Positions 1 through 64,000 of a stretch of 64,000 nucleotides of DNA are shown piece by piece; the first letter of the stretch is position 1, and every line of letters begins with the position of its first letter. The DNA lies in contig CAZMYR010000002.1 in the NCBI GenBank assembly GCA_964570585.1, positions 7,313 to 71,312 on the forward strand. Direction: 5' to 3'. The position numbers and the translations under genes were made by a program. Under the pieces are notes generated by a model. That model ran no database searches, was not told where the DNA came from, and saw only the letters and a program-made list of their open reading frames with translations. Source of the DNA: an uncultured Planctomycetia bacterium. Lineage in GTDB: Bacteria > Omnitrophota > Gorgyraeia > JABMRG01 > JAFGKX01.

Positions 1-2343
1 GGTATATAGCTCTGTGAAAGGCTGTCTCAACGCTCGATTTTAATACGGGTCCAAATCCTTCAACGACCTTGCCGCTGGCAATATCGACTACAACATATTC
101 TTCAGCTGCCATCTTCTCAAAAGACTTGCCGCTTGCCTTAATAACCATAAAGCGCCTGGTTCTTGTGCAAGCACTGATATTTCCTCCCGGCCCATCAACA
201 AGTCCCTTTTTGGCTATCTCCTGCCCTTCAAGGTATAGCTTTTGCCTTATCTCCTCTATCTCGTCTCTATATTCGTCGATTTCTTCCGCATGAATTTTAA
301 TCGTTGGAACTTTAGCCGGTTTTTTCGTCTGCCGACCGCTTAAAAGCGCCTGCCTGCTTGCTTCAAGAGGCATAAGCCTCTCTACGTTATCGTCATCAAG
401 CAATATTAAAGAGCCCATAGCCTGGCTGGCGATAATAATCTCTGCCGTGCTTATGGCTACCTTATTACGATAACGTGCCTGGTCAGCATTCACGCCCGCT
501 GTGATAACAGAACCATCTTTAAGCAAGATCGCATTATGATTATCAAGTATGGCATGTTCAATTCCTACAGTTGTTGGGGCCTGAGCTACTTGAGAATCTA
601 TTGTTGTCAGCTCAATTACAGGAACAGGGCCTTTTTCATTTAATACAGCAACATACTCAGGGCAAACTGGACCCAAGGCCTGATCAGCCTGGAATATTTC
701 GTCAACACCGTCTGGCTGAGATTGTACTATGTATTTTACAGGTTCTTTGCGATCTGCAGTATCAGCAGCGTGATATATCCTTAGATGAGCATCCAGGCTG
801 CGGTCATCTATATGTTCAGGGTTATATAGCTCAACTTCTATCAATTTTTTGTCTTTAGAATTCATAAAATATATGCCCTTGCCACCAAGCATACTTACTG
901 TTACATTCTTCAGGCCATCTGCTTCTGCCCTGTCTATAAGTTCTAATAATTCCCCCTCTGCATTGCTAAGATATGTCTCTTCAGGATCTTCGTTGCATAT
1001 TATCCTTACTTTTAAAGCCTTACCACTCTTAGCTGCTCCAAATGCCACAGGTAAGTCTTTTAATCTTATCTCTTGGGTAATTAAATTATCAAGCAGCGCT
1101 TGAGAAAGCACACCCTCTTCAATGAGCTTATATCCCTGTTTCAACATGTTTGTAGGAGCTCCGGTATTTCCAAAAAATGTAATCTCGCTACCGCGAACTC
1201 TACCGACAGATACATCACCCCACGCCTTGGTTGTTCCTCCATAAGCACTTACAGCGCCTCCTCTGTTGGTAAGGCTTGCTGCCTCCAAATATACCTTTTC
1301 TGCAACTTCTTTTGTTGTTGGAGAAAAAGCAATTATGCTTGTGTCAGCACCGGAATATAGCTTTTCTTTTTGAACAGGAGCCATATTGCTACTATCATAA
1401 ACCTCGACATGATAAAGCCCCATGGCATCGAGTATTTCCCTGGCCATTTGAACGCGTTTTGAGTCTGTATCAAATATTATTACCTCTGGATAACGTACAT
1501 CAACAGAATCACCATCATATGCAACGGGCTTATCAACAAGCGATGCCAATACAGCATGCATAATGCCCTGGAATCCTGCGCCCCATACCACCAACTTCCT
1601 GGATTTCCCTTTTACCCGCTGTTTTGCGCGCAGTAGGTCATAGAGGGCACAGCCAATAGGCTCTGAAAGAGCTGCATATTTGGAGGGTATTCTGTGTGAA
1701 ACCTTGACCACATTTCCAGATTTAATTGCTTCATCTGAAATCACAACCCAGGGAGCAAAAAAGCCCGGCATTGCATGGCTATAAGAGGTTCTATATATAC
1801 AAAGGTGGGGCACTCCCTTTTTGCAATTTATGCATTTTCCACAACTGATATTCGGATCGATTAAAACCCTGTCGCCTTTTTTATATCCTTTTACTCTACT
1901 TCCTAAAGCTACAACTATACCTACGGCTTCATGACCTAAGATGCCTTTTGTCTTGGGGTCTGTATCTCTATCGCCTCGCACCTTTCCAAGATCAGTGCCG
2001 CATATATAAGAGCTTTCTATTGCCACAACAATGCCGTCTTCCGGTGCACTAGGTTTGAGCATGCCAATATTTTCAAACTGGCCTTTTGGGCCAAAAACAG
2101 GAAAGGCTACCGCCTTCTTATTTACAGGAGATGTCAATAGATGACCATATATGTGTTGATGTTTAGCAGCTAGGTTAGTTGAAAAATTAGCTCCAGTTGG
2201 AGATGTTTCGTGTGGGATAATTCCATGAGGGTACCCATTCTTAGCAGCTATGGGGCGCAAGGCAAGCGCATCCGGTGGGATAATAGCCACAGCTAATGCT
2301 CCGCATAAAATTAATGATACTAATTTATATGTTAGGTATTTCA
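1..2343 (-). CDS. Partial (C-terminus beyond window start) secreted multidomain enzyme: signal peptide + Zn-dependent medium-chain alcohol dehydrogenase (MDR) domain + class II aldolase/adducin-like domain
   Basis: The ORF track lists no minus-strand ORF here. Manual reverse translation is open from ATG at 2341-2343 to the window edge; ORFs lacking an in-window stop, like this one, appear to be omitted from the track. N-terminus MKYLTYKLVSLILCGALAVAIIPPDALA (signal-like). GHEAVG motif (rc of ~1926-1943) and CGKCINC structural-Zn motif typical of the MDR family. Near the window start the protein reads ...GLVDGPGGNISA... (rc of ~170-200), a class II aldolase hallmark. Confidence 0.55.
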
Positions 2344-2418
2344 TATATTATAACGTGGTTAAAGCAAAGACAAAGGCGTTTTTGCTACGTCAGGCGGGAT
2401 TATTCAAGTTTATATAAA

Positions 2419-2447
2419 AGTTTACTATAAGTTTTTAAATTTGTCAA
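2419..2447 (-). promoter_or_regulatory. Candidate sigma70-like promoter (TTGACA-17-TAAACT) upstream of the ADH/aldolase gene
   Basis: Minus-strand reading ttgacaaatttaaaaacttatagtaaact lies ~75-100 nt upstream of the ATG at 2343. The background is AT-rich, so chance matches are likely. Confidence 0.25.
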
Positions 2448-2471
2448 GCGTTATTTTCAGTATATGTCTTT

Positions 2472-3530
2472 TTATAAATTATTGTCTAGCGTTTCAAGAT
2501 ATCTCACATCTTCTTGCATATATACAGTAGGCAAATGAGCATATTTCATGGTATCCCGAATGTCCGAATGGCCTAAAAGCTCCTTAATTTTGTAGATATC
2601 CACGCCTTTCTTTAGTAGAAATGTTGCGTATGAGTGTCTGAGCTCATGCAGGCGCGTTAGGCCTTCAATGACGGCTTTCTTGGCTATTCTTATAAGCACT
2701 CTACGGGGTTTTTGCTTGGAATATTCTTTAAATACCCTACTTGATTCCTTTGGAATATTAGATAATACATTTTTAAGGCTATCATGCATAGGGATGACTC
2801 TTTCTTTTGCCTTTCCTGTTTTTCTATTTATGCCTTTTGGGCGGAAATTTTCTTTATTGCGGATATATATTAGGCCTTTATTAAAATCTATATCATTCCA
2901 TTCAAGGTTTAGCAGTTCTGCTTTTCGTAATCCGGTATGAATAAATGCATAAAACATAGGGTAAAATTCCGGATAATGGTTTTTGCAAACTTGCATAAAT
3001 TTACTATATTCTTGTTCTGATAATACTCTAATAGGTTTTGAATCTATTATTTCCACGGATTTTAGATTATTAGCTGGATTTACTGATATATAATTCCACT
3101 CAACTGCTTTATTGAAAAAGGCTTTGAGGGCAATTACATGGTTCTTCAATGTGCAGGTCTTGGCTTGGCTTAACCTACATTGCTTATAATCTTCCAATAG
3201 CTTGGGCGTAATATCTGATAAATTCTTAACGCTAGGATAATCTTTTAAAAAAGTGCTGAAAGTCTTTAAGATTGTATTATAGCTTCGCAATGTATGGGCG
3301 CGTCTATTAGTTTTGATCCATTCTAAATAGTCAGTTATAAAAGATTCGATGGATTTTTTAAAGAAAATCCTATTTTTGCCAGAAAGTAAAGATTCTGATA
3401 TCTTCTGATTTAAGATTTCTCTAGCAAGGGATTTTAAAGCAGTGCCGGAGCTTTCTCTTATTCTTTTCCCTGCTATTGAATAGGCTAGCCACCAAAGCGG
3501 GCTATCTTTTCTTTTATAAATTACACCCAT
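2472..3530 (-). CDS. int: Tyrosine site-specific recombinase (phage-type integrase)
   Basis: 352 aa. C-terminal catalytic signature LHELRHSYATFLLKKGVDIYKIKELLGHSDIRDTMKYAHL (R..H-x-x-R...Y). N-terminal SAM-like/arm-binding region. Confidence 0.85.
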   Translation of the reverse strand: MGVIYKRKDSPLWWLAYSIAGKRIRESSGTALKSLAREILNQKISESLLSGKNRIFFKKSIESFITDYLEWIKTNRRAHTLRSYNTILKTFSTFLKDYPSVKNLSDITPKLLEDYKQCRLSQAKTCTLKNHVIALKAFFNKAVEWNYISVNPANNLKSVEIIDSKPIRVLSEQEYSKFMQVCKNHYPEFYPMFYAFIHTGLRKAELLNLEWNDIDFNKGLIYIRNKENFRPKGINRKTGKAKERVIPMHDSLKNVLSNIPKESSRVFKEYSKQKPRRVLIRIAKKAVIEGLTRLHELRHSYATFLLKKGVDIYKIKELLGHSDIRDTMKYAHLPTVYMQEDVRYLETLDNNL

Positions 3531-3539
3531 AAAATAATG

Positions 3540-3767
3540 TTATCCTGCTATTTTTGTTATTGGTCTTGCCAATACCGGTTGTTTGAATGATTCGGCAAAT
3601 CTATTTAATTCCGATAATCTAAAAAGAACTCTACCTCTTACCTTGTAGCAAGGTATCAGGCCTTTATGCCGCCAAACATAAAGCGTAGATTCTTTTATAT
3701 TTAAAAATTCTGATACTTCATTAATACTTACAAACCTTTCCATCTCTGCCCCCTTTATTTTTTCCAT
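3540..3767 (-). CDS. AlpA/Xis-like helix-turn-helix DNA-binding protein (excisionase/transcriptional regulator)
   Basis: 75 aa, MERFVSINEVSEFLNIKESTLYVWRHKGLIPCYKVRGRVLFRLSELNRF. Lies immediately upstream of int on the same strand. The true start may be the internal Met at ~3743. Confidence 0.65.
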   Translation of the reverse strand: MEKIKGAEMERFVSINEVSEFLNIKESTLYVWRHKGLIPCYKVRGRVLFRLSELNRFAESFKQPVLARPITKIAG

Positions 3768-3908
3768 GAAACCAAAATTAATATAGCTGTAGCTAATAAC
3801 GCTGCTATTACAAATCTCATTCCTAGTATTTCATTACCAGATAACTATGTTTATACTTATCAAGCTTGAAAATATTATTATTTTGTGCAAGTCCATTTTA
3901 GCTCCTTT

Positions 3909-3926
3909 CTTAACTTATAAGTTAAG
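3909..3926. promoter_or_regulatory. Operator O1: perfect 18-bp palindrome CTTAAC-ttataa-GTTAAG
   Basis: Seen directly. It has the same half-sites and 6-bp spacer as O2 and O3. It sits between the XRE gene and the xis-int genes. Confidence 0.5.
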
Positions 3927-3950
3927 TTTATAGTTAAAAAATATATCATA

Positions 3951-3968
3951 CTTAACCTATTTGTTAAG
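3951..3968. promoter_or_regulatory. Operator O2: CTTAAC-ctattt-GTTAAG, part of a 30-bp direct repeat (3939-3968)
   Basis: The 30-bp stretch aatatatcatacttaacctatttgttaag recurs at 4209-4238 with 2 differences. Confidence 0.5.
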
Positions 3969-3987
3969 TTTTGATGTAAAAAAATAT

Positions 3988-4179
3988 TCAGAAGAGATCT
4001 TTTGCTTTGCATCCTAAAACCTTTGCTAATTGCTCAAGTTTTTTTATTGATACCATCTTCCCATTCTCTATCTGGCAGATGTAACTTTCGCTCACGCCTA
4101 TCTTTTTTGCAAGTTCAAGCTGTGTTAAGTTCATCTGCTGTCTCTTTGCTTTTAATTTGCTTCCGATATCAATCGTCAT
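3988..4179 (-). CDS. XRE-family (Cro/CI-type) HTH transcriptional regulator
   Basis: 63 aa, LTQLELAKKIGVSESYICQIENGK. Flanked by the operator-like inverted repeats O1-O3. Confidence 0.8.
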   Translation of the reverse strand: MTIDIGSKLKAKRQQMNLTQLELAKKIGVSESYICQIENGKMVSIKKLEQLAKVLGCKAKDLF

Positions 4180-4220
4180 TTGAAAAAACCTTTATTGTCA
4201 ACATGTTGAATATATCATAA

Positions 4221-4238
4221 CTTAACCTATTTGTCAAG
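4221..4238. promoter_or_regulatory. Operator O3: CTTAAC-ctattt-GTCAAG, ~45 bp upstream of the XRE start codon
   Basis: Second copy of the 30-bp direct repeat (4209-4238). Confidence 0.45.
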
Positions 4239-4257
4239 TGGTATTTTTATTTTTATT

Positions 4258-4998
4258 TTACTTACCTTTCTGCTGCATATCATCCATTTTGTTAAAAAGC
4301 ATATTAATTATATTGTCTGCAAATTTAAATACTTCTAACACCTTATATGCATCTACAAATGGTTTTGCTTGTGCTTGGATTACAAGATCGTCTTTTGCTG
4401 CAATATCTTTCTCCTCAATCTTAAGTGTTTTGAAATTTAGTTTTTTTACTTTCGGCCATATAACATCTTGCGTAATTTTTTTAATATTATAATGGTTGTA
4501 TGGATTTCGTATTGTGTTTTTAAAATCTGTCAACTTGTCTTTTTCCTCACTAGTTAAAAGTCCAGCGGACTCGGCTCTATCAATAGCAAAATTGAATGTC
4601 ATCTTTTCAAATTCATCCATTTTATCTGGATTATATTTATGGCTCCCCTCTTCCCATACTATAGTTGTGTATTTCAAAACATATTCAACCAGAATCCCTG
4701 ATAAAGTAATCGCTGCACCATTCAATCCAAAAATAATACATTCTCTGATTTCAGTATAAAGTGCTCTTATAGTAGGGGCTGCTATAGAAGAAAGAGTAGG
4801 GAGATTCCGCAACAGACTAATGGCATTTTCTTTACGTTTTGCGAATAAAAGATCTATGTATTCTTCTGGGCTTTTCTCAGGAGTCTTATCAAATTTTACA
4901 CCTTTTCTCATTAATTCTTCTATATCACCTGAATTAAGTATTATTCGATCTGCTCCTTCCTTTATCAATCGACTCATTAAATTTTCAAGGTCTTCCAT
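4258..4998 (-). CDS. Hypothetical protein (islet cargo)
   Basis: 246-aa ORF with no recognisable motif. Tightly spaced with neighbouring minus-strand genes. Confidence 0.45.
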   Translation of the reverse strand: MEDLENLMSRLIKEGADRIILNSGDIEELMRKGVKFDKTPEKSPEEYIDLLFAKRKENAISLLRNLPTLSSIAAPTIRALYTEIRECIIFGLNGAAITLSGILVEYVLKYTTIVWEEGSHKYNPDKMDEFEKMTFNFAIDRAESAGLLTSEEKDKLTDFKNTIRNPYNHYNIKKITQDVIWPKVKKLNFKTLKIEEKDIAAKDDLVIQAQAKPFVDAYKVLEVFKFADNIINMLFNKMDDMQQKGK

Positions 4999-5017
4999 GT
5001 TTCATTTCCTTTACAAA

Positions 5018-5836
5018 TTAATATGTAGACCTAAATTCATCCGACTCTAAAAGTTCTTTAATATAATTTATTGGATAAACAACACCTAAGCCTGTATGAA
5101 AATAATCGCCGGCTCTATAAAAAGGTCGAAATTGACTCACAATACCTATTAACTTCGGCTTGTTGTTACGCACTCTAAAAACTGGGCCACCGCTATTACC
5201 TGGCGCCACTGTGGCATCTATATAAAAAAACTTATCTTTTTTCTCCTTCAGCGCAACTATTCCTTTGCGAACCATGGGATCAACTCCGTAAGAAGCACCA
5301 AAACCTAAAGGAAACCCTAAATAATAAACGTCGTCACCTTTTCGAATTCTTGCAACTTCTTCAAAATCATCTAAAGTTAAAAGTGAAACTGACTCCTTCT
5401 TAGGGATTAATCCTATTACGGTTGCTACTATGTCAACACCAGAATCATTGTGTGGGACCCATTTTAAAGAAGGATATTTATTGCTTAGATTTGAAAAATA
5501 TCGTTTAAATTCAGTTCCATCTTTCCTGTTTCCCCAAAAACATAAATTGGGTCTTAATTTTCCATGCTCGTCAAAGACTACATGTTTTGCAGTTACTAAA
5601 ATATATCTATCTGTTTGCAGCACGACCCCAGCCCCAAACAAAGAATTCTTTTTTTCAACCTCTCCTGTAAACTTATTTTTAACTTCATATACTTCTTGGC
5701 CAATTGCAACAACACATTCTTCCCATTTATCAGGGACATTTAAATCAGCTAATGCATTTAAACTTAATGCAAAAGATAGAAGCAGCGCAAAACTAATTAC
5801 AAAACAATTTTTCATTTTACAATATTTGCGTGTCAT
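5018..5836 (-). CDS. Secreted trypsin-like (S1 family) serine protease
   Basis: N-terminal signal peptide (CFVISFALLLSFALSLNALA). TAKHVV (catalytic His region) and GNSGGPVF (catalytic Ser) motifs. Confidence 0.75.
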   Translation of the reverse strand: MTRKYCKMKNCFVISFALLLSFALSLNALADLNVPDKWEECVVAIGQEVYEVKNKFTGEVEKKNSLFGAGVVLQTDRYILVTAKHVVFDEHGKLRPNLCFWGNRKDGTEFKRYFSNLSNKYPSLKWVPHNDSGVDIVATVIGLIPKKESVSLLTLDDFEEVARIRKGDDVYYLGFPLGFGASYGVDPMVRKGIVALKEKKDKFFYIDATVAPGNSGGPVFRVRNNKPKLIGIVSQFRPFYRAGDYFHTGLGVVYPINYIKELLESDEFRSTY

Positions 5837-5956
5837 TTTTGTGACACAAGTTTAAGAAAATATTAAAATATGCAAGAAATATAAAAATAGGTAAAAGTTG
5901 GTTCTGGTATTAAAAATACCCCTATTTGTTGGATTTCTCGACGATAAAGTATAGCC

Positions 5957-5998
5957 CCCCGCAGATTTGCTTCGCAAATCTAAGCGCAGGGGGCATAA
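5957..5998 (-). terminator. Stem-loop with flanking T-runs (possible bidirectional intrinsic terminator downstream of tRNA-Ser)
   Basis: gcccccCGCAGATTTGCttcGCAAATCTaaGCGcagggggc. Perfect 8-bp core stem plus GC-rich outer stem. Followed on the + strand by aattttttg. Confidence 0.4.
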
Positions 5999-6020
5999 TT
6001 TTTTGCAAGGCAAAAAATTA

Positions 6021-6110
6021 TGGCGGAGAGGCTGGGATTCGAACCCAGGAGGCCCGTAAAGACCCACACGCTTTCCAAGCGTGCTCTTTCAACCACTCAG
6101 ACACCTCTCC
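6021..6110 (-). tRNA. tRNA-Ser (anticodon GGA), CCA encoded
   Basis: rc = GGAGAGGTGTCTGAGTGGTTGAAAGAGCACGCTTGGAAAGCGTGTGGGTCTTTACGGGCCTCCTGGGTTCGAATCCCAGCCTCTCCGCCA. Anticodon stem CACGC/GCGTG with loop TTGGAAA. Long variable arm. GGTTCGAATCC T-loop. Confidence 0.85.
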
Positions 6111-6180
6111 ATTTAGGGAATAGTTTCCCGAACAAATCTGAGACACTTTCCCGAACAAGTTGGAAAACGTCTGTTATTTG

Positions 6181-7065
6181 TTATTCTTTTTCTATTTTGC
6201 TTAGGGTGGCGGTGACTTTGGTAAACATTGGGGCTTCTACAATGGCTAAAATAGGGAGCCTTTTCTTATCAGAGCTAAAATAACCGCTTACCTTTCCCTT
6301 TTTTACCTTCTCGCCGTCTAATACTTTCGCATATGGCTGAATGGAAAAACTCTCAAAATTGCCTAATTCTTTGATTTTTATGAATTTCTTCTTTTCTATT
6401 ACTCCAAAGAGCTCATAATTTTGTTCATTATTTACGACAGAGTATTTTATGCGGTCGCCCAATTTCAACTTTAACATCCTGAAGTAATAACAGGCACTTA
6501 ATGTATCCTGAGACCCTTTAGATATTTTAAAGGTTTTCTTCGATTTATCAAGGAAATTCTCAAAATGGGCTATGTGTTCCTTTTGATTAAAATCGGTAAC
6601 AGCGTCTTTTTCGTAACGGCCCTCTCTCCTATGCACTTTATGCCGCAGAGTAGCCAGAGTTTGTACATCTATAAAAGAGGTAAACTCATCCTTAATCCTA
6701 TAAATAGCAGAGCAGAAATCATTGGTCCGGACGGCAACTTTGACTTTATAGGCGTTACGGCCATTAATCTGCTCAAGTTCCGGGGCAACGGATGCAACAA
6801 TAGTCCCTACCGGAATACCGAGCCATCTTACTTGATAGGTTAATTTTTCTCCTAACGGAAGTTTTGCCGGCGGAGTTTTAATCTCTATTTGCTCGGAATA
6901 TATCTTTTCGCCTTTTTCGGTTTTGAATACGTCGGTGGTTTTTGCAATATAAGTAGTTGCGCATCCACTTATAAAGAAAGATAGAATACAAAGTAATGAT
7001 GTATTTATGATAAATCGCTGGATATATCCTCCTCTTTCCGTAGTGTAGCGCATACAAAAATTCAA
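6181..7065 (-). CDS. Lipoprotein, DUF3108-like (lipobox ISGC)
   Basis: 294 aa. LLCILSFFISGC signal/lipobox. LTYQVRWLGIPVG-type motif. The start is probably the internal Met (MRYTTERGG). Confidence 0.5.
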   Translation of the reverse strand: MNFCMRYTTERGGYIQRFIINTSLLCILSFFISGCATTYIAKTTDVFKTEKGEKIYSEQIEIKTPPAKLPLGEKLTYQVRWLGIPVGTIVASVAPELEQINGRNAYKVKVAVRTNDFCSAIYRIKDEFTSFIDVQTLATLRHKVHRREGRYEKDAVTDFNQKEHIAHFENFLDKSKKTFKISKGSQDTLSACYYFRMLKLKLGDRIKYSVVNNEQNYELFGVIEKKKFIKIKELGNFESFSIQPYAKVLDGEKVKKGKVSGYFSSDKKRLPILAIVEAPMFTKVTATLSKIEKE

Positions 7066-7113
7066 ACCTTGGCGTTATTAGACGAGAAACACCAAGGTTC
7101 GAATTGGTATCAG

Positions 7114-7205
7114 TGGCGGAGAGAGGAGGATTCGAACCCCCGACCCCGAAATTTCGGGGTAATCGCTTTCGAGGCGATCGCTTTCAGCCACTCAGCCATC
7201 TCTCC
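7114..7205 (-). tRNA. tRNA-Ser (anticodon CGA), CCA encoded
   Basis: rc = GGAGAGATGGCTGAGTGGCTGAAAGCGATCGCCTCGAAAGCGATTACCCCGAAATTTCGGGGTCGGGGGTTCGAATCCTCCTCTCTCCGCCA. Anticodon stem ATCGC/GCGAT with loop CTCGAAA. Long variable arm. Confidence 0.85.
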
Positions 7206-7209
7206 AGTT

Positions 7210-8496
7210 CTACATCTGTTTTCCTTCAGCGCCTCCTGTTGGCTCGGTGGGAACCTTCTTTTCTACCCGGGAGCGCTCTAAGAAAAATGTAATTAAGATC
7301 CCAATAATAAATCCGCCAACTGTAAATAGCCTCAAAAATATTTTCGTTGGCCTTATTTTGGCAACAGGGGCCCCGCCTTCTCTCGCAAATCCCGCTATCG
7401 AAGCAGAAACAATAGAAATACCGCCGGCCCTTAGCTGTTGTTGGGCCACTTCATAGAGGCTCGCTAAATTTTCTAACTTGGTTTTTAAAAGGTCGAATTC
7501 TCTTTTTTTATCTAATAAACCAGAGTATTCTTTTTTCCCTTTTTTCATTTCGGCTTCAATTTCCGAAATTCTCCCCTTTGTGTAATCTAACTTTTCTTTT
7601 AACCCCCCTGACAGTTCTTTTATCCTGGAATCTACTTTTTTTATGGCAGATTCCTTGCGCTGATTTAACTCAACTATCTTGGGGTGCCCTGCCTTATAGG
7701 TCCTTAATAACTGCTTTGTTTCTGACTGGATGGTTTCATATTCCCTCCTGTAATCAGCCAATAAATCTCTTAAAGATGGGTCTATGCGCTGGGTAATAAT
7801 TTCAGTTGTATCTTTTTCTTTGGTAAGCCGTTGGAGCTTCTCAAGAATCTTTTCATTTTCTTCTAACCCAACCGAAAGATGGGTCTTTTCTCCAATTAAC
7901 TGGTCGGCGCTTTTTTGGTAATTGTTTAGTTGCTGCTGTGGATTTTGCATATCGTTGTCTTTTATAAAATTTAATAATTTATTTTCGGTCTCTTTTAGGT
8001 CTTTACCCAATTTGCTTGATTTAGAAAACCACTCCATAGCGTCTTTAGAAATAGAAAAACTTTCCTCTTTACGTAACTGGCGAAATGAATTGGCTAATTG
8101 CGAAGCCATACCGGCTGCCAGCTGTGGTGTTTTTGCAACAGCCGTTATTTTGATAAGTGTACTTCCTATCGGTTTTACTCTTATGTGCTTTAAGAAACTC
8201 TCTCTTGGCCGTCTTTGATTTATAACATCAGTTATCTTTAAATGCAATTTATCGATAGCATTGTCCACAACTTCGTTGCTCTTTATAATTTCTGCTTGAT
8301 ACATCAGGTATTCTGAGATAGCCTCCGTATCCCGGGAGAAACCATATACTACATCGGTAGGTTGTATGACAATCTCTACTATTGCCTTATAAACAGGGCT
8401 GATGATTAAAGAAAAAACAAAACCTATCAAGGATGCCAAAATGGTTGATACAATAATTACTACTTTTCTCTTCCAGATTAATTTTAAGATGTTCAT
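7210..8496 (-). CDS. Wzz-like polysaccharide co-polymerase (chain-length determinant), no kinase domain
   Basis: N-terminal TM followed by SPVYKAIVEIVIQP (Wzz motif). Long coiled-coil periplasmic region. C-terminal TM. Stop lies 4 nt from the tRNA. Confidence 0.7.
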   Translation of the reverse strand: MNILKLIWKRKVVIIVSTILASLIGFVFSLIISPVYKAIVEIVIQPTDVVYGFSRDTEAISEYLMYQAEIIKSNEVVDNAIDKLHLKITDVINQRRPRESFLKHIRVKPIGSTLIKITAVAKTPQLAAGMASQLANSFRQLRKEESFSISKDAMEWFSKSSKLGKDLKETENKLLNFIKDNDMQNPQQQLNNYQKSADQLIGEKTHLSVGLEENEKILEKLQRLTKEKDTTEIITQRIDPSLRDLLADYRREYETIQSETKQLLRTYKAGHPKIVELNQRKESAIKKVDSRIKELSGGLKEKLDYTKGRISEIEAEMKKGKKEYSGLLDKKREFDLLKTKLENLASLYEVAQQQLRAGGISIVSASIAGFAREGGAPVAKIRPTKIFLRLFTVGGFIIGILITFFLERSRVEKKVPTEPTGGAEGKQM

Positions 8497-8526
8497 TTTT
8501 GCTCTCCATGGTTGGGGACGTCCCCA

Positions 8527-10326
8527 TTACTTATAAAGTATTAGAGATCGGTCTAACAGATTCCTTTGCCTTTTTAACTCATCTTGTGCGTAACGCAACG
8601 GGCCTGCAAAATAAATTTTATCCCTGCTTAAGGAAAATCGCTCGATTTTAAATACCTGCTTCTGATTAAATACTCTATGGGCCTTGCCTGTTAACCTATT
8701 GGCTATATTTACCGGCGCATTAAACGGACCTAATTTGCCCTCTAAGATAGTAAACATAATCCATTTCTGAGGGCTATATTCTCCTTTAATCAAATCCGTT
8801 TCAATGTGTTTCTCAAGGGTCATTTTGCCTAATGCATAAAATTTGAAATTTTTTGGCCCTATTTTTACAAATCCACTAACCCGGATGTGGTCTTTTTTAG
8901 GAAACTCCAGTTTAAATCCTATAACAGAAAGCCCTACCACTTTGGCGGCTCGGTTTAAACTCTTCCTTACATAATTGGTCAGAAATTCTGGATCGACATC
9001 GATGGTTAAAATTTCTCCTTTGCCAACATTTTGCTGAAGAGCCGCGTCGATACTTCCTTCAATCATATAGACAGCGTACCAGGCAGCTGTCTCTTCCCCC
9101 AACCTTAAGGCCCGGCCTAAAACAGGGACGGTTGACCAAACCTTAGTAATGGCCTCGCCTTTTAGCCCTTCCGGCACCTTGGTTAATTGCTCAAAAGGGG
9201 TTTGTTTTATCTCTAATTGTTCTCTGGACAATTCTAACAATGCCGAACCTGAATAATCCCTTACTACCTCAGCCGTTATTTTGTTTGCTTTATCTAAATC
9301 ATTTAAGTCAAAAATGTATGTAAATTTTGAAAGCATTAAAGAGGTAGACGCAACTGCCGAATCACCGTGTTTATGAGCAAGGTCTCTGAATAATTCCGCA
9401 GCTTTTTCGTAATCTCCTTTTCTCTTAAAAGCATCGGCAATCTGGAATCTACTACTTGAAATCAACTTTTCTTGTTCGGATTCCTGAATTAGGTCTTTAA
9501 AATATTTTATGCTTTGGTCTAAATCACCGGCTTGTTTATTTGTCCAGCCTAAATAAAATTTGGCTTTTGTAGCTAAATCCGAATCCGGGGCTATATCCAA
9601 TACTTTGCTAAAGTAATCTCTGGCTTGGTTAAAATTCAACAATTGAGTCTTTAGCAATCCTAATCTAAAGTATGTCTTTAATATATCATCGATATCGGTC
9701 AACTGGTTAAGGCCGGAGACTAATTCATCGCATTCTTCCTTTAAAAGCAATTGCTTATTTAAATTTATTGACAGGGCTTTAGCAATATCCGCATATCGAT
9801 TGGTGCCCCCTGATTTAATTATATCTACATACAAACTCCTGGCTTTACTGAAATCACCGTTGCGATGGGCAACGACTGCTTCTTTTAAATCCTCTCTGAG
9901 CTGCTGGGTACTTTTTCTTCTCGCAAATGCAAATGTATTGCCGATTCCTTCTTTAAAGACCAAGGCCGAGGCGTCTAATGATTTTAAAATATTGGGTCTT
10001 CGCTCGGCCTTTTCATCTATTAAATTTGACAGAACTATCTGTACGTCTTTAGAGATTGTCCTTTCAGAAATAGTAGAGTTTAAATAATCTAATTTTGCCA
10101 GTCGAGACTCATCAAAACCTTCTTTTGCCACTTCGCCGGCGCTGCTTATATCTAACAGCAATGCCACCCCCAGGGTATCTCCTATCCTTAAAGATTGCAA
10201 AGAGCCATCCAAAGCCATCAATGATTTATCCAGAAGGAAATTATTATAACCGATGAAAAATATTACCAGCAGAAAAATTATAAAGGCGATTGTTAGGGTA
10301 AGCCGAAGCGGAAAAGAAATCTTCAT
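8527..10326 (-). CDS. Membrane-anchored TPR-repeat protein
   Basis: N-terminal TM (LTLTIAFIIFLLVIFFIGY). Multiple TPR-like repeats (YFKLGWTNKQAGDLDQSIKYFKD, YEKAAELFRDLA). Confidence 0.6.
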   Translation of the reverse strand: MKISFPLRLTLTIAFIIFLLVIFFIGYNNFLLDKSLMALDGSLQSLRIGDTLGVALLLDISSAGEVAKEGFDESRLAKLDYLNSTISERTISKDVQIVLSNLIDEKAERRPNILKSLDASALVFKEGIGNTFAFARRKSTQQLREDLKEAVVAHRNGDFSKARSLYVDIIKSGGTNRYADIAKALSINLNKQLLLKEECDELVSGLNQLTDIDDILKTYFRLGLLKTQLLNFNQARDYFSKVLDIAPDSDLATKAKFYLGWTNKQAGDLDQSIKYFKDLIQESEQEKLISSSRFQIADAFKRKGDYEKAAELFRDLAHKHGDSAVASTSLMLSKFTYIFDLNDLDKANKITAEVVRDYSGSALLELSREQLEIKQTPFEQLTKVPEGLKGEAITKVWSTVPVLGRALRLGEETAAWYAVYMIEGSIDAALQQNVGKGEILTIDVDPEFLTNYVRKSLNRAAKVVGLSVIGFKLEFPKKDHIRVSGFVKIGPKNFKFYALGKMTLEKHIETDLIKGEYSPQKWIMFTILEGKLGPFNAPVNIANRLTGKAHRVFNQKQVFKIERFSLSRDKIYFAGPLRYAQDELKRQRNLLDRSLILYK

Positions 10327-10384
10327 CTTTCACCTTTCGTGGTCATCAGAATGAATCCTTCAAGCAGAAAAACTCCCAGAGGGC

Positions 10385-11440
10385 TCACTTAAGTTTATCT
10401 ATCATCTGTTTATTCTTATCTATATCTACCGGAGATTCTATGTGGAGGTGGGGCTTAGTTAATAAATCTATTAATTTTATATCGGTTAACTTATTACCTT
10501 TAGTATCAAATATAATATCTACCCGGGGTCTTAATGGATAACCTTTGTTGATAGATGCTACAATACCAATTTCTCCGTTTGTTAATCTTACCCAACTGCC
10601 TATAGGATAAATACCTATATTGTCAATCAATGACTTAATAATGTTTACCTGAAATTTGTCGGATTCTACCTCTACCAGTTCCTTTACAGCTTCATGCGGC
10701 AACTTGGCCCCTCTATAACTGCGGCGATGAGTAATTGCCTCATAAACATCTGCCAACCCGATTATCTGGGCTATCCTCTGCAATTTTTCACTGCTTAACT
10801 CTTTGGTAAAATCCTTATCGGTCAATCTTTTATGATGGCCTCTAATGGCATCGATTACATCCCCTGTTATATCTTTTACTTTTTCTAACATCCTTGCACT
10901 AACTACAGGATGCTCCTTGACTTTCTGGAGCTCTTTATGCTTCAATTTTCTGGGCAAAGAAATAATATCCTCTACACTTATCAGCCCCAAATCGTGCAAT
11001 AAACCGCCTAAGGCTATGTTTATCAAGTCGGATTTGTTCATGTTCAGCCATATTCCTATTTTAACCGCTAATAAGCACACATTGAGCGAATGCATATGTA
11101 AATAATTTCTCCCTCTATAAGCATAAAAGTAATCAAAAAGTCCCCCATTACCCAATAATATACGGTCTACTAACTTGTGTAGATAATCTATTACTAATTT
11201 AAAATCTATTGAATTGGCTACATACTCTTTTGCATCAGGGGGGTTTAATCGCTTAGTCTGCCTGACCTTATTAAAGATATCTTTTAATAAATCTATTCCC
11301 TCATTGTATAACTGTTCAATATCTGTAGCGGTATCTTTTTTTAGTGCCTTATCTAAGAGAGAGGGCACTTTTCCACCTTTGTTTTCTTTGTGAGGTTCGT
11401 CCTGTGGCCCCATCTTAATAATATCGCTTATTCTAATCAT
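10385..11440 (-). CDS. HD-domain protein (degenerate HD-GYP-like phosphohydrolase/regulator)
   Basis: H...LLHDLG...GHHKRL...D arrangement. The GYP motif is absent. Confidence 0.55.
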   Translation of the reverse strand: MIRISDIIKMGPQDEPHKENKGGKVPSLLDKALKKDTATDIEQLYNEGIDLLKDIFNKVRQTKRLNPPDAKEYVANSIDFKLVIDYLHKLVDRILLGNGGLFDYFYAYRGRNYLHMHSLNVCLLAVKIGIWLNMNKSDLINIALGGLLHDLGLISVEDIISLPRKLKHKELQKVKEHPVVSARMLEKVKDITGDVIDAIRGHHKRLTDKDFTKELSSEKLQRIAQIIGLADVYEAITHRRSYRGAKLPHEAVKELVEVESDKFQVNIIKSLIDNIGIYPIGSWVRLTNGEIGIVASINKGYPLRPRVDIIFDTKGNKLTDIKLIDLLTKPHLHIESPVDIDKNKQMIDKLK

Positions 11441-12240
11441 AACGCTAAATCCTTTGTTACTCTGTCTATTAACCCATCGTCTATATCAACCTTTTTCTCA
11501 AACATGCCCTGCATAAGGGCGATTTCGCAAATATTATTTATCTTTCTGGGCAGGCCTTCTGAATAATCCCTAATTTTATTTATGGCTTTGTCCCGGAATA
11601 GCTCTTTTTCTATGCCCGCCACCCTTAATCTATGATGTATATATTCAGCTACTCTTATATAATCCAATCCGCCTAAATGATATGCAATAGCAATCCTTTG
11701 TTTTAGTTGGGGTATATCATCTATCTTTTTTTTTAATTCCGGCTGGCCGATTAAGGCCAGGGTAAGTAAAAATCTATCGTTTAGTTGGAAGTTTAACAGG
11801 AGTCTTAATTCTTCAAAGACGTCTCTACTGTCAATAGCCTGGGCCTCGTCTATTACAATAACCGTATCCTTTTTTTTGTTATAATTTTCATACAAGATAT
11901 CATTTAAGAGGTGCAAAATCTTTAGCTTGGTCTCCGGAAGCCTATCAGCCTTTAACTGAAACACTATCTCTCGTAATAAATCAACCCTTGATAACATCGG
12001 ATTTACTATCAATGCAACATCATAATTTCCTTCTTCCAGCAATTCTTTAACAAGAACCCGGGCCAGGAGGGTCTTCCCTGCTCCATATTCGCCGGTTAGC
12101 ATAACGGCGCCTTTTTTTTGACCGATTACGTATTTTAACCGAGCATACGCCTCTTCATGCCCCGGTGAATAATAGATAAAACGAGGGTCAGGGGTATTCT
12201 CAAACGGCTTCTCATTAAGTCCCCAGTATTCTAAGTACAT
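11437..12240 (-). CDS. ExeA/GspA-like AAA ATPase (AAA_22) of the kind found in PEP-CTERM-type EPS loci
   Basis: Walker A GEYGAGKT. Walker B VIVIDEAQ. ~270 aa. Confidence 0.65.
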   Translation of the reverse strand: MYLEYWGLNEKPFENTPDPRFIYYSPGHEEAYARLKYVIGQKKGAVMLTGEYGAGKTLLARVLVKELLEEGNYDVALIVNPMLSRVDLLREIVFQLKADRLPETKLKILHLLNDILYENYNKKKDTVIVIDEAQAIDSRDVFEELRLLLNFQLNDRFLLTLALIGQPELKKKIDDIPQLKQRIAIAYHLGGLDYIRVAEYIHHRLRVAGIEKELFRDKAINKIRDYSEGLPRKINNICEIALMQGMFEKKVDIDDGLIDRVTKDLAL

Positions 12241-13982
12241 ACCAATATACTCCCCTTAAACTGTATCTTTACCTCTGTAAGTTTTTTGCTACACTTTATT
12301 AGGTCCCTATGGGATGTAGAATTGGTTTTGCAAACTAAAAATATACCATCGGCATTCGGAGAAAGGACGATAGAATCGGGGCTTCTTAACAGGCCGGGAG
12401 AATCTACGATAACGCAGTCAAACTGCCCCCGCAATTTCCTAAAAAGCCCTGCCACTGCATCGGATTCTAACAAACCGGCCGGATCACGCACCCTCTTGCC
12501 GGCGGGTAGAATCTTCAACCTGTCTAACCCGTAGGTCCCCATAACTATATCCCAATCAATACTACCGCCTAAAAGCATGTCTGTAACACCTTTTAGGCAA
12601 TCCTCTAAATTGGCTTTGCCGGATAAAATATCCGAGATACCCATCGCTCTTGTTCCTATTCCAAAAAACTTAACCACCGACATTTTGTTAAGATTGGCAT
12701 CCAGCAAAGCTATTTTCTTGCCCAGCCGAGCTAATATAATAGCTAAATTCGCAACTACTGTGCTTTTTCCAATTTTGCCGTCGGGGCTGGTGAAAACTAA
12801 AACCTTCTTATCAATATTGCCTTTAAAGGCATCCAATTTTATATGGGTGGCTAAACTGCGGTAATCATTTACATACCCGGAGGAATCATCATATGCTAAA
12901 AGCAGATGGGCCCCGACTCTTTTTTTACCGGCAGTTACTGGCTTAACCTTCTGCCCCTTTTTTGGCTTTACAAACGGGACCGTTGCTATTAGCGGGAAAT
13001 CAGGGATATTCGACATCTCAAATTCAGAGACTATAGTATCGTTAACAGCAGCTATAATCAAAGCCGCTATAAGCCCTATCAAAAGCCCCGAATAAATAGA
13101 CCTTTTGTAGATATCTGCCTTATCTAAATCGCCTATGGGCTTGCGTGGTCTGGTAGCATATTGCTCAATAACTACCGGAGGTTCTTTTATCGCCCTGGAT
13201 AAAGACTCTTTCTGCTTCTCTAACTGAGTTAAATTTTCTTGTAATTTATTATATATAGCTTGCTTTCCGGAGACATCTCGTTGTAAGGCCTTAATCCCTT
13301 TGACAACAGGAATGGACTCTAATTCTTTCTTTACGGAATCCAGTTCTGAATTGATGCTTGCTACTTCCGGATATGACTCAGTATATATTCGCAGTAGTTC
13401 TGCCCTTTTTATCTCTAAGCTGGCTATTTTTTCTTTTAAGGACTTTCTTAAACTCTCAACTGACTCCCGTTGCCTTTTAAGGGAATCTAATTGCAGCTCT
13501 AATCTGTTTAAACGCTCATTTATTTCGGCCAGCTGGATTTTATAATCTTTGTATTCGGTATCGATTCTCTCTAATCTTTTCTTTTGCGCTTCATCTAAAA
13601 ACCTCAAGCCTTTCTCATCAATCTCCATCTTATAAGTTTCTGCAATGTTATTTGCTACCATGGATATAACAAAGGGGTCTTCACCCTTTGCTTTTATAGA
13701 TAAGCGGTTATAATCGCCCGATACGTCCAATTCTATATTTTGTTTTTGTTCCTGGCTTAATAACCTCAAGTTTTTATGTCGAAAAATCCTTCCAGGTTTG
13801 TCTGCGAAACCTTCTTTTTTAAAGACATCCTGCCCGATATTTGAGAAGGTAAGTTCTGCCGAAGTTGTATAGATGATGGGGTTATAAAACAAATAAAGAT
13901 AACCGACCACAACTCCAAGAATAAGGCCTATAACTAAGAATAAAATCAGCTCTCTCTTTAATCTTTTAAGATAATTTTTCAC
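12231..13982 (-). CDS. Polysaccharide co-polymerase with C-terminal P-loop (BY-kinase-like) domain, no Tyr cluster
   Basis: N-terminal TM. Long coiled coil. TSPDGKIGKST Walker A-like. DCVIVDSPG Walker B-like. Confidence 0.6.
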   Translation of the reverse strand: MKNYLKRLKRELILFLVIGLILGVVVGYLYLFYNPIIYTTSAELTFSNIGQDVFKKEGFADKPGRIFRHKNLRLLSQEQKQNIELDVSGDYNRLSIKAKGEDPFVISMVANNIAETYKMEIDEKGLRFLDEAQKKRLERIDTEYKDYKIQLAEINERLNRLELQLDSLKRQRESVESLRKSLKEKIASLEIKRAELLRIYTESYPEVASINSELDSVKKELESIPVVKGIKALQRDVSGKQAIYNKLQENLTQLEKQKESLSRAIKEPPVVIEQYATRPRKPIGDLDKADIYKRSIYSGLLIGLIAALIIAAVNDTIVSEFEMSNIPDFPLIATVPFVKPKKGQKVKPVTAGKKRVGAHLLLAYDDSSGYVNDYRSLATHIKLDAFKGNIDKKVLVFTSPDGKIGKSTVVANLAIILARLGKKIALLDANLNKMSVVKFFGIGTRAMGISDILSGKANLEDCLKGVTDMLLGGSIDWDIVMGTYGLDRLKILPAGKRVRDPAGLLESDAVAGLFRKLRGQFDCVIVDSPGLLRSPDSIVLSPNADGIFLVCKTNSTSHRDLIKCSKKLTEVKIQFKGSILVCT

Positions 13983-13984
13983 AA

Positions 13985-14932
13985 TTAATCGTCCCCTATA
14001 CCCCAGTCGCCTTTACCAAAGGCGCGCTTGTCTCTCTGAAGATCTATATCTGTTCTCTTAGGATACCAGGGCAATATATTATCCACATTCCTATAATAAT
14101 TTGCCTGGGCTATAACTTTGGTTACATCACTTTTAAGAGTATCTATCTTGCCTACAAAATTGGTCACGGTGGAGAGCCAGCCTCTGGCCAAAAATACAAT
14201 ATCATCAGAATGAACCAATATATTTTCACCCATATCCCCTTCTCTGAATATCTTATGGACATTTACTACGATTATTTTGGTCGGCTTTCCTCTTTCCATG
14301 CTTCCTCTTACAATATAAACCTTATGAAGATTTATATCGCTGTCATATCCACCTGCCATTGCTAAGACCTCTACCATCCTTATGGGTTTGGTAAATCTTA
14401 TAATGCCTCCGCCTCCTGATTCATCTATAACTACAACCCTTTTGCCGCCAAATGCCTCTACGATAACAGAGACCTGGGGTACCCTTATGTATTTACCCAA
14501 TTTTTTCTCTATGGTATTTCTTAATCCATCTATAGTAACTCCTTTGGCCTGAATATCTCCGATGAGGGGAAAAGATATTTTCCCATCAGGTCTTACCACT
14601 ACTGTTCTTCTTAAATCCTCGACCTGCCAGACTGAGATATTTAAAACATCCCCTGTTTCCATTCTATAGTCTTCAAGCTCCCACCCTCTATCCTCTATAT
14701 CAGTGGCATAGACTAATTCAGCCTCATTTATATAATCTAATTGGCTGGTTGACTCACTGGCGGGAGACTCCGGACTTGTTGGGCTACTTCTGGTAGGCAG
14801 GGTTTGGCATCCGGAGAGAATAAACAAACATAATGTGGTCAACATAGTCACCATACACAGTGGCTGAGTTGGCAATAACAGCCTATTATGTCTTCTTTTC
14901 TTTTTTTTCATCTTTTTTACCGTAATAATCAT
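13985..14932 (-). CDS. Wza/KpsD-like polysaccharide export outer-membrane lipoprotein (Poly_export + SLBB)
   Basis: Lipobox LFILSGC. GDVLNISVW...RPDGKISFPLIGDIQAKGVT (Poly_export motif). Overlaps the upstream wzc ORF by 47 nt, so the start is probably an internal Met. Confidence 0.8.
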   Translation of the reverse strand: MIITVKKMKKKKRRHNRLLLPTQPLCMVTMLTTLCLFILSGCQTLPTRSSPTSPESPASESTSQLDYINEAELVYATDIEDRGWELEDYRMETGDVLNISVWQVEDLRRTVVVRPDGKISFPLIGDIQAKGVTIDGLRNTIEKKLGKYIRVPQVSVIVEAFGGKRVVVIDESGGGGIIRFTKPIRMVEVLAMAGGYDSDINLHKVYIVRGSMERGKPTKIIVVNVHKIFREGDMGENILVHSDDIVFLARGWLSTVTNFVGKIDTLKSDVTKVIAQANYYRNVDNILPWYPKRTDIDLQRDKRAFGKGDWGIGDD

Positions 14933-17030
14933 ATTTATAGTAATAATAGGAGCCGTACTTACCTCCGCTGGCTTCTATGCCATTAAATACCACACCCATT
15001 ATTTTTGATTGTATGTCTTTCTCGAGTTTGGCGGCTCTACGAATTGCCTTTTTAGGGGTTACATTGGCTCTTAGGCTTAATATCACAGCATCCATGTTTT
15101 TTACTAAGATTGTAGAATCGGTTACCGCAAACAACGGTGGCGAATCAACAATGATCAGGTCATATTTCTGTCTAAGGAGTGCTAAAACTTTGTCAAAGGC
15201 ATCTGATGCCAAAAGCTCTGCCGGATTATGGGGGTATTCGCCGGCAGCTAAAACGGAGAGATTCGGAATTTTGGTATCAACAAGTCTAATATCCCCTTTC
15301 CCTTGAACTAATTGGGTTAGGCCTTTTTTATTCTCAAGGCCGTAATATTTATGCAGGGTGGATTTTCTCAAATCGCAATCGATAACTAATATTTTTTTAT
15401 CTGTCTGAGCAAAAGCAAGGGCTAAATTAGCGCTTATAAAAGTCTTGCCTTCTCTAGGCACCAAACTGGTTACTAAAAGAGTTTTAATCTCTTTTCCGGC
15501 GCAACGAAACTTTATATTCGTACGCAATCCTCTAAAGGCCTCACTTACAACTGATTGGGGGGCATTTTTTAGTGGCAATGAATATTTTTTCCTTTCCTTA
15601 ATAGCGACCTCATAGACCGGTATTTCTCCTAAAATTGGGTAATCCAAGATTTGTTCTATTTCATGCATATCTTTTACAGCCATGGCGAAGTAATCAATTA
15701 AAATAGCAAGCCCTATCCCTGCACCCAAACCAAATATAACCGAGAATAGAAAATACTTTGCGGAGGTCCTTTTCTTTTCATACAGATTAAAAGGCTGTTC
15801 AGGTTTGAGAGGAGGATCTACCACTGTAAAAGTACCTGCTTCAATCAATTTGCTTGTTAAACTTAATCCCTGTAAAGAATCAACTACTTTTTGAGCCAAT
15901 TCTTCTTCAATGTGGACATTTCTTCGAAGATGAGAGTATTCAATCATCACTTTGCTTAAACCTTTTTCTATCAGGTTGGCTATTTTTCCTTCTAGCGATT
16001 CCAATACCTTTTCCTTTCTTTTTAAAGTATGGATAGCTGAGCTTACTTTTTCAGAAATTGAATGTTTTGTCTGCCCTAATCTGTCTCTGGCTTTAACAAC
16101 ATCTGGATGGAGTTCTTTATTTACAAGCAAAAGTTCGTTTAATGTTGTTTCCTGTTCAGAAAAGGTATTTAATAAATTTGCATCAACCAATGTTTCATCG
16201 TTTCGTATTATTAATTCAAATATCTCAATATCTCCTGCCGACTCTCTGGTGCCCTCTAACTCTTGTATGAAATCCCGCAGTTGACGTATTTGCGACCTTG
16301 TATCAACCAACCGTAAGGCTAATCTATCAACGCCTTCGGTTAATGGGGTTTCGCCATCCTTCACTTCTAAGACCCCAGGTATTAGTTCATTTTCTAGAAT
16401 AAATTTAGTCAGTTTAAGCTTAGCTTGTTCTAAATCATAACGGGTCTCTCTGAATTGTTTTTCTAATGATTCAAGCACTTCCTTTGCTATAAGTTTCTTG
16501 TAATTTAAGAATTCCTCTCGAGTAGCCTCAATTATTCCGTTGGTCATATTTACGACTTTTTCAGGACTATCGCCTTCAAAAAATATATCTATATAATTTA
16601 ATTCTGTTTTTATGACAAATGTCTTCGACTTAGGGTTTGCTAAAGATCTTGCATAACCTTTGTTTACATGGCCGAGTGCCTTTTTTGTAGCGCTCTCCAG
16701 AACCTCAGCGCATCTCATTAAAGTAGTAAGATCCATTACCTTTCTTTTGATTTCTCTATCTTGAACAGAAATTCCTTCTTTTAAATCTCTTGAATCTGAC
16801 TCTTTTGTTGTTATGCCCTCAGCCATTACTCTTATCCTGGCAGATGTCTTATATCTAGGGCCAAATTCTGGCTGTTTTGATTTTAGATAAAAATATACTA
16901 TAGGTATTACAATTATGGCCGTAATTAATATAACCCTCTTATGTTTGACTAAAATATAGACATATTTGAATAAAGTTTCAGCAAAAGACTCTTCTTCAAC
17001 GGTCATATTTTTTAAATCTTTCTCTGCCAT
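14886..17030 (-). CDS. Wzc-type PCP-2a tyrosine autokinase (BY-kinase) with C-terminal tyrosine cluster
   Basis: Two TMs flanking a coiled-coil periplasmic domain. Walker A PREGKTF. A' VIDCDLR. B DLIIVDSPP. C-terminus YGSYYYYKYDYYG. Confidence 0.8.
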   Translation of the reverse strand: MAEKDLKNMTVEEESFAETLFKYVYILVKHKRVILITAIIVIPIVYFYLKSKQPEFGPRYKTSARIRVMAEGITTKESDSRDLKEGISVQDREIKRKVMDLTTLMRCAEVLESATKKALGHVNKGYARSLANPKSKTFVIKTELNYIDIFFEGDSPEKVVNMTNGIIEATREEFLNYKKLIAKEVLESLEKQFRETRYDLEQAKLKLTKFILENELIPGVLEVKDGETPLTEGVDRLALRLVDTRSQIRQLRDFIQELEGTRESAGDIEIFELIIRNDETLVDANLLNTFSEQETTLNELLLVNKELHPDVVKARDRLGQTKHSISEKVSSAIHTLKRKEKVLESLEGKIANLIEKGLSKVMIEYSHLRRNVHIEEELAQKVVDSLQGLSLTSKLIEAGTFTVVDPPLKPEQPFNLYEKKRTSAKYFLFSVIFGLGAGIGLAILIDYFAMAVKDMHEIEQILDYPILGEIPVYEVAIKERKKYSLPLKNAPQSVVSEAFRGLRTNIKFRCAGKEIKTLLVTSLVPREGKTFISANLALAFAQTDKKILVIDCDLRKSTLHKYYGLENKKGLTQLVQGKGDIRLVDTKIPNLSVLAAGEYPHNPAELLASDAFDKVLALLRQKYDLIIVDSPPLFAVTDSTILVKNMDAVILSLRANVTPKKAIRRAAKLEKDIQSKIMGVVFNGIEASGGKYGSYYYYKYDYYGKKDEKKEKKT

Positions 17031-17170
17031 ATTATCTACTAACCATTTATGAAATAGAAAAATTCATCTTTTATGATTATATTATACAACATACCTATTT
17101 TATAGTAACACATACTGTTAAACCAAATCAAGAAGAAAACATCTAAACGTAACCTGTGAGGGACAATGGG

Positions 17171-17296
17171 GGGTAGGGCAGGTTTCAGTGTGCCTCAGTT
17201 TTGTCAGGGCAGGCTGAAATGTGCCATCCGACGAGAAAGTTAATGGCATATTGAAGCCTGCCCTACCATTGGTGAGGCACACTTCAACCTGCCCCA
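17171..17296. repeat. Repeat-rich structured leader between the GT4 gene and wzc (GGGCAGG / GTGTGCC motifs, direct and inverted)
   Basis: GGGCAGG at 17176 and 17207. Inverted CCTGCCC at 17258 and 17288. GTGTGCC at 17189, inverted GGCACAC at 17275. Confidence 0.35.
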
Positions 17297-17441
17297 TTAT
17301 AACTCACCCATTACCTAAATATTCGCCTTGTCCCCGTAACTGAAATTGGGGGCTTGTGGCGAAATTATTTTCGGTCAATCAGAAAGTCCCAAAAACAGGT
17401 TAGCAAATGTTCAAAGCCCCCGAATTTATCGGTGGGGATAC

Positions 17442-18602
17442 TTACAATATCTTCTCATAAGCAGAAAGCAAAGAATTAGCGCTATTTGCCCAGCTATATT
17501 CCGCTTTTGCCTTTTCTCTTGCTTTTTTTGCTAAATTTTCCCTTAATCCTTTGTTCTCTAATAAATTAAGTATTCCTTCTGCCAAAGCATAATAATCCCC
17601 TGGTCTAACTAAAACCCCTGCATCCTTAACCATCTTTTTAACTTCTCCTACGGCACTGGCCACTATTGGTTTGCCAGAAGCTAAATATTCTGCAATCTTT
17701 AAGGGGCTTTTGCAGCGGGTAACCTTTGTATCTCTAAATGGCGCTACGCATACAGTTGAAGCTGCAATATAATACGGAATCTCATCATGGGTTACGCTTC
17801 CTGCAAAAATAACTCTATTCTCTATCCCCAAATCATGGACAAGTTTTTTTAGTTTATGTTCTAAAAACCCTTCCCCTACAATCATAAACCTTGCATCTGG
17901 TTTCTTATGCAAAACTATGTTTGCTGCCTCTATAAACAAATCTACATATTGTGCTCCGTGAAGCTGGCCGATATACAGCACTAAATCTCCATTTAAGTTA
18001 TATTTTTCTTTAATATGGTCTCCATCTAAACCGGGTTTGAATTTTTCTAAATCTGCTCCAACCGGAGCACTAAAAATATATTCTTTTCTTACTCCTGAGT
18101 TAAGTGCCAGCTTTGCCAAAAAGTCACTTGCACATGATACTGAATCAGTCGATCTAAGAAGAAATTTTTCTAAGATTTTAAAAGACATACCTATAAACCT
18201 TGAATGCATACTTCTCCCAACGGACTCATACCAAATCTTCTCCTCCCAATCATCCCAATCATAATGAAGGGGTTTTTTAGTAATATAACTTGCTACTACC
18301 GCGGGTATTGAAGCATAATGGTGGCATTTTTGCAGATGAACAATATCTGCCCACCTGCATAATTTTAAAAGTCTTTTTGTATTTACAATAAATGCCTTAG
18401 GAGAAGGGGTTCTATCAAAAGGGATTAATTCTATAGAATCTATATATTTAGGATAGTGCTTGATATTTATAACCAGAGGAAAATAACACAGCTTTACCTC
18501 ATGGCTTTTTTTAACAAACCCCTGCGCAAAGCTTTTAATCCTTATGGTCCAGGGCTCAGCTTTATCAAATAGATCATGAGGGTGTATCATCAAGATTTTC
18601 AT
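17442..18602 (-). CDS. GT4-family glycosyltransferase
   Basis: C-terminal EX7E-type donor-binding region (FAGSVTHDEIPYYIAASTVCVAPF...KIAEYLASGKPIV). The track ORF extends to 18686, but MKILMIHP at 18602 is the typical GT4 start. Confidence 0.75.
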   Translation of the reverse strand: MKILMIHPHDLFDKAEPWTIRIKSFAQGFVKKSHEVKLCYFPLVINIKHYPKYIDSIELIPFDRTPSPKAFIVNTKRLLKLCRWADIVHLQKCHHYASIPAVVASYITKKPLHYDWDDWEEKIWYESVGRSMHSRFIGMSFKILEKFLLRSTDSVSCASDFLAKLALNSGVRKEYIFSAPVGADLEKFKPGLDGDHIKEKYNLNGDLVLYIGQLHGAQYVDLFIEAANIVLHKKPDARFMIVGEGFLEHKLKKLVHDLGIENRVIFAGSVTHDEIPYYIAASTVCVAPFRDTKVTRCKSPLKIAEYLASGKPIVASAVGEVKKMVKDAGVLVRPGDYYALAEGILNLLENKGLRENLAKKAREKAKAEYSWANSANSLLSAYEKIL

Positions 18603-18766
18603 GATGTTTTGTGTGGTGTTTATTAGGTGCCTATTAGCTTGATATTGGTAGTATTGTATTATACAATGTGTTAAAATTAGATACAACTATATATTGAAGA
18701 TTTGCCAAGCAGATTTAATGAGATTGCTGAAGGCCTTATATTTATCAAACATCTAATATATAAAAT

Positions 18767-20590
18767 ATGAATAAGCTATCCAAAGAAACTACCATATGTT
18801 ATCTTCTCTTAATCTTGATAATATTTTTCCATGGAGCGACGAATTGTATCTGGCTTAAAGGAAATATGCTGGCACCATTTTGGGATGAGTCAAGACATCT
18901 TACAATTGCCCTTAGATACATCCGGTCTTTTCCGGATATATTTGTCTATAAAGAAAACTTTCCGATAAGTGAAAATGCAAATCATTATTCTGCCGTTTAT
19001 TCGCCTTTTTTCTATTTATCAACGACTCTTTTTAGTCTTGTTTGGGGAAATTCGCGGTTCTCACTCACTCTAACCAATCTGTTTTATATGGTAATTCTTT
19101 TATTTTCAACTTTTAAGATTGGGGAAAAATTATTCGATAAAAAGGTAGGATTGCTTTCTGCCTTTATTCTGTCCTTCTATCCTATTATTTTTGGGACTTC
19201 ACGGATGTTTCTGTTAGATTACGCGTTAACCTCCATGGTTGCCTTGAGCATCTATCTTCTTATTCAGACAAATTTTTTTAGAGACACAAAATTCGTTATT
19301 TTTTTTAGCTTGAGCGTAGCAACAGGAACTTTAATTAAAATATATTTTTTATTCTTCCTGATAGGTCCTTTGATGTATATATGTTTTAAGAATATAAAAG
19401 AGAAAAGTTTTCTGAATTCAAAAATTAACTATATGATATTTTTTGTAATAGGAATAATTTTGCCATTACTGTGGTATAGAGTAAATAGCACGCCTATTGT
19501 AGCTCGCTTTTCTCAATTAATAGATGCGCTTGAATATGTGTACACACACTATAAATCTATTTTTCTTATTATAGTCTTTTTGCCAATTTTGCTTATAGTA
19601 ATAAAATTATTCTTTAGGAAGCTGTTCAGTAAGTTTTTCAATGTTAAAGTTTTTTTAGGGATGTTTTTTTCTTTTCTTATTTTAACATTTATACTATATA
19701 TAGTAGATAGTCAAAAAACAACAACAATGAATATTTTGCCATTAGTTATATACTTCAGGCATTTTTTAAAAGAGCAGGCCGGTATATTTTTAGGGTTAAT
19801 CTTTATTTGCTCTGTTTATTATTTTCTTTTTAAAAAAGGGCCCCATGACAACCGGACTCTTCTTGCGGGATGGATTGTAATCCCTTATATGCTGTTTTCT
19901 CTTATCCGTTTTCTTTTCTGGGATGATATGAGATATACTATGCCTTATTTACCAGCTGTAGCTATTATTTCTGCATGCTGGGTAATAGAAAATAGACGTT
20001 TATTTTGGATTAAGATTTTTTCTTGTTTGCTTATAGCCTTAGGCGTTTTTTATTTTTTTATTCTATCCTTTGGCACTATTTTTTATACTGCCGAAAGCAA
20101 TCAACCTATTGTTTATTATAGCCAAATCGATAAAGCAAACACGCTACAGAGAATATTCTTACCTCATATAGCATCATTCTGGCTTATTCATCCTATGGAT
20201 AAAAGTAATTGGCAAATAAAAGAGGTTTTAGAATGGATAGCCAAAGATGCCAAAAAAAAAGGGGCAACTATAGGCCTGCTTGTAGATACTGATTGTATAA
20301 ATAATGAGACTTTTACATACTATACCTATGCTAACAGATTTCCTTTCAAGATTGTAAGGTGCGTGGATGAGATTAGAGAAGAACATTTTAATTTAGATTA
20401 TTTAATAACAGTGTCAAACCCAATATCATGGTATTGGTTTGAACGAAAGCAAAATGCGCTAACCCAACGAAAGCAAAATGTGCTAACCCTGACTAAATTA
20501 TTAAGGGATAAATATAAAAATAAATATAAACGAATTAAAGAATTTAAAGTGCCGAGCAATACTGTCTATATTTTTAAGATAAAGCAATAA
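18767..20590 (+). CDS. GT-C superfamily membrane glycosyltransferase (ArnT/PMT-like, ~12 TM + C-terminal periplasmic domain)
   Basis: 607 aa. Many TM helices. WDESRH acidic motif in the first loop. Soluble C-terminal ~150 aa. Confidence 0.55.
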   Translation: MNKLSKETTICYLLLILIIFFHGATNCIWLKGNMLAPFWDESRHLTIALRYIRSFPDIFVYKENFPISENANHYSAVYSPFFYLSTTLFSLVWGNSRFSLTLTNLFYMVILLFSTFKIGEKLFDKKVGLLSAFILSFYPIIFGTSRMFLLDYALTSMVALSIYLLIQTNFFRDTKFVIFFSLSVATGTLIKIYFLFFLIGPLMYICFKNIKEKSFLNSKINYMIFFVIGIILPLLWYRVNSTPIVARFSQLIDALEYVYTHYKSIFLIIVFLPILLIVIKLFFRKLFSKFFNVKVFLGMFFSFLILTFILYIVDSQKTTTMNILPLVIYFRHFLKEQAGIFLGLIFICSVYYFLFKKGPHDNRTLLAGWIVIPYMLFSLIRFLFWDDMRYTMPYLPAVAIISACWVIENRRLFWIKIFSCLLIALGVFYFFILSFGTIFYTAESNQPIVYYSQIDKANTLQRIFLPHIASFWLIHPMDKSNWQIKEVLEWIAKDAKKKGATIGLLVDTDCINNETFTYYTYANRFPFKIVRCVDEIREEHFNLDYLITVSNPISWYWFERKQNALTQRKQNVLTLTKLLRDKYKNKYKRIKEFKVPSNTVYIFKIKQ

Positions 20591-20797
20591 TTATTTATAT
20601 CGAGATAAAAATCGAATGCAGATTTCCAACCCACAGCCACCAAACGGGAACTAGCTATTGTTATAGCAGGGGAAAAATGCGTTGATCCTGAAAAAAGTAA
20701 GATTTTATGGTATATTGTGTAGTACCCGATAATAGAGGTTGATTTAGGTAAAGAAGGATTAAATACGCTGAAGTCTCTTGGATATACAAGAAAATCG

Positions 20798-20933
20798 CCT
20801 TCCCTGTAGAAATCCACCCTTCGAAATTGCAAAGCAATTTCAAAGGACTAGTCCTATAAAAATGCGAAGCATTTTTGTAGGGAAGGATTTAAGTAGGACT
20901 AGCCCTGCTTAATTGCTTCGCGATTACGCAGGG
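20798..20933. repeat. Repeat element copy A (expanded/degenerate). Contains palindromes AGGACTAGTCCT (20844-20855) and AGGACTAGCCCT (20895-20906)
   Basis: Its core GGACTAGCCCTGCTTAATTGCTTCGCGATT is the reverse complement (2 mismatches) of 50850-50879. Confidence 0.6.
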
Positions 20934-21004
20934 CGGCGATAACTCTGATCCCCTAACGGGGAGGGTTCCCACTGCGCGATTTTCAGCGCCTTCGGCATGA
21001 TTTT

Positions 21005-21057
21005 CCCCTCGCATTCGCTCGGGATCCCTCATCGAGGGGTCCCGAGTATGCCGAGGG
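21005..21057. repeat. Long GC-rich imperfect palindrome (nested hairpins) ~25 bp upstream of wzm
   Basis: cccctcgcattcgctcGGGATCCCTCatcGAGGGGTCCCgagtatgccgaggg. Confidence 0.5.
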
Positions 21058-21082
21058 AGAAATTCCATACCATAAATTAAAA

Positions 21083-21841
21083 ATGAATAAAATAAAAAGG
21101 ATATTAGGATTAAGCCTGGCAATAGCAAAGGCAGAGTTTAAGCTCAAGAACGAAGGCAGCTATTTAGGTATATTTTGGTACTTGTTCAATCCTCTGCTTA
21201 CCTTTCTTTTGCTTTTTGCGGTCTTTTTTGACAGGTTGGGGAAAGATATTCCCAATTATCCTCTTTATCTATTACTTGGCATTGTTATCTTTAACTTTTT
21301 CCAGCAAATAACTACAGAGGCCACAAAAGTTATACGGGAGAATAATTGGATAATAAAGTCCATAAAATTTCCCTATGAAGCCCTGATAGGTTCAATTGTT
21401 TTAAAGACCCTTTTTTCCCACATTTTTGAGATAGTTGTTCTGATTCTTTTTCTCTTTTTTTTCAAAATCCCTACAGCAAACTTTATCTTTTATCCTATAA
21501 TATTATGTTTCCTAAGTATCTTTGTTTTTGGGGCTGCGCTTATTCTTTCTTCCTTAACCGTCTATTTTATTGATTTGAGTAATATCTGGGTGTTTGTTTC
21601 TCGTTTAATTTGGTTAGGGACCCCTATCTTTTATGCCATCGGTGCCCAGAAAAGACTATTTTTCATTAATCTATTTAATCCCATGTATTATTTTATCACC
21701 ATAGCAAGAGAACTCATTATTTATACAAGAGTTCCCAAGTTATGGTTGATATTAGGAGCTATTGGTTATAGTTTGCTATTTTCGCTTGTGGGCTTATCCA
21801 TTTTTAATAAATTAAAAACCAAATTTGCTGAAATGATGTAA
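21083..21841 (+). CDS. wzm: ABC-2 type polysaccharide export permease (Wzm-like)
   Basis: 252 aa, 6 TM. Typical Wzm architecture. Start/stop overlap (ATGtaATG) with the downstream ATPase. Confidence 0.8.
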   Translation: MNKIKRILGLSLAIAKAEFKLKNEGSYLGIFWYLFNPLLTFLLLFAVFFDRLGKDIPNYPLYLLLGIVIFNFFQQITTEATKVIRENNWIIKSIKFPYEALIGSIVLKTLFSHIFEIVVLILFLFFFKIPTANFIFYPIILCFLSIFVFGAALILSSLTVYFIDLSNIWVFVSRLIWLGTPIFYAIGAQKRLFFINLFNPMYYFITIARELIIYTRVPKLWLILGAIGYSLLFSLVGLSIFNKLKTKFAEMM

Positions 21842-22575
21842 TGAAGAGCATAATCGTTGAAGGCGTTTGCAAAGAATTTAGGGTAGGTTTCAGGAAAAAT
21901 CAGCCTACTTTAGCCAGATTCATTTCACTCTTTTCCGGAAGGGAGCCTAAAAGAACCCTTAGGGCACTGGATGAGGTTTTCTTTGAACTTGAAGCAGGTC
22001 GAATTTTGGGCGTTATAGGTGAAAACGGCTCTGGGAAAAGCACATTGTTGAGGATTATTGCCGGGATATACACTAAAGATAAAGGCAGAATAGCCGTTAA
22101 CGGCAATGTAATTGCTTTAATAAATTTATATATTGGGCTAAAGGAAAGATTAGTCATGGAAGATAATATCTATCTGATTGGTTCTTTTCTCGGGTTGAGC
22201 CGGAAGGCACTTAAAGAAAGGTTTGACTCAATTGTTGAATTTTCAGAGCTCAAAGATTTTATTAATACAAAAATATATCAGTTTTCTAATGGGATGAGAC
22301 AGCGGCTTGCCTTCTCAATTGCAGTACATTGTAATCCCGATATTCTTCTGCTTGATGAGGTTTTTGAAGTAGGGGATGAACATTTCAGGCTTAAAAGCGC
22401 AGATAGACTCAAGGAATTGACGAAAAATGGAACCAGCGCTATCTTAGTTAGCCATGAAATGTGGATGGTGGAGAAGTACTGTGATAGAGTGATTTGGCTT
22501 GATAAAGGCAGGGTCATTAAAGAAGGCAAGACAGAAGATGTTATCAGGGAATATAAAAGAGCAGGTTCAAAATGA
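21841..22575 (+). CDS. wzt: ABC transporter ATP-binding protein (Wzt/TagH-like, no C-terminal CBM)
   Basis: Walker A GENGSGKST. Signature FSNGMRQRLAFS. Walker B ILLLDE. Confidence 0.85.
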   Translation: MKSIIVEGVCKEFRVGFRKNQPTLARFISLFSGREPKRTLRALDEVFFELEAGRILGVIGENGSGKSTLLRIIAGIYTKDKGRIAVNGNVIALINLYIGLKERLVMEDNIYLIGSFLGLSRKALKERFDSIVEFSELKDFINTKIYQFSNGMRQRLAFSIAVHCNPDILLLDEVFEVGDEHFRLKSADRLKELTKNGTSAILVSHEMWMVEKYCDRVIWLDKGRVIKEGKTEDVIREYKRAGSK

Positions 22576-23979
22576 AAGAGTCGAGCGAAAACGAATCCGA
22601 AGTACCATCCGCTGTAAATGAACTACTAATCTATAAAATATAGATAAAGACGCCAACCATTTCAGGGGAATATTTAACGGAATGAATTTACAATTTATTA
22701 AAAAACCAAGAATATCATGACACAATTGTATTTCCTCTTTTGTAAAATTAGGATAGCTGATAACTGCCTTTACTCTTTCAGTATAAAATTTTTCATCTGG
22801 CAACCAATTATTCTCCTCACAAATTCTCGCTAACGGGGTACCTGGATAGGGGGTAAAAATTTCCGAAGAATGGCCTGCTTTTAAAGGCAATTTTCGACAT
22901 AATTTCACTGTATCTAAAAACAGCTCTTTATTCTCAAAAGGAAGCCCTACCATTACCTGGGCATAACAGGATATGCCATGATTGGCGCATAAGTTGAAAC
23001 TATCTATTATTTGTTTATCGGTTATCTTTCTTTTTAAAATAGTCTTTCTAAATCTTTCATTGCCGTGTTCTACCCCCATTATTACCCATACAGTTCCTGC
23101 TGCTTCTTTTAATAAACTCACCATATCTGAATCTATCGTTCCAGGCCGCAAATTGCATTTAAGTGGATATCTAATCTTCTTTTTGTACAGTGTAAAAAAT
23201 TCATAGAACCATTTTCTGTTGAGAGATATTGTATCGTCATCCAATCTGATATACCCAGATTTGTGTTTCTTTATAGCCGCTATATTCAATTCAATCTCTT
23301 CAATGGCCTTTTGGGGAGAGCGTTGCCTAAAATAAGAACCTTGGTTTAGATATAAATCGTTTAATGCTTTACTTGAACAATACGAACATTCAAATGTACA
23401 ACCTCTGCTAAATATAAAACCATTTATACAATCAACAGCATCAACTGCTTTCTGGTTATCCAGGCACGTTTTGTCAGGGAATGGTAGCTCATCAAGATTT
23501 TTAATAAGGGGCCTAAGAGTATTTCTAACAATTTTATTTTTTTCTTTAAACCAGAAATTCTTGATTTTAGAGTAGCCCCTTTTATTCTTAAACGCCTCTG
23601 CAAGTTCCAACATGGCAAACTCGCCTTCCCCCCGAACTATGGCGTCTAATGCGGAGATTTCAGAAATACACTCCGGTTTAAAAGTAGGATGCTTTCCTCC
23701 GCAGACTACGAAACTGTGGGAAATTTCTTTTATCGCTTTTATAATTTCCTTTAGATAATTGAACTGATTGGTTGTTATAGCAAATCCAATTATATCCGGT
23801 TGTTGTATTTTTACCTTTTCATATAATGAGAGAATATCTTTTCTGTTCTTAAGCGGGATGTAGTCAACCGAATAATGGGCTTGTTTTAAAACAGCGTATA
23901 TATAACCTAAGCCGTAGCTATATATCCGTCCTCTCCACTCGGGAAGATTTATTGCAGGATATATCAAAAATATTTTCAT
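22567..23979 (-). CDS. Cobalamin-binding (class B) radical SAM enzyme
   Basis: N-terminal B12-binding-like domain (IIGFAITT..VVCGGKHPT). CTFECSYC (CxxxCxxC). Confidence 0.8.
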   Translation of the reverse strand: MKIFLIYPAINLPEWRGRIYSYGLGYIYAVLKQAHYSVDYIPLKNRKDILSLYEKVKIQQPDIIGFAITTNQFNYLKEIIKAIKEISHSFVVCGGKHPTFKPECISEISALDAIVRGEGEFAMLELAEAFKNKRGYSKIKNFWFKEKNKIVRNTLRPLIKNLDELPFPDKTCLDNQKAVDAVDCINGFIFSRGCTFECSYCSSKALNDLYLNQGSYFRQRSPQKAIEEIELNIAAIKKHKSGYIRLDDDTISLNRKWFYEFFTLYKKKIRYPLKCNLRPGTIDSDMVSLLKEAAGTVWVIMGVEHGNERFRKTILKRKITDKQIIDSFNLCANHGISCYAQVMVGLPFENKELFLDTVKLCRKLPLKAGHSSEIFTPYPGTPLARICEENNWLPDEKFYTERVKAVISYPNFTKEEIQLCHDILGFLINCKFIPLNIPLKWLASLSIFYRLVVHLQRMVLRIRFRSTLSF

Positions 23980-25078
23980 TTTTTAAATTTTTTACAAAAG
24001 CTTCAAACCCTTTAGATGCTTTCATTATTTTTAAGTCTACTAACTGATTGCTATTTTTGAACTGCACTGAACCCGGATAATATGGGTTAATATCTGGATT
24101 TTCAATAATTTGTTCTGCTTGCCCCTTATTCTGCAGGAGCCAGTCTTTTGTCCATCTATTATTCCCATGCTCTCCTATCTTTTTTGCTTGTGCCAGAGCC
24201 CTTGAAAGGAAGTCGGATAGATATCTAAAATGAAATACAGCTCCTTCAATTTCTGATAAATCTGTCCCGAGGACATGGTGCTGCCCTTGACCTAAGAATA
24301 TGCCTGGCTTGAATTTTAAAAGGGGGACCTTATCTAAATTAACTCTAACACTGAAAATACGTTCGCGCATACCCCCAGTCATAATACTGCCCTCCTGCGG
24401 GGATAAATGCCTTAATCTGTAATGAGAATCTTTATCAAAATAAGGGCATCTCAACAGAGGATTCTCTCCCTGTTTATATTCAGCCAACCTTATCGGTTCA
24501 TTCGAATACATATCCAAAAGCATAGAGTATAATGCAGTAGAGCCTTCTTTATCTAAAAAATTACACAAACCCCTGATAGAAACCTTTTCGTAATGGGGAT
24601 AGATGAAAATTTCATCAGCATCTACGACTAAGCACCAATGGCCCCTCCCGTATTTACCCAATAGAACCCTTATCCATTCAACGCCGCAATTATACTTTCC
24701 ATAACTTTCATTTATTTTAAAAACATGAGTGTTTTTTCTGGATAATAAAAAAGATACAGTTCCGTCAGTCGAGCCATTATCAATAACAAAGAATCTGTTG
24801 ACACCCATCCTGGAATAATATTTGAAAATATAGGGCAGACGTAAAGATTCATTCCGGACAACCATAAACAGCCTTATTTCATCAGGGGCATGAGGTACTC
24901 GGACAGAATCAAGCTTACGGAGCTTTATAATTATTCTTATAGTTCTTAGGAGACGATGAAATCCATTCTTAAAAACCCAAGCCTTCCATACAAAATCCTT
25001 CCCAAAAACTAAGAGCCTCCAAAAGAGGTTCTTAGAATATCTTTTTCCTTCTATTTTTTGCCTTAAGTTTTTAAACAT
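23918..25078 (-). CDS. GT-A fold glycosyltransferase (GT2-like; FVIDNGSTDGT, VVDADE)
   Basis: 386 aa. N-terminal 225 aa are near-identical to the 25716..26798 paralog. Conserved leader MFKNLRQKIEGKRYSKNLFW. Confidence 0.6.
   Translation of the reverse strand: MFKNLRQKIEGKRYSKNLFWRLLVFGKDFVWKAWVFKNGFHRLLRTIRIIIKLRKLDSVRVPHAPDEIRLFMVVRNESLRLPYIFKYYSRMGVNRFFVIDNGSTDGTVSFLLSRKNTHVFKINESYGKYNCGVEWIRVLLGKYGRGHWCLVVDADEIFIYPHYEKVSIRGLCNFLDKEGSTALYSMLLDMYSNEPIRLAEYKQGENPLLRCPYFDKDSHYRLRHLSPQEGSIMTGGMRERIFSVRVNLDKVPLLKFKPGIFLGQGQHHVLGTDLSEIEGAVFHFRYLSDFLSRALAQAKKIGEHGNNRWTKDWLLQNKGQAEQIIENPDINPYYPGSVQFKNSNQLVDLKIMKASKGFEAFVKNLKNENIFDISCNKSSRVERTDI
24417..25075. repeat. Segmental duplication copy 1 (~660 bp, near-identical to 26147-26795)
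   Basis: Direct reading of identical DNA (e.g. atctttatcaaaataagggcatctcaacagagg) through to the start codons. Confidence 0.8.
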
Positions 25079-25081
25079 TTT

Positions 25082-25732
25082 TCATTTATTTACAATTATT
25101 GCCTTTTTTCTAATACACCACTGCGTGCTGTTATCCAAATAAATGATTTCGTAATTATGTTTTTTTATAAACTCTTTAACTGCCTTATAAACTCCATGAT
25201 GTATATGCTTTGGATAAGGGAAAAAATCATGTCCGGCAATAAAACCTTCTTCCTTTACTTTATCTTTTAAAATTTCTAATTCTTTTTTACATTGTTCATA
25301 ACTATGGCAGGTATCTAAATAAACCCAGTCGAAATAGCGATTTGGAAATCTTTTTAAAGCAAATAAATCATTATCAATGTGAAAGGCGCATACCTTATTT
25401 TTATCATACTTCTTAACAATTCTCTTCGCTTCCTCAAAGGTTTCTCTGGTTTTAAGTTTCCCGAAATTATCGCAAGGGGTGTTCCACGAAAAATATTCCC
25501 CCCTTACTTTCCACCAGCCATCTATCAAATATAATTTTTTCGGTTGAATAACTTTTAGAATATATTTTGAGAACTCCCCTTTAAAAACTCCTATTTCAGC
25601 ACCAATTGAATTCTTTGGTAAAATTTTAAGGAATTTTGCCCTTCCTTTACCGCTTGGTTTTTTAAGCAAAGAATACAAAAATTTCCAGATAAAATTTAAT
25701 TTTTGTCTTAAGTTCTTAAACATTTTTTGCAT
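25082..25732 (-). CDS. Class I SAM-dependent methyltransferase (TylF/FkbM-like, putative sugar O-methyltransferase)
   Basis: GAEIGVFKGEFS glycine-rich SAM motif. Its N-terminus MQKMFKNLRQKL shares the leader of the neighbouring GT genes. Confidence 0.55.
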   Translation of the reverse strand: MQKMFKNLRQKLNFIWKFLYSLLKKPSGKGRAKFLKILPKNSIGAEIGVFKGEFSKYILKVIQPKKLYLIDGWWKVRGEYFSWNTPCDNFGKLKTRETFEEAKRIVKKYDKNKVCAFHIDNDLFALKRFPNRYFDWVYLDTCHSYEQCKKELEILKDKVKEEGFIAGHDFFPYPKHIHHGVYKAVKEFIKKHNYEIIYLDNSTQWCIRKKAIIVNK

Positions 25733-26798
25733 TTTTCACAAACAATTCAAACCCATCAGATGTTTTCATTATTTTTAAATCCACTAATTGATTGCTACTT
25801 TCGAATTTTATTGAATTTTGGTAATATAGATTAATACCGGGGTTTTCGGTTATTCTTTTTGCATATTCTTTATATTCTATGGCCCCCTCCCAATGTTCTT
25901 CTCTTTTTAGTTCTTCTAGAACTCGTGGGATGAAGTCAGATGCATATTTAAAATGAAATACAACTCCTTCGATTTTTGATAAGTCTACCCCAGGAGTATA
26001 GTGCTGACCTACCGTCAAAGAAATTCGAGGGGTAAATTTTAAAAGAGGAACTTTACTTAAAGAAGACGTAGTAACACCAAAGACGCGTTTGCGCATACCA
26101 CCCACGCAGCCATATCTCGGTATTGGACCCCCAGCCCGGTAATGGGTATCTTTATCAAAATAAGGGCATCTCAACAGAGGATTCTCTCCCTGTTTATATT
26201 CAGCCAACCTTATCGGTTCATTCGAATACATATCCAAAAGCATAGAGTATAATGCAGTAGAGCCTTCTTTATCTAAAAAATTACACAAACCCCTGATAGA
26301 AACCTTTTCGTAATGGGGATAGATGAAAATTTCATCAGCATCTACGACTAAGCACCAATGGCCCCTCCCGTATTTACCCAATAGAACCCTTATCCATTCA
26401 ACGCCGCAATTATACTTTCCATAACTTTCATTTATTTTAAAAACATGAGTGTTTTTTCTGGATAATAAAAAAGATACAGTTCCGTCAGTCGAGCCATTAT
26501 CAATAACAAAGAATCTGTTGACACCCATCCTGGAATAATATTTGAAAATATAGGGCAGACGTAAAGATTCATTCCGGACAACCATAAACAGCCTTATTTC
26601 ATCAGGGGCATGAGGTACTCGGACAGAATCAAGCTTACGGAGCTTTATAATTATTCTTATAGTTCTTAGGAGACGATGAAATCCATTCTTAAAAACCCAA
26701 GCCTTCCATACAAAATCCTTCCCAAAAACTAAGAGCCTCCAAAAGAGGTTCTTAGAATATCTTTTTCCTTCTATTTTTTGCCTTAAGTTTTTTGGCAT
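25716..26798 (-). CDS. GT-A fold glycosyltransferase, paralog of 23918..25078 with divergent C-terminal ~130 aa
   Basis: MPKNLRQKIEGKRYSKNLFW... Identical through ...CPYFDKD, then diverges. Confidence 0.6.
   Translation of the reverse strand: MPKNLRQKIEGKRYSKNLFWRLLVFGKDFVWKAWVFKNGFHRLLRTIRIIIKLRKLDSVRVPHAPDEIRLFMVVRNESLRLPYIFKYYSRMGVNRFFVIDNGSTDGTVSFLLSRKNTHVFKINESYGKYNCGVEWIRVLLGKYGRGHWCLVVDADEIFIYPHYEKVSIRGLCNFLDKEGSTALYSMLLDMYSNEPIRLAEYKQGENPLLRCPYFDKDTHYRAGGPIPRYGCVGGMRKRVFGVTTSSLSKVPLLKFTPRISLTVGQHYTPGVDLSKIEGVVFHFKYASDFIPRVLEELKREEHWEGAIEYKEYAKRITENPGINLYYQNSIKFESSNQLVDLKIMKTSDGFELFVKNAKNV
26147..26795. repeat. Segmental duplication copy 2 (partner of 24417-25075)
   Basis: See copy 1. 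Confidence 0.8.
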
Positions 26799-26830
26799 TT
26801 TATTTAGGTATTCCCATCAAAAATAAGCTT

Positions 26831-27742
26831 TTATGCCACTTCTTTACAATTATTCTTTGCTATATTAAATCTTCTGATAGCTTCTGATATAGAATTATAC
26901 TGCCTCCACCAACCCATTTTTCTATTTATTTCACTTTGCCGTGTTTGATATAATTCATATCGTTTGAGAACATAGTTCAAGTCAATGTACTTATAGTGCA
27001 ATAATTTTAATTCCCCAGAACTGTCAACAACTATTTTTCCTACTGGATTGGCACGATGGCATCCGTACTGGTAGTTTATTTTATAAATTGCATTTGGATT
27101 AAATATACAAGGTTTACAATAGTTCTTGTTGAATATACCTAACTTTATTTCGTCATAGACCATACCAGGGAATGTTGGCAATGTTTCTGAGAACATATCA
27201 AAACCTAAAGGGATGGGAACAGTAATCCCTTTTTTTTTACACACCCTTAAATATTCAATTAAATTTTTATGCCATAAAATTTCATCTATATCGACAACAG
27301 CAACCCAATCAGCTAAACCTCTACTTTTTTCCCATTCATTATTTTTAATTCGAAGACAAATATCTTCTCTAATTTTACCGGCAGTATCAAATTGTATTAA
27401 TTTCGTCTTTGGGAAATTTTTAATTATAGCTACAGAATTATCATCGGACATGTTGTCATATATAAAAATTTTGTCTGCTATATTAGAATAGTGCCTTAAG
27501 AAATATGGTAATAGTATCTCTTCGTTCCAGCAAACTGCATAAACATGAATTATTAACTGTGCAGAAAAACATCTTCGAGCTCGCCAGAAACTTCCTCTAA
27601 GTGAAAAATCGGCACGTTGCATCAGAGATTGTCCTATGCGATGGATAATCCAAAGCAAATCTTTCCAGAAAACTAAACTCTGCCAAAAAAAATTCTTTGA
27701 ATTCCTTTTTTCTTCTATTTTATTTCTTAGTTTTTTAAACAT
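26831..27742 (-). CDS. GT-A fold glycosyltransferase, distant paralog of the two above (same leader, DxD = DID)
   Basis: MFKKLRNKIEEKRNSKNFFW. HVYAVCWNEEILLPYFLRHY parallels RLFMVVRNESLRLPYIFKYY. Confidence 0.5.
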   Translation of the reverse strand: MFKKLRNKIEEKRNSKNFFWQSLVFWKDLLWIIHRIGQSLMQRADFSLRGSFWRARRCFSAQLIIHVYAVCWNEEILLPYFLRHYSNIADKIFIYDNMSDDNSVAIIKNFPKTKLIQFDTAGKIREDICLRIKNNEWEKSRGLADWVAVVDIDEILWHKNLIEYLRVCKKKGITVPIPLGFDMFSETLPTFPGMVYDEIKLGIFNKNYCKPCIFNPNAIYKINYQYGCHRANPVGKIVVDSSGELKLLHYKYIDLNYVLKRYELYQTRQSEINRKMGWWRQYNSISEAIRRFNIAKNNCKEVA

Positions 27743-28763
27743 TTTTCCATTTAATCAATTTAAATATTTCAGAATCTGCAATTTTCCTTTTTGGTTGGAT
27801 TTGCTTTCGTAGTGTCAGGGTTTTTTTAAAGTTTGCAATATTCCAAATTAAGGCTCTTGTTGGTATAAAAACATATTTAAATCTTGTGCAGAACCCAAGG
27901 TTTTTAACTAAAGGGACTAATCTAAAATTTTCTATTTTTCTGTTAAGTAAATATCCTATAGAGAAGTAAGTATAATTTATGAATAATAATGGAATAATTT
28001 TTATTAGTGTTTTTAACTCATAGTTTTTAATTACTGTGCAAAGTCCATTTCTTTTACAAAGATAAGTCTTTTGTAAAGCATATTTTTTCCAAGAAGCACC
28101 AAATTTATGATATACAATTGCTTTTTCTGCAAATATTATTTTATAGCCAAAAAGATTCGCTCTCCAGCCCCAATCTAAATCCTCATTGTAAGCAAAATAC
28201 CTGTCATCAAAAAGTCCAATCTCATTTAAGGATTCTGTTTTTAAAAGCATTGCTGCTCCACAAGCAAAGATTACTTTTTTAGGAAATCTCTTAATATCTT
28301 CTCTCCTTTTAAACATATTAATACCATAGCCGTCTCCTATTATTGTAGAAGTTGCGCCCTGGCTATTTATTATTTCTGGATTGTCATAAAATAGTATATT
28401 TGAAGCAACTGCAGCTATGTTTGATTCAGATTCAATTGCTTTAATTAAATATTTTAACCAATTTTTGTCAACTTTTGTATCATTATTAAGAAGAGCAATG
28501 TATTTTGGATTATAATTTTCTATACAGTATTTAACTCCGTTATTAATCGCATGAGCAAACCCATAATTTCTGTCAAGGCATAGTATGTCAATATCAAGTC
28601 CTGGCAAATCTTTTACATATTGAACACTTTTGTCTTTAGAGGCATTATCAATAAAAACCGTCTTAATCTCTTTGTAAGATTGTTTAGCCAAAGAGGTTAA
28701 ACAATCTTTTAAATGCTGTTGCCCATTAAAATTAGGGACTAAAATTGTTGTCTTGTATTTCAT
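27735..28763 (-). CDS. GT2-family glycosyltransferase
   Basis: TILVPNFNG...FIDNASKD...LNNDT. Confidence 0.75.
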   Translation of the reverse strand: MKYKTTILVPNFNGQQHLKDCLTSLAKQSYKEIKTVFIDNASKDKSVQYVKDLPGLDIDILCLDRNYGFAHAINNGVKYCIENYNPKYIALLNNDTKVDKNWLKYLIKAIESESNIAAVASNILFYDNPEIINSQGATSTIIGDGYGINMFKRREDIKRFPKKVIFACGAAMLLKTESLNEIGLFDDRYFAYNEDLDWGWRANLFGYKIIFAEKAIVYHKFGASWKKYALQKTYLCKRNGLCTVIKNYELKTLIKIIPLLFINYTYFSIGYLLNRKIENFRLVPLVKNLGFCTRFKYVFIPTRALIWNIANFKKTLTLRKQIQPKRKIADSEIFKLIKWKNV

Positions 28764-29821
28764 TTTTCAATCTGCTTTATAATTCTCTTGATAAAAACTT
28801 TTGTATCATATTTTTTCGCCTGTCTTATGCAGGCGTCTTTATATTTTTCAGGACCTTTGCCTATTTCCCTAATAGCTTGGATTAATTTTTCCTCATCAAT
28901 ATCATCAATCAGTTTTCCTGTGACGCCGTCAATAACAGTTTCTTTATAGCCTCCCTCATTTGGTGCAATTACCGGCTTCCCTGAAGCCATTGCCTCAACA
29001 GGGGCCATGCCAAAATCTTCATCTCTTGTAGTTGTTATAAAGCCTTTACAATTTGCGTATAAATCAGCTATTTTTTTTCTGTCGAATACTGGCCCTGCAA
29101 AAATTATATTTTTCGTAGAATTTCTTTTAAGGTTCTCAAAATAATCCTTAAATTCTTTAGAACTGTCTCCGACTATCATTAACTGTTCAGTTCGGATTTT
29201 ACGGAATGTTTTTATTATTAGTTCAATTCTCTTATAAGGGTCGATTCTACTAACAGATAACCAATAGTTTTTATTAGGGCCGTATTTAAATTCGCCTATA
29301 GCCACAGGATGATTTACAATATTGCAACTTCTCTTGTAATATTTCTTAATTCTTTCCTTTACGGTATAGCTTGGTGCAATAATCTTTTGAATATTTTTAA
29401 CCGCTTTTTTATCAAAATATATTTGTATTTCTTTAATCGGTTGTTTAATTATATTAAGTAAGCCTTTTTTAAAATGTCGTAAATCATACAATCCCCTTAA
29501 GGGACTAAAACAGTACCACAAATTTGGAGAATGATTCTTTGAAGCATAAATTGAGTAAGAACCTCCCAAAATATATAAGCCATAACCGGCAATTTTTATA
29601 AATGAAAATCTTAGTTGGGTTAAAATCTGTTTTAGGTATTTTATATTTAGCACAGACCCCACCGATTTAATTCTGATATCAGAAAAACCCATTTCCCGGA
29701 TTTTGTTCCTGTTAATATTTGTAGTGAAAATAGTTGCATTGAAGCCTCTGGCCATATACAGCAAAGTTATTTCTGCCCCTCCGATTTCGTCAAAGTAATC
29801 GTGAAAAATAGCAATTTTCAC
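28760..29821 (-). CDS. GT4-family glycosyltransferase
   Basis: C-terminal 100 aa are identical to the next gene (FGMAPVEAMASGKPVIAPNEGGYKETV). Confidence 0.75.
   Translation of the reverse strand: MKIAIFHDYFDEIGGAEITLLYMARGFNATIFTTNINRNKIREMGFSDIRIKSVGSVLNIKYLKQILTQLRFSFIKIAGYGLYILGGSYSIYASKNHSPNLWYCFSPLRGLYDLRHFKKGLLNIIKQPIKEIQIYFDKKAVKNIQKIIAPSYTVKERIKKYYKRSCNIVNHPVAIGEFKYGPNKNYWLSVSRIDPYKRIELIIKTFRKIRTEQLMIVGDSSKEFKDYFENLKRNSTKNIIFAGPVFDRKKIADLYANCKGFITTTRDEDFGMAPVEAMASGKPVIAPNEGGYKETVIDGVTGKLIDDIDEEKLIQAIREIGKGPEKYKDACIRQAKKYDTKVFIKRIIKQIEK
28763..29075. repeat. Segmental duplication (~310 bp) shared with 29821-30125
   Basis: Near-identical 3' coding ends of two adjacent GT4 genes. Confidence 0.75.
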
Positions 29822-30897
29822 CGAAGCTGTTCCTTTATTTTGTCAATAAAAACTTTTGTATCAAACTTTTTTGCTTGTCTTATGCAGGCGTCTTTATATT
29901 TTTCAGGACCTTTGCCTATTTCCCTAATAGCTTGGATTAATTTTTCCTCATCAATATCATCAATCAGTTTTCCTGTGACGCCGTCAATAACAGTTTCTTT
30001 ATAGCCTCCCTCATTTGGTGCAATTACCGGCTTCCCTGAAGCCATTGCCTCAACAGGGGCCATGCCAAAATCTTCATCTCTTGTAGTTGTTATAAAGCCT
30101 TTGCAGTTTGCATATAAATTAGTTAGTTGTTTATGCTCAATCCAGCTTATGATTTCTATATTTTTTGGTTTTATTAATTTAATGCGATTTGCATAGGCTT
30201 GGAAATGTTTAGATTTTTCATATGAACCTACAATAACAAGTTTTTCATTGGGTAATTTTTGGAAAGCTTTTATTTGGATATCGATTCTCTTGTGATAAAA
30301 AAGCCTATTAACAGAAAACCAATAGCCCCCTGTTTCTTTATAATAATATTTTGATGTTTCAACAGGAGGATTAATTACTACCGCCTCTTTTTTCAGATAT
30401 TTTTTGATTCTTTCTTTAGTATTCTCTGAATTGCAAATTATTTTATCAACATGCCTAACATATTTTTTATTAAGATAGCGATTATATCCAACCCAGATAT
30501 CGAAAATCCAGCGCAGGGGAAAGGGAACAATATTTTGTCTCGTATATCTGTACAAATCCCAGATTTCTCTTATCGGTGAATGGGCATACCATAAATTGGG
30601 CTTATTATTGACTGCGCCAGACATTGCCCAATCACCATCAATAATATAAAAATCATACATTATTCCCAGATTAAGTTTTCTGAATTTCCTCAAAGTTTCT
30701 TGATGCCTAAAGGGCGCGTTTATCGGTATTTTCCCGATTGATTTTAGTTTTATATCAGGAAAGCCCATTTTTCTGATTTTATCTTCATCTATGTTTGTAG
30801 TATAGAAATCCGCATTTAATTCTCTTGCCAATGTCAAGCCAACTATCTCCGCTCCTCCAATATTGTCCATGAAATTATGAAATACTGCTATTTTCAT
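29818..30897 (-). CDS. GT4-family glycosyltransferase (paralog with divergent N-terminal acceptor domain)
   Basis: See above. Confidence 0.75.
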   Translation of the reverse strand: MKIAVFHNFMDNIGGAEIVGLTLARELNADFYTTNIDEDKIRKMGFPDIKLKSIGKIPINAPFRHQETLRKFRKLNLGIMYDFYIIDGDWAMSGAVNNKPNLWYAHSPIREIWDLYRYTRQNIVPFPLRWIFDIWVGYNRYLNKKYVRHVDKIICNSENTKERIKKYLKKEAVVINPPVETSKYYYKETGGYWFSVNRLFYHKRIDIQIKAFQKLPNEKLVIVGSYEKSKHFQAYANRIKLIKPKNIEIISWIEHKQLTNLYANCKGFITTTRDEDFGMAPVEAMASGKPVIAPNEGGYKETVIDGVTGKLIDDIDEEKLIQAIREIGKGPEKYKDACIRQAKKFDTKVFIDKIKEQLR

Positions 30898-30906
30898 TTT
30901 TTGTTC

Positions 30907-32043
30907 TTATTTTGCTTTGATTCCTAATATGCTTAGCATAAAAGAGGAGAATATTGTTTGGATTCCTATGATGATTAAAGTTAAGGCAAGGATTGAATTT
31001 TTAATTTCATTTAATGCTACAAAACCTGTATTTATCCATTTGAGAAACAGTATCCCATAAATAATTATTCCTGATAATACAATTAATATTCCAAAAATGC
31101 TCGCTTTTTCTATCGTTATATAGTTATAAAGTTTATCAAATATTGGTTTATCACCTAAATAATTTATTGAATAGGTTTTTGCAAACAGAGAGAAAATGAT
31201 TAACTGGTAACCTATTATAATCAGTAACGAAGATAAAAACATTGGATGATAAAATAATTTTATCCCCAGAATGCTTGGAGAGCCAAAATACAGCCAAAAC
31301 ATTGAAATTAAACCTATCCAAAAAAGTAAAAACCCTGGAATGAAGAATAAAAATAACGGACTATGCAGTAACATAAATCTTAAATGTCGCCAGCCGTCTG
31401 CAAAGGATTTTAGTTTTGATTCACCTTTTCTTTTATAATAGTTGATTGGCAGTTCTTTTATTTTTAGTTTCTTCTTTATAGCCATAATAACCATTTCGGA
31501 GGCGAATTCCATTCCCGTTGTTCTCAAGTTAAGTTTTTTTAATGCTTTATTAGTTATGGCCCTCATGCCGCAGTGGGCATCATGTATTTTTGCTTTAAAA
31601 AATAATCTTAAAATTCCCGAAAGTATCGGATTTCCTACATATTTGTGAGGCCAGGACATCGCCCCTTTTTCTATTTTTCCCTTAAATCTATTTCCAATAA
31701 TAAAATCAGAGCCTTTTTTAAGCTGACCAATAAATCCTGGAATTTCATTAAAATCGTAACTTCCATCAGAATCAGCAAGAAAGAGGTATTTTCCTTTAGC
31801 AGTCTGGAAACCTTTTAAACATGCAGAGCCGTAACCTCTTTCTTTTTCATGAACAAGTTCAACTTGCATATCTTTCGCAATTTTGCAACTGTTATCGATA
31901 GAGCCATTGTCTATAACTATTATCTCTGCGGTGAGATTATTTTCTTCAATAACTTTTTTTATTTTCTCAAGACAGGCACCAAGAGCTCGCTCTTCATTTA
32001 AGCAGGGAAGAATTACGCTCAATTCTGGATTTTTATCAACCAT
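30907..32043 (-). CDS. GT2 polyprenyl-phosphate sugar synthase-like (GtrB/ArnC/DPM1-type) with C-terminal TM helices
   Basis: LSVILPCLNEE...IIVIDNGSIDNS. 4 C-terminal TMs. Confidence 0.7.
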   Translation of the reverse strand: MVDKNPELSVILPCLNEERALGACLEKIKKVIEENNLTAEIIVIDNGSIDNSCKIAKDMQVELVHEKERGYGSACLKGFQTAKGKYLFLADSDGSYDFNEIPGFIGQLKKGSDFIIGNRFKGKIEKGAMSWPHKYVGNPILSGILRLFFKAKIHDAHCGMRAITNKALKKLNLRTTGMEFASEMVIMAIKKKLKIKELPINYYKRKGESKLKSFADGWRHLRFMLLHSPLFLFFIPGFLLFWIGLISMFWLYFGSPSILGIKLFYHPMFLSSLLIIIGYQLIIFSLFAKTYSINYLGDKPIFDKLYNYITIEKASIFGILIVLSGIIIYGILFLKWINTGFVALNEIKNSILALTLIIIGIQTIFSSFMLSILGIKAK

Positions 32044-32099
32044 TTTAGTGTTTAAAGATAAGCAACAGGCGTTTCAATATTTTTAAATCCCTTTCATGT

Positions 32100-32680
32100 A
32101 TTTAATAAATACCTCTTTTCTAATTCTATATCTATCATAAAGATATCTACTTTTATAGGGTTCAGGGGGCCGGTAAGGAACACGGGCACCTTGGTAATGA
32201 AAATATACAAAGAAGGGTTTATCTTTATTCTCTTTAATCCAATCTATTGTCTTAAGGGTTAATCAATGAACCTTTATTTTAGGCCAACCTTTTATATAGA
32301 CTAAATCAAAACCATCTCTAATATCTACCATATCAATGCCGCCGTGATTAGTGAACAGAGCAGACCTGAAACTTTTTTGTTTCAAGAGTTGAGGTAATGT
32401 TTTTATGGATGGGTTTAGAGACATATTCCATCCTTTAACCGGGCTAATCTTCATATTAGTTTTTCCTTCCACCTAACAAAACCTTTTTTCTTAAAATCAT
32501 ATAAATCCAGAAATATATAATATAAAAGAATGTATAAAAAGAAACCATGATTAAAATTAGCCACTTAGATATGCTTCTTTTTCTACTGCAATTTTGTTGA
32601 AGATATTCTTGCGCATTATTCAAAGTAAATTCCAAAAGTTCCGCTTCCTCTTTTCTTTCTAATATCATGGGTGTTTTCAT
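32100..32680 (-). pseudogene. Possible degraded gene: only short overlapping-frame ORFs in an otherwise tightly packed operon
   Basis: 32263..32472 and 32456..32680 ORFs lie in different frames. A further ~55-aa reading (..KPFFVYFHYQGARVPY..) sits at 32100-32262. Confidence 0.2.
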
Positions 32681-32763
32681 CTTTTCTAAGCAAATTTGCT
32701 CTTTGCCCTGTTATAGATATCGAAGCGCCTCCTAAAATTATCACTTTCCCTGGGTCTTCTGTC

Positions 32764-33792
32764 TTAATCCTTCTGGCGATTTCCTCTCCTTAATTGTTTT
32801 TCGATAAATATCTTATATCTATAATCTCCCATTAAATCGAAAACGTCCTTGTCTGAAATTTGTCTTATGGATTGTATGCTGGCTCTCTTTTTCAATGTTT
32901 CATGAATATGTAATGCATTCCATAGCCATGCTGCCAGAAAAGATAAATAATACTGAAACTTCATCTTTTTAATGCCTTTGATATTATAAATTATCCTATT
33001 TATTCTTTGTTTTAAAAGTTTGGGCAATACTCTTATTAATGTCCTGGTCTCGTAGTTTTTTAACAATGTCAAAATTCTGTTTCTCTCTGTGAAAAATCGT
33101 ACTACCAAAGAATCTCTCTTCATGGTGACTCCGAATTTATGATAAACTACTGACTCAGGCACATATACTGCCTTAAAACCTATCAGGTTCGCTCTCCAGG
33201 CATAATCTAAATCCTCGTAAAGGTAGAAGTAATCTTTATCAAAGCATCCGATTCTTTCTATTATCTCTTTTTTAGTCAGCATCGCTGCTGAACAGCCGAA
33301 AAAGATATTTTTCTTGTTGTCATATTGATATCTATCTTCTTCAAAGACACCCCGTCCCCACCCATCGCCGTATATATTGACTGCACCGCCTGCACTATTT
33401 ATCTGTTTTTTGTTATGGAGAAAAAGGACTTTAGGAGAACATATAGCAATGTTACCGTTGCTGCTCATAGTATCCACCAGGGGCCTTAACCAGTTCGCTT
33501 CGACCTCTACATCGTTATCTAAAAAGGCTATCAGGCCGCCTTTAGCAATCTTTATACCAATATTTCTGGATTCTGCCGGGCCTAAAGTCTTTTTATTTCG
33601 AATTATCTTCACGGAAGGAAATTTATGTTTTATGAAATCTACAGAATCATCAGAGGATGCATCATCTACCAATATAATCTCCAGTTTCTGTTTAGGGTAG
33701 TCAATATCCATTAGAGACAAAAGGCATCGAGCTAAGTATTGCCTGCTGTTAAGACTGGCTATTATAATAGATACAAATGGCAAATCTTTCAT
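32764..33792 (-). CDS. GT2-family glycosyltransferase
   Basis: VSIIIASLN...ILVDDASSDDS...FLDNDVE. Confidence 0.75.
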   Translation of the reverse strand: MKDLPFVSIIIASLNSRQYLARCLLSLMDIDYPKQKLEIILVDDASSDDSVDFIKHKFPSVKIIRNKKTLGPAESRNIGIKIAKGGLIAFLDNDVEVEANWLRPLVDTMSSNGNIAICSPKVLFLHNKKQINSAGGAVNIYGDGWGRGVFEEDRYQYDNKKNIFFGCSAAMLTKKEIIERIGCFDKDYFYLYEDLDYAWRANLIGFKAVYVPESVVYHKFGVTMKRDSLVVRFFTERNRILTLLKNYETRTLIRVLPKLLKQRINRIIYNIKGIKKMKFQYYLSFLAAWLWNALHIHETLKKRASIQSIRQISDKDVFDLMGDYRYKIFIEKQLRRGNRQKD

Positions 33793-34616
33793 AAGCTGTC
33801 CTTAAGTAATTTCTTAAAATCAAAATAAGCAGAACATGGAAAAGTCAATATGCCAATAAAGATAAATTCAAATCTTCTGCTTTTAATATCCTCTAATATC
33901 AATTTTAAACAATTGATGAAGTTAAATATCAGGCGCGATATATATTTAGGTTTGTAATCATAAAATTGCCAGCTCCAGTAAGTTTTTAAAACGGAGCCTA
34001 TTGTGTCTTTTTTAATGTGTCTTGCTACGGCATCGGGGTTATAAATCAAATCAAAATCTTTTTTCTTTAATCTCAAGGAGAGATCCACATCTTCATAATT
34101 TTTCCTAAACTTTTCGGCATTGTAAAGCCCGACTTTCGCAAATATCTCTTTTCTTATAGCTATGTTACTCCCAACCAAAAAGATAGGATTAACCTTTCGT
34201 TTGTCCCCCCAATGTTGCTTTAAATGAGCTGCCCTCCATCGGTATTCAATTTTTTCATTGTTTTCATCCAGCAATCTTCCTCCTACAGCTGCTATATTTG
34301 GCTTAAGAAAATCCTCCATACACCTTTGAAGCCATGCCGGTTCAATCAGACAGTCCGCATCTATTGCGGCTATAAAATCACCTTTTGCTTCCATAACAGC
34401 GGTATTTCTTGCAGCCGCAATGCCTCTGTTATATCTATGTCTTATTAATTTAACAGGGAACTTAGAAACAATCTCAGCGGTCTTATCCGCTGAACCATCA
34501 TCTACTACTATTACTTCTTCTATCGGATAAATCTGCTCCAATACCTTCTCAATGCATCTTTCAAGATATATTGCGCTGTTATAAGATGGAATATACAGGG
34601 AAACTCTTCCTACCAT
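33789..34616 (-). CDS. GT2-family glycosyltransferase
   Basis: SLYIPSYNSA...VVDDGSADKT...AIDADC. Confidence 0.75.
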   Translation of the reverse strand: MVGRVSLYIPSYNSAIYLERCIEKVLEQIYPIEEVIVVDDGSADKTAEIVSKFPVKLIRHRYNRGIAAARNTAVMEAKGDFIAAIDADCLIEPAWLQRCMEDFLKPNIAAVGGRLLDENNEKIEYRWRAAHLKQHWGDKRKVNPIFLVGSNIAIRKEIFAKVGLYNAEKFRKNYEDVDLSLRLKKKDFDLIYNPDAVARHIKKDTIGSVLKTYWSWQFYDYKPKYISRLIFNFINCLKLILEDIKSRRFEFIFIGILTFPCSAYFDFKKLLKDSL

Positions 34617-34759
34617 TATATGTCTTCGGTTTTAATCGTTCCTGAAAAATATTGTATGCTAAAAATAGTTGAAATTCAATAAATAGGCAAGGCTCCTCAA
34701 AATATGGTATACTATAACAAAAACCAAGGGAAAAACAAAGAGATATTTGCTTTTTATCC

Positions 34760-36616
34760 CTAAAAAGATAGTTCTTGCATGTAAGTCTCATGCCAGAGTT
34801 GAAACATTACCAAGGCCCAAATTTTCTTATGATTATCTCTTATTCCCTTATTATGTTCGTGCAGGAGTTGGCGTATATAAGAATAATCAAAAAGACCTAT
34901 TTTATTTATTTTTTCTTTGCTAAGTATCTCTTGAACGAAGTTATTTAATCCCTCTTTAATCCACTGCCTTAAGGGAAGGCCAAAACCCTGTTTTTTCTTA
35001 TTAATAATCTCCTTGGGCAAGATGTCCACTGCTACCCTCCTTAATAAATACTTAGTAGTAAATCCATTCAATTTATAAGAGGTTGGCAAACTGAACATAA
35101 ATTCCGCTAACCGATGATTTAAATAAGGCAATCTTATTTGGAGAGAATTTGCTTTAGTTAACTGCTCCAGTTTTACCAATAAATCATCAGCTAAATATGT
35201 CTTGATATCTAAATACTGTAAGCTCCTTATAAAATCATTATTATGCCAAATATTACCCAATTCCTCTGCTTCTTCAAAAATATTAGTTTTACTTAATATT
35301 TCTCTAAGCCAAGGCTGATATAATTTTAATCTTTCTCCAGGATTAAACGCACCCAACCAGATTATATCGCGCATATAAGTAGAAAAGGGAATTCCTTCAA
35401 TAAATTTCTTGGCTCGATAAGCTAATCCATAGTAGCCTTGAGGAACAGGCAACTTGTGAATTATCCTTTCTAATATATCCCTCCTTATTGGCAGAGGAAC
35501 CAATTTATATATAGGAACCAGCTTATGGGCACAAAGAGTAGGATAACCTAACCCCAACTCATCTGCCCCCTCTCCTCCAATGGCTACTTTAGCATATTTG
35601 CGAGTAAGTTTCGAAAGAAAATAGGTAGGGAAAACCGAAGGGTCAGCCAGGGGTTCATCCAAGGCCTTTCTTACCTCGGGTAGAATACTTAACAAATCCT
35701 TAAAAGAAAAGATTTCTTTATGGTGCTGGGTATCGAAGAGATTAGAAGCTTTTTCAGAAAAGCGCGATTCATCATAATAATTTTCACGAAAGCCAATGGA
35801 AAATGTTTTTATTCTATCTTTGGTAATTTCTTTTAAATAGGCCACCATTAAACTGGAATCTAAGCCGCCACTTAAAAAAACCCCAAAAGGGCCACTCTCC
35901 TTAATATAACTGCGTAAGGAATCTTTAAATATGCCCTTAAATCTATCCACACTATCTTTAAACTTTAATCTATTTATGTTAAAATCAACACTCAGATCCC
36001 AGTATTTCCTGAGTTCAGTTTTATTTTTCTTAAATAAAATCATATACCCGGGAGAAAGCCTGCTTATAGAATCAATAATCGACTCCGTCCCCATTATATA
36101 TCCAGAAATCAGATACCTATCTAAGGAAAGAAAATTTACCCTGGGAGAGATATTTGAGATTTTAAGCAAGGTTTTAAGTTGAGAAGAAAACAATAATCTC
36201 CCCCTCGATTGCGTATAATATAAACGCTTAAACCCCATTCTATCCCGTCCCAACAAGCCCAATTTATTTCTCTTATCCCAAATGCCCAAAGAAAACACCC
36301 CTTCTAAATGTTGCAAACAATCCAAACCGTATTCCTCATAGAGATGAACAATAATCTCTGGACAGGTCCTGTTTGAGAAGATATGCCCTCTTGTTTCTAA
36401 CTCGGAGACTAACTCCGAAGTATTGTAAATCTCTCCCTCAAACACAACATAAATTCCTTTATTTTCATCGCTCATAGAATTAAGTTCTGGCTGATCTGTC
36501 CCCAGTAGACAATTATCCTTGATTATCACACCCCCTTCCCCGGAATCTAATTGATAAGGCCTCACATCAATTACCTCATCTATATTGTTTCCCATTACTC
36601 CCCATATTGCCGACAC
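34760..36616 (-). CDS. Asparagine synthetase B-family amidotransferase with Cys-to-Ser substitution at the Ntn nucleophile position
   Basis: SGGLDSS PP-loop. N-terminus reads (GTG)SAIWGVMG against the canonical MCGIWG. Confidence 0.75.
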   Translation of the reverse strand: MSAIWGVMGNNIDEVIDVRPYQLDSGEGGVIIKDNCLLGTDQPELNSMSDENKGIYVVFEGEIYNTSELVSELETRGHIFSNRTCPEIIVHLYEEYGLDCLQHLEGVFSLGIWDKRNKLGLLGRDRMGFKRLYYTQSRGRLLFSSQLKTLLKISNISPRVNFLSLDRYLISGYIMGTESIIDSISRLSPGYMILFKKNKTELRKYWDLSVDFNINRLKFKDSVDRFKGIFKDSLRSYIKESGPFGVFLSGGLDSSLMVAYLKEITKDRIKTFSIGFRENYYDESRFSEKASNLFDTQHHKEIFSFKDLLSILPEVRKALDEPLADPSVFPTYFLSKLTRKYAKVAIGGEGADELGLGYPTLCAHKLVPIYKLVPLPIRRDILERIIHKLPVPQGYYGLAYRAKKFIEGIPFSTYMRDIIWLGAFNPGERLKLYQPWLREILSKTNIFEEAEELGNIWHNNDFIRSLQYLDIKTYLADDLLVKLEQLTKANSLQIRLPYLNHRLAEFMFSLPTSYKLNGFTTKYLLRRVAVDILPKEIINKKKQGFGLPLRQWIKEGLNNFVQEILSKEKINKIGLFDYSYIRQLLHEHNKGIRDNHKKIWALVMFQLWHETYMQELSF

Positions 36617-36619
36617 TCT

Positions 36620-38356
36620 TTACTCCTTTTCTCTTTTATAAATATAGTAAACAACATTATCTTCATCTTCTTCTCTACCTTCTCTGACTACTCTGCCAGC
36701 CAAATAAAAATCTGAACGGGCCTCTTTTAGTTTTCTTAATAATAGAGACATCTGCTGTCTGTATTTATTTGAAAGATAAAGATTTCTTAACTTTCCACCG
36801 TGGATTTCCTTGAATAATTCTATAAATTTTTCTCCCCCTGGCCACCTTACAGAACTATTCCTGGGCACTTGTAATAGAATAAAATCTATAGAATCAAAAT
36901 CTCTAAGAAAATATTCGTGCGTCTCAGTTAAACTAAATGGCCTCAGATTATTGTTTTTTAACCTTAGCCAATATAACATCTCCAATGTACTTGGTCTATT
37001 TCCGCAATTAATGAAACCTATCCCAATAGGGTGAGCTAAATGAGCATGAGAATTTATAATTTTAACAACTTCTTCTACTTTGAAATCCCGATAATGAGGC
37101 ACAGCTCCATAATGTGTGCCTCCGAATATTTTTATAGGGCCCAAAGAAAAATTTCGATAGTTCCAATCACAATAGGAAAGGACGCAAAACTGAGTTAAGG
37201 AAAAGGCTGCTATTATAGAAAAAAAAGGAATTTTTACCCACCTCTTTCTTATATTGCCCAGACCAAAGGCAGTGAACAGAGCTATAACTGGCAAAATAGG
37301 CATAAGAAAGCGGGGATGCTTTACCGTAAATATTAAGCTAAACAGAAGAAAAGGAACTATTAGCCAGAGTAAATACAGCCACTTAAATCTTACTTTACGC
37401 CTTAAAAAAGCAATTAAAGAAAACAAAAATGGAATAAAAAGAAATATCCCTAAAGAAGAATCGGTTAATCTCCTCAGATGCCAAGTCAAACTGCCTAAAG
37501 AATATTTCTTCCCCCCTTCCAGTATGGGATCTAATCTCTCTGGGCTACAAAAAATATGCCCCATAAGATAAGCTATTGTTTTTAGAATCTTATTTCCCCA
37601 CCATATAGAGCCAATTAATCCAGCAACAACTACAAAGATAGCTATATTCTGCAACTGTTTTGAACCTAAAGAAAATTTCTTATTTAGCCTTTTTGAATCT
37701 CCAAAAGCTCTGTAGATTACCCACAGAACTGGCCAGGTAATAAATAATACCATTTGTCCCTTAATTAACATCCCCCATCCCAAAGATAGCCCTAAAAACA
37801 GGCTGTATTTAGTGTTTTTGAAATAGTTACATTTCAATAAAAATAAAATCGACAGGGTAACCATTGCGGTTAAGGGGAAATCTAAACCAAATTGTCGAGA
37901 ACTCTCAAATATAAGAGGATACATAAATAATATAAAAGCCGCCATAAGGCCTATAGCTCTTGAGTGCAACTCTTTGCCGATAAAGTAAATAGCTATAAGC
38001 AAGATTACAAGATAAGGAAATATAGCCAGTTTAGCAGATAACAAGGATTTTCCTAAAAGAAGGTAAGATGCAGCTGCGGTTAGGTTTAACCCATTAGGCC
38101 AGTAGAGTACACTACTAAACTGAACCGGGTTACCTATTAGTCTAAATACCTTTATTATCTTTGCCAAAAAAGTTTCATTACTAACAAAAATAATATTGGA
38201 AAAGTCATAGAAAAAGTTTATAGAGTAAAGTAGATGATTTTGAGAATCTACCCCATTTATAGAATTGTCTTCCATAGCCCACATATAATTGACCATTACA
38301 GTAGCTGTTATAAACAAAACCATTATAAAGGAAGTGATATTTAAAGATTTGTTCAT
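36620..38356 (-). CDS. GT-C superfamily membrane glycosyltransferase, tandem paralog 1
   Basis: 578 aa, multi-TM. ~85% identical to the next gene. Confidence 0.55.
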   Translation of the reverse strand: MNKSLNITSFIMVLFITATVMVNYMWAMEDNSINGVDSQNHLLYSINFFYDFSNIIFVSNETFLAKIIKVFRLIGNPVQFSSVLYWPNGLNLTAAASYLLLGKSLLSAKLAIFPYLVILLIAIYFIGKELHSRAIGLMAAFILFMYPLIFESSRQFGLDFPLTAMVTLSILFLLKCNYFKNTKYSLFLGLSLGWGMLIKGQMVLFITWPVLWVIYRAFGDSKRLNKKFSLGSKQLQNIAIFVVVAGLIGSIWWGNKILKTIAYLMGHIFCSPERLDPILEGGKKYSLGSLTWHLRRLTDSSLGIFLFIPFLFSLIAFLRRKVRFKWLYLLWLIVPFLLFSLIFTVKHPRFLMPILPVIALFTAFGLGNIRKRWVKIPFFSIIAAFSLTQFCVLSYCDWNYRNFSLGPIKIFGGTHYGAVPHYRDFKVEEVVKIINSHAHLAHPIGIGFINCGNRPSTLEMLYWLRLKNNNLRPFSLTETHEYFLRDFDSIDFILLQVPRNSSVRWPGGEKFIELFKEIHGGKLRNLYLSNKYRQQMSLLLRKLKEARSDFYLAGRVVREGREEDEDNVVYYIYKREKE

Positions 38357-40095
38357 TTTTTTGGAAACGGTGCTATTCCTCTTTTATAAATATAGTAAAC
38401 AACATTATCTTCATCTTCTCTATCTTCTCTGACTACTCTGCCAGCCAAATAAAAATCTGAACGGGCCCCTTTTAGTTTTCTTAATAATAGAGACATTTCC
38501 TGATGCTCTTTATTTGAAAAACTTCTTAACTTTCCACCGTGGATTTCCTTGAATAATTCTATAAAATTTTCTCCCCCTGGCCACCTTACAGAACTACTCC
38601 TGGGTGCTTGCAATAGAATAAAATCTATAGAATCAAAATTTCTAAGAAAATATCTGTGCATCTCAGTTAAATCAATTGGCTCCAGATTATTGTTTTTTAA
38701 CCTTAACCAATATAATATCTCCAAACTTGTTCCTTGCCTGCCCTCACAATTGACGGAACCTATTTTAATGGGTTGACTCAAGGAAGCATGAGAACTTATG
38801 ATTTTAACAACTTCCTCTACCTTGAAATCCCGATAATGAGGCATAGCTTCATAATACGTGCGTCCAAATATTTTTATAGGACCCAAGGAAAATTCTCGAC
38901 AATTCCAATCACAATAGGAAAGGACGCAAAACTGAGTTAAGGAAAAGGCTATTATTATAGATAAAATAGGGATTTTTACCCACCTCTTTCTTGTGCTGCC
39001 CAGACCAAAGGCAGTTATCAGAGCTATAACTGGCAAAATAGGCATAAGAAAGCGGGGATGCTTTGCCGTAAATATTAAGCTAAACAGAAGAAAAGGAGCT
39101 ATCAACCAGAGCAAATATAGCCACTTAAATCTTAGCTTATGCTTTAAAAAAGCAACTAACGAAAAGAAAAATGGAATAAAAAGAAATATTCCTGTTGAAG
39201 TATCAGCTAATTTCCTCAGTTGCCAAGTCAAACTGTCTAAAGAATATTTTCCACCCATATCCCATAGTGGATCTAAGGCCTCTGGGCTACCAAAAATATG
39301 TTCCTTAAGACGAATTATTACTCCTGGAGTTTTATTTCCCCACCATATAGAACCAATTAATCCGGCAACAACTACAAAAAAAGCTATATTCTGCAGTTGT
39401 CTCCAACTTAAAAAAAATCTCTTGCCCAACCCTTTTGAATCTCTAAAGGCCTGGTAGATTATCCATAGGACTGGGCAGGTAATAAATAATACTATCTGCC
39501 CCTTAATTAACATTCCCCATCCTAAAGAAAGTCCTAAAAACAGGCTGTATTTGGTGTTTTTGAAATAGTTACATTTTAATAAAAATAAAATAGACAGGGT
39601 AACCATTGCAGTTAAGGGGAAATCTAAACCAAATTGTCGAGAACTTTCAAATATAAGGGGATACATAAATAATATAAAAGCTGCCAGAAGGCCTATAGCT
39701 CTTGAGTGTAACTCTTTGCCGATAAAGTAAATAGCTATAAGCAAGATTATAAGATAAGGAAATATAGCCAGCTTAGCAGATAACAAGGATTTTCCTAAAA
39801 GAAGATAAGATATAGTTGCGGTTAGGTTTAACCCATTGGGCCAGTAGACTGTGCTACACTCAGCGGGGTGGCCTATTAGTCTAAATACCTTTATTATCTT
39901 TGCCCAAAAAGCTTCATTGCCAATAAAAACAACATTAGAAAAGTCATAGAAAAAATTTATAAAGTAAAATAGATGATTTTGAGAATCTACTCCTTTTATA
40001 GAATTATCTCCCTTAACCCACATATAATTGACCATTACAGTAGTTATTATAAATAAAATTATTATTAAGGAAGCGATATTTAAAGATTTGTTCAT
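38353..40095 (-). CDS. GT-C superfamily membrane glycosyltransferase, tandem paralog 2
   Basis: The track ORF begins at GTG 40110. The ATG MNKSLNIASL at 40095 matches the paralog's start. Confidence 0.55.
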   Translation of the reverse strand: MNKSLNIASLIIILFIITTVMVNYMWVKGDNSIKGVDSQNHLFYFINFFYDFSNVVFIGNEAFWAKIIKVFRLIGHPAECSTVYWPNGLNLTATISYLLLGKSLLSAKLAIFPYLIILLIAIYFIGKELHSRAIGLLAAFILFMYPLIFESSRQFGLDFPLTAMVTLSILFLLKCNYFKNTKYSLFLGLSLGWGMLIKGQIVLFITCPVLWIIYQAFRDSKGLGKRFFLSWRQLQNIAFFVVVAGLIGSIWWGNKTPGVIIRLKEHIFGSPEALDPLWDMGGKYSLDSLTWQLRKLADTSTGIFLFIPFFFSLVAFLKHKLRFKWLYLLWLIAPFLLFSLIFTAKHPRFLMPILPVIALITAFGLGSTRKRWVKIPILSIIIAFSLTQFCVLSYCDWNCREFSLGPIKIFGRTYYEAMPHYRDFKVEEVVKIISSHASLSQPIKIGSVNCEGRQGTSLEILYWLRLKNNNLEPIDLTEMHRYFLRNFDSIDFILLQAPRSSSVRWPGGENFIELFKEIHGGKLRSFSNKEHQEMSLLLRKLKGARSDFYLAGRVVREDREDEDNVVYYIYKRGIAPFPKK

Positions 40096-40112
40096 TTTTA
40101 GAGAATGCACCG

Positions 40113-40141
40113 TCCCGACTTTTGGTCGGGACGGTGCTATT
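40113..40141. repeat. Perfect 13-bp-stem hairpin GCACCGTCCCGAC-tttt-GGTCGGGACGGTGC
   Basis: Sits between the hydrolase stop and the paralog 2 start. Its arm resembles the TIR of the 50793-50933 element and the motif at 38357-38372. Confidence 0.6.
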
Positions 40142-40158
40142 CTTCTTTAGAAGAATAT

Positions 40159-41526
40159 TTATAGCCACTTATCAAACCACTGGTACGCCTCTTCGTGTAA
40201 TTTCTCCGGGAAACCATGACTCCCCTCAAAGATAATCTTCTTCAGTTTATCTTCTGCCTTAAAAATCTTATAGAGTCTTTTGACTGAATTATATACCTTT
40301 AAAGTTCCTGCGATTGGAACAGTTTCATCTTCAGTCCCATTGATAATTAAAAGGGGGCGAGGGGCAATCAAAGAAAGTACATCCTGGCAATCTGCATATT
40401 TTAATATCCCCGACAACCAGGTTGATGGGGGCTCATGGAATCTATTATTCTCAATTAAAGATTTATAGCTAGTGACATAACCAGAAACTACAGCTACCTT
40501 TATTCGTTCATCCAAAGCAGCCAAAAAGGTGGCTCTTGTCCCTCCCATTGAATAACCGATACAGGCAATCCGATTAGGGTCAACTTCATCGCGAGTCAAC
40601 AGGTAATCAACCGACCTTATATCATCCCAAATAATCATTCCCAATAAATCTCTCCCTATCCATCGGCCTAAATAATCTATCAACTCTTCGTTAGCCCCTA
40701 TCCTCTCACCAAAGCACCTGGCATCAATTGCAAAACTAATATAACCCTTCTCAGCTAATTCCTTGGCATAAAATTGACTTGGATCATTACCAGCAATGCC
40801 TATTACTTCATCTGCGCCAAAACGATATTCTCCTGCATGTTGATGAAGAGCAATAATTGCAGGGGCCGGAAGAGGAATATTCTTGGGTATTAAGATATAT
40901 CCGGGAACTGATACCCCAGGTTCGCTATCGAAAATTATCTTCTCCCTAATATATTTACCGCAATCTACCTTTTCCACTATTCGAGAATTCAAGGGGGATT
41001 TTTCCGGAGAATAACCCATTAATTCGAATATCTTTTTACGCAATTTCTTAGTATGCCTTGTCTTTTGCCTTCTGGTCTTAATTGAATTTACAGACATAAT
41101 CTGCTTGGAGTTTAATATTTGCTCCTTGATGATGTTTACCGGAAAAAATGATTTATATTCTTCCTTTTCATATTCTCGTAAACGGATATGATAGGTAATA
41201 TTATCTAACACTTGATCAACATAAGAAACAATTTGCTCTCCTCGACCGGTTTTTCTTATGTAGCTTCTTAAAGCATTTAAATCTTTTATCATCTTATGCG
41301 AATCCTCTATCGAATAAGGAACATTATTGTCACCCGATTCATACCTTTCCATAATCTCTGTGAATCGACCTAATATATCTGTCTCATCTGAAAAATAATT
41401 ATCTTCCTGAACTATCTTCTCCGTTACCTTGTTTTTAGAAATTGCATTCTTTTCTAAGAAAATATAATTAGCCATTAATAACAATGCGCCCATTACTACA
41501 ACGATTAATATCTTCTTCATGTTCAC
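40159..41526 (-). CDS. Membrane-anchored alpha/beta-hydrolase (putative carbohydrate esterase)
   Basis: N-terminal TM. GYSMGG nucleophile elbow. Confidence 0.6.
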   Translation of the reverse strand: MNMKKILIVVVMGALLLMANYIFLEKNAISKNKVTEKIVQEDNYFSDETDILGRFTEIMERYESGDNNVPYSIEDSHKMIKDLNALRSYIRKTGRGEQIVSYVDQVLDNITYHIRLREYEKEEYKSFFPVNIIKEQILNSKQIMSVNSIKTRRQKTRHTKKLRKKIFELMGYSPEKSPLNSRIVEKVDCGKYIREKIIFDSEPGVSVPGYILIPKNIPLPAPAIIALHQHAGEYRFGADEVIGIAGNDPSQFYAKELAEKGYISFAIDARCFGERIGANEELIDYLGRWIGRDLLGMIIWDDIRSVDYLLTRDEVDPNRIACIGYSMGGTRATFLAALDERIKVAVVSGYVTSYKSLIENNRFHEPPSTWLSGILKYADCQDVLSLIAPRPLLIINGTEDETVPIAGTLKVYNSVKRLYKIFKAEDKLKKIIFEGSHGFPEKLHEEAYQWFDKWL

Positions 41527-41554
41527 GCCCCCATAAAAGCGGTATAACTTTGCT

Positions 41555-43000
41555 TTACTTATCTATATTATCATATGCATAAATGTGAAAATAGATAATT
41601 AGGTAAGCAAAACTTAAACCACATTTCAATCCACGAAACATATAGACGAATAAATATAAGAAATATTTAAGCCTCTGTCTCTTTAGTATCCTCGACAGCC
41701 TTCGCCCAAAGGTAAAAAAGTAGGCCTTTATCTGGTACCACTCCGCCTGTCTCGGTGATAAGTCTTTGTTATATATAACCGCATCAAAAGTGATATTATC
41801 AGTCATTCGCCATCTCTTCTCATCTATCCGCCCTCCACAATCATGAATCTGTCTAATCCCTTCTTGGGTGAAAGGCTTATAGATAAAGAAGGCGGATCTT
41901 TCCCCATCGAGTTCCAAGGCAAAGTTTATTGTTCTTTGGAGCGTCCTTGGCGACTCACAAGGACCGCCAAGCATATAGTAGGCAGTAATATTAATGCCAG
42001 CTTTATGTAATAATTTAAATATCTTACGAACCTTATTATCAGAAATTCTCTTTTTGTAAATTTCACTTCGGATAAATTGGTCTCCAGCTTCAACGCCCAC
42101 TCTGATTACTGCACAGCCAGATTTCGCTAATATTTTTATCTTACGTTCGTCTAAATGGTCTATCCTTGAGAAAACACTAAACTTAAGTTTCCTATGTAAG
42201 CCTTGCCTTCTATATTCATCACAAAATGCTTGTACCCAGTCATAATCCATAGTGAAGACAGGATCGAATAACTGGGCTAATCGGAGGTCTCTACTTTTAT
42301 ATTTCTCCCATTGAAAAGCTATTTCTTGTGCATATTTTATCGAATCACGAATACGAAAATAACGCCCTTTAACTGCCTTAGCTATCCCATGGGCATCGCA
42401 AAAGGTGCATTTGTAAGGACAGCCTCTGCTCCCTATTATATAAAGCATTCCTAAATGATAAAAATATTTATCTAAATCGCTCCATAAATCCCAATCGGGA
42501 ACGGGCAAATCATCGAGATTCTCACGAAAATAACCAATGGGGTTTTTTACTATTTTTTCATTTTCCTTCGTCCAGATTCCTGTAATGCCTGAAATACTTT
42601 TCCCTTCTGAAAGATGATCAAGATATTTTCTGAGGGGCCCCTCTCCATCACCTATACATACTGCATCGCATTCAGGAATCTTAAGAGTATCCTCAGGGTA
42701 TATAGAGGCATGATGCCCACCCAAGATAACGGGCAAACCGAAAGTGGATTTTATTTCCTTCATTATTTTCTTTACGTATTGCATATACATAGTATTACAG
42801 GAAATTCCTATGATATCCGGCTTTTTTTCTTTTATCTCTCTTCTTAATGTATCTTGCCAGTGTCTTCTATGAAAGGTTAAATCTATAATATTGGCCGAAT
42901 GGTTCGTTCGCTCATTAAGATATGTTGCCAGTGAGGTTATGGCTATATCCAGGGCACTAAAATCTCCTCCTAAACAAGAATTTATAAAGGTTAAGCGCAT
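41555..43000 (-). CDS. Cobalamin-binding (class B) radical SAM enzyme
   Basis: CPYKCTFC. N-terminal B12-binding-like domain (IIGISCNTMY...VILGGHHAS). Confidence 0.8.
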   Translation of the reverse strand: MRLTFINSCLGGDFSALDIAITSLATYLNERTNHSANIIDLTFHRRHWQDTLRREIKEKKPDIIGISCNTMYMQYVKKIMKEIKSTFGLPVILGGHHASIYPEDTLKIPECDAVCIGDGEGPLRKYLDHLSEGKSISGITGIWTKENEKIVKNPIGYFRENLDDLPVPDWDLWSDLDKYFYHLGMLYIIGSRGCPYKCTFCDAHGIAKAVKGRYFRIRDSIKYAQEIAFQWEKYKSRDLRLAQLFDPVFTMDYDWVQAFCDEYRRQGLHRKLKFSVFSRIDHLDERKIKILAKSGCAVIRVGVEAGDQFIRSEIYKKRISDNKVRKIFKLLHKAGINITAYYMLGGPCESPRTLQRTINFALELDGERSAFFIYKPFTQEGIRQIHDCGGRIDEKRWRMTDNITFDAVIYNKDLSPRQAEWYQIKAYFFTFGRRLSRILKRQRLKYFLYLFVYMFRGLKCGLSFAYLIIYFHIYAYDNIDK

Positions 43001-43001
43001 T

Positions 43002-44381
43002 TTAGAAAAACCTCCTCATCTTAATATATAACCTAACAATGCCCGTTAGGGAGAGAAAATGTTTGAGAAGGTATATCCATCGCCGGGGGTGAAGATAAAA
43101 CAAGAATAGGGCTTTTCTTTGAAAATGCACTAACCTCTTGGCTTTAAAATTTCCCCCTGAATAGGGAACTTTTCTATAATAATCAAAGTCGGAATAATTA
43201 TCACTCAAGTTATATTTCTCATTATCCCTTACCATATCGTATAATCGTGTACCAGGAAAAGGTACAACAATGGAAAAACTCGCCTCACTAAGGCCTGAAG
43301 ACACAGCCAGCTTTATGGTTTTGCCAATTTCCTCTTCTGTCTCAGTAGGCGCACCCAGCATAAAAAATCCACCGGTATGGATACCTATCTTTTTAGCTGT
43401 TTTAATTATTTTATTAACCTTATCTAATCTAATTCCTTTCTGATATACTTCATTCAATATCCGCTGAGAGCCAGATTCGATACCGAAATGAATACTTCTT
43501 GCACCAACCTCATACATTCGGTGCATCAATTTTTCATCCATACCACTAATTCGACTATTACAACCCCAGAGAATCTTAATCTTTTCCTTATCCAGAATAT
43601 CAAAAAATCGATACGCCCACTTTCTGTCTATTCCAAATGTATCATCATGAAAAAAAAATTTATTCACTTTAAATTTATCTATATAATGTGCTATTTCTTT
43701 TACCAGATATTCCGGGCTTTTATATCTGGCCCGATCACCGAATATCTTTTTTAAGGTTGGCTGGCAAAAAGAACAATTAAAAGCACACCCCCTGGAAGCT
43801 ATTATATTGATGCCTCTTGACCGGGGGGTTACACTATCGAGATAATGCCAGTAGTTAAAATATTTATTCATATCAACAAGATCCAGCGCAGGAAACTCTA
43901 AAGAATCCAAATTAGATATAGGCTCCCTTGAAGGATTCTTCCTTATATGATAATTGTTCTTATGCCAGATTCCTTTAATTTGAGATTGGGCATCCGATGG
44001 TAATGCTTCTATTAGTTCAGCCATAGTCTTTTCTCCTTCACCAATAACTACTATATCAACATCGTCAATAATAGACTCCGGACAGACAGTAGCATGAGGA
44101 CCACCGCCAACTACAATTGCTCCCATTCCTTTCGCTATTCGTGCAATATTCTTCCCATTATTATACATAAGAGTATCAAAATAAATTCCTGCCAGCTCAG
44201 GTTTTTTTGCCTGTAAATAGGCTGAGACATAACTAAAAGAGGGATGAAATGTAGTATCTAAAATTGAAACTTCTACATCTAATCTATTTCTTAAATAAGA
44301 AGCGATATAACAGAGCCCCAGGGGCGGGTCCCCTGATTTATATTTGAACCTGGGAAAAACTAAGCATATTTTTCTAATCAA
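43002..44381 (-). CDS. Cobalamin-binding (class B) radical SAM enzyme
   Basis: CAFNCSFC. B12-binding-like N-terminus. Confidence 0.8.
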   Translation of the reverse strand: MIRKICLVFPRFKYKSGDPPLGLCYIASYLRNRLDVEVSILDTTFHPSFSYVSAYLQAKKPELAGIYFDTLMYNNGKNIARIAKGMGAIVVGGGPHATVCPESIIDDVDIVVIGEGEKTMAELIEALPSDAQSQIKGIWHKNNYHIRKNPSREPISNLDSLEFPALDLVDMNKYFNYWHYLDSVTPRSRGINIIASRGCAFNCSFCQPTLKKIFGDRARYKSPEYLVKEIAHYIDKFKVNKFFFHDDTFGIDRKWAYRFFDILDKEKIKILWGCNSRISGMDEKLMHRMYEVGARSIHFGIESGSQRILNEVYQKGIRLDKVNKIIKTAKKIGIHTGGFFMLGAPTETEEEIGKTIKLAVSSGLSEASFSIVVPFPGTRLYDMVRDNEKYNLSDNYSDFDYYRKVPYSGGNFKAKRLVHFQRKALFLFYLHPRRWIYLLKHFLSLTGIVRLYIKMRRFF

Positions 44382-46306
44382 AATTTAGTCCATATATCCT
44401 TATTGTGAAATCCAGCTAAAAATACCTTCCTGTATTCTTTTTCATCAATCATCTTTAAGTAACTGTCCACAATTTTAACATCATAAAATCCATCATCTGT
44501 AATATACGGAGAATATGGCTTAGCAAACTCCTTGGCAAGACCCTCTCCTACTCCCTGGAAAAAATATCTTTTATAATCATCTCTCACAAAAGAACTAATC
44601 TTTTTAATCATTTTCTTATCTCTTTGGAAATCAAATTCTTCTTCATGCGTATATTTATCTGAATTTGAACGTGGATTATAGATAAGTTTAACAAGGCCTT
44701 CCCCTAAACCTACATAGCAAAATTTCCAATATTTTTTATCTATTTTTTCTATTATTGATAAAACCTCTTTTATATCACCATTCAATTTTAAAAAATCCCC
44801 ATTTATATACCCTTGATACAAATATCTCAACTTGTTTATATTATCACTACTAAGATATTCGAAATCCTTTTGAATTGAATCAACATTTTTGGTGTCAGCA
44901 TAGTAAGCCCCTGCGGTATGGCAGACATTGATATTTAATTTATCGCACATAAGCTTATGCACTGATATTGGCTTCTTAACCAGTAATTCAATTGTATCTT
45001 TTTCCTCATAAAAATAGATGTAATGTTTATAAAAATCCTTCATGGAAGCGGTTGTAAAATTATGATATTGATAAATAATCCCCGGGGATAAGGCAAAAAT
45101 CAATAAAAAAATGGAAATATATCTATTCTTCTTCCATGCCTCACTTAAAAAGATTACTATTAGTAAAATAATATTCAAGAATAGAGGTAAATAATACTTG
45201 TAATTATGCATTTCCCTTTCGTTAAAACAAAATATAAATATATAGATAAAGAGATGGACTAGAAGAAAGATTGTAATATATTTTCTAATTGGAATAGCAT
45301 GCTTTCTTGTCAGGGAAAAAGCATTGCAGATTATTTTCTTCAAGTTTCCTTTATTAATCCAACATAATGATACGCAAGAAGTAATGAATACTAATCGGAG
45401 CATCTCTAAGGAAATTCTTGATAAGGTAGTTAAATTATAAAAATATGACCTCAAAGGTTGAGTAAATAATTCACTAAAATGGCCTTTCGAAAATGCAAAT
45501 ACATTAGGGGTAATCTTAAAAAAAAGAAGGATAAATCGAGCTGGTATTGAAAAAATATTGCCAGATATAATTATATTTTTTCTTGGCAACGTGGCTACGT
45601 TATAAAAATTACGATACCAAGGACTCCCAAATTCCAAAAAATTGCCAGCTATTATTACACAAATAATTACTATTGCATATTTATAAATAAAAGAGGGGCT
45701 CTTTATATCTATATCCAATAATAAAAATAATCCAAAGACAAAAAAAGTTACTAAAAATGCGGGATAAAAATATACTCCTAGGCCACAGGTTATTCCAAAA
45801 AGCAGATAATTCAAAATCCTTTTTTTTTCTTTAATTTTAGAAAAAAGGTATAAACTCAAGATAAAGAAAAGATTTAAATGAAAGTGTCTGCCTTCACCCG
45901 CACCCGAATGTGCTGTAAGCATTCCTGGGGTAATGACAAATAAAAAAGAGGCGAATATCGCTATTTTTGAATCAAAATATTTATTACAAAACTTATAAAG
46001 TAGGAGGTATGTTAAAATAAGAAAGATAATGCTTGCTAACCTTAAGGAAAAATAAGACTTTCCAAACAGTAAAATGAAGGGGACAGCAGTGATGCTATAT
46101 AGGAAATGCCCTCCTCCTGCATAAGGTGTGTTTATCTGAAAGAGAAAAGGAGAAGGAAAAATACCATTAGCTATATGGGTGCTAATAAATAGATTATATT
46201 TAGCCGCAGTATCTATAAAATAAGGGGTATTGATTATTTTTATTACTCTACTGGCTACTAAAATGACTAATAAAAAATAAAATAAAAATTTTGCCCTATT
46301 TCTCAT
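44378..46306 (-). CDS. Large polytopic membrane protein, GT-C-like glycosyltransferase
   Basis: 642 aa. >10 TM followed by a soluble C-terminal domain. Confidence 0.45.
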   Translation of the reverse strand: MRNRAKFLFYFLLVILVASRVIKIINTPYFIDTAAKYNLFISTHIANGIFPSPFLFQINTPYAGGGHFLYSITAVPFILLFGKSYFSLRLASIIFLILTYLLLYKFCNKYFDSKIAIFASFLFVITPGMLTAHSGAGEGRHFHLNLFFILSLYLFSKIKEKKRILNYLLFGITCGLGVYFYPAFLVTFFVFGLFLLLDIDIKSPSFIYKYAIVIICVIIAGNFLEFGSPWYRNFYNVATLPRKNIIISGNIFSIPARFILLFFKITPNVFAFSKGHFSELFTQPLRSYFYNLTTLSRISLEMLRLVFITSCVSLCWINKGNLKKIICNAFSLTRKHAIPIRKYITIFLLVHLFIYIFIFCFNEREMHNYKYYLPLFLNIILLIVIFLSEAWKKNRYISIFLLIFALSPGIIYQYHNFTTASMKDFYKHYIYFYEEKDTIELLVKKPISVHKLMCDKLNINVCHTAGAYYADTKNVDSIQKDFEYLSSDNINKLRYLYQGYINGDFLKLNGDIKEVLSIIEKIDKKYWKFCYVGLGEGLVKLIYNPRSNSDKYTHEEEFDFQRDKKMIKKISSFVRDDYKRYFFQGVGEGLAKEFAKPYSPYITDDGFYDVKIVDSYLKMIDEKEYRKVFLAGFHNKDIWTKF

Positions 46307-46347
46307 TCTTCTTTATCTTTGATAAACCAAATCCATCCTCAATTATG

Positions 46348-47055
46348 CTACTGTGCATTAACCCATAATCTTGGCAGCTCCAAAATGGCTTTACAAGTTC
46401 CGCTGAATCCCAATTTAGATCTACCCTCTCTGCGTTTCACAAACACGATTGGAACCTCAGTAAAACTACAGCCCAAACTCAGACAGCGGCTTAACATCTC
46501 TATTTGGAATAAATAGCCATGAGATTTAATGGTATCAAATTGTATGTTAGCTAAAACATCCTTCTTGAAACAGCGAAAGCCGCCGGTGCAATCTTTTATA
46601 CCCGGTCTTAACCAAAGGCGAACAAAAAGATTGGCGATGGAGGTGAGAATTTTTCTCCTTAACTTCCGATTAACTACCCTAGCGCCAGGGACATATCTTG
46701 AGCCAATACTGATGTCTTTATCTTTGGCTGCCTCAAGCAAACTACCCAGATATCTGGGGTGATGTGAAAAATCGGCATCCATCTGAATAATCAGTTGGTA
46801 TGATGGAGAACAGGATAAGATATACCTAAAACTGGTCAGATAAGCTCCTCCCAGACCATCTTTTTCTGGCCGATGTATAACCTTTATCTTATTTGACCTT
46901 TTAGCTAATCTATCCAACACTTCCCCGGTCCCATCAGGAGAGTTATCGTCTACAACTAAAATGTCAAATTCTGGCTGAAAATAAAAAATCTGTGAAATTA
47001 ATTCCTCGATATTCTGCACTTCGTTATAGGTTGGAATCACTACTACTGTTTTCAT
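46348..47055 (-). CDS. GT2 polyprenyl-phosphate sugar synthase (DPM1-like, soluble form)
   Basis: VVVIPTYNEVQNI...ILVVDDNSPDGT. Confidence 0.75.
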   Translation of the reverse strand: MKTVVVIPTYNEVQNIEELISQIFYFQPEFDILVVDDNSPDGTGEVLDRLAKRSNKIKVIHRPEKDGLGGAYLTSFRYILSCSPSYQLIIQMDADFSHHPRYLGSLLEAAKDKDISIGSRYVPGARVVNRKLRRKILTSIANLFVRLWLRPGIKDCTGGFRCFKKDVLANIQFDTIKSHGYLFQIEMLSRCLSLGCSFTEVPIVFVKRREGRSKLGFSGTCKAILELPRLWVNAQ

Positions 47056-48314
47056 TGTTTACCGACAAGCCTCTTTAAACAATCAGCAATATAAAGCATA
47101 TGTCTTTCTTTGAGGGGGGGATGGATAGGTAGATAAAGATTATCCATGAATAGGGCATCGCTTATAGGGCAATCTGTCTTAAATCTTCGAAATTCCTCCA
47201 AAACAGAGCAAGATTTAACGTAACCTTCAGTGACGTCAATCCCTCGCTTCAATAACTTTTTTATTATCCGTTTTTTGTTTTTAACTTGAATAACATAATT
47301 AAGATAAATACTTTTTATATAAGGCAGAGTATGAGGAATCTTAAGACCGGAATCTTTAAGCACATTGGTTAAAATCTTGGCATTTTCTATTCTCATATTA
47401 TTATACTTATCTAATTCTTCTAATTGCTTTAACCCAATTGCTGCCTGAAGATTGGTAAATTTAACCCGATATTTTTCTGGTAGAGTAGTTTGATTTAAAT
47501 TAAGCTCCTTTTTACCCTCTAACAAATTGTATAGTAAATTGTCGTTAACCAAATTCAAAAGGCGAATTATTGGAAAAACAAAAATAGTAAATGGTAGGGG
47601 ATAAGTAAAAAAAGAAAGGATTGAAGCAGAAATCAGTCGTTTTATCAACTCACTACCTTTAGGATATTTAAAGGCGCTAATTTCCTTTCTAATCTTATCT
47701 GTCAAATCACTATTGTTTGTTATGATCGCACCTCCTCCCAGAGTATTTAGATTCTTCGTTAGACTAAAGCTAAAATAAGAAAGATGGCCGAATGAACCAA
47801 CTTTTTTCCCTTTATACTCAGCACCGCAGGCTTGAGCGCAATCTTCTATAATCTTCAAACTATATTTTCTTGCTACCTTTAAAATTAAATCAATATCACA
47901 GGGTTGCCCATAGATATGAGTTAAAAGCAAAAACTTCGTTTTTGGTGAAACCCTTTCCTCAATTAGGTGAGGATTCATATTATATGTTCCCGGGTCAATA
48001 TCCACAAACACCGGTTTTGCTCCATAATAAACGATTATAGCAACGACCTCAGGAACAGTGTACGCAGAAAGTATAATCTCCTCACCCTTCTTAATATCCA
48101 GCGCTTTTAAGCAAAGGTACAACGATACTGTGCCCGAGGAAGTAGCAATAGCATACTTGGCGCCGATATACTTAGCAAACTCATCCTCAAACTTGGGTAG
48201 AGCTCCCCCCCCAAATACTTTCCTTGCTATAATGACAGAAAATGCTTCTCTGAATGCCAAAGAGGAAAAATGCACTTTTCCTCGAGGTATTTTGATTAAA
48301 AATGGAGTTGCCAT
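47052..48314 (-). CDS. DegT/DnrJ/EryC1/StrS-family PLP-dependent sugar aminotransferase
   Basis: ATSSGTVSL... SFSLTKNL (Lys) motifs. Confidence 0.8.
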   Translation of the reverse strand: MATPFLIKIPRGKVHFSSLAFREAFSVIIARKVFGGGALPKFEDEFAKYIGAKYAIATSSGTVSLYLCLKALDIKKGEEIILSAYTVPEVVAIIVYYGAKPVFVDIDPGTYNMNPHLIEERVSPKTKFLLLTHIYGQPCDIDLILKVARKYSLKIIEDCAQACGAEYKGKKVGSFGHLSYFSFSLTKNLNTLGGGAIITNNSDLTDKIRKEISAFKYPKGSELIKRLISASILSFFTYPLPFTIFVFPIIRLLNLVNDNLLYNLLEGKKELNLNQTTLPEKYRVKFTNLQAAIGLKQLEELDKYNNMRIENAKILTNVLKDSGLKIPHTLPYIKSIYLNYVIQVKNKKRIIKKLLKRGIDVTEGYVKSCSVLEEFRRFKTDCPISDALFMDNLYLPIHPPLKERHMLYIADCLKRLVGKQ

Positions 48315-48316
48315 AT

Positions 48317-49747
48317 CTATTTATTTTTAATTGGGTTATAAAATACAAATTTTAAAAATGAGATTAGACCCTTAAATAAGTATCTAAAATAATGGAGATT
48401 TAGGCTCATCTTCATATATTTCCATAAAATCCTTGGCCTCAAATAGAACCTCCGAGTTATAAGCTGAATAAAGTACTCTATTTGCCTCTGCGACAATCCA
48501 TAAGGAACAAAAACGTAATTGTGTTCATTGAGAAGTCTCCAATTTCGATTAAATCTACCGTATCTATCTGCTCTTTGATAATCTAAGGTGCCGGGGAAAG
48601 GGGTGAAAGAATTCACAGTAAGAAGATCTAAATCTAATTTCAATATACGTTCCAATGTTTTATGAATGCTTTGAATTGTCTCAATAGGTGTTCCTACCAT
48701 AATATAGCCCTTAGAAATAATACCTGCTTGCTTGGTCCATTTTAATGCCTTAGCGATCATTTCAAGGTTAATATCCTTCTGCAAAAAATCCAATACTTGT
48801 TGAGAACAGCTCTCTATTCCATAGGCAATTCCCCAGCAACCTGCTTTTTTCATCAGATGAAGGAGTGGAAGTTTTGCCATGTTCACCCGGAGATTGCAGG
48901 ACCAAACTAAATTAAGTTTTTCTTTAATCAACATCTCGCATAACTTAACCAATCGCCTTCGATTTATTCCAAACGTACCATCATATATAGCCAAATCTCT
49001 GATACCGTATCTATAGTAAAGCGCTCTTATCATTTCCATTACATACTCAGCACTATGCTCTCTATAACATCTCCCCCATATCCCTTGGCTGCAAAAAGAA
49101 CAACGACCAGGACAGCCCCTGGAAGTAATCAAAGAGGTACAGGGAAGTTTCTTAAATCCAAAAGCTGAAGGCCGGTAGTATTTTTTTAAATCCGGGTATA
49201 AATCCCAAGCAGGAAAAAGCAAGGTATCCAGATTTTTAATAAGTGAGTGCGGGGGTGTCTTAACTATTTTGTCCTTATCTTTGTAAACTATTCCATTTAT
49301 ACTGCTTAAATCCCTGTTATTCTGAAGTGCATTTAACAACTCAACAAGCGTTACCTCCCCCTCTCCTATTATGCCTATATCAAATTGAGGGAACAAATTC
49401 ATTGTCTCTTCAGGTAAGGCACTTAAATGGGCGCCGCCTAAAATAATATACAGCTTATTATTCCTTAGTTTTAATACTCTTGCCACTTCAGCCGCAGAAT
49501 AAATTGACATAGTAACTGCAGTTATTCCGACATAGTTTGGTTGAAAAGAAAGAATACGGTCAATTGTTTGTTCAATATTTAATCTAAGTACCTCGCAATC
49601 TAAAATCTTAACCTCAAAACCTTCTTTCCTTAACGCGGAAGCTAAAAAGCCAAGGCCAAGCGGTGGCATGTAGACCCCAGCCTCAGCTAGCTCTCCATAA
49701 CGCTCTTTCCCGCTTAAAGGAGGGTTTACGAGAATTATTTTTGACAT
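48317..49747 (-). CDS. Cobalamin-binding (class B) radical SAM enzyme
   Basis: CPGRCSFC. B12-binding-like N-terminus. Confidence 0.8.
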   Translation of the reverse strand: MSKIILVNPPLSGKERYGELAEAGVYMPPLGLGFLASALRKEGFEVKILDCEVLRLNIEQTIDRILSFQPNYVGITAVTMSIYSAAEVARVLKLRNNKLYIILGGAHLSALPEETMNLFPQFDIGIIGEGEVTLVELLNALQNNRDLSSINGIVYKDKDKIVKTPPHSLIKNLDTLLFPAWDLYPDLKKYYRPSAFGFKKLPCTSLITSRGCPGRCSFCSQGIWGRCYREHSAEYVMEMIRALYYRYGIRDLAIYDGTFGINRRRLVKLCEMLIKEKLNLVWSCNLRVNMAKLPLLHLMKKAGCWGIAYGIESCSQQVLDFLQKDINLEMIAKALKWTKQAGIISKGYIMVGTPIETIQSIHKTLERILKLDLDLLTVNSFTPFPGTLDYQRADRYGRFNRNWRLLNEHNYVFVPYGLSQRQIEYFIQLITRRFYLRPRILWKYMKMSLNLHYFRYLFKGLISFLKFVFYNPIKNK

Positions 49748-49820
49748 GCTTTTAAAATTTTAAGGTTCTTTACCCCGCCCTTCCTTAAGTATTTTAAATT
49801 ACTATCAGGAAGGGCGGGGT

Positions 49821-50771
49821 TCACTCTATTTTTGCGCGGTTCTCCATTATTTTTTTAACAGAATAAGTAGGTTTTCCGGTAGTCTCATAATATGCCCTGA
49901 CAGATATCTCGGCTAACAACCCCATTAGAATAAACTGAAATCCGATTATGATAAACACCACCATTATAAACAATAGCGGGCTTACCCATACCCCTCCAAA
50001 ATATATCTTTCTTATGACTATTAAAACACCTAACAATACTCCTAAAATATTCGATACAATACCTGGAAAACCAAAAACATAGATAGGGTTACTTATATAA
50101 TTGTTAATAAATTCAGCAGTAAAAAAATCCAAAACCACTTTAAAAATACGGCCCAAACCATACTTCGAGTTACCACGGAATCTCTTTCTATGAGAAACTT
50201 CTACTTCGGCGATAGAAGCTCCTTGCCTTGCTGCATATATAGGCAATAATCTATGCATCTCTCCATATAGCCTCATCTTCTTAATTATATCTTTTTTATA
50301 AACCTTAAAGGTGCATCCGAAATCATGCAACTTAATTTTGCTAAGTTTTGAAATTAAATAATTCGCTATATAGGAGGGAATTTTCTTTGTAAAAAGGGGA
50401 TCCTCCCTCTTCCTGCGCCATCCACTAACAACATCAAAACCTTCCTCCATCTTATTAAGAAGCTTTGGTATATCCGAAGGGTTATTTTGCAAATCAGCAT
50501 CCAGAAAAACTATTATCTCTCCCCGCGAATAATCTATCCCTGCCTGCATAGCTGGTGTCTGTCCATAATGCTGGCTAAGCTGCACTAATCTTATTTTTTC
50601 AGAAGAATTAGCAATATTAATCAACGCCTTGAGACTATTATCTCTACTTCCATCGTCTATATATATAATCTCATAATCTTGGACCAGTGATTTCAATACC
50701 TTATTAAGTTCGCTATTTAAGACATTAAGATTCTTCTCCTCATTATATACAGGAATTATTACTGAAATCAT
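49821..50771 (-). CDS. GT2 polyprenyl-phosphate sugar synthase-like with C-terminal TMs (GtrB/ArnC-type). First gene of the long minus-strand operon
   Basis: ISVIIPVYNEE...IIYIDDGSRDNS. AGGAG SD 10 nt upstream of the ATG. Confidence 0.7.
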   Translation of the reverse strand: MISVIIPVYNEEKNLNVLNSELNKVLKSLVQDYEIIYIDDGSRDNSLKALINIANSSEKIRLVQLSQHYGQTPAMQAGIDYSRGEIIVFLDADLQNNPSDIPKLLNKMEEGFDVVSGWRRKREDPLFTKKIPSYIANYLISKLSKIKLHDFGCTFKVYKKDIIKKMRLYGEMHRLLPIYAARQGASIAEVEVSHRKRFRGNSKYGLGRIFKVVLDFFTAEFINNYISNPIYVFGFPGIVSNILGVLLGVLIVIRKIYFGGVWVSPLLFIMVVFIIIGFQFILMGLLAEISVRAYYETTGKPTYSVKKIMENRAKIE

Positions 50772-50792
50772 AAGCTAAGACTCCTAAGAATA

Positions 50793-50933
50793 GCACCGTT
50801 TCTGAAAGCAAAGGGGCAAGTGTCCCCCTTGCGGGCCCTGCATAATCGCGAAGCGATTAAGCAGGACTAGTCCTGTTGAAATCCTTTGGATTTCTACAGG
50901 GGACATTTGCTACTTTGCTTTCAGAAACGGTGC
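50793..50933. mobile_element. MITE-like 141-bp element with perfect 21-bp terminal inverted repeats (GCACCGTTTCTGAAAGCAAAG)
   Basis: TIRs at 50793-50813 and 50913-50933 are exact reverse complements. Internal palindromes AGGACTAGTCCT (50863-50874) and AATCGCGAAGCGATT. The core is the inverse of the 20798-20933 element. No transposase in the window. Confidence 0.6.
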
Positions 50934-50942
50934 ATCCTACGT

Positions 50943-53900
50943 TTACTCCCTCCCCCCTAAAACCATTATTCCCTTAAATCTTTTAAGAAACCATAAATAG
51001 AAACAAAATAACAGAGAAATCATAAATAAGAAAAATAAAATTAGTTTCTTATAAAAAGGCCTTTTAATGAGAAGATATTCAGAAGGGGTAGCCAAGTACT
51101 CCTCTTGCCTTTGAGCTATAGAGGGTGTTTTTAAATCCTGAAGTTTATTTATAGACTCTCTTAAGCTATCTATTTTCTCCTGTTTAGTTAATTTATTTAG
51201 AGAAGTAACTGCATTTAATTCTTTGCCTTCTTTTAAATTGGTTTCTTTTACCTCTAAACCCAACGTTAGGGCTAAATCTAACAGCTTCTCTCCCCTTTCT
51301 TTCCTTACTGGCCAGGTATTGCCATCTTCGGTTTGCCAGAGGTAGTGCCAGTCCTTCTCTGGCAAGGGTGTGACCAAACCAAACCTCTCCGGTTTCTCAT
51401 AAATCTCGGTACCGGCAATTAGATGAAGGGTATTGATGGATTTAATGGTATCAATATAATCAGCATTTCTTTTAATAAAATCTACTGTTTGCTTAAACTC
51501 AACCTCGCCTTCACCAGGAAACCCAATCATAACAAAGACCTCGGTTTTAATCCCCGCCTGCTTGGCAGCCTGGATAGCCTGTTCAGCCTCCTGAGAGGTG
51601 TATATCTTTCTCATCTTCTTTAAAACCTTATCAGAGGCGCTCTCTAAACCTATCTGTAAGACATCGCAACCAGATTCCTTCATCCTCTTAAATAATTCCC
51701 CCCTCATTTGCCTGGAAGGGGCAATCTGGCCATCCCAAGAAATTCTCAAATCTCTCTCCTTAATACAATCGCATATCTTAGATAGCTCCTCGGGGTCTCC
51801 GTTAAGAAGATTGTCGCTGACAGTAAACTTCTTTATCCCGTATTTATTCACATGGTGAGATAATTCCTCCGCAATAGATTCTACCTTCTTCATTCTGTAG
51901 CCAGGGGCTAAGCGAAAATTTTTGCAGAAACTACACTTTCCTCTACAACCCCTGGACCACTCAACCAGGAAAGCGTTTGAATGATAATTTTCTAAATCAA
52001 ACTCCTCATAGGTAGGAAAGGGCGCTTTTTCTAAATCCAAGGGGTCCCTCCTATTATATACCCAGTGATTATTCTTCTTAGTTACTGCTCCAGCTATTCC
52101 GGTTAATTCTTCTCCCTGATTTATCCTTTTAATAATCTCCAAAAGTGTCTCCTCCCCCTCTCCCACTACAAAGGCATCGATATCGTTACCCACATTATCT
52201 AAAAAACCCCTTCTTTGATACTCGGTAGAACAAGACGGTCCACCCAAAATAATCCTTTTATAAGGGGCCTTTTCCTTAAGCCTTCTAATCACCTCGATGG
52301 TAATATTTTCCCTGGGGTCAACTACGGAAAAACCGATTATATCTGTGGCTGAATTAGCCAAGGTATCAACACAATAATCTAATTGTTCTTTAAATAAATC
52401 CAAGAGTGCAGAGAAGGTATATTTATCATTCCAGAAATTCTTATTCTCCACATGCCAGAGCATCTTAAAATCATCACCAATAGTATTATGAAAATAGACG
52501 TTAAAATCGTAAACCTTGGGATTGAGCCTATATCTTTTTAAATAAGAAGCAAGATAGGCTAATCCGATAGGGGGATTATTCACTCCCCAGGGAGGTAGGG
52601 CAACAAGAAGAATATCAGCCATCTTCTTTCTAAAATCCATAGCTTGTAAATCCGTAGATTTCTCGATAAGATTAGTGCTGAAAATTTGGATATCCAGATC
52701 TTTTAAAACACTGATTACTCTTTCAGTTCTTCTCTTACGGGCCTTAAAATTATTTCCATCGGCAGTATACCAATGTGAATCTCTTAACTCTGGAGAAGAA
52801 GGGAAAAAAATTCCATATTTCTCGGAATTTATAGAGCAGTCGTTTTCTCTAACCGCATTACAGGTATTAATATTTGTTACTCCTGAAATATAATTTCTGT
52901 TCTTTTTAATAAATTCGATAGTTTGCTCAACATCAGCTTCTGTTTCTCCGGGAAATCCAAGAATAAAATTTAGCTGGGTGTTTATTCCTGCCTTACGGGT
53001 ATCCCTCAATACCTCTTCTATTATATCTATTGATAAAGACTTTCTCATCTTTTTTAAGACCTTATTTGAACCAGATTCTATGCCATAATTTAAGGTTAAG
53101 CATCCCGCCTTCCTCATCTTATATAAAAGTGGGTATCTCATTTGTCTTCTTGCTATTGCCAGAGCTATCCAGGTTAATTTATATTTTGAACCAATAATTA
53201 AATCGCATAATTTTCCCAACTCATTTATATTGCCATTAATGAGCGCGTCGTTGAAATAAAAATTGTTTATCTTATTCTTCTCAACATGGTATTTAATCTC
53301 CTCGAACATATTTTCAGCAGTCCTTATTCTATATTTGCCTGTTGCCCTCCAATCATCGCAAAAGGCGCATCTATTAATACAGCCTCTGCTCATTAAAAGA
53401 GGCAGGGCTTTCTCTGTATACTTCTCAAGGTTAAATTCCTCAAAAGTGGGATAGCTCAAGCTATCAAGTGAATTAACAAACTGAGGAATCTCAAAATTAT
53501 TTCCTTTGAGCCTACAAGAAACCACTCCGGGAATATCTATGGATAGATAATTCTCTTTTATTTTACTAACTAATTTAAACAGTGTCGGCTCTCCTTCACC
53601 AAGAACAAAAAAATCAATTATATCTTGAGGGAAAATTTGTTCTCTGTCCTGTTTTGACAAACAACCACGACCGCCAACCACAATTATTTTATCGGGGGAC
53701 CTTTCTTTAATCTGCTTGATTACCTCAATAGTGAATAACCTGTTTGAAGCGCAGACAGAAAATCCATAGATATTTGTATTTGAAAAAGAGAGAATTTTCT
53801 CCGCGCAATACTCAACTTCATTCTTTAATAGTTGCTTAAGTTGAATAAATGAATCCCAATCGCACCAATGTTTGCTGTTGTCCAAATTCCATAATTCTTT

Positions 53901-54071
53901 AACTCTATCACTAACTTTTTCATAAACATCGATATTTAGATCCAGAACTCCTGCCCTTATCTTTCTTGCTCTTAAATTTGCCGATAAATAAGCTAAACTC
54001 AAAAGTGGCATTTTTACTTCCCATGCTGGACAAGCTACCAAAATAATATCCTTATCGTTTATCATGTTCAA
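50943..54071 (-). CDS. Fused two-module cobalamin-binding radical SAM enzyme (1042 aa)
   Basis: Two complete B12-binding + radical SAM units with cysteine motifs CINRCAFC and CRGKCSFC. Confidence 0.8.
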   Translation of the reverse strand: MNMINDKDIILVACPAWEVKMPLLSLAYLSANLRARKIRAGVLDLNIDVYEKVSDRVKELWNLDNSKHWCDWDSFIQLKQLLKNEVEYCAEKILSFSNTNIYGFSVCASNRLFTIEVIKQIKERSPDKIIVVGGRGCLSKQDREQIFPQDIIDFFVLGEGEPTLFKLVSKIKENYLSIDIPGVVSCRLKGNNFEIPQFVNSLDSLSYPTFEEFNLEKYTEKALPLLMSRGCINRCAFCDDWRATGKYRIRTAENMFEEIKYHVEKNKINNFYFNDALINGNINELGKLCDLIIGSKYKLTWIALAIARRQMRYPLLYKMRKAGCLTLNYGIESGSNKVLKKMRKSLSIDIIEEVLRDTRKAGINTQLNFILGFPGETEADVEQTIEFIKKNRNYISGVTNINTCNAVRENDCSINSEKYGIFFPSSPELRDSHWYTADGNNFKARKRRTERVISVLKDLDIQIFSTNLIEKSTDLQAMDFRKKMADILLVALPPWGVNNPPIGLAYLASYLKRYRLNPKVYDFNVYFHNTIGDDFKMLWHVENKNFWNDKYTFSALLDLFKEQLDYCVDTLANSATDIIGFSVVDPRENITIEVIRRLKEKAPYKRIILGGPSCSTEYQRRGFLDNVGNDIDAFVVGEGEETLLEIIKRINQGEELTGIAGAVTKKNNHWVYNRRDPLDLEKAPFPTYEEFDLENYHSNAFLVEWSRGCRGKCSFCKNFRLAPGYRMKKVESIAEELSHHVNKYGIKKFTVSDNLLNGDPEELSKICDCIKERDLRISWDGQIAPSRQMRGELFKRMKESGCDVLQIGLESASDKVLKKMRKIYTSQEAEQAIQAAKQAGIKTEVFVMIGFPGEGEVEFKQTVDFIKRNADYIDTIKSINTLHLIAGTEIYEKPERFGLVTPLPEKDWHYLWQTEDGNTWPVRKERGEKLLDLALTLGLEVKETNLKEGKELNAVTSLNKLTKQEKIDSLRESINKLQDLKTPSIAQRQEEYLATPSEYLLIKRPFYKKLILFFLFMISLLFCFYLWFLKRFKGIMVLGGRE

Positions 54072-54103
54072 AGAAATACCTTAAGAGCACTGAAAAATTA
54101 CAT

Positions 54104-54985
54104 TTAATGTAAATAAGTTATTGCTGCCTCGCATCTTTTACAGATAAAGTCTTCTGGAGATTCAGTTTTACCCTCGACCATATCCCAGACCTTCTTTCTT
54201 CTTCCATTCCAGATCTCATAAATAGAAGAATTCTTTACATTACCCAATACTACTTCCCTCCTCCAATCCATACAGCAGATAACAGCATCGCCATTGTATA
54301 AAATAGGAAGTAACTCATTTGCCCAAATAGTGGCGCATCCACCGACAGAGGAATGTCTCACTTTGGGCAGAGAGCTAACATTTCCTGCTCGAGAGATAGG
54401 CCCTTCAAAATAGCTTATCTTTCTTATTCCTTTTTCTTGCCAGAAATTAAAGGTTTCCTCTTTCTCTTTCTCAGTCAAATACTTATGTTTTAGGAAGGTA
54501 ATTATAATAAATTCTTCAATATTTCGTCCAGACCTTCTGACCATTTCGATAAACTGACCGATTCTTTTTAGGGTAAGCTCAGGATTTAGGCCCGTAGCAC
54601 CGTAAATAGTTTTTGGATATATTCCATGAACGCTTATCCCTACCCAATCTAACTTAGAATTAATCAAGGCCATGGAGAGCTCTTCTGTTAAAAGGCTCCC
54701 ATTGGTCAAGATATGGATAGAGCTTTGAGGATTCTTTTCTTTAGCATAATTTATTTTTTTTACTATATCCTTATCCATCAAGGGTTCATTCATAAGATAG
54801 GGCATAATTCTTTCTATAGAAGAATTATATTGGCTGCACTCATCAACAATTTTTCTGTACAGATTCCCCTCCATATTGCCTTGAGGCAATTCATCTTTAA
54901 CCTCAGGATAAGGGCAAAAGATACACCTGCCATTGCAGCATGATGCAGTCTGGATCATTATATATTTAGGAAATTTTAAATGCAT
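54104..54985 (-). CDS. Small radical SAM protein with SPASM/twitch-type C-terminal Cys domain
   Basis: CCNGRCIFC. GGCATIWANELLPILYNGDAVICC...CKRCE. Confidence 0.65.
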   Translation of the reverse strand: MHLKFPKYIMIQTASCCNGRCIFCPYPEVKDELPQGNMEGNLYRKIVDECSQYNSSIERIMPYLMNEPLMDKDIVKKINYAKEKNPQSSIHILTNGSLLTEELSMALINSKLDWVGISVHGIYPKTIYGATGLNPELTLKRIGQFIEMVRRSGRNIEEFIIITFLKHKYLTEKEKEETFNFWQEKGIRKISYFEGPISRAGNVSSLPKVRHSSVGGCATIWANELLPILYNGDAVICCMDWRREVVLGNVKNSSIYEIWNGRRKKVWDMVEGKTESPEDFICKRCEAAITYLH

Positions 54986-54987
54986 AG

Positions 54988-57111
54988 TTAGATGGTATGT
55001 AGTTCGTGTGCTGAAATACCTATCCTTCCTGAAAAGTTCAGGTTATCTTTCATCATTCGCGCATTTAACATCCTTGCCTTCATTCTCTTAGGGCAATTCT
55101 GGACCTGGCCTAATACATTTAATTTGTTACCTGAAAAATCGAAAATAATATCTGGAAGGTTTCCTAAATCATCGCTCCTTAATTCTAAACACCCATTTTG
55201 ATGGTTGCCTAAAGTTATATCTCGCCAGATGCCTTCTGCCTCAGGGAAGTCTCCTTGCTCATCACCGCTAACCCAAGTCTTATATCTCTCAGAGGCCATT
55301 AAGCCCACTTTCCACTCCCCGATATCCAATTCTTTATTTAAATGGTTAGTTACCTTCCAGTGAAGCCGGCCTGAACCATCTATGGCCATCTTCCAGAGCT
55401 GGGTTATGGGCAGATTATCCCACTTGATCCAGGCAATAAACCGATGCCGGCCCATCTTTATCTTCCAGTGGCCCTGGGATGAATCGTGCCAATTTTTTCC
55501 GAGCTTAAAGGAGCTATTTAGACCCACATCTTCGGTTACCTCCTTATCCTGATAGTAGAGCTTTAGCCATCCATTATTCCAGCTAAGTTTTAGGGAATTT
55601 CTGATAATACTCCTGTCCCTGCCTCTATCTTCCCTCGCCTTATTGAGCTTATTAATAACCCTCCTTAGCTTCCAACCTTCGAATTTCCCATCTTCCATAG
55701 GATAATGATTAATTATCAAATGAGGTATTTTTAACTTATACAAAGTTAGAAGCACTTTTCGGAGTCGTTTCATCCTTACCTTAAAATTATTACCTGTATT
55801 ATCGTAGAAGTAATTCCAATTATCACTGGGTAAATAAATTCCGTACTTTTCAGGATGAAGCCCGATGTCTGCTGTAGGGTTAATAAATAAGGTTGAGACA
55901 TTGGTTACCTCATGGATATATTCCTTATTTCTCTCAATGAAATTAAGGGTCTCCTTAAAGCAAAAATTGTCTTCGCCAGGATGACCAACGATAATATTAA
56001 TAGTTGTCCGGATTCCGCTTTGGTAGGTTGCTCTGACTAGTCTCTCGGCATCCTGGCCGGTATAAGGCTTGTTCATCTTCTTGAGTACTTTATCCGATGC
56101 GTTATCCATACCGTAACATAAATTTCTGCATCCTGCTTCTTCCATTTTCTTAAGTAGTTTAAACTCCATATCTTTTCTTATAACAGCATAACTGCCCCAG
56201 TTAAATTTTAATTTTGATTCAATAACTAAGTCACAAAATGCCTCCAGTTGTCTGAGATTGCCATTACATTCTAAATCGTTGAATGAAAAGTTATTGCAGT
56301 CGTTATTCTCGATATGAAACCTGACTTCTTCTAATATGTCCTCCGGCTTCTTCCATCTATACGGTGCGCACATAGCGCAGTCAACACAAAAACTACATCG
56401 GCGAGGGCATCCCCTGCTCGATAAAAGGGGTAAGATTCTTGTATTTTGCTTAAGATATAAAGAGTACAAACTTAAATCAAATTCTTCAAATGTGGGAAAA
56501 GGGATAGTATCTAATTTCTTCACTGGGTCAGGTCTTTGCTCACCAATATATTTCCCATCTCTATGCATTAAAGTACCGGGGATGTCTCCGATAATACCTT
56601 TTTTATAAAATGAAATCAGGATATTTAATAAGGGTTTTTCTCCTTCTCCAATTACAAAAATATCCACCAAGCCCTTTTTAACTTTATAGAAATCCCAATA
56701 ACAACCTGGCCCGCCAAAAATTATTATCCTTTTCTTATCCCTTTGCTTGATAATCTCTGTAATCTTCTCTGCTACAAATAAACTCATATAATTAACTGAA
56801 AAACCGATAAATTTTGTTTCTATAGATAAAACTTGATTAACAAAAGAATCTACCTCTTTATCAAAAGCCCCTACTAAATCTTTGGCCACCTGTCGAGGGA
56901 GAAGTTGGAATAGGGTCTCGATCTTCCAAAATCTTTTATTCTTTCGAGAGGCCTTATTGTATAGGTAAGCATTAAGATCGATTATCTTTGAATTGAACCT
57001 ATGGCTATTTAGATAGGAAACCAGATAAGCGATACCTATAGGAGGCATCTTTGTCTCCCAGGGTGGCACCATAACCAAAACAATATCGGGTTTCTTAACT
57101 TGACTATTCAT
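54988..57111 (-). CDS. Cobalamin-binding radical SAM enzyme with ~230-aa Trp-rich C-terminal extension
   Basis: CPRRCSFC. The C-terminal region WKIKMGRHRFIAWIKWDN...GEWKVGLMASERYKTWVSGDEQGDFPEAEGIWRDITLGNHQNGC is duplicated at 57157-57568. Confidence 0.75.
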   Translation of the reverse strand: MNSQVKKPDIVLVMVPPWETKMPPIGIAYLVSYLNSHRFNSKIIDLNAYLYNKASRKNKRFWKIETLFQLLPRQVAKDLVGAFDKEVDSFVNQVLSIETKFIGFSVNYMSLFVAEKITEIIKQRDKKRIIIFGGPGCYWDFYKVKKGLVDIFVIGEGEKPLLNILISFYKKGIIGDIPGTLMHRDGKYIGEQRPDPVKKLDTIPFPTFEEFDLSLYSLYLKQNTRILPLLSSRGCPRRCSFCVDCAMCAPYRWKKPEDILEEVRFHIENNDCNNFSFNDLECNGNLRQLEAFCDLVIESKLKFNWGSYAVIRKDMEFKLLKKMEEAGCRNLCYGMDNASDKVLKKMNKPYTGQDAERLVRATYQSGIRTTINIIVGHPGEDNFCFKETLNFIERNKEYIHEVTNVSTLFINPTADIGLHPEKYGIYLPSDNWNYFYDNTGNNFKVRMKRLRKVLLTLYKLKIPHLIINHYPMEDGKFEGWKLRRVINKLNKAREDRGRDRSIIRNSLKLSWNNGWLKLYYQDKEVTEDVGLNSSFKLGKNWHDSSQGHWKIKMGRHRFIAWIKWDNLPITQLWKMAIDGSGRLHWKVTNHLNKELDIGEWKVGLMASERYKTWVSGDEQGDFPEAEGIWRDITLGNHQNGCLELRSDDLGNLPDIIFDFSGNKLNVLGQVQNCPKRMKARMLNARMMKDNLNFSGRIGISAHELHTI

Positions 57112-57156
57112 TACTAAAAAATATCAATTCAGATTCTTCATTTTTCTCATTACTCT

Positions 57157-57540
57157 CTACTTTTTAAGCACTATCTTTCCTGAAAAGTTCAGGTTATCTT
57201 TCATCATTCGCGCATTTAACATCCTTGCCTTCATTCTCTTAGGGCAATTCTGGACCTGGCCTAATACATTTAATTTGTTACCTGAAAAATCGAAAATAAT
57301 ATCTGGAAGGTTTCCTAAATCATCGCTCCTTAATTCTAAACACCCATTTTGATGGTTGCCTAAAGTTATATCTCGCCAGATGCCTTCTGCCTCAGGGAAG
57401 TCTCCTTGCTCATCACCGCTAACCCAAGTCTTATATCTCTCAGAGGCCATTAAGCCCACTTTCCACTCCCCGATATCCAATTCTTTATTTAAATGGTTAG
57501 TTACCTTCCAGTGAAGCCGGCCTGAACCATCTATGGCCAT
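57157..57540 (-). pseudogene. Gene fragment: exact duplicate of the C-terminal 120 codons of 54988..57111 (DNA identity 55018-55408 vs 57171-57568)
   Basis: The identity extends ~28 nt upstream of the ORF's first Met. This suggests a duplication remnant rather than an independent gene. It could be expressed as a standalone domain. Confidence 0.5.
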
Positions 57541-57554
57541 CTTCCAGAGCTGGG

Positions 57555-59042
57555 TTATGGGCAGATTACTCCACCATCTTCATTAATGTGCTTATCTTTC
57601 TTTTCCTCTAAGACTTTATTTGTAAACTCAATACATTCTGCTTCCTCGGTATAGGGAATATGCGATTGGCTAGCTAGATTTTTCAACTCTTTAATCTTCC
57701 TCTCTCTAACCTCTCTTGTATTATTTTCACGAGGTATATGCCAGTTAAATTCGCCACTATCTTGAGGAAAAGTAATGCCGTATTTTTTCGGGTTATGAAA
57801 TATTTCTGAGCCAGTCATTATGTACAAAGGGTTTATAGACTTTATTAAGGTAATAAATTTAGTGTTTCTTTTTAAAAACTCTTTAGTCTCATTGAAATCT
57901 TGCTCTGTTTCCCCCGGATACCCTACTATAAAGTAAAGGCATGTTTTTATACCCACTTTATGAGTGTCTCTTAATACCTTCTCTGCTATTTTTCTGGTAA
58001 ACATTTTTCTCATTGCTTTTAAAATTTTATTAGACCCACTCTCTATACCATATTCCAGCCGAAAAAAACCTGCCCTTTTCATCTTTCTTAACAAATCTTC
58101 GGTCATTTCTCTGCGTGAAATTGCCAAACCAGTAATATTTACAAAAAGCCTATTTTTGATTAACAAATTACAAGTTTCCTCTAAAACTTTAATATTTCCA
58201 TTTGCCGCCGCATCAGATACACTTATGTACTCGATATTGTATTTTTCTTTATAAAATTTTATTTGATTAAAAATATTTAAAGCTGATTTAGACTTGAAAA
58301 AAGGGAAAATACTCTTAACGCTACAAAAAGGGCAATTCCCTATACAACCACGAGAAAATTCCATTACAACGCAATTAGAAGACTTATATTCATTTAAATT
58401 GAATTCATCAAATGTAGGATAGGGAAAATTATCTAACCGTTCACCAAACTCAGGAGTTAAATCATCAAAAAAAGTTTCTTTAACCAATACACCTTTTATA
58501 TCAATAGCTTTTGTATTTTCTTTATTTAAAATAGATAATAATAGTTTATATAAAGCTGTCTCTCCCTCGCCTAGTACACAATAATCAACGTAATCCTTTA
58601 TTTTGTTAAGTAAAACTTCTCTTTGTTCTTTTACAGTAACATTTACTCCTCCAAGAACTATTATTTTAAAAGGAGATACGCGCTTAACCCTTTTTACTAT
58701 CTCTTCTAAAATTAGATTGGAACTATCAGTAAGTGAAGACAGACCTAATACTGGCGAGGAAGAGTTAACTATTTCGTCTATAAGTGAATTTAGATGGGTC
58801 TTTATTTTTTCATCGAATTTTAAAAGTTCTTCTTTTTGTCGCCACCAGTGAGCATAATTCATAGACCATAAATATCTGCATTTTTGGGGAACCCCGTTAT
58901 ATAACTTAGTATTAAAATCAAAAATTTCTGTACTTATGCCTTTATCTCTTAAATAACTACTAAGACAAGCCGTCCCCAAAGGAGGAACATCCACTCCCCA
59001 TGGAGGCAGGTTTACTAATAAAATATCTGGTTTATCTGACAT
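57555..59042 (-). CDS. Cobalamin-binding (class B) radical SAM enzyme
   Basis: CIGNCPFC. B12-binding-like N-terminus. Confidence 0.8.
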   Translation of the reverse strand: MSDKPDILLVNLPPWGVDVPPLGTACLSSYLRDKGISTEIFDFNTKLYNGVPQKCRYLWSMNYAHWWRQKEELLKFDEKIKTHLNSLIDEIVNSSSPVLGLSSLTDSSNLILEEIVKRVKRVSPFKIIVLGGVNVTVKEQREVLLNKIKDYVDYCVLGEGETALYKLLLSILNKENTKAIDIKGVLVKETFFDDLTPEFGERLDNFPYPTFDEFNLNEYKSSNCVVMEFSRGCIGNCPFCSVKSIFPFFKSKSALNIFNQIKFYKEKYNIEYISVSDAAANGNIKVLEETCNLLIKNRLFVNITGLAISRREMTEDLLRKMKRAGFFRLEYGIESGSNKILKAMRKMFTRKIAEKVLRDTHKVGIKTCLYFIVGYPGETEQDFNETKEFLKRNTKFITLIKSINPLYIMTGSEIFHNPKKYGITFPQDSGEFNWHIPRENNTREVRERKIKELKNLASQSHIPYTEEAECIEFTNKVLEEKKDKHINEDGGVICP

Positions 59043-59187
59043 ATATCTTTTGCAAATCTTTTCTCTTCAACGGCTCATTCAGTATAAAACTCAAATTCTC
59101 AATACCGCTGCTGCCATTTTACCCTTTATTATCAGAGATGGATATCCTTTATTAAATATCCCTTCGGACTCTAAAGGTATGAAAAGA

Positions 59188-62100
59188 CTAAGCTTGCTTT
59201 GGAGATAGCTTTAAAATTCTTTTATGCATCTTCTCATTATGCATCAGGTTATCGCAGGTTTTGATGCAGCCGATTTCCTTAAAATAAGGGTGGGTTTTAG
59301 ATAAAGTCTTGGCCCGGCATCTAAACTCATCATATTTTTTGCTGAACCAGATATCTTTAAAATTTTGCTTGTTTATATTTCCCATTGGCTCCTTTACTGC
59401 CCGACAGCAAGGAACGACGGTTCCATCAGCCATAATCCGGCAAAAAAACCAACCAACATAGCAGGGGATAAAATCTACTCTGTGGACATCATAATTACCC
59501 TTATAGCTCGAATCTCCAGAAACCCTTTCTAAGAACCCATCAAAATAATCCAAATTCAATCCATTGGCGGAGGCTCTATTCTGGCTTTCAATCTGTTTAG
59601 CCAATTTAAGAACTTCTTTAGATTGGGCCTGATTTAGGATTAAGCTATCCGTAGCCCCTTCAATAACATCAACCACGGTATAATAGAGATTCTCTGCTTT
59701 TACATCTTGAGCAAGCTTATACATCGCTGGAATATCCTGACAATTGAGATTGGTAATCACATTGGATAGGGTCAAAGAGGGCTTAGAATTCTTCCTTGTT
59801 TGAGCTAAATAAACCAAATTTTCCACAATCTCCTCAAAAAGACCCTGATTTACCCCGGGATGGGTCGCTTGATAGGTTTCATCATGAGCGGCCCACAGGC
59901 TCACTGCCAACTCATCTAATTCTAAATCCACTAATTGCTTTATCTTTTCTTTGTCCATTAAAGAAAAATTGGTGGTAACAGCAGCTTTTATTCCCTTTTT
60001 CTTGGTATATTCTAAGAGCTCCATAATATCAGAATGCATAAAGGGCTCTCCACCTCCAGTATAGCGAATCTTCTCTGCCCCTAAATCAGCTAATTCATCG
60101 ATCAATCTTTTAACTACTTCTGTATCTAATTGCATCCGTAACCATTCATGGTTAAAATCCTTGTTTTCTTCTTTTAAAAGGGATGAATACATCCAGCAGC
60201 CAATACAGCGCTGATTACATCGGTTGGTCAAATCAACAACAATATGCTCTGGTCCCTTAAATGCCCTTCTTCCATCGGTAATACCGGAAATAACCAAATC
60301 CTCTTTTGAGGCCTTTTTTAAAGAGACGCTCTTATGCTTATCTTCAGATTTAAACTTCCTTAAAGTCCTGGTTAATTTAGCCGTCACCGTAAATCCAGCC
60401 CTCTCAAGGGGTCCCAGAGACATCATTTTCTTATGCATATGCATATTTCTACCAATATCATCGCAGCTTTTATAGCAGCCGGCTTCCTGAGTATCCGGGT
60501 CGTTACCGATTAACCTGAAAAACGAGCCGTCCTTTTTATAAACCTTAGCCTTGCTCCGGAAATATCTTTGTTTTGAATTATTCCAGATACTCTTAAAATT
60601 GTCTCTATATAGATTGCCTACCGGAATCCGATGGGACTTAAGACAAGAATTTATATCCCCATTAGGCATAACCCGGGCAAACAACCAGCCAATATAGCAG
60701 GGCATCTTATCGATAATATTTCTATCGTAGGTGGCTTTTTGTAAATCTTGGCAGGAAGAAGTCCGGCGTAAGAAGGAATCAAATCTGAATAATAATACAT
60801 TATCAATGTAACCGCGGGCATCCATTCGCTGGGCAACCCTCTGACAGATTCTTTGAAGCTTCAGAGCCTGTTCAGTATCCAAGATTAATTTATCTGTTTT
60901 GCCCGGCATAGTATCAATAAGGGTAAACTCGACTGACTCCGAGCCCGTATATCTGGCCAGCTCAATCATCTCCTCTACCTCTTGATAATTCATCGTAAAC
61001 AAGACATTGTAGAGCTTTATATAAGGAGTTTCTCTTTTGTTCCTATTAAGATACCTTAAATTCTCCACAATCTGCCTAAAGGCCTCTTCATTTTTATTAG
61101 GATGGGTAATATCGTAGGTGTGAGCCGTCCCGGCCCAGGTACTGACGGTTAGATGCTCTACCCCCATCTTTATCAACTCATCTATTCTTTTTTTATCTAA
61201 AAGGGTAAAGTTTGTATTCACATAACAGACCAGGTCCCTGCTCTTAGTAAACTTGAGTATCTCCATAATATCAGGATGCATGAAGGGCTCTCCTCCGCCA
61301 GAGAAATAAATCTCTTTGCCTCCCAACTTGACAATTTCATCAATTACTTCCTTAACTATCTCTAAGGGTAATTCCTCCCTTTTTTCTTCTTGCGATAACC
61401 TCTTTTCTTCTAAAAGGGGAGAATTACACCAGCAGCCAATACAATTATTATTACAGTTATTGGTAAGGTCAATCTGGACATGAAAGGGGCCCTTATAGGC
61501 ATACTCTCCATCATAGATTCCTAAAATTTCTAAGAAATTCTTCTTTAACCAGGAAGGTTTTGCAAGCCTGAGAATCTTTCTTCCGGCAATCAATCCTCCA
61601 AACAGGGGTACCTTATCCCTGAAGAAACCTAAAAATCTCCTGTTTTGATAAATCCTCTCCCTATCAGGAATAAGCATCTTATTATCAAACTCAACCAATA
61701 TAAACCCTTCTAAATGGGGAATCACACCGTTAGTATAAATCCTCAAAATATGCTCACCCTGGCCAGCAAACAATATTGCTTCCTTAAAAGTCCTTAAATT
61801 TTTCCTTTTCCAGCCACCAGTAACCCCGGACATTCCATCCTCTTTAAGCAACCTATCATCCAGATATATATTCACCGGACGTTTCTCTCCTGAAGCATAT
61901 CTACTCCATAAAACATACCTTTTTGATTCCGGTAAATAAACCTTATATTCGGCAAAGCAAAACCCCTCGCCGCCATCAATTACCATGCCCTTACCAAATA
62001 TATGCTCTTGAATATTTAGATTTCCTGATTTAAATTTACTGGCAGGAATAATAAGCTTTATCTGCGCCTCAGGGAGACTGTAGTCTCCCTTTGCCTTTCT

Positions 62101-63567
62101 TTTCATAGTAAGTTGATGATTTAAACCCTTTTGTTTTTTATCTGAAAAAAATGACTCCTTAATCTGTAAATTCATACCTACATTATCGCAAGACTTATAG
62201 CAATTAATCTCTTTAAAATAAGGGTCGCTTTTAGGTAGGGACTTTGTCTTATATCTAAACTCTCGATAAGCAGGAGAGTCCCAGATTTCTAAAAAATTAT
62301 TCTTGTAAATATTGCCCAAAGGCTTAAGCACTGCTTTACAGCAAGGGATAACTTCACCGGTAGATAAAACCCGTGAGTATGTCCAACCCATATAACAGGG
62401 GAGATTATCAATTATGTCCTTTTCATAGACCTGCTCATATATATTAGCTGAATTTAATCGGCGCATAAAAGAACCAAAACCCAATATTGTTAAAAAGTTA
62501 AAGGTAATCTTGCTATTTTCACCAACAGGACAAAAGTTTTTAAGCTGAGGGCATTTTTTGCAATCCTCTTTAGAGAATTTAAAGGTCATTTTATTATCGA
62601 CCTCATTAATCAAAGGATTCACTTTAGTGGGTAGAGTAGAAAATCCCTCAGGACATCTCAACGAATGCATGGCCTCTTTTCCAACGCCATCTTTGTCTTT
62701 TAACCACTCCTTAAGAAAGAAATTTGGATAAATCCTTATAAATCGGCCGGGGAATTCCCTCAATTCCTTATCTTTTGCAACCTTTTGAGTTTTAAAATCG
62801 AGCAATCCTAATTCCTTAAAATATAAATCCCTGTGCTTGGTCAAGGCATCAAATTGCTCTTTGATATCTTTTACTTGCTGATCAGATAGAGCCAAAAATG
62901 AAGTTTCATCTTTAATGATATCCATTACCTGGAATTCAATAGACTCAACTTGTGTATCTAAAGCAAAATCAATCATCTGCTGGATTTCCCTATAATTTAG
63001 ATTACAAATTACGTTATAAATCTTTATATGGGGAAGATATTTATTTCCTTTAGTCTTTAACCTGGAGAGTCTCTTAAGACTATTTTTTATTTTATAAAAA
63101 TCTACTTCTGTCTTGCCGGGGTGAGTCTCTATATATGTTTCTGGGGTGGCAGCCCAGATACTTGCCGTAATCATATCCACGCCTAAATCGATGAGCCTTT
63201 TTGCTCTTTCCTCATCAATCAAGGTAAAATTGGTAATTATGTTAAGTTTTAGCTCTTTCATTTTTATTAATTCTATAATTTCTATAATATCGGGATGTAA
63301 AAATGGCTCGCCTGCGCCAGAAAGAAAAATTTCCTCTGTCCCTGAACGAGACAAGTCTTCGATTAATGTCTTGACTTTTGCGAATGGTAAACTAAGATTT
63401 TTATCACGCGGTGGATTCTTTATAAAAGAAGAGTGCACCCAGCAACCGATACAGTTGTTATTGCATTTACCGGTTAGGTCAATCTGAACAATCCCTGGAC
63501 CAGTAAAGGCACGCCTACCATCCATTATCCCTTTTAGGGCCGATTGATTAACCTTGGTCTCCAGCAT
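59188..63567 (-). CDS. Three-module radical SAM/SPASM megaprotein (1459 aa) with carbohydrate-binding-module-like inter-module domain
   Basis: Three CxxxCxxC clusters (CNNNCIGC twice, CNQRCIGC). Each is followed by a GGEPF(L/M)HxDI motif and a SPASM-like PCY(M/I/V)GW...G....PCC...GN(I/L)....F..IW tail. Between modules 1 and 2 lies a ~100-aa Y.S...RPVNIYLDD...GGW...GEHILRI...P.L.GF segment with a CBM6/35-like pattern. Confidence 0.8.
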   Translation of the reverse strand: MLETKVNQSALKGIMDGRRAFTGPGIVQIDLTGKCNNNCIGCWVHSSFIKNPPRDKNLSLPFAKVKTLIEDLSRSGTEEIFLSGAGEPFLHPDIIEIIELIKMKELKLNIITNFTLIDEERAKRLIDLGVDMITASIWAATPETYIETHPGKTEVDFYKIKNSLKRLSRLKTKGNKYLPHIKIYNVICNLNYREIQQMIDFALDTQVESIEFQVMDIIKDETSFLALSDQQVKDIKEQFDALTKHRDLYFKELGLLDFKTQKVAKDKELREFPGRFIRIYPNFFLKEWLKDKDGVGKEAMHSLRCPEGFSTLPTKVNPLINEVDNKMTFKFSKEDCKKCPQLKNFCPVGENSKITFNFLTILGFGSFMRRLNSANIYEQVYEKDIIDNLPCYMGWTYSRVLSTGEVIPCCKAVLKPLGNIYKNNFLEIWDSPAYREFRYKTKSLPKSDPYFKEINCYKSCDNVGMNLQIKESFFSDKKQKGLNHQLTMKRKAKGDYSLPEAQIKLIIPASKFKSGNLNIQEHIFGKGMVIDGGEGFCFAEYKVYLPESKRYVLWSRYASGEKRPVNIYLDDRLLKEDGMSGVTGGWKRKNLRTFKEAILFAGQGEHILRIYTNGVIPHLEGFILVEFDNKMLIPDRERIYQNRRFLGFFRDKVPLFGGLIAGRKILRLAKPSWLKKNFLEILGIYDGEYAYKGPFHVQIDLTNNCNNNCIGCWCNSPLLEEKRLSQEEKREELPLEIVKEVIDEIVKLGGKEIYFSGGGEPFMHPDIMEILKFTKSRDLVCYVNTNFTLLDKKRIDELIKMGVEHLTVSTWAGTAHTYDITHPNKNEEAFRQIVENLRYLNRNKRETPYIKLYNVLFTMNYQEVEEMIELARYTGSESVEFTLIDTMPGKTDKLILDTEQALKLQRICQRVAQRMDARGYIDNVLLFRFDSFLRRTSSCQDLQKATYDRNIIDKMPCYIGWLFARVMPNGDINSCLKSHRIPVGNLYRDNFKSIWNNSKQRYFRSKAKVYKKDGSFFRLIGNDPDTQEAGCYKSCDDIGRNMHMHKKMMSLGPLERAGFTVTAKLTRTLRKFKSEDKHKSVSLKKASKEDLVISGITDGRRAFKGPEHIVVDLTNRCNQRCIGCWMYSSLLKEENKDFNHEWLRMQLDTEVVKRLIDELADLGAEKIRYTGGGEPFMHSDIMELLEYTKKKGIKAAVTTNFSLMDKEKIKQLVDLELDELAVSLWAAHDETYQATHPGVNQGLFEEIVENLVYLAQTRKNSKPSLTLSNVITNLNCQDIPAMYKLAQDVKAENLYYTVVDVIEGATDSLILNQAQSKEVLKLAKQIESQNRASANGLNLDYFDGFLERVSGDSSYKGNYDVHRVDFIPCYVGWFFCRIMADGTVVPCCRAVKEPMGNINKQNFKDIWFSKKYDEFRCRAKTLSKTHPYFKEIGCIKTCDNLMHNEKMHKRILKLSPKQA
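61942..62077. repeat. Exact duplication (>=135 bp) shared with 63866-64000, running off the window end
   Basis: Identical strings cttatattcggcaaagcaaaacccctcgccgccatcaattaccatgcccttaccaaatatatg... on both. Confidence 0.8.
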
Positions 63568-63595
63568 TTAAATACCTTTTTCTTTTTGATTTTCG

Positions 63596-64000
63596 CTAAC
63601 TATCTTTGACTCCTTTAAGAAAAGCAAAACTGTGAATGTGAGGGATAAAACCTTTAGTATGTATCTTTAAGGTATGCTCCCCTTCACAGGCGTCGAGGGT
63701 TGTTTCTTTAAGCCAGCGTAAATCTTCCGTTGTCCAGCCAGAGGTTGTAGAATTCAATGCCTTTCTTTTAATTAAATTGGCATCAAAATAAAGTTCAACC
63801 GGACGCAGCTTATTAGTTGCATAATAAGACCAGAGCTCGTATCTGCCACCTTCCTTAAAATGCTTCTTATATTCGGCAAAGCAAAACCCCTCGCCGCCAT
63901 CAATTACCATGCCCTTACCAAATATATGCTCTTGAATATTTAGATTTCCTGATTTAAATTTACTGGCAGGAATAATAAGCTTTATCTGCGCCTCAGGGAG
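63596..64000 (-). CDS. Partial paralog of the megaprotein (N-terminus outside window). C-terminal CBM-like domain
   Basis: The track reports 63596..63910 from the first in-window Met, but the frame is open and DNA-identical to the megaprotein coding sequence up to position 64000. Confidence 0.6.
   Translation of the reverse strand, partial: LPEAQIKLIIPASKFKSGNLNIQEHIFGKGMVIDGGEGFCFAEYKKHFKEGGRYELWSYYATNKLRPVELYFDANLIKRKALNSTTSGWTTEDLRWLKETTLDACEGEHTLKIHTKGFIPHIHSFAFLKGVKDS

Follow-up and report, generated by a model that had tools for sequence, protein, structure and literature searches.

ABC transporter-dependent pathways for O antigens and other glycans (E. coli O9a, Klebsiella, and the Aquifex Wzm-Wzt system) encode a Wzm/Wzt pair beside glycosyltransferases (GTs), and employ a WecA primer, a carbohydrate-binding domain at the C terminus of Wzt, and a WaaL ligase. 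We know of no described pathway of this type with a multi-module radical SAM (rSAM) cassette. Radical tailoring of sugars is known from natural-product enzymes of two classes, B12-type and twitch/SPASM-type, and comprises C-methylation (GenK/GenD1), dehydration (AprD4), dehydrogenation (BtrN), decarboxylation (BlsE), epimerisation (NeoN/AviX12), and ring contraction (OxsB); each of these enzymes works by itself on a small soluble substrate. Two further systems are relevant here, the hopanoid side-chain pathway HpnI-HpnK-HpnJ, in which a GT, a deacetylase, and a B12-like rSAM remodel a sugar linked to a lipid, and periplasmic decoration of glycans of the Arn (ArnB, ArnC, ArnT)/Gtr type. Finally, nitrogenase-paralogue clusters of groundwater Elusimicrobia, a PVC-group lineage, contain as many as 13 rSAM genes, some of which include B12 domains; they are built around NifHDK-like genes, and a cofactor product was proposed (bioRxiv 10.1101/765248).

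The window, that is, the whole 64,000-nucleotide stretch of DNA analysed here, resembles the ABC-dependent pathways in placing a Wzm/Wzt pair beside GTs, but its Wzt lacks the extension. Related loci share with these pathways a primer of the WecA type, a Wzy_C ligase, and a C-terminal Wzt extension at the position of the glycan-binding domain, and an archaeal locus shares the canonical Wzt_C; the Omnitrophota extension differs in its galactose-mutarotase-like fold, in its 2 to 5 copies, and in being common to tailoring enzymes. Both classes of natural-product rSAM are represented, and the nearest solved relatives in sequence include AprD4, OxsB, TokK, BlsE, and BtrN. In the window, by contrast, 8 to 12 modules come fused or clustered, bear carbohydrate-binding-type domains and a membrane anchor, and belong to a polymer export locus. 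The likeness to the hopanoid pathway lies in a B12-domain rSAM that in the window would work on a membrane glycoconjugate made by a neighbouring GT, but squalene-hopene cyclase and other hpn genes are absent from the window, and rSAM modules are far more numerous. As in Arn, a DegT aminotransferase, an ArnC-like transmembrane (TM) GT2, and GT-C transferases are clustered; unlike Arn, B12-rSAM genes are interleaved with them, scores stay under the equivalog cut-offs, and no equivalents of ArnA, ArnD, or ArnE/F were identified in the window. The Elusimicrobia clusters have no GT or Wzm/Wzt context, and the window has no nif paralogues (bioRxiv 10.1101/765248). An earlier interpretation, the sequence-only reading, held that, as far as known, the locus is not a described capsule, O-antigen, or S-layer glycan pathway, and our literature searches turned up no description of such a locus. 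The best reading is that an Omnitrophota-type bacterium has here an enlarged locus for a surface glycan, which uses the ABC-transporter (Wzm/Wzt) route.

Gene content of the island

The rSAM run extends over 22567-63567 on the minus strand and encodes 9 rSAM proteins with 12 modules (Pfam and motif scan), in agreement with the at least 12 modules claimed from sequence alone. The CxxxCxxC motif is intact in all 12 modules, and every gene of the island is on the minus strand, as claimed. Intergenic gaps are mostly −62 to +48 bp, with five larger ones of 73, 143, 145, 171, and 720 bp, and the island continues past the window edge at 64000. rSAM genes account for 9 of the 28 island genes; if about 3% of the genes of an anaerobe encode rSAM proteins, which we take as the baseline, some 0.8 would be expected among 28. 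That this crowding exceeds chance follows decisively from the synteny conserved in independent genomes.

The GTs number 14 within 22567-64000 and 16 over the whole window, fewer than the approximately 20 counted previously, and they include three local duplicate pairs (80%, 54%, and 80% amino acid identity). The GT block at 23918..32043 contains a GT2 (AglJ/DPM-like, 4 TM segments), a GT4 pair, another GT2, three GT2_4/GT92-type GTs, and a class I methyltransferase (25082-25732), the putative O-methyltransferase of the earlier reading. This block is followed by pseudogene remnants (32140..32710), one a C-terminal tail derived from a multi-module B12-rSAM protein and the other a sulfatase-family fragment, two GT2 genes (32764..34616), an AsnB-type amidotransferase (34760..36616) that in relatives is also found downstream of the cassette, a tandem GT-C pair of 80% amino acid identity (36620..40110), and a carbohydrate-esterase-like alpha/beta-hydrolase with a hydrophobic N-terminal segment (40159..41526).

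The Arn-like branch, likewise on the minus strand, comprises a PMT_2/ArnT-like GT-C membrane glycosyltransferase (44378..46306), a small GT2 resembling polyprenyl-phosphate sugar synthases (46348..47055), a DegT/ArnB-type sugar aminotransferase (47052..48314), and an ArnC-like polyprenyl-phosphate sugar synthase, a GT2 with C-terminal TM segments (49821..50771) whose full-length ArnC match scores 221 bits against a cut-off of 529. The sequence-only reading had named three polyprenyl-phosphate sugar synthases; the candidates at 30907, 46348, and 49821, two of which have C-terminal TM segments, have their best NCBIfam matches in AglJ, dolichyl-P-hexose transferase, PpgS, and ArnC, all of them below the curated cut-offs. 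The DegT aminotransferase, AsnB-like amidotransferase, and esterase it listed are all present, and the ArnC/ArnB/ArnT-like genes fit its suggestion that GT-C enzymes add lipid-linked sugars in the periplasm.

What that reading overlooked is an export route. Wzm (ABC-2 permease) and Wzt (a 244-aa ATPase without any C-terminal binding domain) are encoded at 21083..22575 on the plus strand, converging on the island and directly adjoining it. Further left are the fourth GT-C (PMT_2) gene of the window (18767..20590, plus strand) and, on the minus strand, a GT4 gene (17442..18686) whose orthologue (56 to 66% identity) lies directly 3′ of the rSAM core in relatives. A Wzz/Wzc/Wza-like set at 7210..17030 (minus strand) encodes Wzz/EpsF-like, TPR, HD, and XrtA-type ATPase-like proteins, a pair of Wzc-like kinases, and a Wza-like exporter; its matches are all under curated cut-offs, TIGR01007 excepted, no exosortase is found within the window, and the set could belong to a separate system. 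Neither a primer (PF00953/PF02397) nor Wzx or Wzy was detected by Pfam among window ORFs of at least 100 aa, as noted before, and the window contains no ligase gene.

Radical SAM proteins and their nearest relatives

Eight B12-type modules (B12-binding plus rSAM, Pfam) are distributed over seven minus-strand proteins, exactly as claimed. Group A consists of the final gene of the run (22567..23979), two adjacent genes (41555-43000 and 43002-44381), and a BchE/HpnJ-like gene that falls in neither family (48317..49747). Group B comprises a 1042-aa protein with two modules (Cys motif of the first at aa 231, of the second at aa 709) and a TM-like C-terminal tail (50943..54071), a 707-aa protein ending in a galactose-mutarotase-like domain, the C-dom (54988..57111), and a 495-aa protein (57555..59042). 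The SPASM/twitch set, for which at least four units had been claimed, contains four modules in two proteins, also on the minus strand: one in a 293-aa protein (54104..54985) and three paralogous ones fused in a 1459-aa protein in which Pfam marks three rSAM stretches and as many SPASM stretches (59188..63567; m1, aa 1-480; m2, 680-1060; m3, 1085-1459; CxxxCxxC at aa 35, 705, and 1117). More than 100 full-length homologue clusters were found for the 1459-aa protein, and every source that names an organism is Omnitrophica/Omnitrophota. The 293-aa protein shares 58% identity with aa 1-288 of the L010:18803-22750 product and 54% with the L020:9135-10004 product. In relatives its counterpart is fused to the N terminus of the double B12-rSAM protein. 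N-terminal signals and N-terminal TM segments are absent from all window rSAM proteins, whose sole hydrophobic stretch is the conserved tail at the C terminus of the 1042-aa one.

By sequence, the nearest solved relative of group A is AprD4, followed by QCMT, OxsB, and TokK, that of group B is the methyltransferase QCMT (9CCB), and those of SPASM module 3 are the sugar-acting BlsE, then MoaA and BtrN. Similarity to the solved sugar-tailoring enzymes is remote (E of 1e-7 to 1e-19). None of the window rSAM proteins reaches a curated rSAM family cut-off, and all similarity to characterised rSAMs stays far below these cut-offs. Their rSAM identity was confirmed in HMM searches, with no match to a curated single-function family.

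The best sub-cut-off matches of group B are peptide and protein methyltransferases (TIGR03975, a RiPP C-methyltransferase, and QCMT, the MCR glutamine methyltransferase) as well as PhpK, and those of the SPASM modules are cofactor or peptide maturases. Together with QCMT as nearest solved structure and AlbA as the automatic name of one database entry, these matches would suit a cluster for RiPP or protein maturation in the right-hand 13 kb, combining SPASM maturases with C-methyltransferases of the PoyC/QCMT type and merely lying beside a glycan locus. We regard this as very improbable, since every family score is under its curated cut-off, a plausible precursor ORF is absent in and beside the core, and the genes annotated there by Pfam include neither a leader peptidase nor a transporter of the RiPP type. 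Moreover, the enzymes carry embedded carbohydrate-type domains, GT4 and GT2 fusions of rSAMs exist, and the Wzm/Wzt plus GT neighbourhood is constant across phyla.

Carbohydrate-binding-type domains and GT fusions

The 1459-aa protein contains an inserted CBM35/CBM6-like domain (aa 490-631; nt 61675-62100, minus strand), the model of which (pLDDT 87) matches CBM35/CBM6 modules (Foldseek E of 2e-7, TM score of 0.63 to 0.80). The minus-strand ORF that leaves the window (63596..64000) ends in a second CBM35-like domain over its last 134 aa (225 bits with the insert-domain HMM), 75% identical to the insert of a homologue (P0115) and 62% to the window's own, and upstream of this fragment, beyond the window, there is probably an rSAM protein.

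The C-dom (aa 500-700 of the 707-aa protein; nt 55012-55614, minus strand) has no Pfam model and was found in just 628 of 1.84 billion representative proteins. Wzt-like ATPases make up 79 of the best 146 of these 628, typically with 2 to 5 C-terminal copies. Its top match is not the known Wzt carbohydrate-binding domain, Pfam Wzt_C is undetected in it, and its fold family includes non-lectins too, namely the YidC periplasmic domain and a capsid protein. A 127-aa ORF (57157..57540, minus strand) is a truncated C-dom copy that arose from a 398-nt repeat with one mismatch (57171-57568 equals 55020-55417).

rSAM-GT fusions were found in other genomes. An orthologue of the GT4 at 17442-18686 (44 to 48% identity) is fused to an m2-type SPASM module (48% identity) in P0227 and P0230, P0060 joins a group-B B12-rSAM to a GT4, and in P0084 and P0102 group-A-like rSAMs are fused to GT2 and deacetylase domains.

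These domains bear on whether the cassette acts on a membrane lipid or polyprenol carrier by methylation, cyclisation, or cross-linking (hopanoid, GDGT, or ladderane type), the GTs only adding a head group. Group A matches HpnJ, HpnR, and the "lipid biosynthesis B12-rSAM" TIGR04072 at 60 to 185 bits (HpnJ, 154 to 185 against a 578-bit cut-off), the double B12-rSAM has its membrane anchor, and the cassette is present in archaea and bacteria alike. Yet all three cut-offs are unreached, genes for isoprenoid, fatty-acid, and hopanoid synthesis are absent from the window and related loci, the accessory domains have carbohydrate-enzyme folds, and the C-dom is common to an rSAM and a glycan-exporter ATPase, so that a lipid substrate appears improbable.

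Recurrence of the core and the proposed route

At least 15 MAG loci of the Omnitrophota type, and further contigs, share the right-hand 13 kb as a syntenic core, in the order B12-rSAM of approximately 700 to 790 aa, triple SPASM, approximately 465-aa protein, B12-rSAM of approximately 680 to 700 aa, double B12-rSAM with or without SPASM, and GT4. Orthology of the triple SPASM protein is module specific (m1, 68 to 76%; m2, 65 to 66%; m3, 55%). The usual neighbours of the core are Wzm and Wzt: Wzm and a long Wzt are encoded immediately upstream of it in six loci (L007, L012, L013, L015, L017, and L019) and also occur in L009, L020, and L021. Near the core, L017 encodes a WecA-type primer, L015 a Wzy_C ligase, and L007 YfhO. 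In a Nitrososphaeria MAG (L021) an unfused cassette adjoins Wzm, Wzt with Wzt_C, GT2, GT4, and PMT_2 genes, and in a contig with a protein labelled Woesearchaeota (L020) it adjoins GT2, GT4, and a long Wzt-like ATPase. Taxon labels are inconsistent across several MAG records ("uncultured Planctomycetia" and "Mariniplasma"). Rather than an oddity confined to one genome, the island is an enlarged form of a cassette that Omnitrophota-type MAGs and some archaea have conserved, a recurrence the sequence-only reading had put up for checking.

The 398-nt one-mismatch repeat and the pseudogene fragments mark a rearranged region that could mislead an assembler. Nevertheless, that the assembly is chimeric, or that unrelated rSAM genes piled up by chance, is hardly credible and largely refuted by synteny: the core gene order is the same in independent NCBI, ENA, JGI, and Logan assemblies. 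Composition is even throughout the island, and proteins 100% and 92% identical occur in the protein collection.

What the analysis shows is the domain content and folds, the fusions, the synteny, and the range of taxa. The CBM35-like insert, the C-dom shared with Wzt, the rSAM-GT fusions, and the recurrent Wzm/Wzt-WecA-WaaL-type synteny link the cassette to glycans beyond mere adjacency. Since sugar-binding domains, gene fusions, and gene order tie it to an ABC-transporter polysaccharide pathway, radical chemistry on a lipid-linked glycan is most likely, and we infer, with a probability of about 0.65, that the cassette tailors a polyprenol-linked glycan in the cytoplasm before ABC export, with periplasmic GT-C decoration thereafter. 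Substrate, order of steps, and chemistry are proposed as follows. The triple SPASM/twitch protein, the 293-aa SPASM protein, and the four group-B B12 modules would tailor the glycan, locating the polymer through the CBM35-like insert and the C-dom, which in relatives also forms the extension at the C terminus of the Wzt ATPase, and a C-terminal anchor may keep one of these enzymes at the membrane. Most likely, B12 modules methylate unactivated carbons, and twitch/SPASM modules oxidise, epimerise, dehydrate, or decarboxylate sugars. The heavily C-methylated and/or radical cross-linked product suggested in the sequence-only reading is a guess at such chemistry. A second set, the four group-A B12-rSAMs interleaved with the Arn-like branch (aminotransferase, polyprenyl-phosphate-sugar synthases, GT-C, and esterase), may modify lipid-linked sugar donors or side branches that are attached in the periplasm after export.

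With the same enzymology, the tailored glycan might be destined for a protein (S-layer, pilin, or other) instead of lipid A or a capsule anchor. The window encodes four PMT_2-type GT-C enzymes, the Wzy_C gene of L015 could be a PglL-type oligosaccharyltransferase, and the archaeal versions (L020 and L021) cannot be LPS. PMT_2 is the family of protein O-mannosyltransferases, but it also covers ArnT-type lipid A transferases. We consider a protein acceptor unlikely, as no candidate acceptor was identified and Wza/Wzc-like export genes adjoin the locus.

Gene content of the minus-strand island

The minus strand from 63567 down to 22567 was found to carry an unbroken run of genes (ORF listing, with Pfam and NCBIfam scans of all ORFs of ≥100 aa). 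Adjacent genes mostly overlap or lie no more than 50 bp apart, the larger gaps being of 73, 143, 145, and 171 bp plus one of 720 bp, and the island extends beyond 64000. Nine radical SAM (rSAM) proteins are encoded in this run. Seven contain a B12-binding domain and an rSAM core (left ends at 22567, 41555, 43002, 48317, 50943, 54988, and 57555), including one of 1042 aa (50943-54071) that has two rSAM cores. The other two are SPASM/twitch proteins by their PF13186 matches, one stretch in a protein of 293 aa (54104-54985) and three in a protein of 1459 aa (59188-63567), which also has three rSAM stretches and is referred to as the triple SPASM protein, with modules m1 to m3. The CxxxCxxC motif is intact in 12 of 12 rSAM modules; thus, the 8 B12-type and 4 SPASM-type modules counted in the earlier sequence-only reading were exact. 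The right-hand ~13 kb of the island is called the core, or cassette, below.

The glycosyltransferases were counted less accurately by that reading. We counted 14 glycosyltransferases (GTs) between 22567 and 64000, and 16 in the whole window, against the ~20 claimed. Three pairs of them are tandem duplicates (amino acid identity of 80% for GT2_4, 54% for GT4, and 80% for GT-C). The DegT aminotransferase and the AsnB-like amidotransferase are both present in the island, and the esterase is an alpha/beta-hydrolase with an N-terminal hydrophobic segment. The gene taken for an O-methyltransferase encodes a class I methyltransferase of putative O-specificity. As for the three polyprenyl-phosphate sugar synthases, three GT2s have AglJ, PpgS, and ArnC (polyprenyl/dolichyl-phosphate sugar transferases) as best NCBIfam matches, all under cut-off, and two of the three possess C-terminal transmembrane (TM) segments. 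A Wzm/Wzt ABC-2 exporter that converges on the island (21083-22575) had been missed; to its left lie a fourth GT-C gene (18767-20590) and a GT4 gene (17442-18686). The GC content, a comparison proposed earlier, is uniform at 0.30-0.40 over the island and the left flank.

Radical SAM modules and their accessory domains

All seven B12-type proteins score over the gathering thresholds of PF02310 and PF04055, which places them among class B rSAM enzymes by domain content. In module 1 of the 1042-aa protein the N-domain match is faint, yet this module is 37-38% identical to the PF02310-bearing proteins at 54988 and 57555. All-against-all BLAST divided the B12-type proteins into group A (22567, 41555, 43002, and 48317; mutual identity, 26-33%) and group B (both halves of 50943, 54988, and 57555; 31-38%). 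The best curated matches of group A are BchE, HpnJ, and ApyD, and its closest solved structure, with 48317 as the query, is AprD4, followed by QCMT, OxsB, and TokK. Group B matches TIGR03975, PhpK, and MCR glutamine C-methyltransferase best, with QCMT (9CCB) as the closest solved structure. Since AprD4, the nearest solved relative of group A, is a B12-domain enzyme that is not known to use cobalamin, cobalamin binding by these rSAMs should not be assumed. None of the rSAM proteins reaches, by whole-protein score, the NCBIfam curated cut-off of a named single-function family (BchE, HpnJ, HpnR, PhpK, TIGR03975, QCMT, AprD4, anSME, PqqE, MoaA, and AhbD). The 1042-aa protein comes near TIGR03975 (279 bits; cut-off, 281.85) only through summing of its two modules, and the sole cut-off reached is that of the generic twitch-domain model NF033640, by the triple SPASM protein (171 versus 170 bits, over four stretches). 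In some homologues of the group-A protein at 48317-49747 (P0457, P0487, and P0488; 45-47% identity), the B12-rSAM is joined to a methyltransferase domain of the class I SAM type.

No N-terminal signal or TM segment was found in any rSAM protein. The 1042-aa double B12-rSAM has a C-terminal hydrophobic tail at aa ~1005-1030 (…LILFFLFMISLLFCFYLWFL…LGGRE), and a conserved …LGGR tail is common to its homologues of 1030-1330 aa, so that it looks like a tail-anchored rSAM enzyme; the lack of signals and the hydrophobic tail fit oxygen-sensitive cytoplasmic enzymes at the inner face of the membrane. The membrane tail, together with weak similarity to HpnJ, HpnR, and TIGR04072, could also suggest that the cassette modifies lipids, but no lipid genes lie alongside, and we favor a glycan as the substrate. 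A similar tail recurs in the 720-bp gap (32043-32764), which contains pseudogene remnants at 32140-32710. One of them (32468-32710) is the C-terminal TM tail of a multi-module B12-rSAM, ending in …LGGRKN, and the other is a fragment of a sulfatase-family gene. In the related loci L001/L010 a sulfatase gene is located directly upstream of the double B12-rSAM gene, which suggests that part of the core was once present here as a second copy and has since decayed.

In the triple SPASM protein, the invariant cysteines are C391/409/410/456/460 and C305/336/339/346 in m1, C957/975/1031/1035 in m2, and C1369/1387/1388/1434/1438 in m3. By count these would be enough for two auxiliary clusters in m1 and one each in m2 and m3, which are twitch-like in this respect. 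The three modules are ~40% identical to one another and 55-76% identical to the same-numbered modules in other genomes; the protein is an old triplication whose three specialities have been maintained, rather than a recent repeat. The closest solved relatives of m3 are BlsE (cytosylglucuronate decarboxylase), MoaA, and BtrN, with E values of ~1e-7 to 1e-5.

Two further domains are associated with these enzymes, one being the insert at aa 490-631 of the triple SPASM protein and the other a galactose-mutarotase-like domain (C-dom) on B12-rSAMs, for example that at 54988-57111. Pfam gave no match for either at E of ≤5, and both were therefore placed by fold alone. The insert model, built from 26 sequences (pLDDT 87), matches CBM35/CBM6 modules (Foldseek E values of 2e-7 to 1e-4, TM scores up to 0.80, and 14-25% identity), and the insert is thus a putative carbohydrate-binding domain of CBM35/CBM6-like fold. 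An exhaustive profile search of 1.84 billion representatives yielded C-dom in only 628 proteins. Among the top 146, 79 begin with a Wzt-like ABC ATPase, after which there are typically two to five C-doms, and 19 others have rSAM domains without an ABC domain. In related loci Wzt bears 2-4 copies of C-dom; the domain also forms the N-terminal part of the B12-rSAM that is encoded upstream of the triple SPASM gene and the C-terminal part of a ~465-aa protein. The C-terminal extension of Wzt reads the finished glycan in Escherichia coli O9a and in Aquifex. The simplest reading is that C-dom, the fold of which differs from the known Wzt_C fold, would recognize the polymer and would be common to exporter and tailoring enzymes.

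The C-dom region also contains a direct repeat of 398 nt with one mismatch (55020-55417 and 57171-57568). Its downstream copy created a 127-aa ORF (57157-57540), right after the 495-aa B12-rSAM, that encodes a truncated C-dom (HMM positions 72-204 of 211). Recent gene conversion could account for it, as could a pseudogene or an artefact of the assembly, and a local mis-assembly is possible at this point; mis-assembly of the whole cassette, contradicted by independent assemblies, is excluded. At the window end, an ORF that runs off the sequence (63596-64000) ends in a CBM35-like domain homologous to the triple SPASM insert. The domain is closer to the insert found in a triple SPASM protein from another genome (75% identity) than to the window's own (62%); even so, the last 150 nt are 95% identical in DNA to 61927-62076. 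At this place relatives have a B12-rSAM with an N-terminal C-dom and after it Wzt/Wzm, and a further rSAM is predicted beyond 64000.

The cassette in related genomes

Searches with the double B12-rSAM retrieved multi-module proteins of 850-1820 aa; those with a named source come from Omnitrophica/Omnitrophota, Woesearchaeota, Nanoarchaeota, Caldiserica, Wolfebacteria, and Nitrososphaeria. The triple SPASM protein gave 168 clusters, mostly full length (1400-1480 aa) and Omnitrophica/Omnitrophota wherever the organism is named, and the group-A search gave one 100% identical NCBI protein and close relatives that, where a source is named, are Omnitrophica. An Omnitrophota-type MAG is therefore the most probable origin of the window. 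Species-representative genomes were then scanned with the triple SPASM alignment, yielding 15 loci. Their titles read Omnitrophota, "uncultured Planctomycetia/Planctomycetales," "uncultured bacterium," and Mariniplasma, the non-Omnitrophota labels being regarded as unreliable.

Gene-by-gene comparison revealed a fixed order in the relatives: a B12-rSAM of ~700-790 aa, the triple SPASM protein, a protein of ~465 aa, a group-B B12-rSAM of ~680-700 aa, a double B12-rSAM or a B12-rSAM with SPASM, and a GT4 followed by more GTs, often with PMT_2 and AsnB after them. The GT4 at the sixth position is the orthologue (56-66% identity) of the window GT4 at 17442-18686, which sits 32 kb from the core in this genome. 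Thus, the window looks like an expanded locus, apparently with a variable block of GT and group-A genes inserted between conserved ends.

Fusion proteins connect the two classes of enzymes. The small SPASM gene at 54104, directly upstream of the double B12-rSAM gene in the window, forms one protein with it in L001/L010. Two proteins (P0227 and P0230) join an orthologue of the 17442-18686 GT4 (44-48% identity, ~385 aa) to an m2-type SPASM module (48%, ~375 aa), P0060 combines a group-B B12-rSAM with a GT4, and in P0084 and P0102 group-A-like rSAMs are fused to GT2, SPASM, and polysaccharide-deacetylase domains. Such joining of rSAM modules with GTs strongly indicates that both act on the same molecule. 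The best family names of the rSAMs have suggested instead a RiPP or protein maturation system; against it stand the fusions, the synteny, and the carbohydrate-type domains embedded in the enzymes. Moreover, the core has no conserved small ORF, and no convincing precursor gene was found in the intergenic gaps; within the core region a single intergenic ORF reaches 20 aa or more, encoding 40 aa in the 171-bp gap at 50771-50943.

The cassette also occurs, in unfused form, in archaeal-labelled contigs. In a Nitrososphaeria MAG (L021; GCA_038871545.1), a double B12-rSAM is accompanied by three separate SPASM enzymes of 396-416 aa that are 36-40% identical to m2 and m3 of the window, as well as by a Wzt_C protein, a Wzt+Wzt_C protein, Wzm, GT2, GT4, PMT_2, and sugar epimerases. 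A JGI contig (L020; protein cluster labelled Woesearchaeota) encodes two enzymes of the m1 type and one of the m2 type, an orthologue of the small SPASM protein (54% identity), and fusions of B12-rSAM with SPASM. It also encodes GT2, GT4, a long ATPase resembling Wzt, and a sulfatase-family protein, the gene for which lies inside the cassette here and in L001/L010. Since the cassette appears in bacterial and archaeal contigs beside glycan genes, we regard it as a mobile unit present in both domains, which points to inter-domain transfer of a surface-glycan toolkit.

Export genes and the proposed glycan pathway

Wzm and Wzt are encoded with GTs in the window and in its relatives, as in ABC-transporter pathways. 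In six related loci (L007, L012, L013, L015, L017, and L019) a long Wzt ATPase of 686-1146 aa directly precedes the core, and Wzm comes just before this ATPase in all but L019, whose contig is cut; further Wzm/Wzt pairs are present in L009, L020, and L021. The window Wzt has 244 aa and no C-terminal domain. Compared with known ABC-transporter glycan pathways, the position of the Wzt glycan-binding domain is taken by C-dom repeats in relatives and by canonical Wzt_C in L021. Neither a PF00953 primer nor a PF04932 ligase was present among the window ORFs scanned (≥100 aa). Near the core of relatives we found a WecA/MraY-type PF00953 transferase (L017), a Wzy_C ligase-type protein (L015), and YfhO (L007). 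Taken together, these are the genes expected of a polyprenol-linked glycan pathway that depends on an ABC transporter. An FAD amine-oxidase-like gene (429-445 aa; e.g., L015:3503-4807) is always just upstream of Wzm in L007, L013, L015, and L017 and has no counterpart in the window.

A further-reaching reading, with a probability of roughly 0.45, is that these loci represent a widespread and so far undescribed way for uncultured anaerobes (Omnitrophota, some DPANN, and Nitrososphaeria) to make glycans, whereby a lipid-linked surface polysaccharide would be rewritten at the polymer level by 8-12 rSAM modules, guided by the exporter's own quality-control glycan-reading domain. The modifications would be C-methylation, epimerization, deoxygenation, or C-C cross-links at unactivated sugar carbons, giving sugars beyond nucleotide-sugar chemistry. 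In the scheme regarded as most likely, cytoplasmic GT2 and GT4 enzymes would build the glycan on a polyprenol carrier, the core rSAM modules would dock via the CBM35-like domain and C-dom to modify unactivated sugar positions, and the product would be exported by Wzm/Wzt. Judging from the nearest characterized enzymes, methylation of sp3 carbons would be the most plausible reaction of the B12 modules, whereas the twitch/SPASM modules would most plausibly oxidize, epimerize, dehydrate, or decarboxylate. An Arn-like branch, comprising the DegT aminotransferase, the ArnC-like and other polyprenyl-P-sugar synthases, four GT-C enzymes, and the esterase, would add periplasmic substituents from polyprenyl-P-sugars, and the four interleaved group-A rSAMs may modify the donors of this branch. 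Candidate acceptors of the glycan are lipid A-core, a lipid anchor, or a protein.

To our knowledge, rSAM chemistry on carbohydrates has been described solely for individual enzymes of antibiotic, hopanoid, and archaeal lipid pathways. Full-text searches gave no rSAM-rich polysaccharide locus and no Omnitrophota rSAM cassette, only unrelated work, which bears out the earlier view that this type of locus had not been described. Neither glycans nor polysaccharides are mentioned in a 2026 review on B12-dependent rSAM enzymes, and the nearest published rSAM-dense cluster in a PVC lineage lies around nitrogenase paralogues and is unrelated in content (bioRxiv 10.1101/765248). We read the window as an ABC-transporter glycan locus with a conserved radical tailoring cassette that has no precedent in the literature found. 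If the proposal is true, the firm coupling of a conserved set of radical enzymes to a polysaccharide exporter would provide a new layer of glycan diversification, and new sugar structures are predicted on the surface of Omnitrophota. Members of this phylum are nanobacteria thought to attach to or prey on other cells. The cassette also supplies two uncharacterized carbohydrate-type domains and testable enzyme-substrate predictions, such as the pair of GT4 and m2-type SPASM module fused in some genomes.

Further to the left, a Wzz/Wzc/Wza-like export set (7210-17030) resembles XrtA/PEP-CTERM EPS loci and includes an ATPase (221 bits), an exporter (118 bits), two tyrosine-kinase-type proteins, and an HD-domain protein. 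Matches to the pepcterm models for the ATPase, export, tyrosine kinase, chain length, and amidotransferase stay under cut-off throughout, and XrtA/PEP-CTERM membership was rejected on these scores; no exosortase was found in the window. Just left of these genes, a tyrosine integrase (2472-3530) and two tRNA-Ser genes (6021-6110 and 7114-7205, with GGA and CGA anticodons) flank a trypsin-like peptidase, a 246-aa ORF, and a DUF3108 gene, which makes this stretch a possible integration hotspot at the border of the glycan genes. The first 2.4 kb, in which Rfam gave no match, had been considered as noncoding; this was rejected, since a minus-strand ORF (1-2344) runs off the window start. It encodes ADH_N (GroES-like) and class II aldolase domains and has a GC content of 0.43, above that of the rest of the window.

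Follow-up and report, generated by a model that had tools for sequence, protein, structure and literature searches.

Sequence analysis of a 64-kb stretch of DNA from an uncultured Omnitrophota bacterium (here called the window) revealed a gene on the reverse strand (positions 50943 to 54071) that encodes two complete class-B-type radical SAM units in a single polypeptide. Sequence comparison indicates that this fusion represents one of the many ways in which the units of a recurrent, uncharacterized multi-radical-SAM gene set are fused. The set was found in cell-surface glycan loci of uncultured Omnitrophota-like bacteria and DPANN archaea, including the complete 1.16-Mb DPANN genome CP010425. 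Class B radical SAM enzymes catalyze alkylations that are among the hardest in biology, and the window protein points to a whole subfamily with two to four B12-type units per chain, often accompanied by SPASM units and in changing combinations. Such proteins occur in the surface-glycan loci of tiny genomes in which every gene is costly, as in CP010425.

Integrity of the fusion gene

The reading frame between 50943 and 54071 contains no internal stop codon and runs continuously over 1,042 amino acids when translated from the listed TTG. A homologue (P0001) from an independent assembly of another sample is 1,040 amino acids long and shows 92% identity, and its start aligns with codon 3 of the fusion open reading frame (ORF), so that the ATG at 54065 is the likelier true start, giving a protein of 1,040 amino acids. 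The initial annotation had read the gene as one polypeptide with two complete fused units. This is borne out by Pfam searches, which place two Radical_SAM and two B12-binding stretches across the whole protein, and by the lack of any stop or frameshift in the ORF.

We also considered whether the fusion could be an artefact, arising either from two ordinary genes that a frameshift or a lost stop codon had run together or from a chimeric assembly. Assembly-prone repeats do lie close by in the window, namely, a 300-nucleotide exact repeat and a dispersed palindromic element at 50775 to 50940, and a JGI contig with 99.9% identity departs from the window past this element. However, the repeats fall outside the fusion ORF, and the junction sits within a continuous, well-aligned frame. 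Furthermore, the adjacency of the fusion gene and a glycosyltransferase (GT2) gene is kept in two homologous loci, L001, where the GT2 gene follows immediately, and L026; in L026 as well as in L002 and L055, the GT2 gene lies downstream of a multi-unit gene. Since the same two-unit architecture recurs in dozens of independent assemblies, comprising P0001 and many divergent ones, a frameshift or assembly artefact was rejected as practically excluded.

Domains of the two units and a membrane tail

The N-terminal unit (amino acids 1 to 478; 52638 to 54071, reverse strand, as all features below) and the C-terminal unit (amino acids 479 to 960; 51192 to 52637) were delimited by Pfam, BLAST identity, and their placement in separate clades and are here named Bn-type and Bc-type, respectively. 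The N unit begins with a Rossmann-like domain of the B12-binding type (about amino acids 8 to 175; 53547 to 54050), in which the secondary structure of the model shows a helical insert at amino acids 45 to 95, and carries the putative [4Fe-4S]/SAM cluster motif CINRCAFC at amino acids 231 to 238 (53358 to 53381), with cysteines that are invariant or nearly so. The corresponding motif of the C unit is CRGKCSFC at amino acids 709 to 716 (51924 to 51947). When the halves were scored alone, both were assigned to Radical_SAM (PF04055; 83.7 bits for the N half and 89.9 bits for the C half, with a cut-off of 29.5 bits), with CxxxCxxC starting at amino acids 231 and 709. For the B12-binding family (cut-off, 32.1 bits), the C half scored above the cut-off (39.0 bits), whereas the N half remained below it (25.6 bits; E = 1.2e-5). 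The CxxxCxxC core described initially for each half is thus confirmed, and a B12-binding-like domain is supported by score for the C half and indicated by fold and motifs for the N half.

Conserved residues of the N-unit Rossmann-like domain include D44, N46, W61, W69, S105, G133-G134, and G158 to E161. Of 60 N-unit positions with at least 90% conservation among 24 homologues, 48 align with an identical conserved residue of the C unit; all three cluster cysteines belong to this set, as do the S...GG positions and, in the Rossmann-like domain, the GEGE motif. Fold and motifs suggest that both units bind cobalamin. AlphaFold2 modelled both units confidently (mean pLDDT, 88.2), giving them the same fold, and placed a disordered linker at amino acids 479 to 483 (pLDDT < 50) between them; with a pTM of 0.55, the mutual orientation of the units is not confidently predicted. 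The inter-unit linker as a whole, i.e., the fusion junction, spans about amino acids 470 to 486 (52614 to 52664), and the units flanking it are separate genes in five loci (L019, L020, L025, L037, and L055).

Behind the C unit, a coiled segment (helical or disordered; amino acids 961 to 1004) leads into a predicted C-terminal transmembrane helix at about amino acids 1005 to 1033 (50973 to 51059), seen both in the model and in the hydropathy profile. The hydropathy value of 2.07 for amino acids 1006 to 1024 marks the sole segment of this kind among the radical SAM proteins of the window, and 25 of 119 large relatives end in the same kind of tail. The protein is best explained, going by sequence and model, as a tail-anchored polypeptide facing the cytoplasm.

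Origin of the two halves

Aligned with each other, the halves show 36% identity over 453 residues (E = 6e-96; about 36 to 37% overall), a similarity well above chance, and each half is 50 to 61% identical to its counterpart unit in other organisms. The N unit is 58 to 61% identical to the first B12-type unit of P0009, P0010, and P0011, and the C unit is 54 to 56% identical to the last such unit of P0002, P0006 to P0008, and P0021. The two also fall in separate clades of a neighbor-joining tree calculated without support values. Because each half is much closer to its outside counterpart than to the other half, the protein appears to join two distinct paralogues of old origin and not to be the product of a recent tandem duplication. 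Descent from different old paralogue groups also makes two distinct steps more likely than a single iterative enzyme, an option that the annotation had offered and that is now disfavored.

Fusion and fission among relatives

Among 240 retrieved relatives, 93 hold two to four B12-type units, and 39 of these 93 also contain SPASM radical SAM units; the longest relative has 2,689 amino acids. The best 150 representatives at 50% identity included 130 that were newly retrieved, and multi-unit proteins made up at least about 55 of these. With B for B12-type and S for SPASM, the architectures found are BB, SBB, SBBB, BBB, BBS, SBBS, BBBB, and SBBBB, and the commonest junction is that from Bn to Bc (31 cases, with each unit typed by its best BLAST hit). 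Elsewhere, Bn and Bc types are unfused or are fused with the types of four neighboring window genes described below, i.e., the 293-amino-acid SPASM, 495-amino-acid, 707-amino-acid, and triple-SPASM types. In a few relatives (P0010, P0034, P0145, and P0163), one unit lacks the CxxxCxxC motif.

We define here, independently of curated families, a multi-unit "B12-type plus SPASM" group by at least two Bn-, Bc-, B495-, or B707-type units per chain together with fused or adjacent SPASM units. The window protein falls into this group through its Bn-Bc architecture and the SPASM genes (293-amino-acid and triple) upstream. The claim that such tandem fusions are rare therefore stands against all proteins, but within the subfamily it does not, as the 93 multi-unit proteins among 240 relatives show. 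The pattern of fusion and fission indicates which enzymes act together.

Genomic context

Four further radical SAM genes lie upstream of the fusion gene. Directly adjacent is a gene for a 293-amino-acid radical SAM/SPASM protein identified by Pfam (54104 to 54985), a type that is fused to B units as S-B-B or S-B-B-B in P0002, P0004 to P0008, P0018, P0019, P0022, P0111, P0117, and others. It is followed by genes for a B12-type protein of 707 amino acids (B707-type; 54988 to 57111) and for one of 495 amino acids (B495-type; 57555 to 59042), the latter type being fused to Bc or Bn units in P0015, P0038, and P0019. The fourth gene (59188 to 63567) encodes a triple radical SAM/SPASM fusion of 1,459 amino acids with three Radical_SAM and three SPASM matches in Pfam. 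This conserved companion occurs as a version of 1,431 to 1,445 amino acids in eight loci (L002, L006, L012, L023, L026, L028, L037, and L055), and its units are three separate genes in the archaeal loci L008 and L010. Altogether, the region from 50943 to 63567 holds four related B12-type and four SPASM radical SAM cores, and the whole 64 kb holds 12 radical SAM cores. On the other side of the fusion gene, the conserved downstream neighbor encodes the GT2 glycosyltransferase of 316 amino acids with two C-terminal membrane helices (49821 to 50771).

The window further contains Wza/Wzc/Wzz-like genes, an ABC-2 exporter, more than 10 glycosyltransferases, a DegT aminotransferase, and AsnB. A multi-B gene is present in 13 loci that span 12 kb or more; all 13 contain SPASM units, and 10 contain homologues of the window's glycosyltransferases. 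In bacteria and archaea alike, the companions of the set are glycosyltransferases, GT-C (PMT_2) proteins, AsnB-like amidotransferases, and Wzm/Wzt-type exporters. The glycan setting noted initially was thus confirmed for the locus, and the context is conserved in relatives.

The 707-amino-acid protein ends in an unclassified all-beta domain (about amino acids 500 to 707) that had no match in Pfam, in PDB sequences searched with a 24-sequence profile, or in a profile search of a large protein database. Foldseek likewise found nothing for it at E ≤ 0.001; its weak matches (best E = 5.6e-3; TM < 0.5) were beta-sandwiches of polysaccharide lyases and glycosidases and the periplasmic domain of YidC, a hint at most. 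As an ORF of 104 amino acids matched CBM_6 only below the cut-off (E = 0.024), the indications of carbohydrate binding by accessory domains are all below significance.

Searches for RNA elements in the window detected two tRNA-Ser genes and no cobalamin riboswitch or other element, and promoter and terminator scans gave no more sites than in shuffled sequence. A RiPP precursor gene adjoining the fusion gene was not found; the only intergenic gap there (50772 to 50942) is a palindromic insertion without a counterpart in the close relative L001.

Possible functions of the fusion protein

The fusion protein reached no curated NCBIfam cut-off, and membership in the curated B12/radical SAM families was therefore rejected. 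Its best match was TIGR03975, "RiPP maturation radical SAM C-methyltransferase," with 279.1 bits summed over both units against a cut-off of 281.85 bits (single-unit neighbors, 109 to 139 bits), followed by ApyD. Also summed over the two units, it scored 265 of 600 bits (score/cut-off) for the PhpK family, 192 of 360 for the lipid B12/radical SAM family TIGR04072, 180 of 578 for HpnJ, and 120 of 650 for HpnR. Scores for BchE, the MCR glutamine methylase, and rSAM_AprD4 were 164 of 481, 161 of 360, and 76 of 500 bits, respectively. TIGR03975, like SPASM enzymes, is typical of peptide maturation, which is a point against a sugar substrate.

The best explanation overall, plausible if not quite probable, is that two nonequivalent class-B-type modules, Bn and then Bc, tailor a membrane-proximal sugar or glycan intermediate. 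As to cobalamin use, chemistry, and substrate, we infer that each unit would bind its own [4Fe-4S] cluster, SAM, and cobalamin and carry out one radical alkylation step. This would most likely be a C-methylation, a view favored by the resemblance to C- and P-methyltransferases, the most similar curated families. The downstream GT2 enzyme would make the substrate, which is plausibly linked to polyprenyl phosphate, and its transfer outside the cell would fall to a PMT_2-type enzyme. The four B12-type and four SPASM units encoded at 50943 to 63567 may form one physically associated tailoring machine that the tail anchor would keep at the membrane, and fusion would provide channelling and a fixed stoichiometry for two consecutive, different steps.

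Methylation is not guaranteed, because one of the nearest structures with this fold, AprD4, belongs to a sugar-acting 1,2-diol dehydratase. The units might accordingly share the class B fold without both being cobalamin-dependent methylases; one or both could perform other radical sugar chemistry (dehydration, epimerization, or C-C coupling), or one could be mainly scaffolding or regulatory. The B12-binding score of the N unit below the Pfam cut-off and the relatives with one unit devoid of CxxxCxxC are in line with this. However, both units of the fusion keep the cluster cysteines and the 48 of 60 shared positions, including S...GG and GEGE, and the closest curated families are methyltransferases, so that we regard this reading as rather unlikely.

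Other substrates are less probable still. The units could mature a peptide or protein, introducing multiple C-methylations or cross-links into a ribosomal peptide or a surface or S-layer protein in the manner of PoyB/PoyC-type class B methylases and SPASM maturases, after which PMT_2 would glycosylate the protein. The ranking of TIGR03975 and then ApyD, the SPASM domains of the companion enzymes, and the relation of PMT_2 to protein mannosyltransferases speak for such a role, which nevertheless appears unlikely: the TIGR03975 score is a two-unit sum and still below its cut-off, the genes have no conserved small ORF as a companion, the sole gap next to the fusion gene is the palindromic insertion that L001 lacks, and sugar-nucleotide and glycosyltransferase genes dominate the contexts. 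A role in methylation, cyclization, or cross-linking of membrane lipid chains, as known for B12-type radical SAM enzymes of hopanoid, tetraether, and ladderane pathways, would fit an anchor that places the units at the lipid, the partial similarity to TIGR04072, HpnJ, and HpnR, and a distribution spanning archaea and bacteria. Yet these three families score far below their cut-offs even as two-unit sums, and neither the window nor the homologous loci showed lipid-synthesis genes, whereas glycan genes recur; we consider this role very unlikely.

Returning to glycan tailoring, a more far-reaching version of it would assign the fusion to a conserved "tailoring factory" of multiple radical SAM units, as the end module that anchors this factory in the membrane. 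The factory would have passed between bacteria and archaea, and its product in Omnitrophota-like bacteria and DPANN archaea would be a novel surface sugar or lipid-linked glycan with heavy C-alkylation or cross-linking. We consider this version doubtful, if conceivable; if it is true, the biosynthetic system would be new, and so might be its carbohydrate chemistry. As one gene with two mutable cluster motifs, the fusion offers a testable entry into the surface-glycan chemistry of uncultured lineages.

Comparison with known systems

The top Foldseek matches were the cobalamin radical SAM enzymes TsrM, OxsB, MgmA/QCMT, CysS, and TokK (E = 1e-20 to 1e-15). None of the solved structures is close (best identity, 14 to 18%), and sequence matches to PDB entries were weak. 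These enzymes have the same order as each unit of the fusion, with a Rossmann-like B12-type domain followed by the CxxxCxxC barrel, but the solved entries contain a single unit per chain (417 to 731 amino acids) instead of two units and a tail anchor. These enzymes are also soluble. AprD4 shares the two-domain fold and acts on a carbohydrate, paromamine (Foldseek rank 11; E = 4e-17; TM to target, 0.73), and it was also matched at the sequence level (6fd2; E = 6.4e-8). It is, however, a single-unit enzyme, is titled a 1,2-diol dehydratase and not a methylase in its PDB entry, and is not known to use cobalamin. The PoyB/PoyC type (TIGR03975) and the PhpK-family P-methyltransferases are the best curated-family similarities, but the fusion gene lies in a glycan biosynthesis context without precursor peptide or phosphonate genes.

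As far as could be found, all previous work on class B radical SAM enzymes has concerned proteins with a single unit. The architecture was not described in the literature retrieved on tandem or multiple radical SAM domains or on radical SAM enzymes in Omnitrophota, DPANN, or polysaccharide loci, and the terms "fusion," "fused," "tandem," and "duplicat" are absent from the text of a 2026 review of the class (PMC12931638). A parallel is offered by FO synthase, whose two radical SAM domains form one chain (FbiC) in some organisms and separate proteins (CofG and CofH) in others, with each domain relying on a 5'-deoxyadenosyl radical of its own in a single pathway (PMC11917521). The CofG, CofH, and FbiC families are not among the best 25 of 41 NCBIfam matches of the fusion protein. 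FbiC belongs to unrelated subfamilies, has no B12-type domain, and is a fixed pair, in contrast to a set whose units, up to five in number, occur in various combinations, so that the resemblance is one of principle only: both systems follow the same logic of fusion and fission for consecutive radical steps.

Domain architecture of the fusion protein

The fusion gene (50943..54071, reverse strand) is a single open frame of 1,042 codons, in which TTG is the first possible start and ATG follows as codon 3 (54065). Since a 92% identical relative from another, unrelated read set (P0001) begins at the position of this ATG, a product of 1,040 amino acids appears likelier. Pfam searches of the whole protein revealed two Radical_SAM and two B12-binding domains, and both CxxxCxxC motifs, CINRCAFC (amino acids [aa] 231 to 238) and CRGKCSFC (aa 709 to 716), are present. 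The uninterrupted frame and the two domain pairs thus bear out the initial annotation of two complete radical SAM units in one polypeptide. It also described them as cobalamin binding; two B12-binding stretches were indeed found, but binding itself we infer from fold and motifs. Scored alone, the N unit (aa 1 to 478) reached 83.7 bits for Radical_SAM and 25.6 bits for B12-binding, the latter falling under the Pfam cut-off of 32.1 bits, and the C unit (aa 479 to 960) reached 89.9 and 39.0 bits.

When aligned to each other, the halves show 36% identity across 453 residues (E = 6e-96). Across 24 aligned homologues, the N unit has 60 positions conserved at 90% or more, and at 48 of these the C unit has an identical conserved residue; the shared positions include the three cysteines, S...GG and GEGE in the Rossmann-like domain, and a GxESxS stretch in the barrel. 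An AlphaFold2 model (mean pLDDT, 88.2) contains two equivalent domain pairs with a disordered inter-unit linker (aa 479 to 483), a poorly ordered helical stretch (aa 961 to 1004) and a long C-terminal helix (aa 1005 to 1033). By hydropathy scan, aa 1006 to 1024 form the sole membrane-type segment among the radical SAM proteins of the window; a membrane helix at the extreme C terminus occurs in 25 of 119 large relatives.

Gene neighborhood

From 22567 to 63567, every gene lies on one strand with tight spacing, and these ~41 kb hold 12 radical SAM cores, eight of the B12 type in seven genes and four of the SPASM type in two genes. On the reverse strand, the fusion gene is preceded by genes for a 1,459-aa protein with three radical SAM/SPASM units (59188..63567), a 495-aa B12-type radical SAM protein (57555..59042), a 707-aa one with an unclassified C-terminal domain (54988..57111) and, directly before it, a 293-aa radical SAM/SPASM protein (54104..54985). 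It is followed by a gene for a 316-aa GT2 glycosyltransferase with two membrane helices (49821..50771). Other B12-type radical SAM genes of this strand lie at 48317, 43002, 41555 and 22567. Later in gene order are genes for a DegT aminotransferase, additional GT2, GT1 and GT-C (PMT_2) enzymes, AsnB, an ABC-2 exporter and a methyltransferase, and Wza-, Wzc- and Wzz-like export genes also occur. The window is a surface-polysaccharide (glycan) locus containing these 12 cores. Both fusion units and the 495-aa and 707-aa proteins share 31 to 38% mutual identity and 22 to 29% with the other four B12-type units. A phage-type integrase gene (2472-3530) and two tRNA-Ser genes (6021-6110 and 7114-7205; anticodons GGA and CGA) are located at the left edge of the locus, which could lie within an integrated or variable region.

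The C-terminal domain of the 707-aa protein (aa 500 to 707; 54991-55614, reverse strand) is an all-beta domain of ~200 aa (model pLDDT, 76.5) without a match in Pfam or among PDB sequences. In many loci, proteins carry one to three copies of it beside radical SAM units, including tandem arrays. Upstream of the 707-aa gene, a 127-aa ORF (57157-57540) is a copy of its 3' end, and a 300-nt direct repeat (55020-55319 and 57171-57470; 100% identical) stems either from a recent duplication of part of the gene or from misassembly. Between units 1 and 2, the triple SPASM protein contains a beta-rich insert of ~100 to 150 aa, of which a stand-alone 104-aa ORF (63596-63910, reverse strand) is a paralogue; a 150-nt, 95% identical repeat (61927-62076 and 63851-64000) underlies this paralogy.

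Between the fusion gene stop and the GT2 start lies a palindromic insertion of ~168 nt (50775-50940) with perfect 20-nt terminal inverted repeats and a predicted folding energy of -92.9 kcal/mol (z = -11.3); a close relative, L001, lacks it. The terminal repeat of this element occurs in 33 metagenome contigs, most of them from a single sample series. The inner length differs between copies, and the pattern points to a dispersed MITE- or REP-like element; another copy, partial and degenerate, is located around 20883-20934. JGI contig Ga0315545_1031308 (L095) is 99.94% identical to 49133-50933 (1,801 nt), up to this element, and past it carries an unrelated 306-aa ORF, possibly a PfkB-type sugar kinase, in place of the fusion gene. 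Either the strains differ here or one of the assemblies was wrongly joined at the repeat; synteny in four loci (L001, L002, L026 and L055) backs the arrangement in the window over that of L095.

Distribution of multi-unit fusions

A word-indexed search of 5.8 billion proteins yielded ~40 clusters spanning most of the fusion protein, and 2,226 proteins at an E value of ≤1e-30 came from an exhaustive HMMER search against 1.84 billion representatives. When the units of the window were mapped onto the 240 proteins retrieved in total, 93 had at least two B12-type units (two in 78, three in 12 and four in 3). These multi-B proteins measure 869 to 2,689 aa, and 39 of them also contain SPASM units. 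With B for B12-type and S for SPASM units, the architectures found were BB, SBB, SBBB, BBB, BBS, SBBS, BBBB and SBBBB, with up to five CxxxCxxC motifs per protein (e.g., P0112, 2,331 aa). In P0010, P0034, P0145 and P0163, the motif is absent from one or both B units, which may be degenerate and non-catalytic or contain sequence errors. The fusion, initially annotated as rare, is so among proteins at large but typical within its subfamily, of which it is among the simpler members.

Named sources of homologues are chiefly Candidatus Omnitrophota, and many entries carry an automatic label of Planctomycetia or Planctomycetales. Further sources are Woesearchaeota, Nanoarchaeota, the complete 1.16-Mb DPANN genome CP010425, Caldisericota, Calescamantes and Cloacimonadota. 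No species representative exceeded 50% identity, which leaves the organism of the window, probably Omnitrophota-like (GC content, 30 to 43% per 2-kb segment), outside that set. Homologous loci share the 315-aa GT2, PMT_2, AsnB and GT1 and also hold sulfatase/phosphodiesterase-family proteins and Wzm/Wzt-type exporters. SPASM units accompany the multi-B gene in all 13 loci that have one and measure 12 kb or more, and 10 of these loci have homologues of the window's glycosyltransferases. The triple SPASM fusion (1,431 to 1,445 aa) is kept in several Omnitrophota-like loci, and its three units are split into individual genes in loci of the Woesearchaeota type and of Nitrososphaeria.

Origin of the two units

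The N unit is 58 to 61% identical to the first B unit of P0009 to P0011 and 50 to 53% to that of P0006 to P0008, and the C unit matches the last B unit of P0002, P0006 to P0008, P0018, P0019 and P0021 at 54 to 56% identity. These values far exceed the ~36 to 37% identity between the two units themselves. Furthermore, a neighbor-joining tree of 119 units, calculated without support values, places the N unit, the C unit and the 495-aa and 707-aa proteins in separate groups, which we regard as supporting evidence. The commonest junction among the 93 multi-B proteins is that of N-unit type to C-unit type (31 cases), and the C-unit type is the most frequent last B unit (50/93). It also occurs as its own gene after the others (L019, L020 and L025), fused to the 293-aa SPASM type (L028, L037 and L055) or joined to a unit of the 707-aa or 495-aa type (L012, L018 and L021). 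As judged by sequence comparison, the fusion gene joins two old, functionally distinct paralogues whose junction was formed and broken repeatedly.

The initial annotation had left open two sequential steps or an iterative enzyme. Since distinct old paralogues were fused, two different catalytic steps are favored; an iterative enzyme is disfavored, as each half is nearer to its counterparts elsewhere. The original observation was confirmed, its interpretation in part. Because the same unit types are fused elsewhere, the usual fused-gene argument implies that the neighboring radical SAM genes would work together with the fusion protein.

Proposed function and comparison with known families

We propose that each unit holds its own cluster, SAM and cobalamin and that the two would carry out distinct radical alkylation reactions, probably C-methylations, on a sugar or glycan intermediate close to the membrane, in an assembly with SPASM and other B12-type units. 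The proposal builds on the demonstrated architecture, paralogy, fusion/fission pattern and genomic association. For the sugar substrate, it draws on genomic context and three weak hints. The all-beta domain of the 707-aa protein also ends a Wzt-like ABC ATPase in one locus (L006); in Wzt-type transporters, a glycan-recognition domain sits at the C terminus of the ABC ATPase. Structurally, the domain of the 707-aa protein comes closest, without significance, to beta-sandwich domains found in polysaccharide lyases and glycosidases, and the 104-aa ORF has a sub-threshold Pfam match to CBM_6 (E = 0.024).

Alternatively, the substrate could be a peptide or protein; the top NCBIfam match is a RiPP C-methyltransferase subfamily (TIGR03975), at 279.1 bits with two units summed, against a cut-off of 281.85 bits. 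It could also be a lipid, or the chemistry could be non-methylating or cobalamin independent. The PhpK family is the other best NCBIfam match, at 265 against 600 bits; scores for BchE, HpnJ, HpnR, the lipid B12/radical SAM family and the MCR glutamine methylase were all far under their NCBIfam cut-offs. The fusion protein has a class B-type fold and layout yet, with all these scores under cut-off, is a member of no defined family. The nearest solved structures are TsrM, OxsB, MgmA/QCMT, CysS, AprD4 and TokK (14 to 18% identity); sequence comparison picks up just two of them, QCMT (E = 4e-14) and AprD4 (E = 6e-8).

Neither fusions nor tandem units are mentioned in a recent review on radical SAM enzymes that depend on B12 (PMC12931638), and a literature search on tandem, multiple or two radical SAM domains found FbiC as the only case. 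Within a known enzyme class, the fusion protein represents a new architecture, one of a recurrent and so far undescribed group of multi-radical-SAM fusions, and the system that it exposes is of greater interest than this single protein. The nearest precedent for the principle of two joined radical SAM domains is FO synthase, whose two such domains form one protein, FbiC, in many bacteria and the separate proteins CofG and CofH in archaea (PMC11917521).

Follow-up and report, generated by a model that had tools for sequence, protein, structure and literature searches.

The open reading frame located at 59188-63567 (minus strand, ATG start) of the 64-kb window, i.e., the whole stretch of DNA that was analysed, which comes from an uncultured Omnitrophota-type bacterium, encodes a 1459-aa protein that is a genuine conserved fusion of three paralogous radical SAM genes. 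On balance, this protein is somewhat more likely than not to be a soluble cytoplasmic enzyme performing three radical tailoring steps on the glycan of the locus, at the level of a polymer or oligomer on which a CBM-like domain would dock it. We infer its glycan substrate and its chemistry; action on a polysaccharide is strengthened by glycosyltransferase fusions, by a conserved cassette and by the nearest relatives of solved structure. The recurrence of the protein in dozens of related genomes, together with the polysaccharide cluster, suggests as yet unexplored radical reactions on a sugar polymer of the cell surface. The ORF and its catalytic parts are the following:

59188..63567, minus strand: whole ORF, module 1 being followed by the CBM35-like domain and then by modules 2 and 3
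62962..63477, minus strand: radical SAM core of module 1 (aa 31-202), CX3CX2C at aa 35-42, GAGEPFLH at aa 84; 70.9 bits
60955..61467, minus strand: radical SAM core of module 2 (aa 701-871), CX3CX2C at aa 705-712 followed by the conserved C714, GGGEPFMH at aa 757
59713..60231, minus strand: radical SAM core of module 3 (aa 1113-1285), CX3CX2C at aa 1117-1124, GGGEPFMH at aa 1171
62530..62655, minus strand: insert that only module 1 has, with C305, C336, C339 and C346 as its four conserved cysteines

The motif CN(N/Q)(N/R)CIGCW, which the earlier note had read three times in the chain, is indeed found in the three cores, as CNNNCIGCW in the first two (aa 35 and 705) and as CNQRCIGCW in the third (aa 1117), and every core also carries G(A/G)GEPF. 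In the whole protein, Pfam detects Radical_SAM (E 3e-60), SPASM (E 1e-31) and Fer4_12, every one of them in three stretches. Scanned singly, modules 1, 2 and 3 reach 70.9, 76.7 and 70.7 bits for Radical_SAM (PF04055; gathering cutoff 29.5) and 46, 35.3 and 48.2 bits for SPASM (PF13186; gathering cutoff 21.5), scores that are far above what chance could give. Both motif and Pfam score place each module in the radical SAM superfamily and no core is degenerate; the proposal of three full radical SAM units in one chain therefore stands, the three CX3CX2C motifs being kept in at least 63 orthologues. Pairwise identity among the modules is 40-43%. No transmembrane segment is predicted in the 1459-aa protein. 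The insert of module 1, in which a Pfam scan found no match, may be an additional metal or Fe-S site.

Each module ends with a tail that was also recognized by the SPASM profile:

62188..62397, minus strand: Twitch-type domain of module 1 (C391, C409, C410, C456, C460), from Cys alignment and Pfam SPASM
60463..60699, minus strand: Twitch-type domain of module 2 (C957, C975, C1031, C1035; four Cys only), from Cys alignment and Pfam SPASM
59254..59463, minus strand: Twitch-type domain of module 3 (C1369, C1387, C1388, C1434, C1438), aligned to the BtrN Twitch cysteines

The orthologue alignment reveals five, four and five conserved tail cysteines in modules 1, 2 and 3, respectively, with the pattern C-X17-(C)C-X45-55-C-X3-C. 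The PCC motif formerly attributed to all three tails is replaced by 'SC' in module 2. The seven-cysteine signature of SPASM domains (PF13186/TIGR04085; CX9-15GX4C ... CX2CX5CX3C ... C), which corresponds to two auxiliary [4Fe-4S] clusters, is absent from the tails of modules 1-3, including its CX2CX5CX3C part, and the Pfam SPASM match covers only positions 1-53/57 of the 67 of the profile. Twitch domains are defined as truncated C-terminal SPASM domains that have the SPASM beta-hairpin, about four cysteines and a single auxiliary cluster and that are homologous to those of BtrN, SkfB and MoaA (PMC9012708). Compared with sequences of solved structures, the tail is closest to the Twitch domain of BtrN (E 6e-4, cysteines aligned), then to that of SkfB, and its cysteines align to the four ligand cysteines of BtrN. 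Both this pattern and these top matches are those of Twitch domains. The tails are thus Twitch-type domains, candidates for one cluster each, as four to five cysteines can hold one auxiliary [4Fe-4S] cluster. The description of the modules as AslB/PqqE-like, i.e., of a two-cluster type, has to be abandoned because the four to five conserved tail cysteines align to the BtrN ligands; moreover, none of the modules reaches the cutoff of a curated NCBIfam family. In modules 1, 2 and 3, respectively, the PqqE model (TIGR02109) scores 46.6, 73.3 and 68.9 bits, its cutoff being 381, and the anaerobic sulfatase maturase model (TIGR03942) is absent among the best 25 matches of all three modules.

The domain separating modules 1 and 2 is the sole inter-module domain:

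61678..62091, minus strand: CBM35/CBM6-fold beta-sandwich (aa ~493-630), assigned from fold and family profile

It was previously suggested that several CBM-like domains lie between the modules. Only one is present, as the linker from module 2 to module 3 consists of about 50 poorly conserved residues without any domain. The fold of this single domain is of the CBM6/35 type. The copy carried by the ORF of the window has no match in a Pfam scan, whereas orthologous copies match CBM_6 in 9 out of 36 cases (best E 3.8e-6) and CBM_35_2 in 5 out of 36. The family profile retrieves CBM6E at 1e-5 and CBM35 at 2.7e-4 from the PDB. Identity with CBM35/CBM6 modules such as Xyn30D CBM35 (4QB1), CsxA CBM35 (2VZP) and CBM6E (8J3X) is only 15-25%, and the domain has its own invariant residues (N28, F34, G35, Y51, Y67, R73, D80, W96, P127 and H128 in A1 numbering). 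Furthermore, classical CBM6/35 modules are attached to secreted glycoside hydrolases, whereas this one lies inside a predicted cytoplasmic Fe-S enzyme. It is missing from orthologues of ~1300 aa and is therefore not essential to the triple enzyme. It is also fused to the conserved GT4 in locus L021 and to PMT_2 glycosyltransferases. Many Planctomycete PSCyt/PSD1 proteins, whose role is unknown, also contain members of the same domain family.

At least 63 full-length orthologues sharing 44-62% identity were found, nearly all in Omnitrophota MAGs, and in 63 of them the three CX3CX2C motifs and the tail cysteines are 98-100% conserved. They are named only 'radical SAM protein' in databases. The absence of precedent stated by the earlier note holds for the literature, where no paper describing a triple radical SAM/CBM-like protein was found, but not for the databases, where dozens of orthologue sequences were already public. 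Comparison of roughly 20 related loci reveals various arrangements of the modules. In L019, module 2-like and module 3-like genes form three adjacent ORFs, and single-module genes occur in L009, L020, L016 and L017. Variants of ~1920 aa harbour four modules and some variants carry an additional B12-radical-SAM module. Fusions to glycosyltransferases also occur: P0117 and P0120 join a module 2-type unit to GT1/GT4, and an 801-aa gene of L001 joins GT4 to a module 3-like unit that is more distant. The triple fusion is real: at least 63 orthologues keep the three motifs, and related MAGs have the modules as separate adjacent genes.

A precedent for the fusion of radical SAM domains is known. FO synthase (FbiC, i.e., CofG + CofH) has more than one radical SAM domain per chain, fused or split depending on the lineage (PMC11917521). 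In the same way, the modules described here occur as a fusion in Omnitrophota and as split genes in L019 and L009. However, FbiC has only two domains, devoid of Twitch/SPASM tails and both serving one small-molecule coupling reaction, whereas the triple enzyme has three modules (four in the ~1920-aa variants), a Twitch-type tail on each and a CBM-like domain. Giant proteins of Omnitrophota are reported to string together numerous enzyme domains, among them a sugar-metabolism module with radical SAM and GT1 (preprint 10.64898/2026.06.07.730766); these exceed 10,000 aa, and the triple family and its cassette are not described there. The triple enzyme is in keeping with this tendency of the whole phylum to join pathway steps.

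The genes surrounding the triple enzyme, or adjoining it in related loci, include:

63596..64000, minus strand: 3' end of the upstream gene, cut at the window end, ending in a second CBM35-like copy (51% aa identity)
54104..59042, minus strand: genes directly downstream, encoding a B12-binding radical SAM protein (495 aa), a 127-aa ORF, a B12-binding radical SAM protein (707 aa) and a radical SAM/SPASM protein (293 aa)
50943..54071, minus strand: protein of 1042 aa that combines two B12-binding radical SAM modules, conserved and adjoining the triple enzyme in related loci
17442..18686, minus strand: GT4 glycosyltransferase; no other neighbour of the triple enzyme is so well conserved across related loci (44-64% identity); fused to the CBM-like domain in L021
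21083..22575, plus strand: Wzm/Wzt-type ABC-2 exporter pair, adjoining the cassette in related loci

This cassette recurs in related loci as Wzm/Wzt, B12-radical-SAM, triple enzyme, B12-radical-SAM and GT4. The window also holds GT2, GT4 and GT-C genes, together with genes for a DegT aminotransferase and for an AsnB-type amidotransferase, and export genes of the Wza/Wzz/PEP-CTERM type; the glycan locus proposed earlier is thereby supported. The best NCBIfam score of the B12-radical-SAM neighbours, although below cutoff, is for TIGR03975, a RiPP C-methyltransferase subfamily. A sulfatase-family gene is present in one related locus. The first 135 nt of the second CBM35-like copy are identical to a part of the triple gene (63866-64000 = 61942-62076), and an exact DNA repeat of 392 nt is found further downstream (55026-55417 = 57177-57568).

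Searching the module profile against solved structures gives BtrN (1e-8), BlsE (7e-6) and DesII (1.3e-5) as top matches, and the nearest solved relatives are mostly sugar-acting. BtrN (2-deoxy-scyllo-inosamine dehydrogenase; PDB 4M7T/4M7S) acts on a carbohydrate-like substrate (PMC9012708). Like the modules, it associates a radical SAM core with a Twitch domain, which in BtrN contains one four-Cys auxiliary cluster. However, the similarity is weak, and BtrN is a single module of 250 aa from an aminoglycoside pathway, whereas the modules here reach ~380-480 aa, are fused by three and include a CBM-like domain. BlsE (cytosylglucuronate decarboxylase; PDB 7VOB) and DesII (PDB 8HZY) share only 16-18% identity with the modules and are single-module enzymes acting on small molecules (nucleoside or NDP-sugar), without CBM and outside polysaccharide export loci.

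The single polypeptide would bear six Fe-S clusters, with a possible seventh metal site in the insert of module 1. Each module would generate a 5'-deoxyadenosyl radical that abstracts H from the glycan or glycoconjugate built by the locus, the sugar C-H attacked differing from one module to the next. BtrN oxidizes a secondary alcohol, DesII catalyses deamination or dehydrogenation and BlsE decarboxylation; the outcomes could resemble these reactions, or be epimerisation or dehydration, and the neighbouring B12-radical-SAM enzymes may add C-methyl groups. The CBM-like domain would keep the enzyme on the nascent lipid-linked glycan, at the cytoplasmic face, until export by the Wzm/Wzt ABC transporter, so that tailoring would concern the polymer or oligomer and not free sugar nucleotides. 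Points counting against glycan tailoring are that no NCBIfam cutoff is reached, that the CBM-like copy has no Pfam match, that its domain family extends to the Planctomycete PSCyt/PSD1 proteins, that the ~1300-aa orthologues do without it and that TIGR03975 is the best model for the B12 neighbours. It is possible, but clearly more doubtful, that the Omnitrophota cassette as a whole (GT4, Wzm/Wzt, B12-radical-SAM enzymes and triple Twitch enzyme) edits the finished or growing polysaccharide at the polymer level. C-H abstraction would then drive epimerisation, oxidation, deoxygenation and C-methylation, and the Fe-S enzymes would be docked on the chain by CBM35-like domains. If true, the cassette would do for glycans what proteusin-type maturation does for peptides, and would represent a so far undescribed class of polysaccharide modification.

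Alternatively, the modules could tailor soluble nucleotide-sugar precursors before the glycosyltransferases, the CBM-like domain serving for docking of a small ligand or of another protein instead of anchoring a polymer, and the fusion channelling a three-step pathway. This is rather unlikely, even though the high-ranking characterised sugar-acting relatives (BlsE, BtrN and DesII) are all small-molecule enzymes, the locus includes a DegT-family aminotransferase and the ~1300-aa orthologues lack the CBM-like domain. The 64-kb window revealed neither a nucleotidyltransferase gene nor a 4,6-dehydratase gene, the CBM6/35 fold typically binds glycan chains and the CBM-like domain is also joined to glycosyltransferases of the pathway.

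Most of the SPASM/Twitch enzymes studied act on peptides. The triple enzyme could be a multi-site maturase of a ribosomal peptide or protein (RiPP, proteusin or anSME type), its modules installing different cross-links or epimerisations while the B12 neighbours C-methylate. SkfB, SuiB, PqqE, anSME and CteB are close structural neighbours, and the TIGR03975 scores and the sulfatase-family gene go in the same direction. However, this role is improbable. Neither the triple enzyme nor its modules match RRE/PqqD in Pfam, only ~25-30 aa precede CX3CX2C in each module, and the flanking gaps of 145 and 28 bp leave no room for a precursor peptide gene, the small ORFs of other gaps being unremarkable. 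The RRE and nearby precursor gene that characterize RiPP maturases are both lacking at this locus, all peptide-maturase NCBIfam models remain far under their cutoffs, and the fusion partners are glycosyltransferases and a CBM-fold domain. With the SPASM maturases (anSME/AslB, PqqE, AlbA, SuiB), the three modules share PF13186 above threshold and the general fold neighbourhood, but not the seven-Cys two-cluster signature.

Slightly less probable still is a cassette modifying a membrane lipid or glycolipid by C-C or ether cross-links and methylation, with the ABC-2 transporter exporting the lipid. Tes/GDGT-MAS, HpnJ, HpnR and ladderane-associated B12-radical-SAM enzymes would be its analogues: module 1 weakly matches Tes (35 bits) in NCBIfam, the B12 neighbours match HpnJ, HpnR and rSAM_ladder_B12, and published work ties Omnitrophota to tetraether-lipid enzymes. 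Nevertheless, all these scores are far under the family cutoffs, the protein is devoid of membrane segments, and the CBM fold and glycosyltransferase fusions indicate sugars. Finally, a long ORF due to an assembly or annotation artefact (mis-joined repeat), which the exact repeats of 135 and 392 nt might evoke, or a single functional module, is effectively refuted by the orthologue set, since 63 or more independent assemblies (44-62% identity) show the same module order and CBM-like domain, all cluster cysteines being conserved.

The triple enzyme (59188-63567, minus strand, 1459 aa, ATG start) carries the recurrent motifs reported in the earlier note, CNNNCIGCW at aa 35 and 705 and CNQRCIGCW at aa 1117, together with GAGEPFLH at aa 84 and GGGEPFMH at aa 757 and 1171. 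Over the whole protein, Pfam recognizes three stretches each of Radical_SAM (E 3e-60), SPASM (E 1e-31) and Fer4_12. Cut apart and scored singly, all modules pass the gathering cutoffs (29.5 bits for Radical_SAM and 21.5 bits for SPASM):

Module 1: Radical_SAM 70.9 bits, SPASM 46 bits
Module 2: Radical_SAM 76.7 bits, SPASM 35.3 bits
Module 3: Radical_SAM 70.7 bits, SPASM 48.2 bits

As all cluster cysteines are also conserved, degenerate modules are ruled out and the three intact SAM-cluster sites proposed at first reading stand. The modules, which share 40-43% identity with each other, are paralogues. No membrane helix was found in the triple enzyme (top Kyte-Doolittle 19-residue mean, 1.19), which is a soluble, cytoplasmic protein. 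Within module 1, a further insert (~90 aa) bears four cysteines, C305, C336, C339 and C346 (window 62530-62655, aa 305-346), whose pattern C-X30-C-X2-C-X6-C is kept in 83-98% of orthologues. This insert, for which Pfam gives no match, might form an additional site for a metal or an Fe-S cluster.

The tails of the modules had been regarded as full SPASM domains of the AslB/PqqE type. Aligned with those of 63 full-length orthologues, they have these conserved cysteines only:

Module 1 tail: C391, C409, C410, C456, C460
Module 2 tail: C957, C975, C1031, C1035
Module 3 tail: C1369, C1387, C1388, C1434, C1438

The consensus is C-X17-(C)C-X45-55-C-X3-C, and the CX2CX5CX3C block is absent from the tails of all three modules. 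Pfam SPASM is matched only across profile positions 1-53/57 of 67, and none of the modules reaches an NCBIfam cutoff, the best model being TIGR04317 with about 110 bits against 380. Cysteine count, partial profile match and NCBIfam scores thus rule out the AslB/PqqE-like identity. When the module 3 tail is compared by sequence with solved structures, the Twitch domain (a truncated SPASM domain with one auxiliary cluster) of BtrN comes first and that of SkfB second. C1369, C1387/1388 and C1434/C1438 align to the BtrN tail cysteines (C-X18-C and CX2C), which we take to be the four ligands of its auxiliary cluster. Judged from these sequence features, the three tails are of the one-cluster Twitch type; two [4Fe-4S] clusters per module, hence six per polypeptide, are predicted.

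The earlier note also placed carbohydrate-binding-like domains between the modules. There is one, lying at aa ~493-630 in the interval that separates module 1 from module 2; none was found between modules 2 and 3, where the segment is of about 50 residues and poorly conserved. A profile of 36 aligned copies of the linker domain matches, among solved structures, CBM6E (8J3Y, E 1e-5), CBM35 (2W47, 2.7e-4) and the CBM35 of CsxA (2VZP, 3.7e-3). Pfam CBM_6 matches 9 of these 36 copies and CBM_35_2 matches 5, while the window's own copy has no Pfam match. In a set of 1.84 billion representative proteins, 1888 match the profile at E<=1e-3, of which 718 reach E<=1e-10. Among 66 of the best matches scanned with Pfam, the Planctomycete-type domains PSCyt2, PSD1 and PSCyt1 occur in 17, 14 and 14 carriers, Radical_SAM in 11, CBM_6, CBM_35_2 and CBM_35 in 7, 7 and 6, PMT_2 (GT-C glycosyltransferases) in 4, and GT1 and B12-binding in one each. 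The CBM6/35 fold guessed at first reading therefore holds, and the linker is a putative sugar binder. A CBM-like copy also closes the neighbouring upstream gene, which the window end truncates. In the triple enzyme as in this upstream gene, the start of the CBM35-like domain is covered by an exact repeat of 135 nt (61942-62076 and 63866-64000); beyond it, identity falls to ~50-57%. As the repeat reaches the window end, 135 nt is a minimum length.

A word-indexed search gave 168 relatives of the triple enzyme at E<=1e-10. Full-length forms (~1400-1480 aa, 44-62% identity, 98-100% coverage) make up about 70 of the best 120; in all of these the CX3CX2C motif occurs three times and the CBM-like domain has the same position, and those with a source name come nearly all from Candidatus Omnitrophota/Omnitrophica MAGs. 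Their database label is just "radical SAM protein", with one automatic "AlbA". Variants include orthologues of ~1300 aa without the CBM-like domain, one relative with two such domains (P0059) and forms of ~1920 aa extended at the N-terminus by a B12-binding radical SAM module (P0049, P0054, P0064, P0069, P0075), hence four radical SAM domains and four CX3CX2C motifs per chain. Furthermore, units of the module 2 type (47-59% identity) are fused behind B12-binding radical SAM modules or GT1/GT4 glycosyltransferases (P0117, P0120). A scan that took a single genome for each species gave 18 loci, mostly of Omnitrophota or of MAGs labelled Planctomycetia/Planctomycetales. One of them, L019, has split modules, with a module 2-like gene then two module 3-like genes, and four others (L009, L020, L016, L017) have stand-alone modules. 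Since modules are separate genes in some loci, the 1459-aa protein is a lineage-specific fusion of pathway paralogues. In this it resembles the two-radical-SAM-domain precedent of FbiC, fused, versus CofG/CofH, split (PMC11917521). Such a fusion is also in keeping with the phylum, as Omnitrophota tend to fuse enzymes, sugar-metabolism and radical SAM domains among them (10.64898/2026.06.07.730766).

L012 (14797-25666), L014 (3279-7490) and L016 (4601-7708) carry rows of radical SAM genes, as many as about eleven in succession, each of 305-360 aa. These genes are distant relatives of modules 1-3 (22-29% identity), and the rows adjoin a module 2-type gene.

An exact-sequence look-up of the 1459-aa protein returned no record, and literature searches on multi-radical-SAM proteins, on radical SAM enzymes in polysaccharide, O-antigen or capsule loci, and on those of Omnitrophota brought up no account of the family. 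It is present in sequence databases, unnamed. Twitch radical SAM enzymes, some of them sugar-acting, are a known class to which the triple enzyme belongs; what sets it apart is the triple (up to quadruple) fusion, the internal CBM35-like domain and the conserved polysaccharide-export cassette, in an uncultured phylum. The protein is clearly unusual, but gene fusion is a known trait of its phylum.

The glycan-locus setting claimed in the earlier note is confirmed by the gene content of the window, which is one long glycan/EPS region:

7210-17030: Wzz-type, TPR, HD, XrtA/PEP-CTERM-type ATPase, Wzc-like and Wza genes
17442-18686: GT4
18767-20590, 36620-38356, 38353-40110 and 44378-46306: four PMT_2 (GT-C) genes
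21083-22575: Wzm/Wzt exporter
23918-34616, 46348-47055 and 49821-50771: many GT2/GT4 genes
25082-25732: methyltransferase
34760-36616: AsnB-type amidotransferase
40159-41526: hydrolase
47052-48314: DegT aminotransferase
54104-54985: 293-aa radical SAM/SPASM protein
22567-23979, 41555-43000, 43002-44381, 48317-49747, 50943-54071, 54988-57111 and 57555-59042: B12-binding radical SAM genes

The B12-binding radical SAM modules number about 8-9 in 7-8 genes, a 1042-aa protein having two, and this gene density is unusual for a glycan locus. Seven modules in six genes all score below every curated NCBIfam cutoff, with RiPP C-methyltransferase, BchE, HpnJ and PhpK families as best sub-cutoff matches; the gene at 41555-43000 was scanned with Pfam only. 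The export set (7210-17030, 34760-36616) is of XrtA/PEP-CTERM style: the ATPase matches TIGR03015 (221 bits) and the amidotransferase TIGR03108, both below cutoff, and no exosortase gene was seen within the window.

The related loci flank the triple enzyme alike, with a Wzm/long-Wzt pair, a GT4 (44-64% identical to that at 17442-18686) and B12-binding radical SAM genes, one of them, of 700-790 aa, being upstream of the triple enzyme. In L021, the conserved GT4 bears a CBM-like domain at its C-terminus. The long Wzt genes of related loci (L002 5586-7646, L005 2608-5388, L012 4789-7587, L021 866-4978) encode 686-1370 aa versus 244 aa in the window; the CBM35-like profile finds no match in their extensions.

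Compared with solved structures, module 3 matches BlsE, MoaA, BtrN and PqqE, and the module-family profile matches BtrN (1e-8), BlsE (7e-6), DesII (1.3e-5), then PqqE. Sugar-acting enzymes (BtrN, BlsE, DesII) therefore head both rankings, with peptide maturases close behind, a supporting rather than decisive indication. To our knowledge, sugar-acting radical SAM enzymes are known only as single-module, small-molecule enzymes of antibiotic pathways. The link with glycans also comes from the fusion of module 2-type units to glycosyltransferases and from the conserved glycan-type cassette. We therefore lean, with modest confidence, towards a triple enzyme that would tailor carbohydrate. Each module would take a hydrogen off a sugar carbon, either in the glycan of the locus or in its precursors, and finish with an oxidation, epimerisation, dehydration or decarboxylation. 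The auxiliary cluster would serve to conduct electrons, as has been proposed for BtrN (PMC9012708). The B12-type neighbours could add C-methyl groups, and the CBM-like domain could dock the triple enzyme on a lipid-linked chain. In the Wzm/Wzt pathway, that of ABC-transporter-dependent O-antigen synthesis, the chain is finished on the cytoplasmic face ahead of export. Action specifically on the polymer is a tentative proposal.

Tailoring at the level of nucleotide sugars is rather unlikely, even if BlsE, BtrN and DesII act on small molecules and orthologues without the CBM-like domain exist. Maturation of a peptide or protein is improbable because there is no RRE domain, every peptide-maturase model stays below cutoff and the scan for precursor-peptide ORFs suggested in the earlier note found none, the gaps flanking the triple enzyme being of 145 and 28 bp. 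Slightly less probable still is the modification of a lipid, to which weak matches to Tes, HpnJ and ladderane-type families would point. An artefact is hardly credible: a false fusion, considered because of the exact repeats, is ruled out by at least 63 independent orthologues with identical order.

If carbohydrate tailoring is true, a large phylum without cultured members would use radical chemistry, including functionalisation of unactivated C-H bonds, to tailor the glycans of its cell surface, and a carbohydrate-binding fold would have been recruited within the cytoplasm so that Fe-S enzymes can dock on what they modify. The cassette would then offer a concrete, clonable source for discovering new sugar modifications and new radical SAM reactions. 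Three radical SAM domains per chain, or four in some variants, are rare and suit the study of electron delivery between modules and of substrate hand-over.

An exact direct repeat of 392 nt (55026-55417 and 57177-57568) is also found in the window. The C-terminal beta-rich domain of the 707-aa B12-binding radical SAM protein, for which Pfam gives no match, recurs as a separate 127-aa ORF (57157-57540, 122 of 123 aa identical) just after the 495-aa B12-binding radical SAM gene. Possible explanations are that a segment was recently duplicated or converted, that a gene was split, or that the repeat stems from the assembly.

Rfam detects two tRNAs and nothing else over the window. A small block resembling an integrated element (2472-6110) adjoins the first one and includes a 246-aa protein with no Pfam match:

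2472-3530: tyrosine integrase
3540-3767: HTH_17 excisionase-like protein
3988-4179: XRE-type HTH protein
5018-5836: trypsin-like peptidase
6021-6110: tRNA-Ser(GGA)
7114-7205: tRNA-Ser(CGA), the second tRNA

Finally, an ORF at 2-2347 on the minus strand (>781 aa) runs off the left end of the window; it combines ADH_N (GroES-like) and class II aldolase domains and has a GC content of 43%, versus ~35% for the rest of the window.
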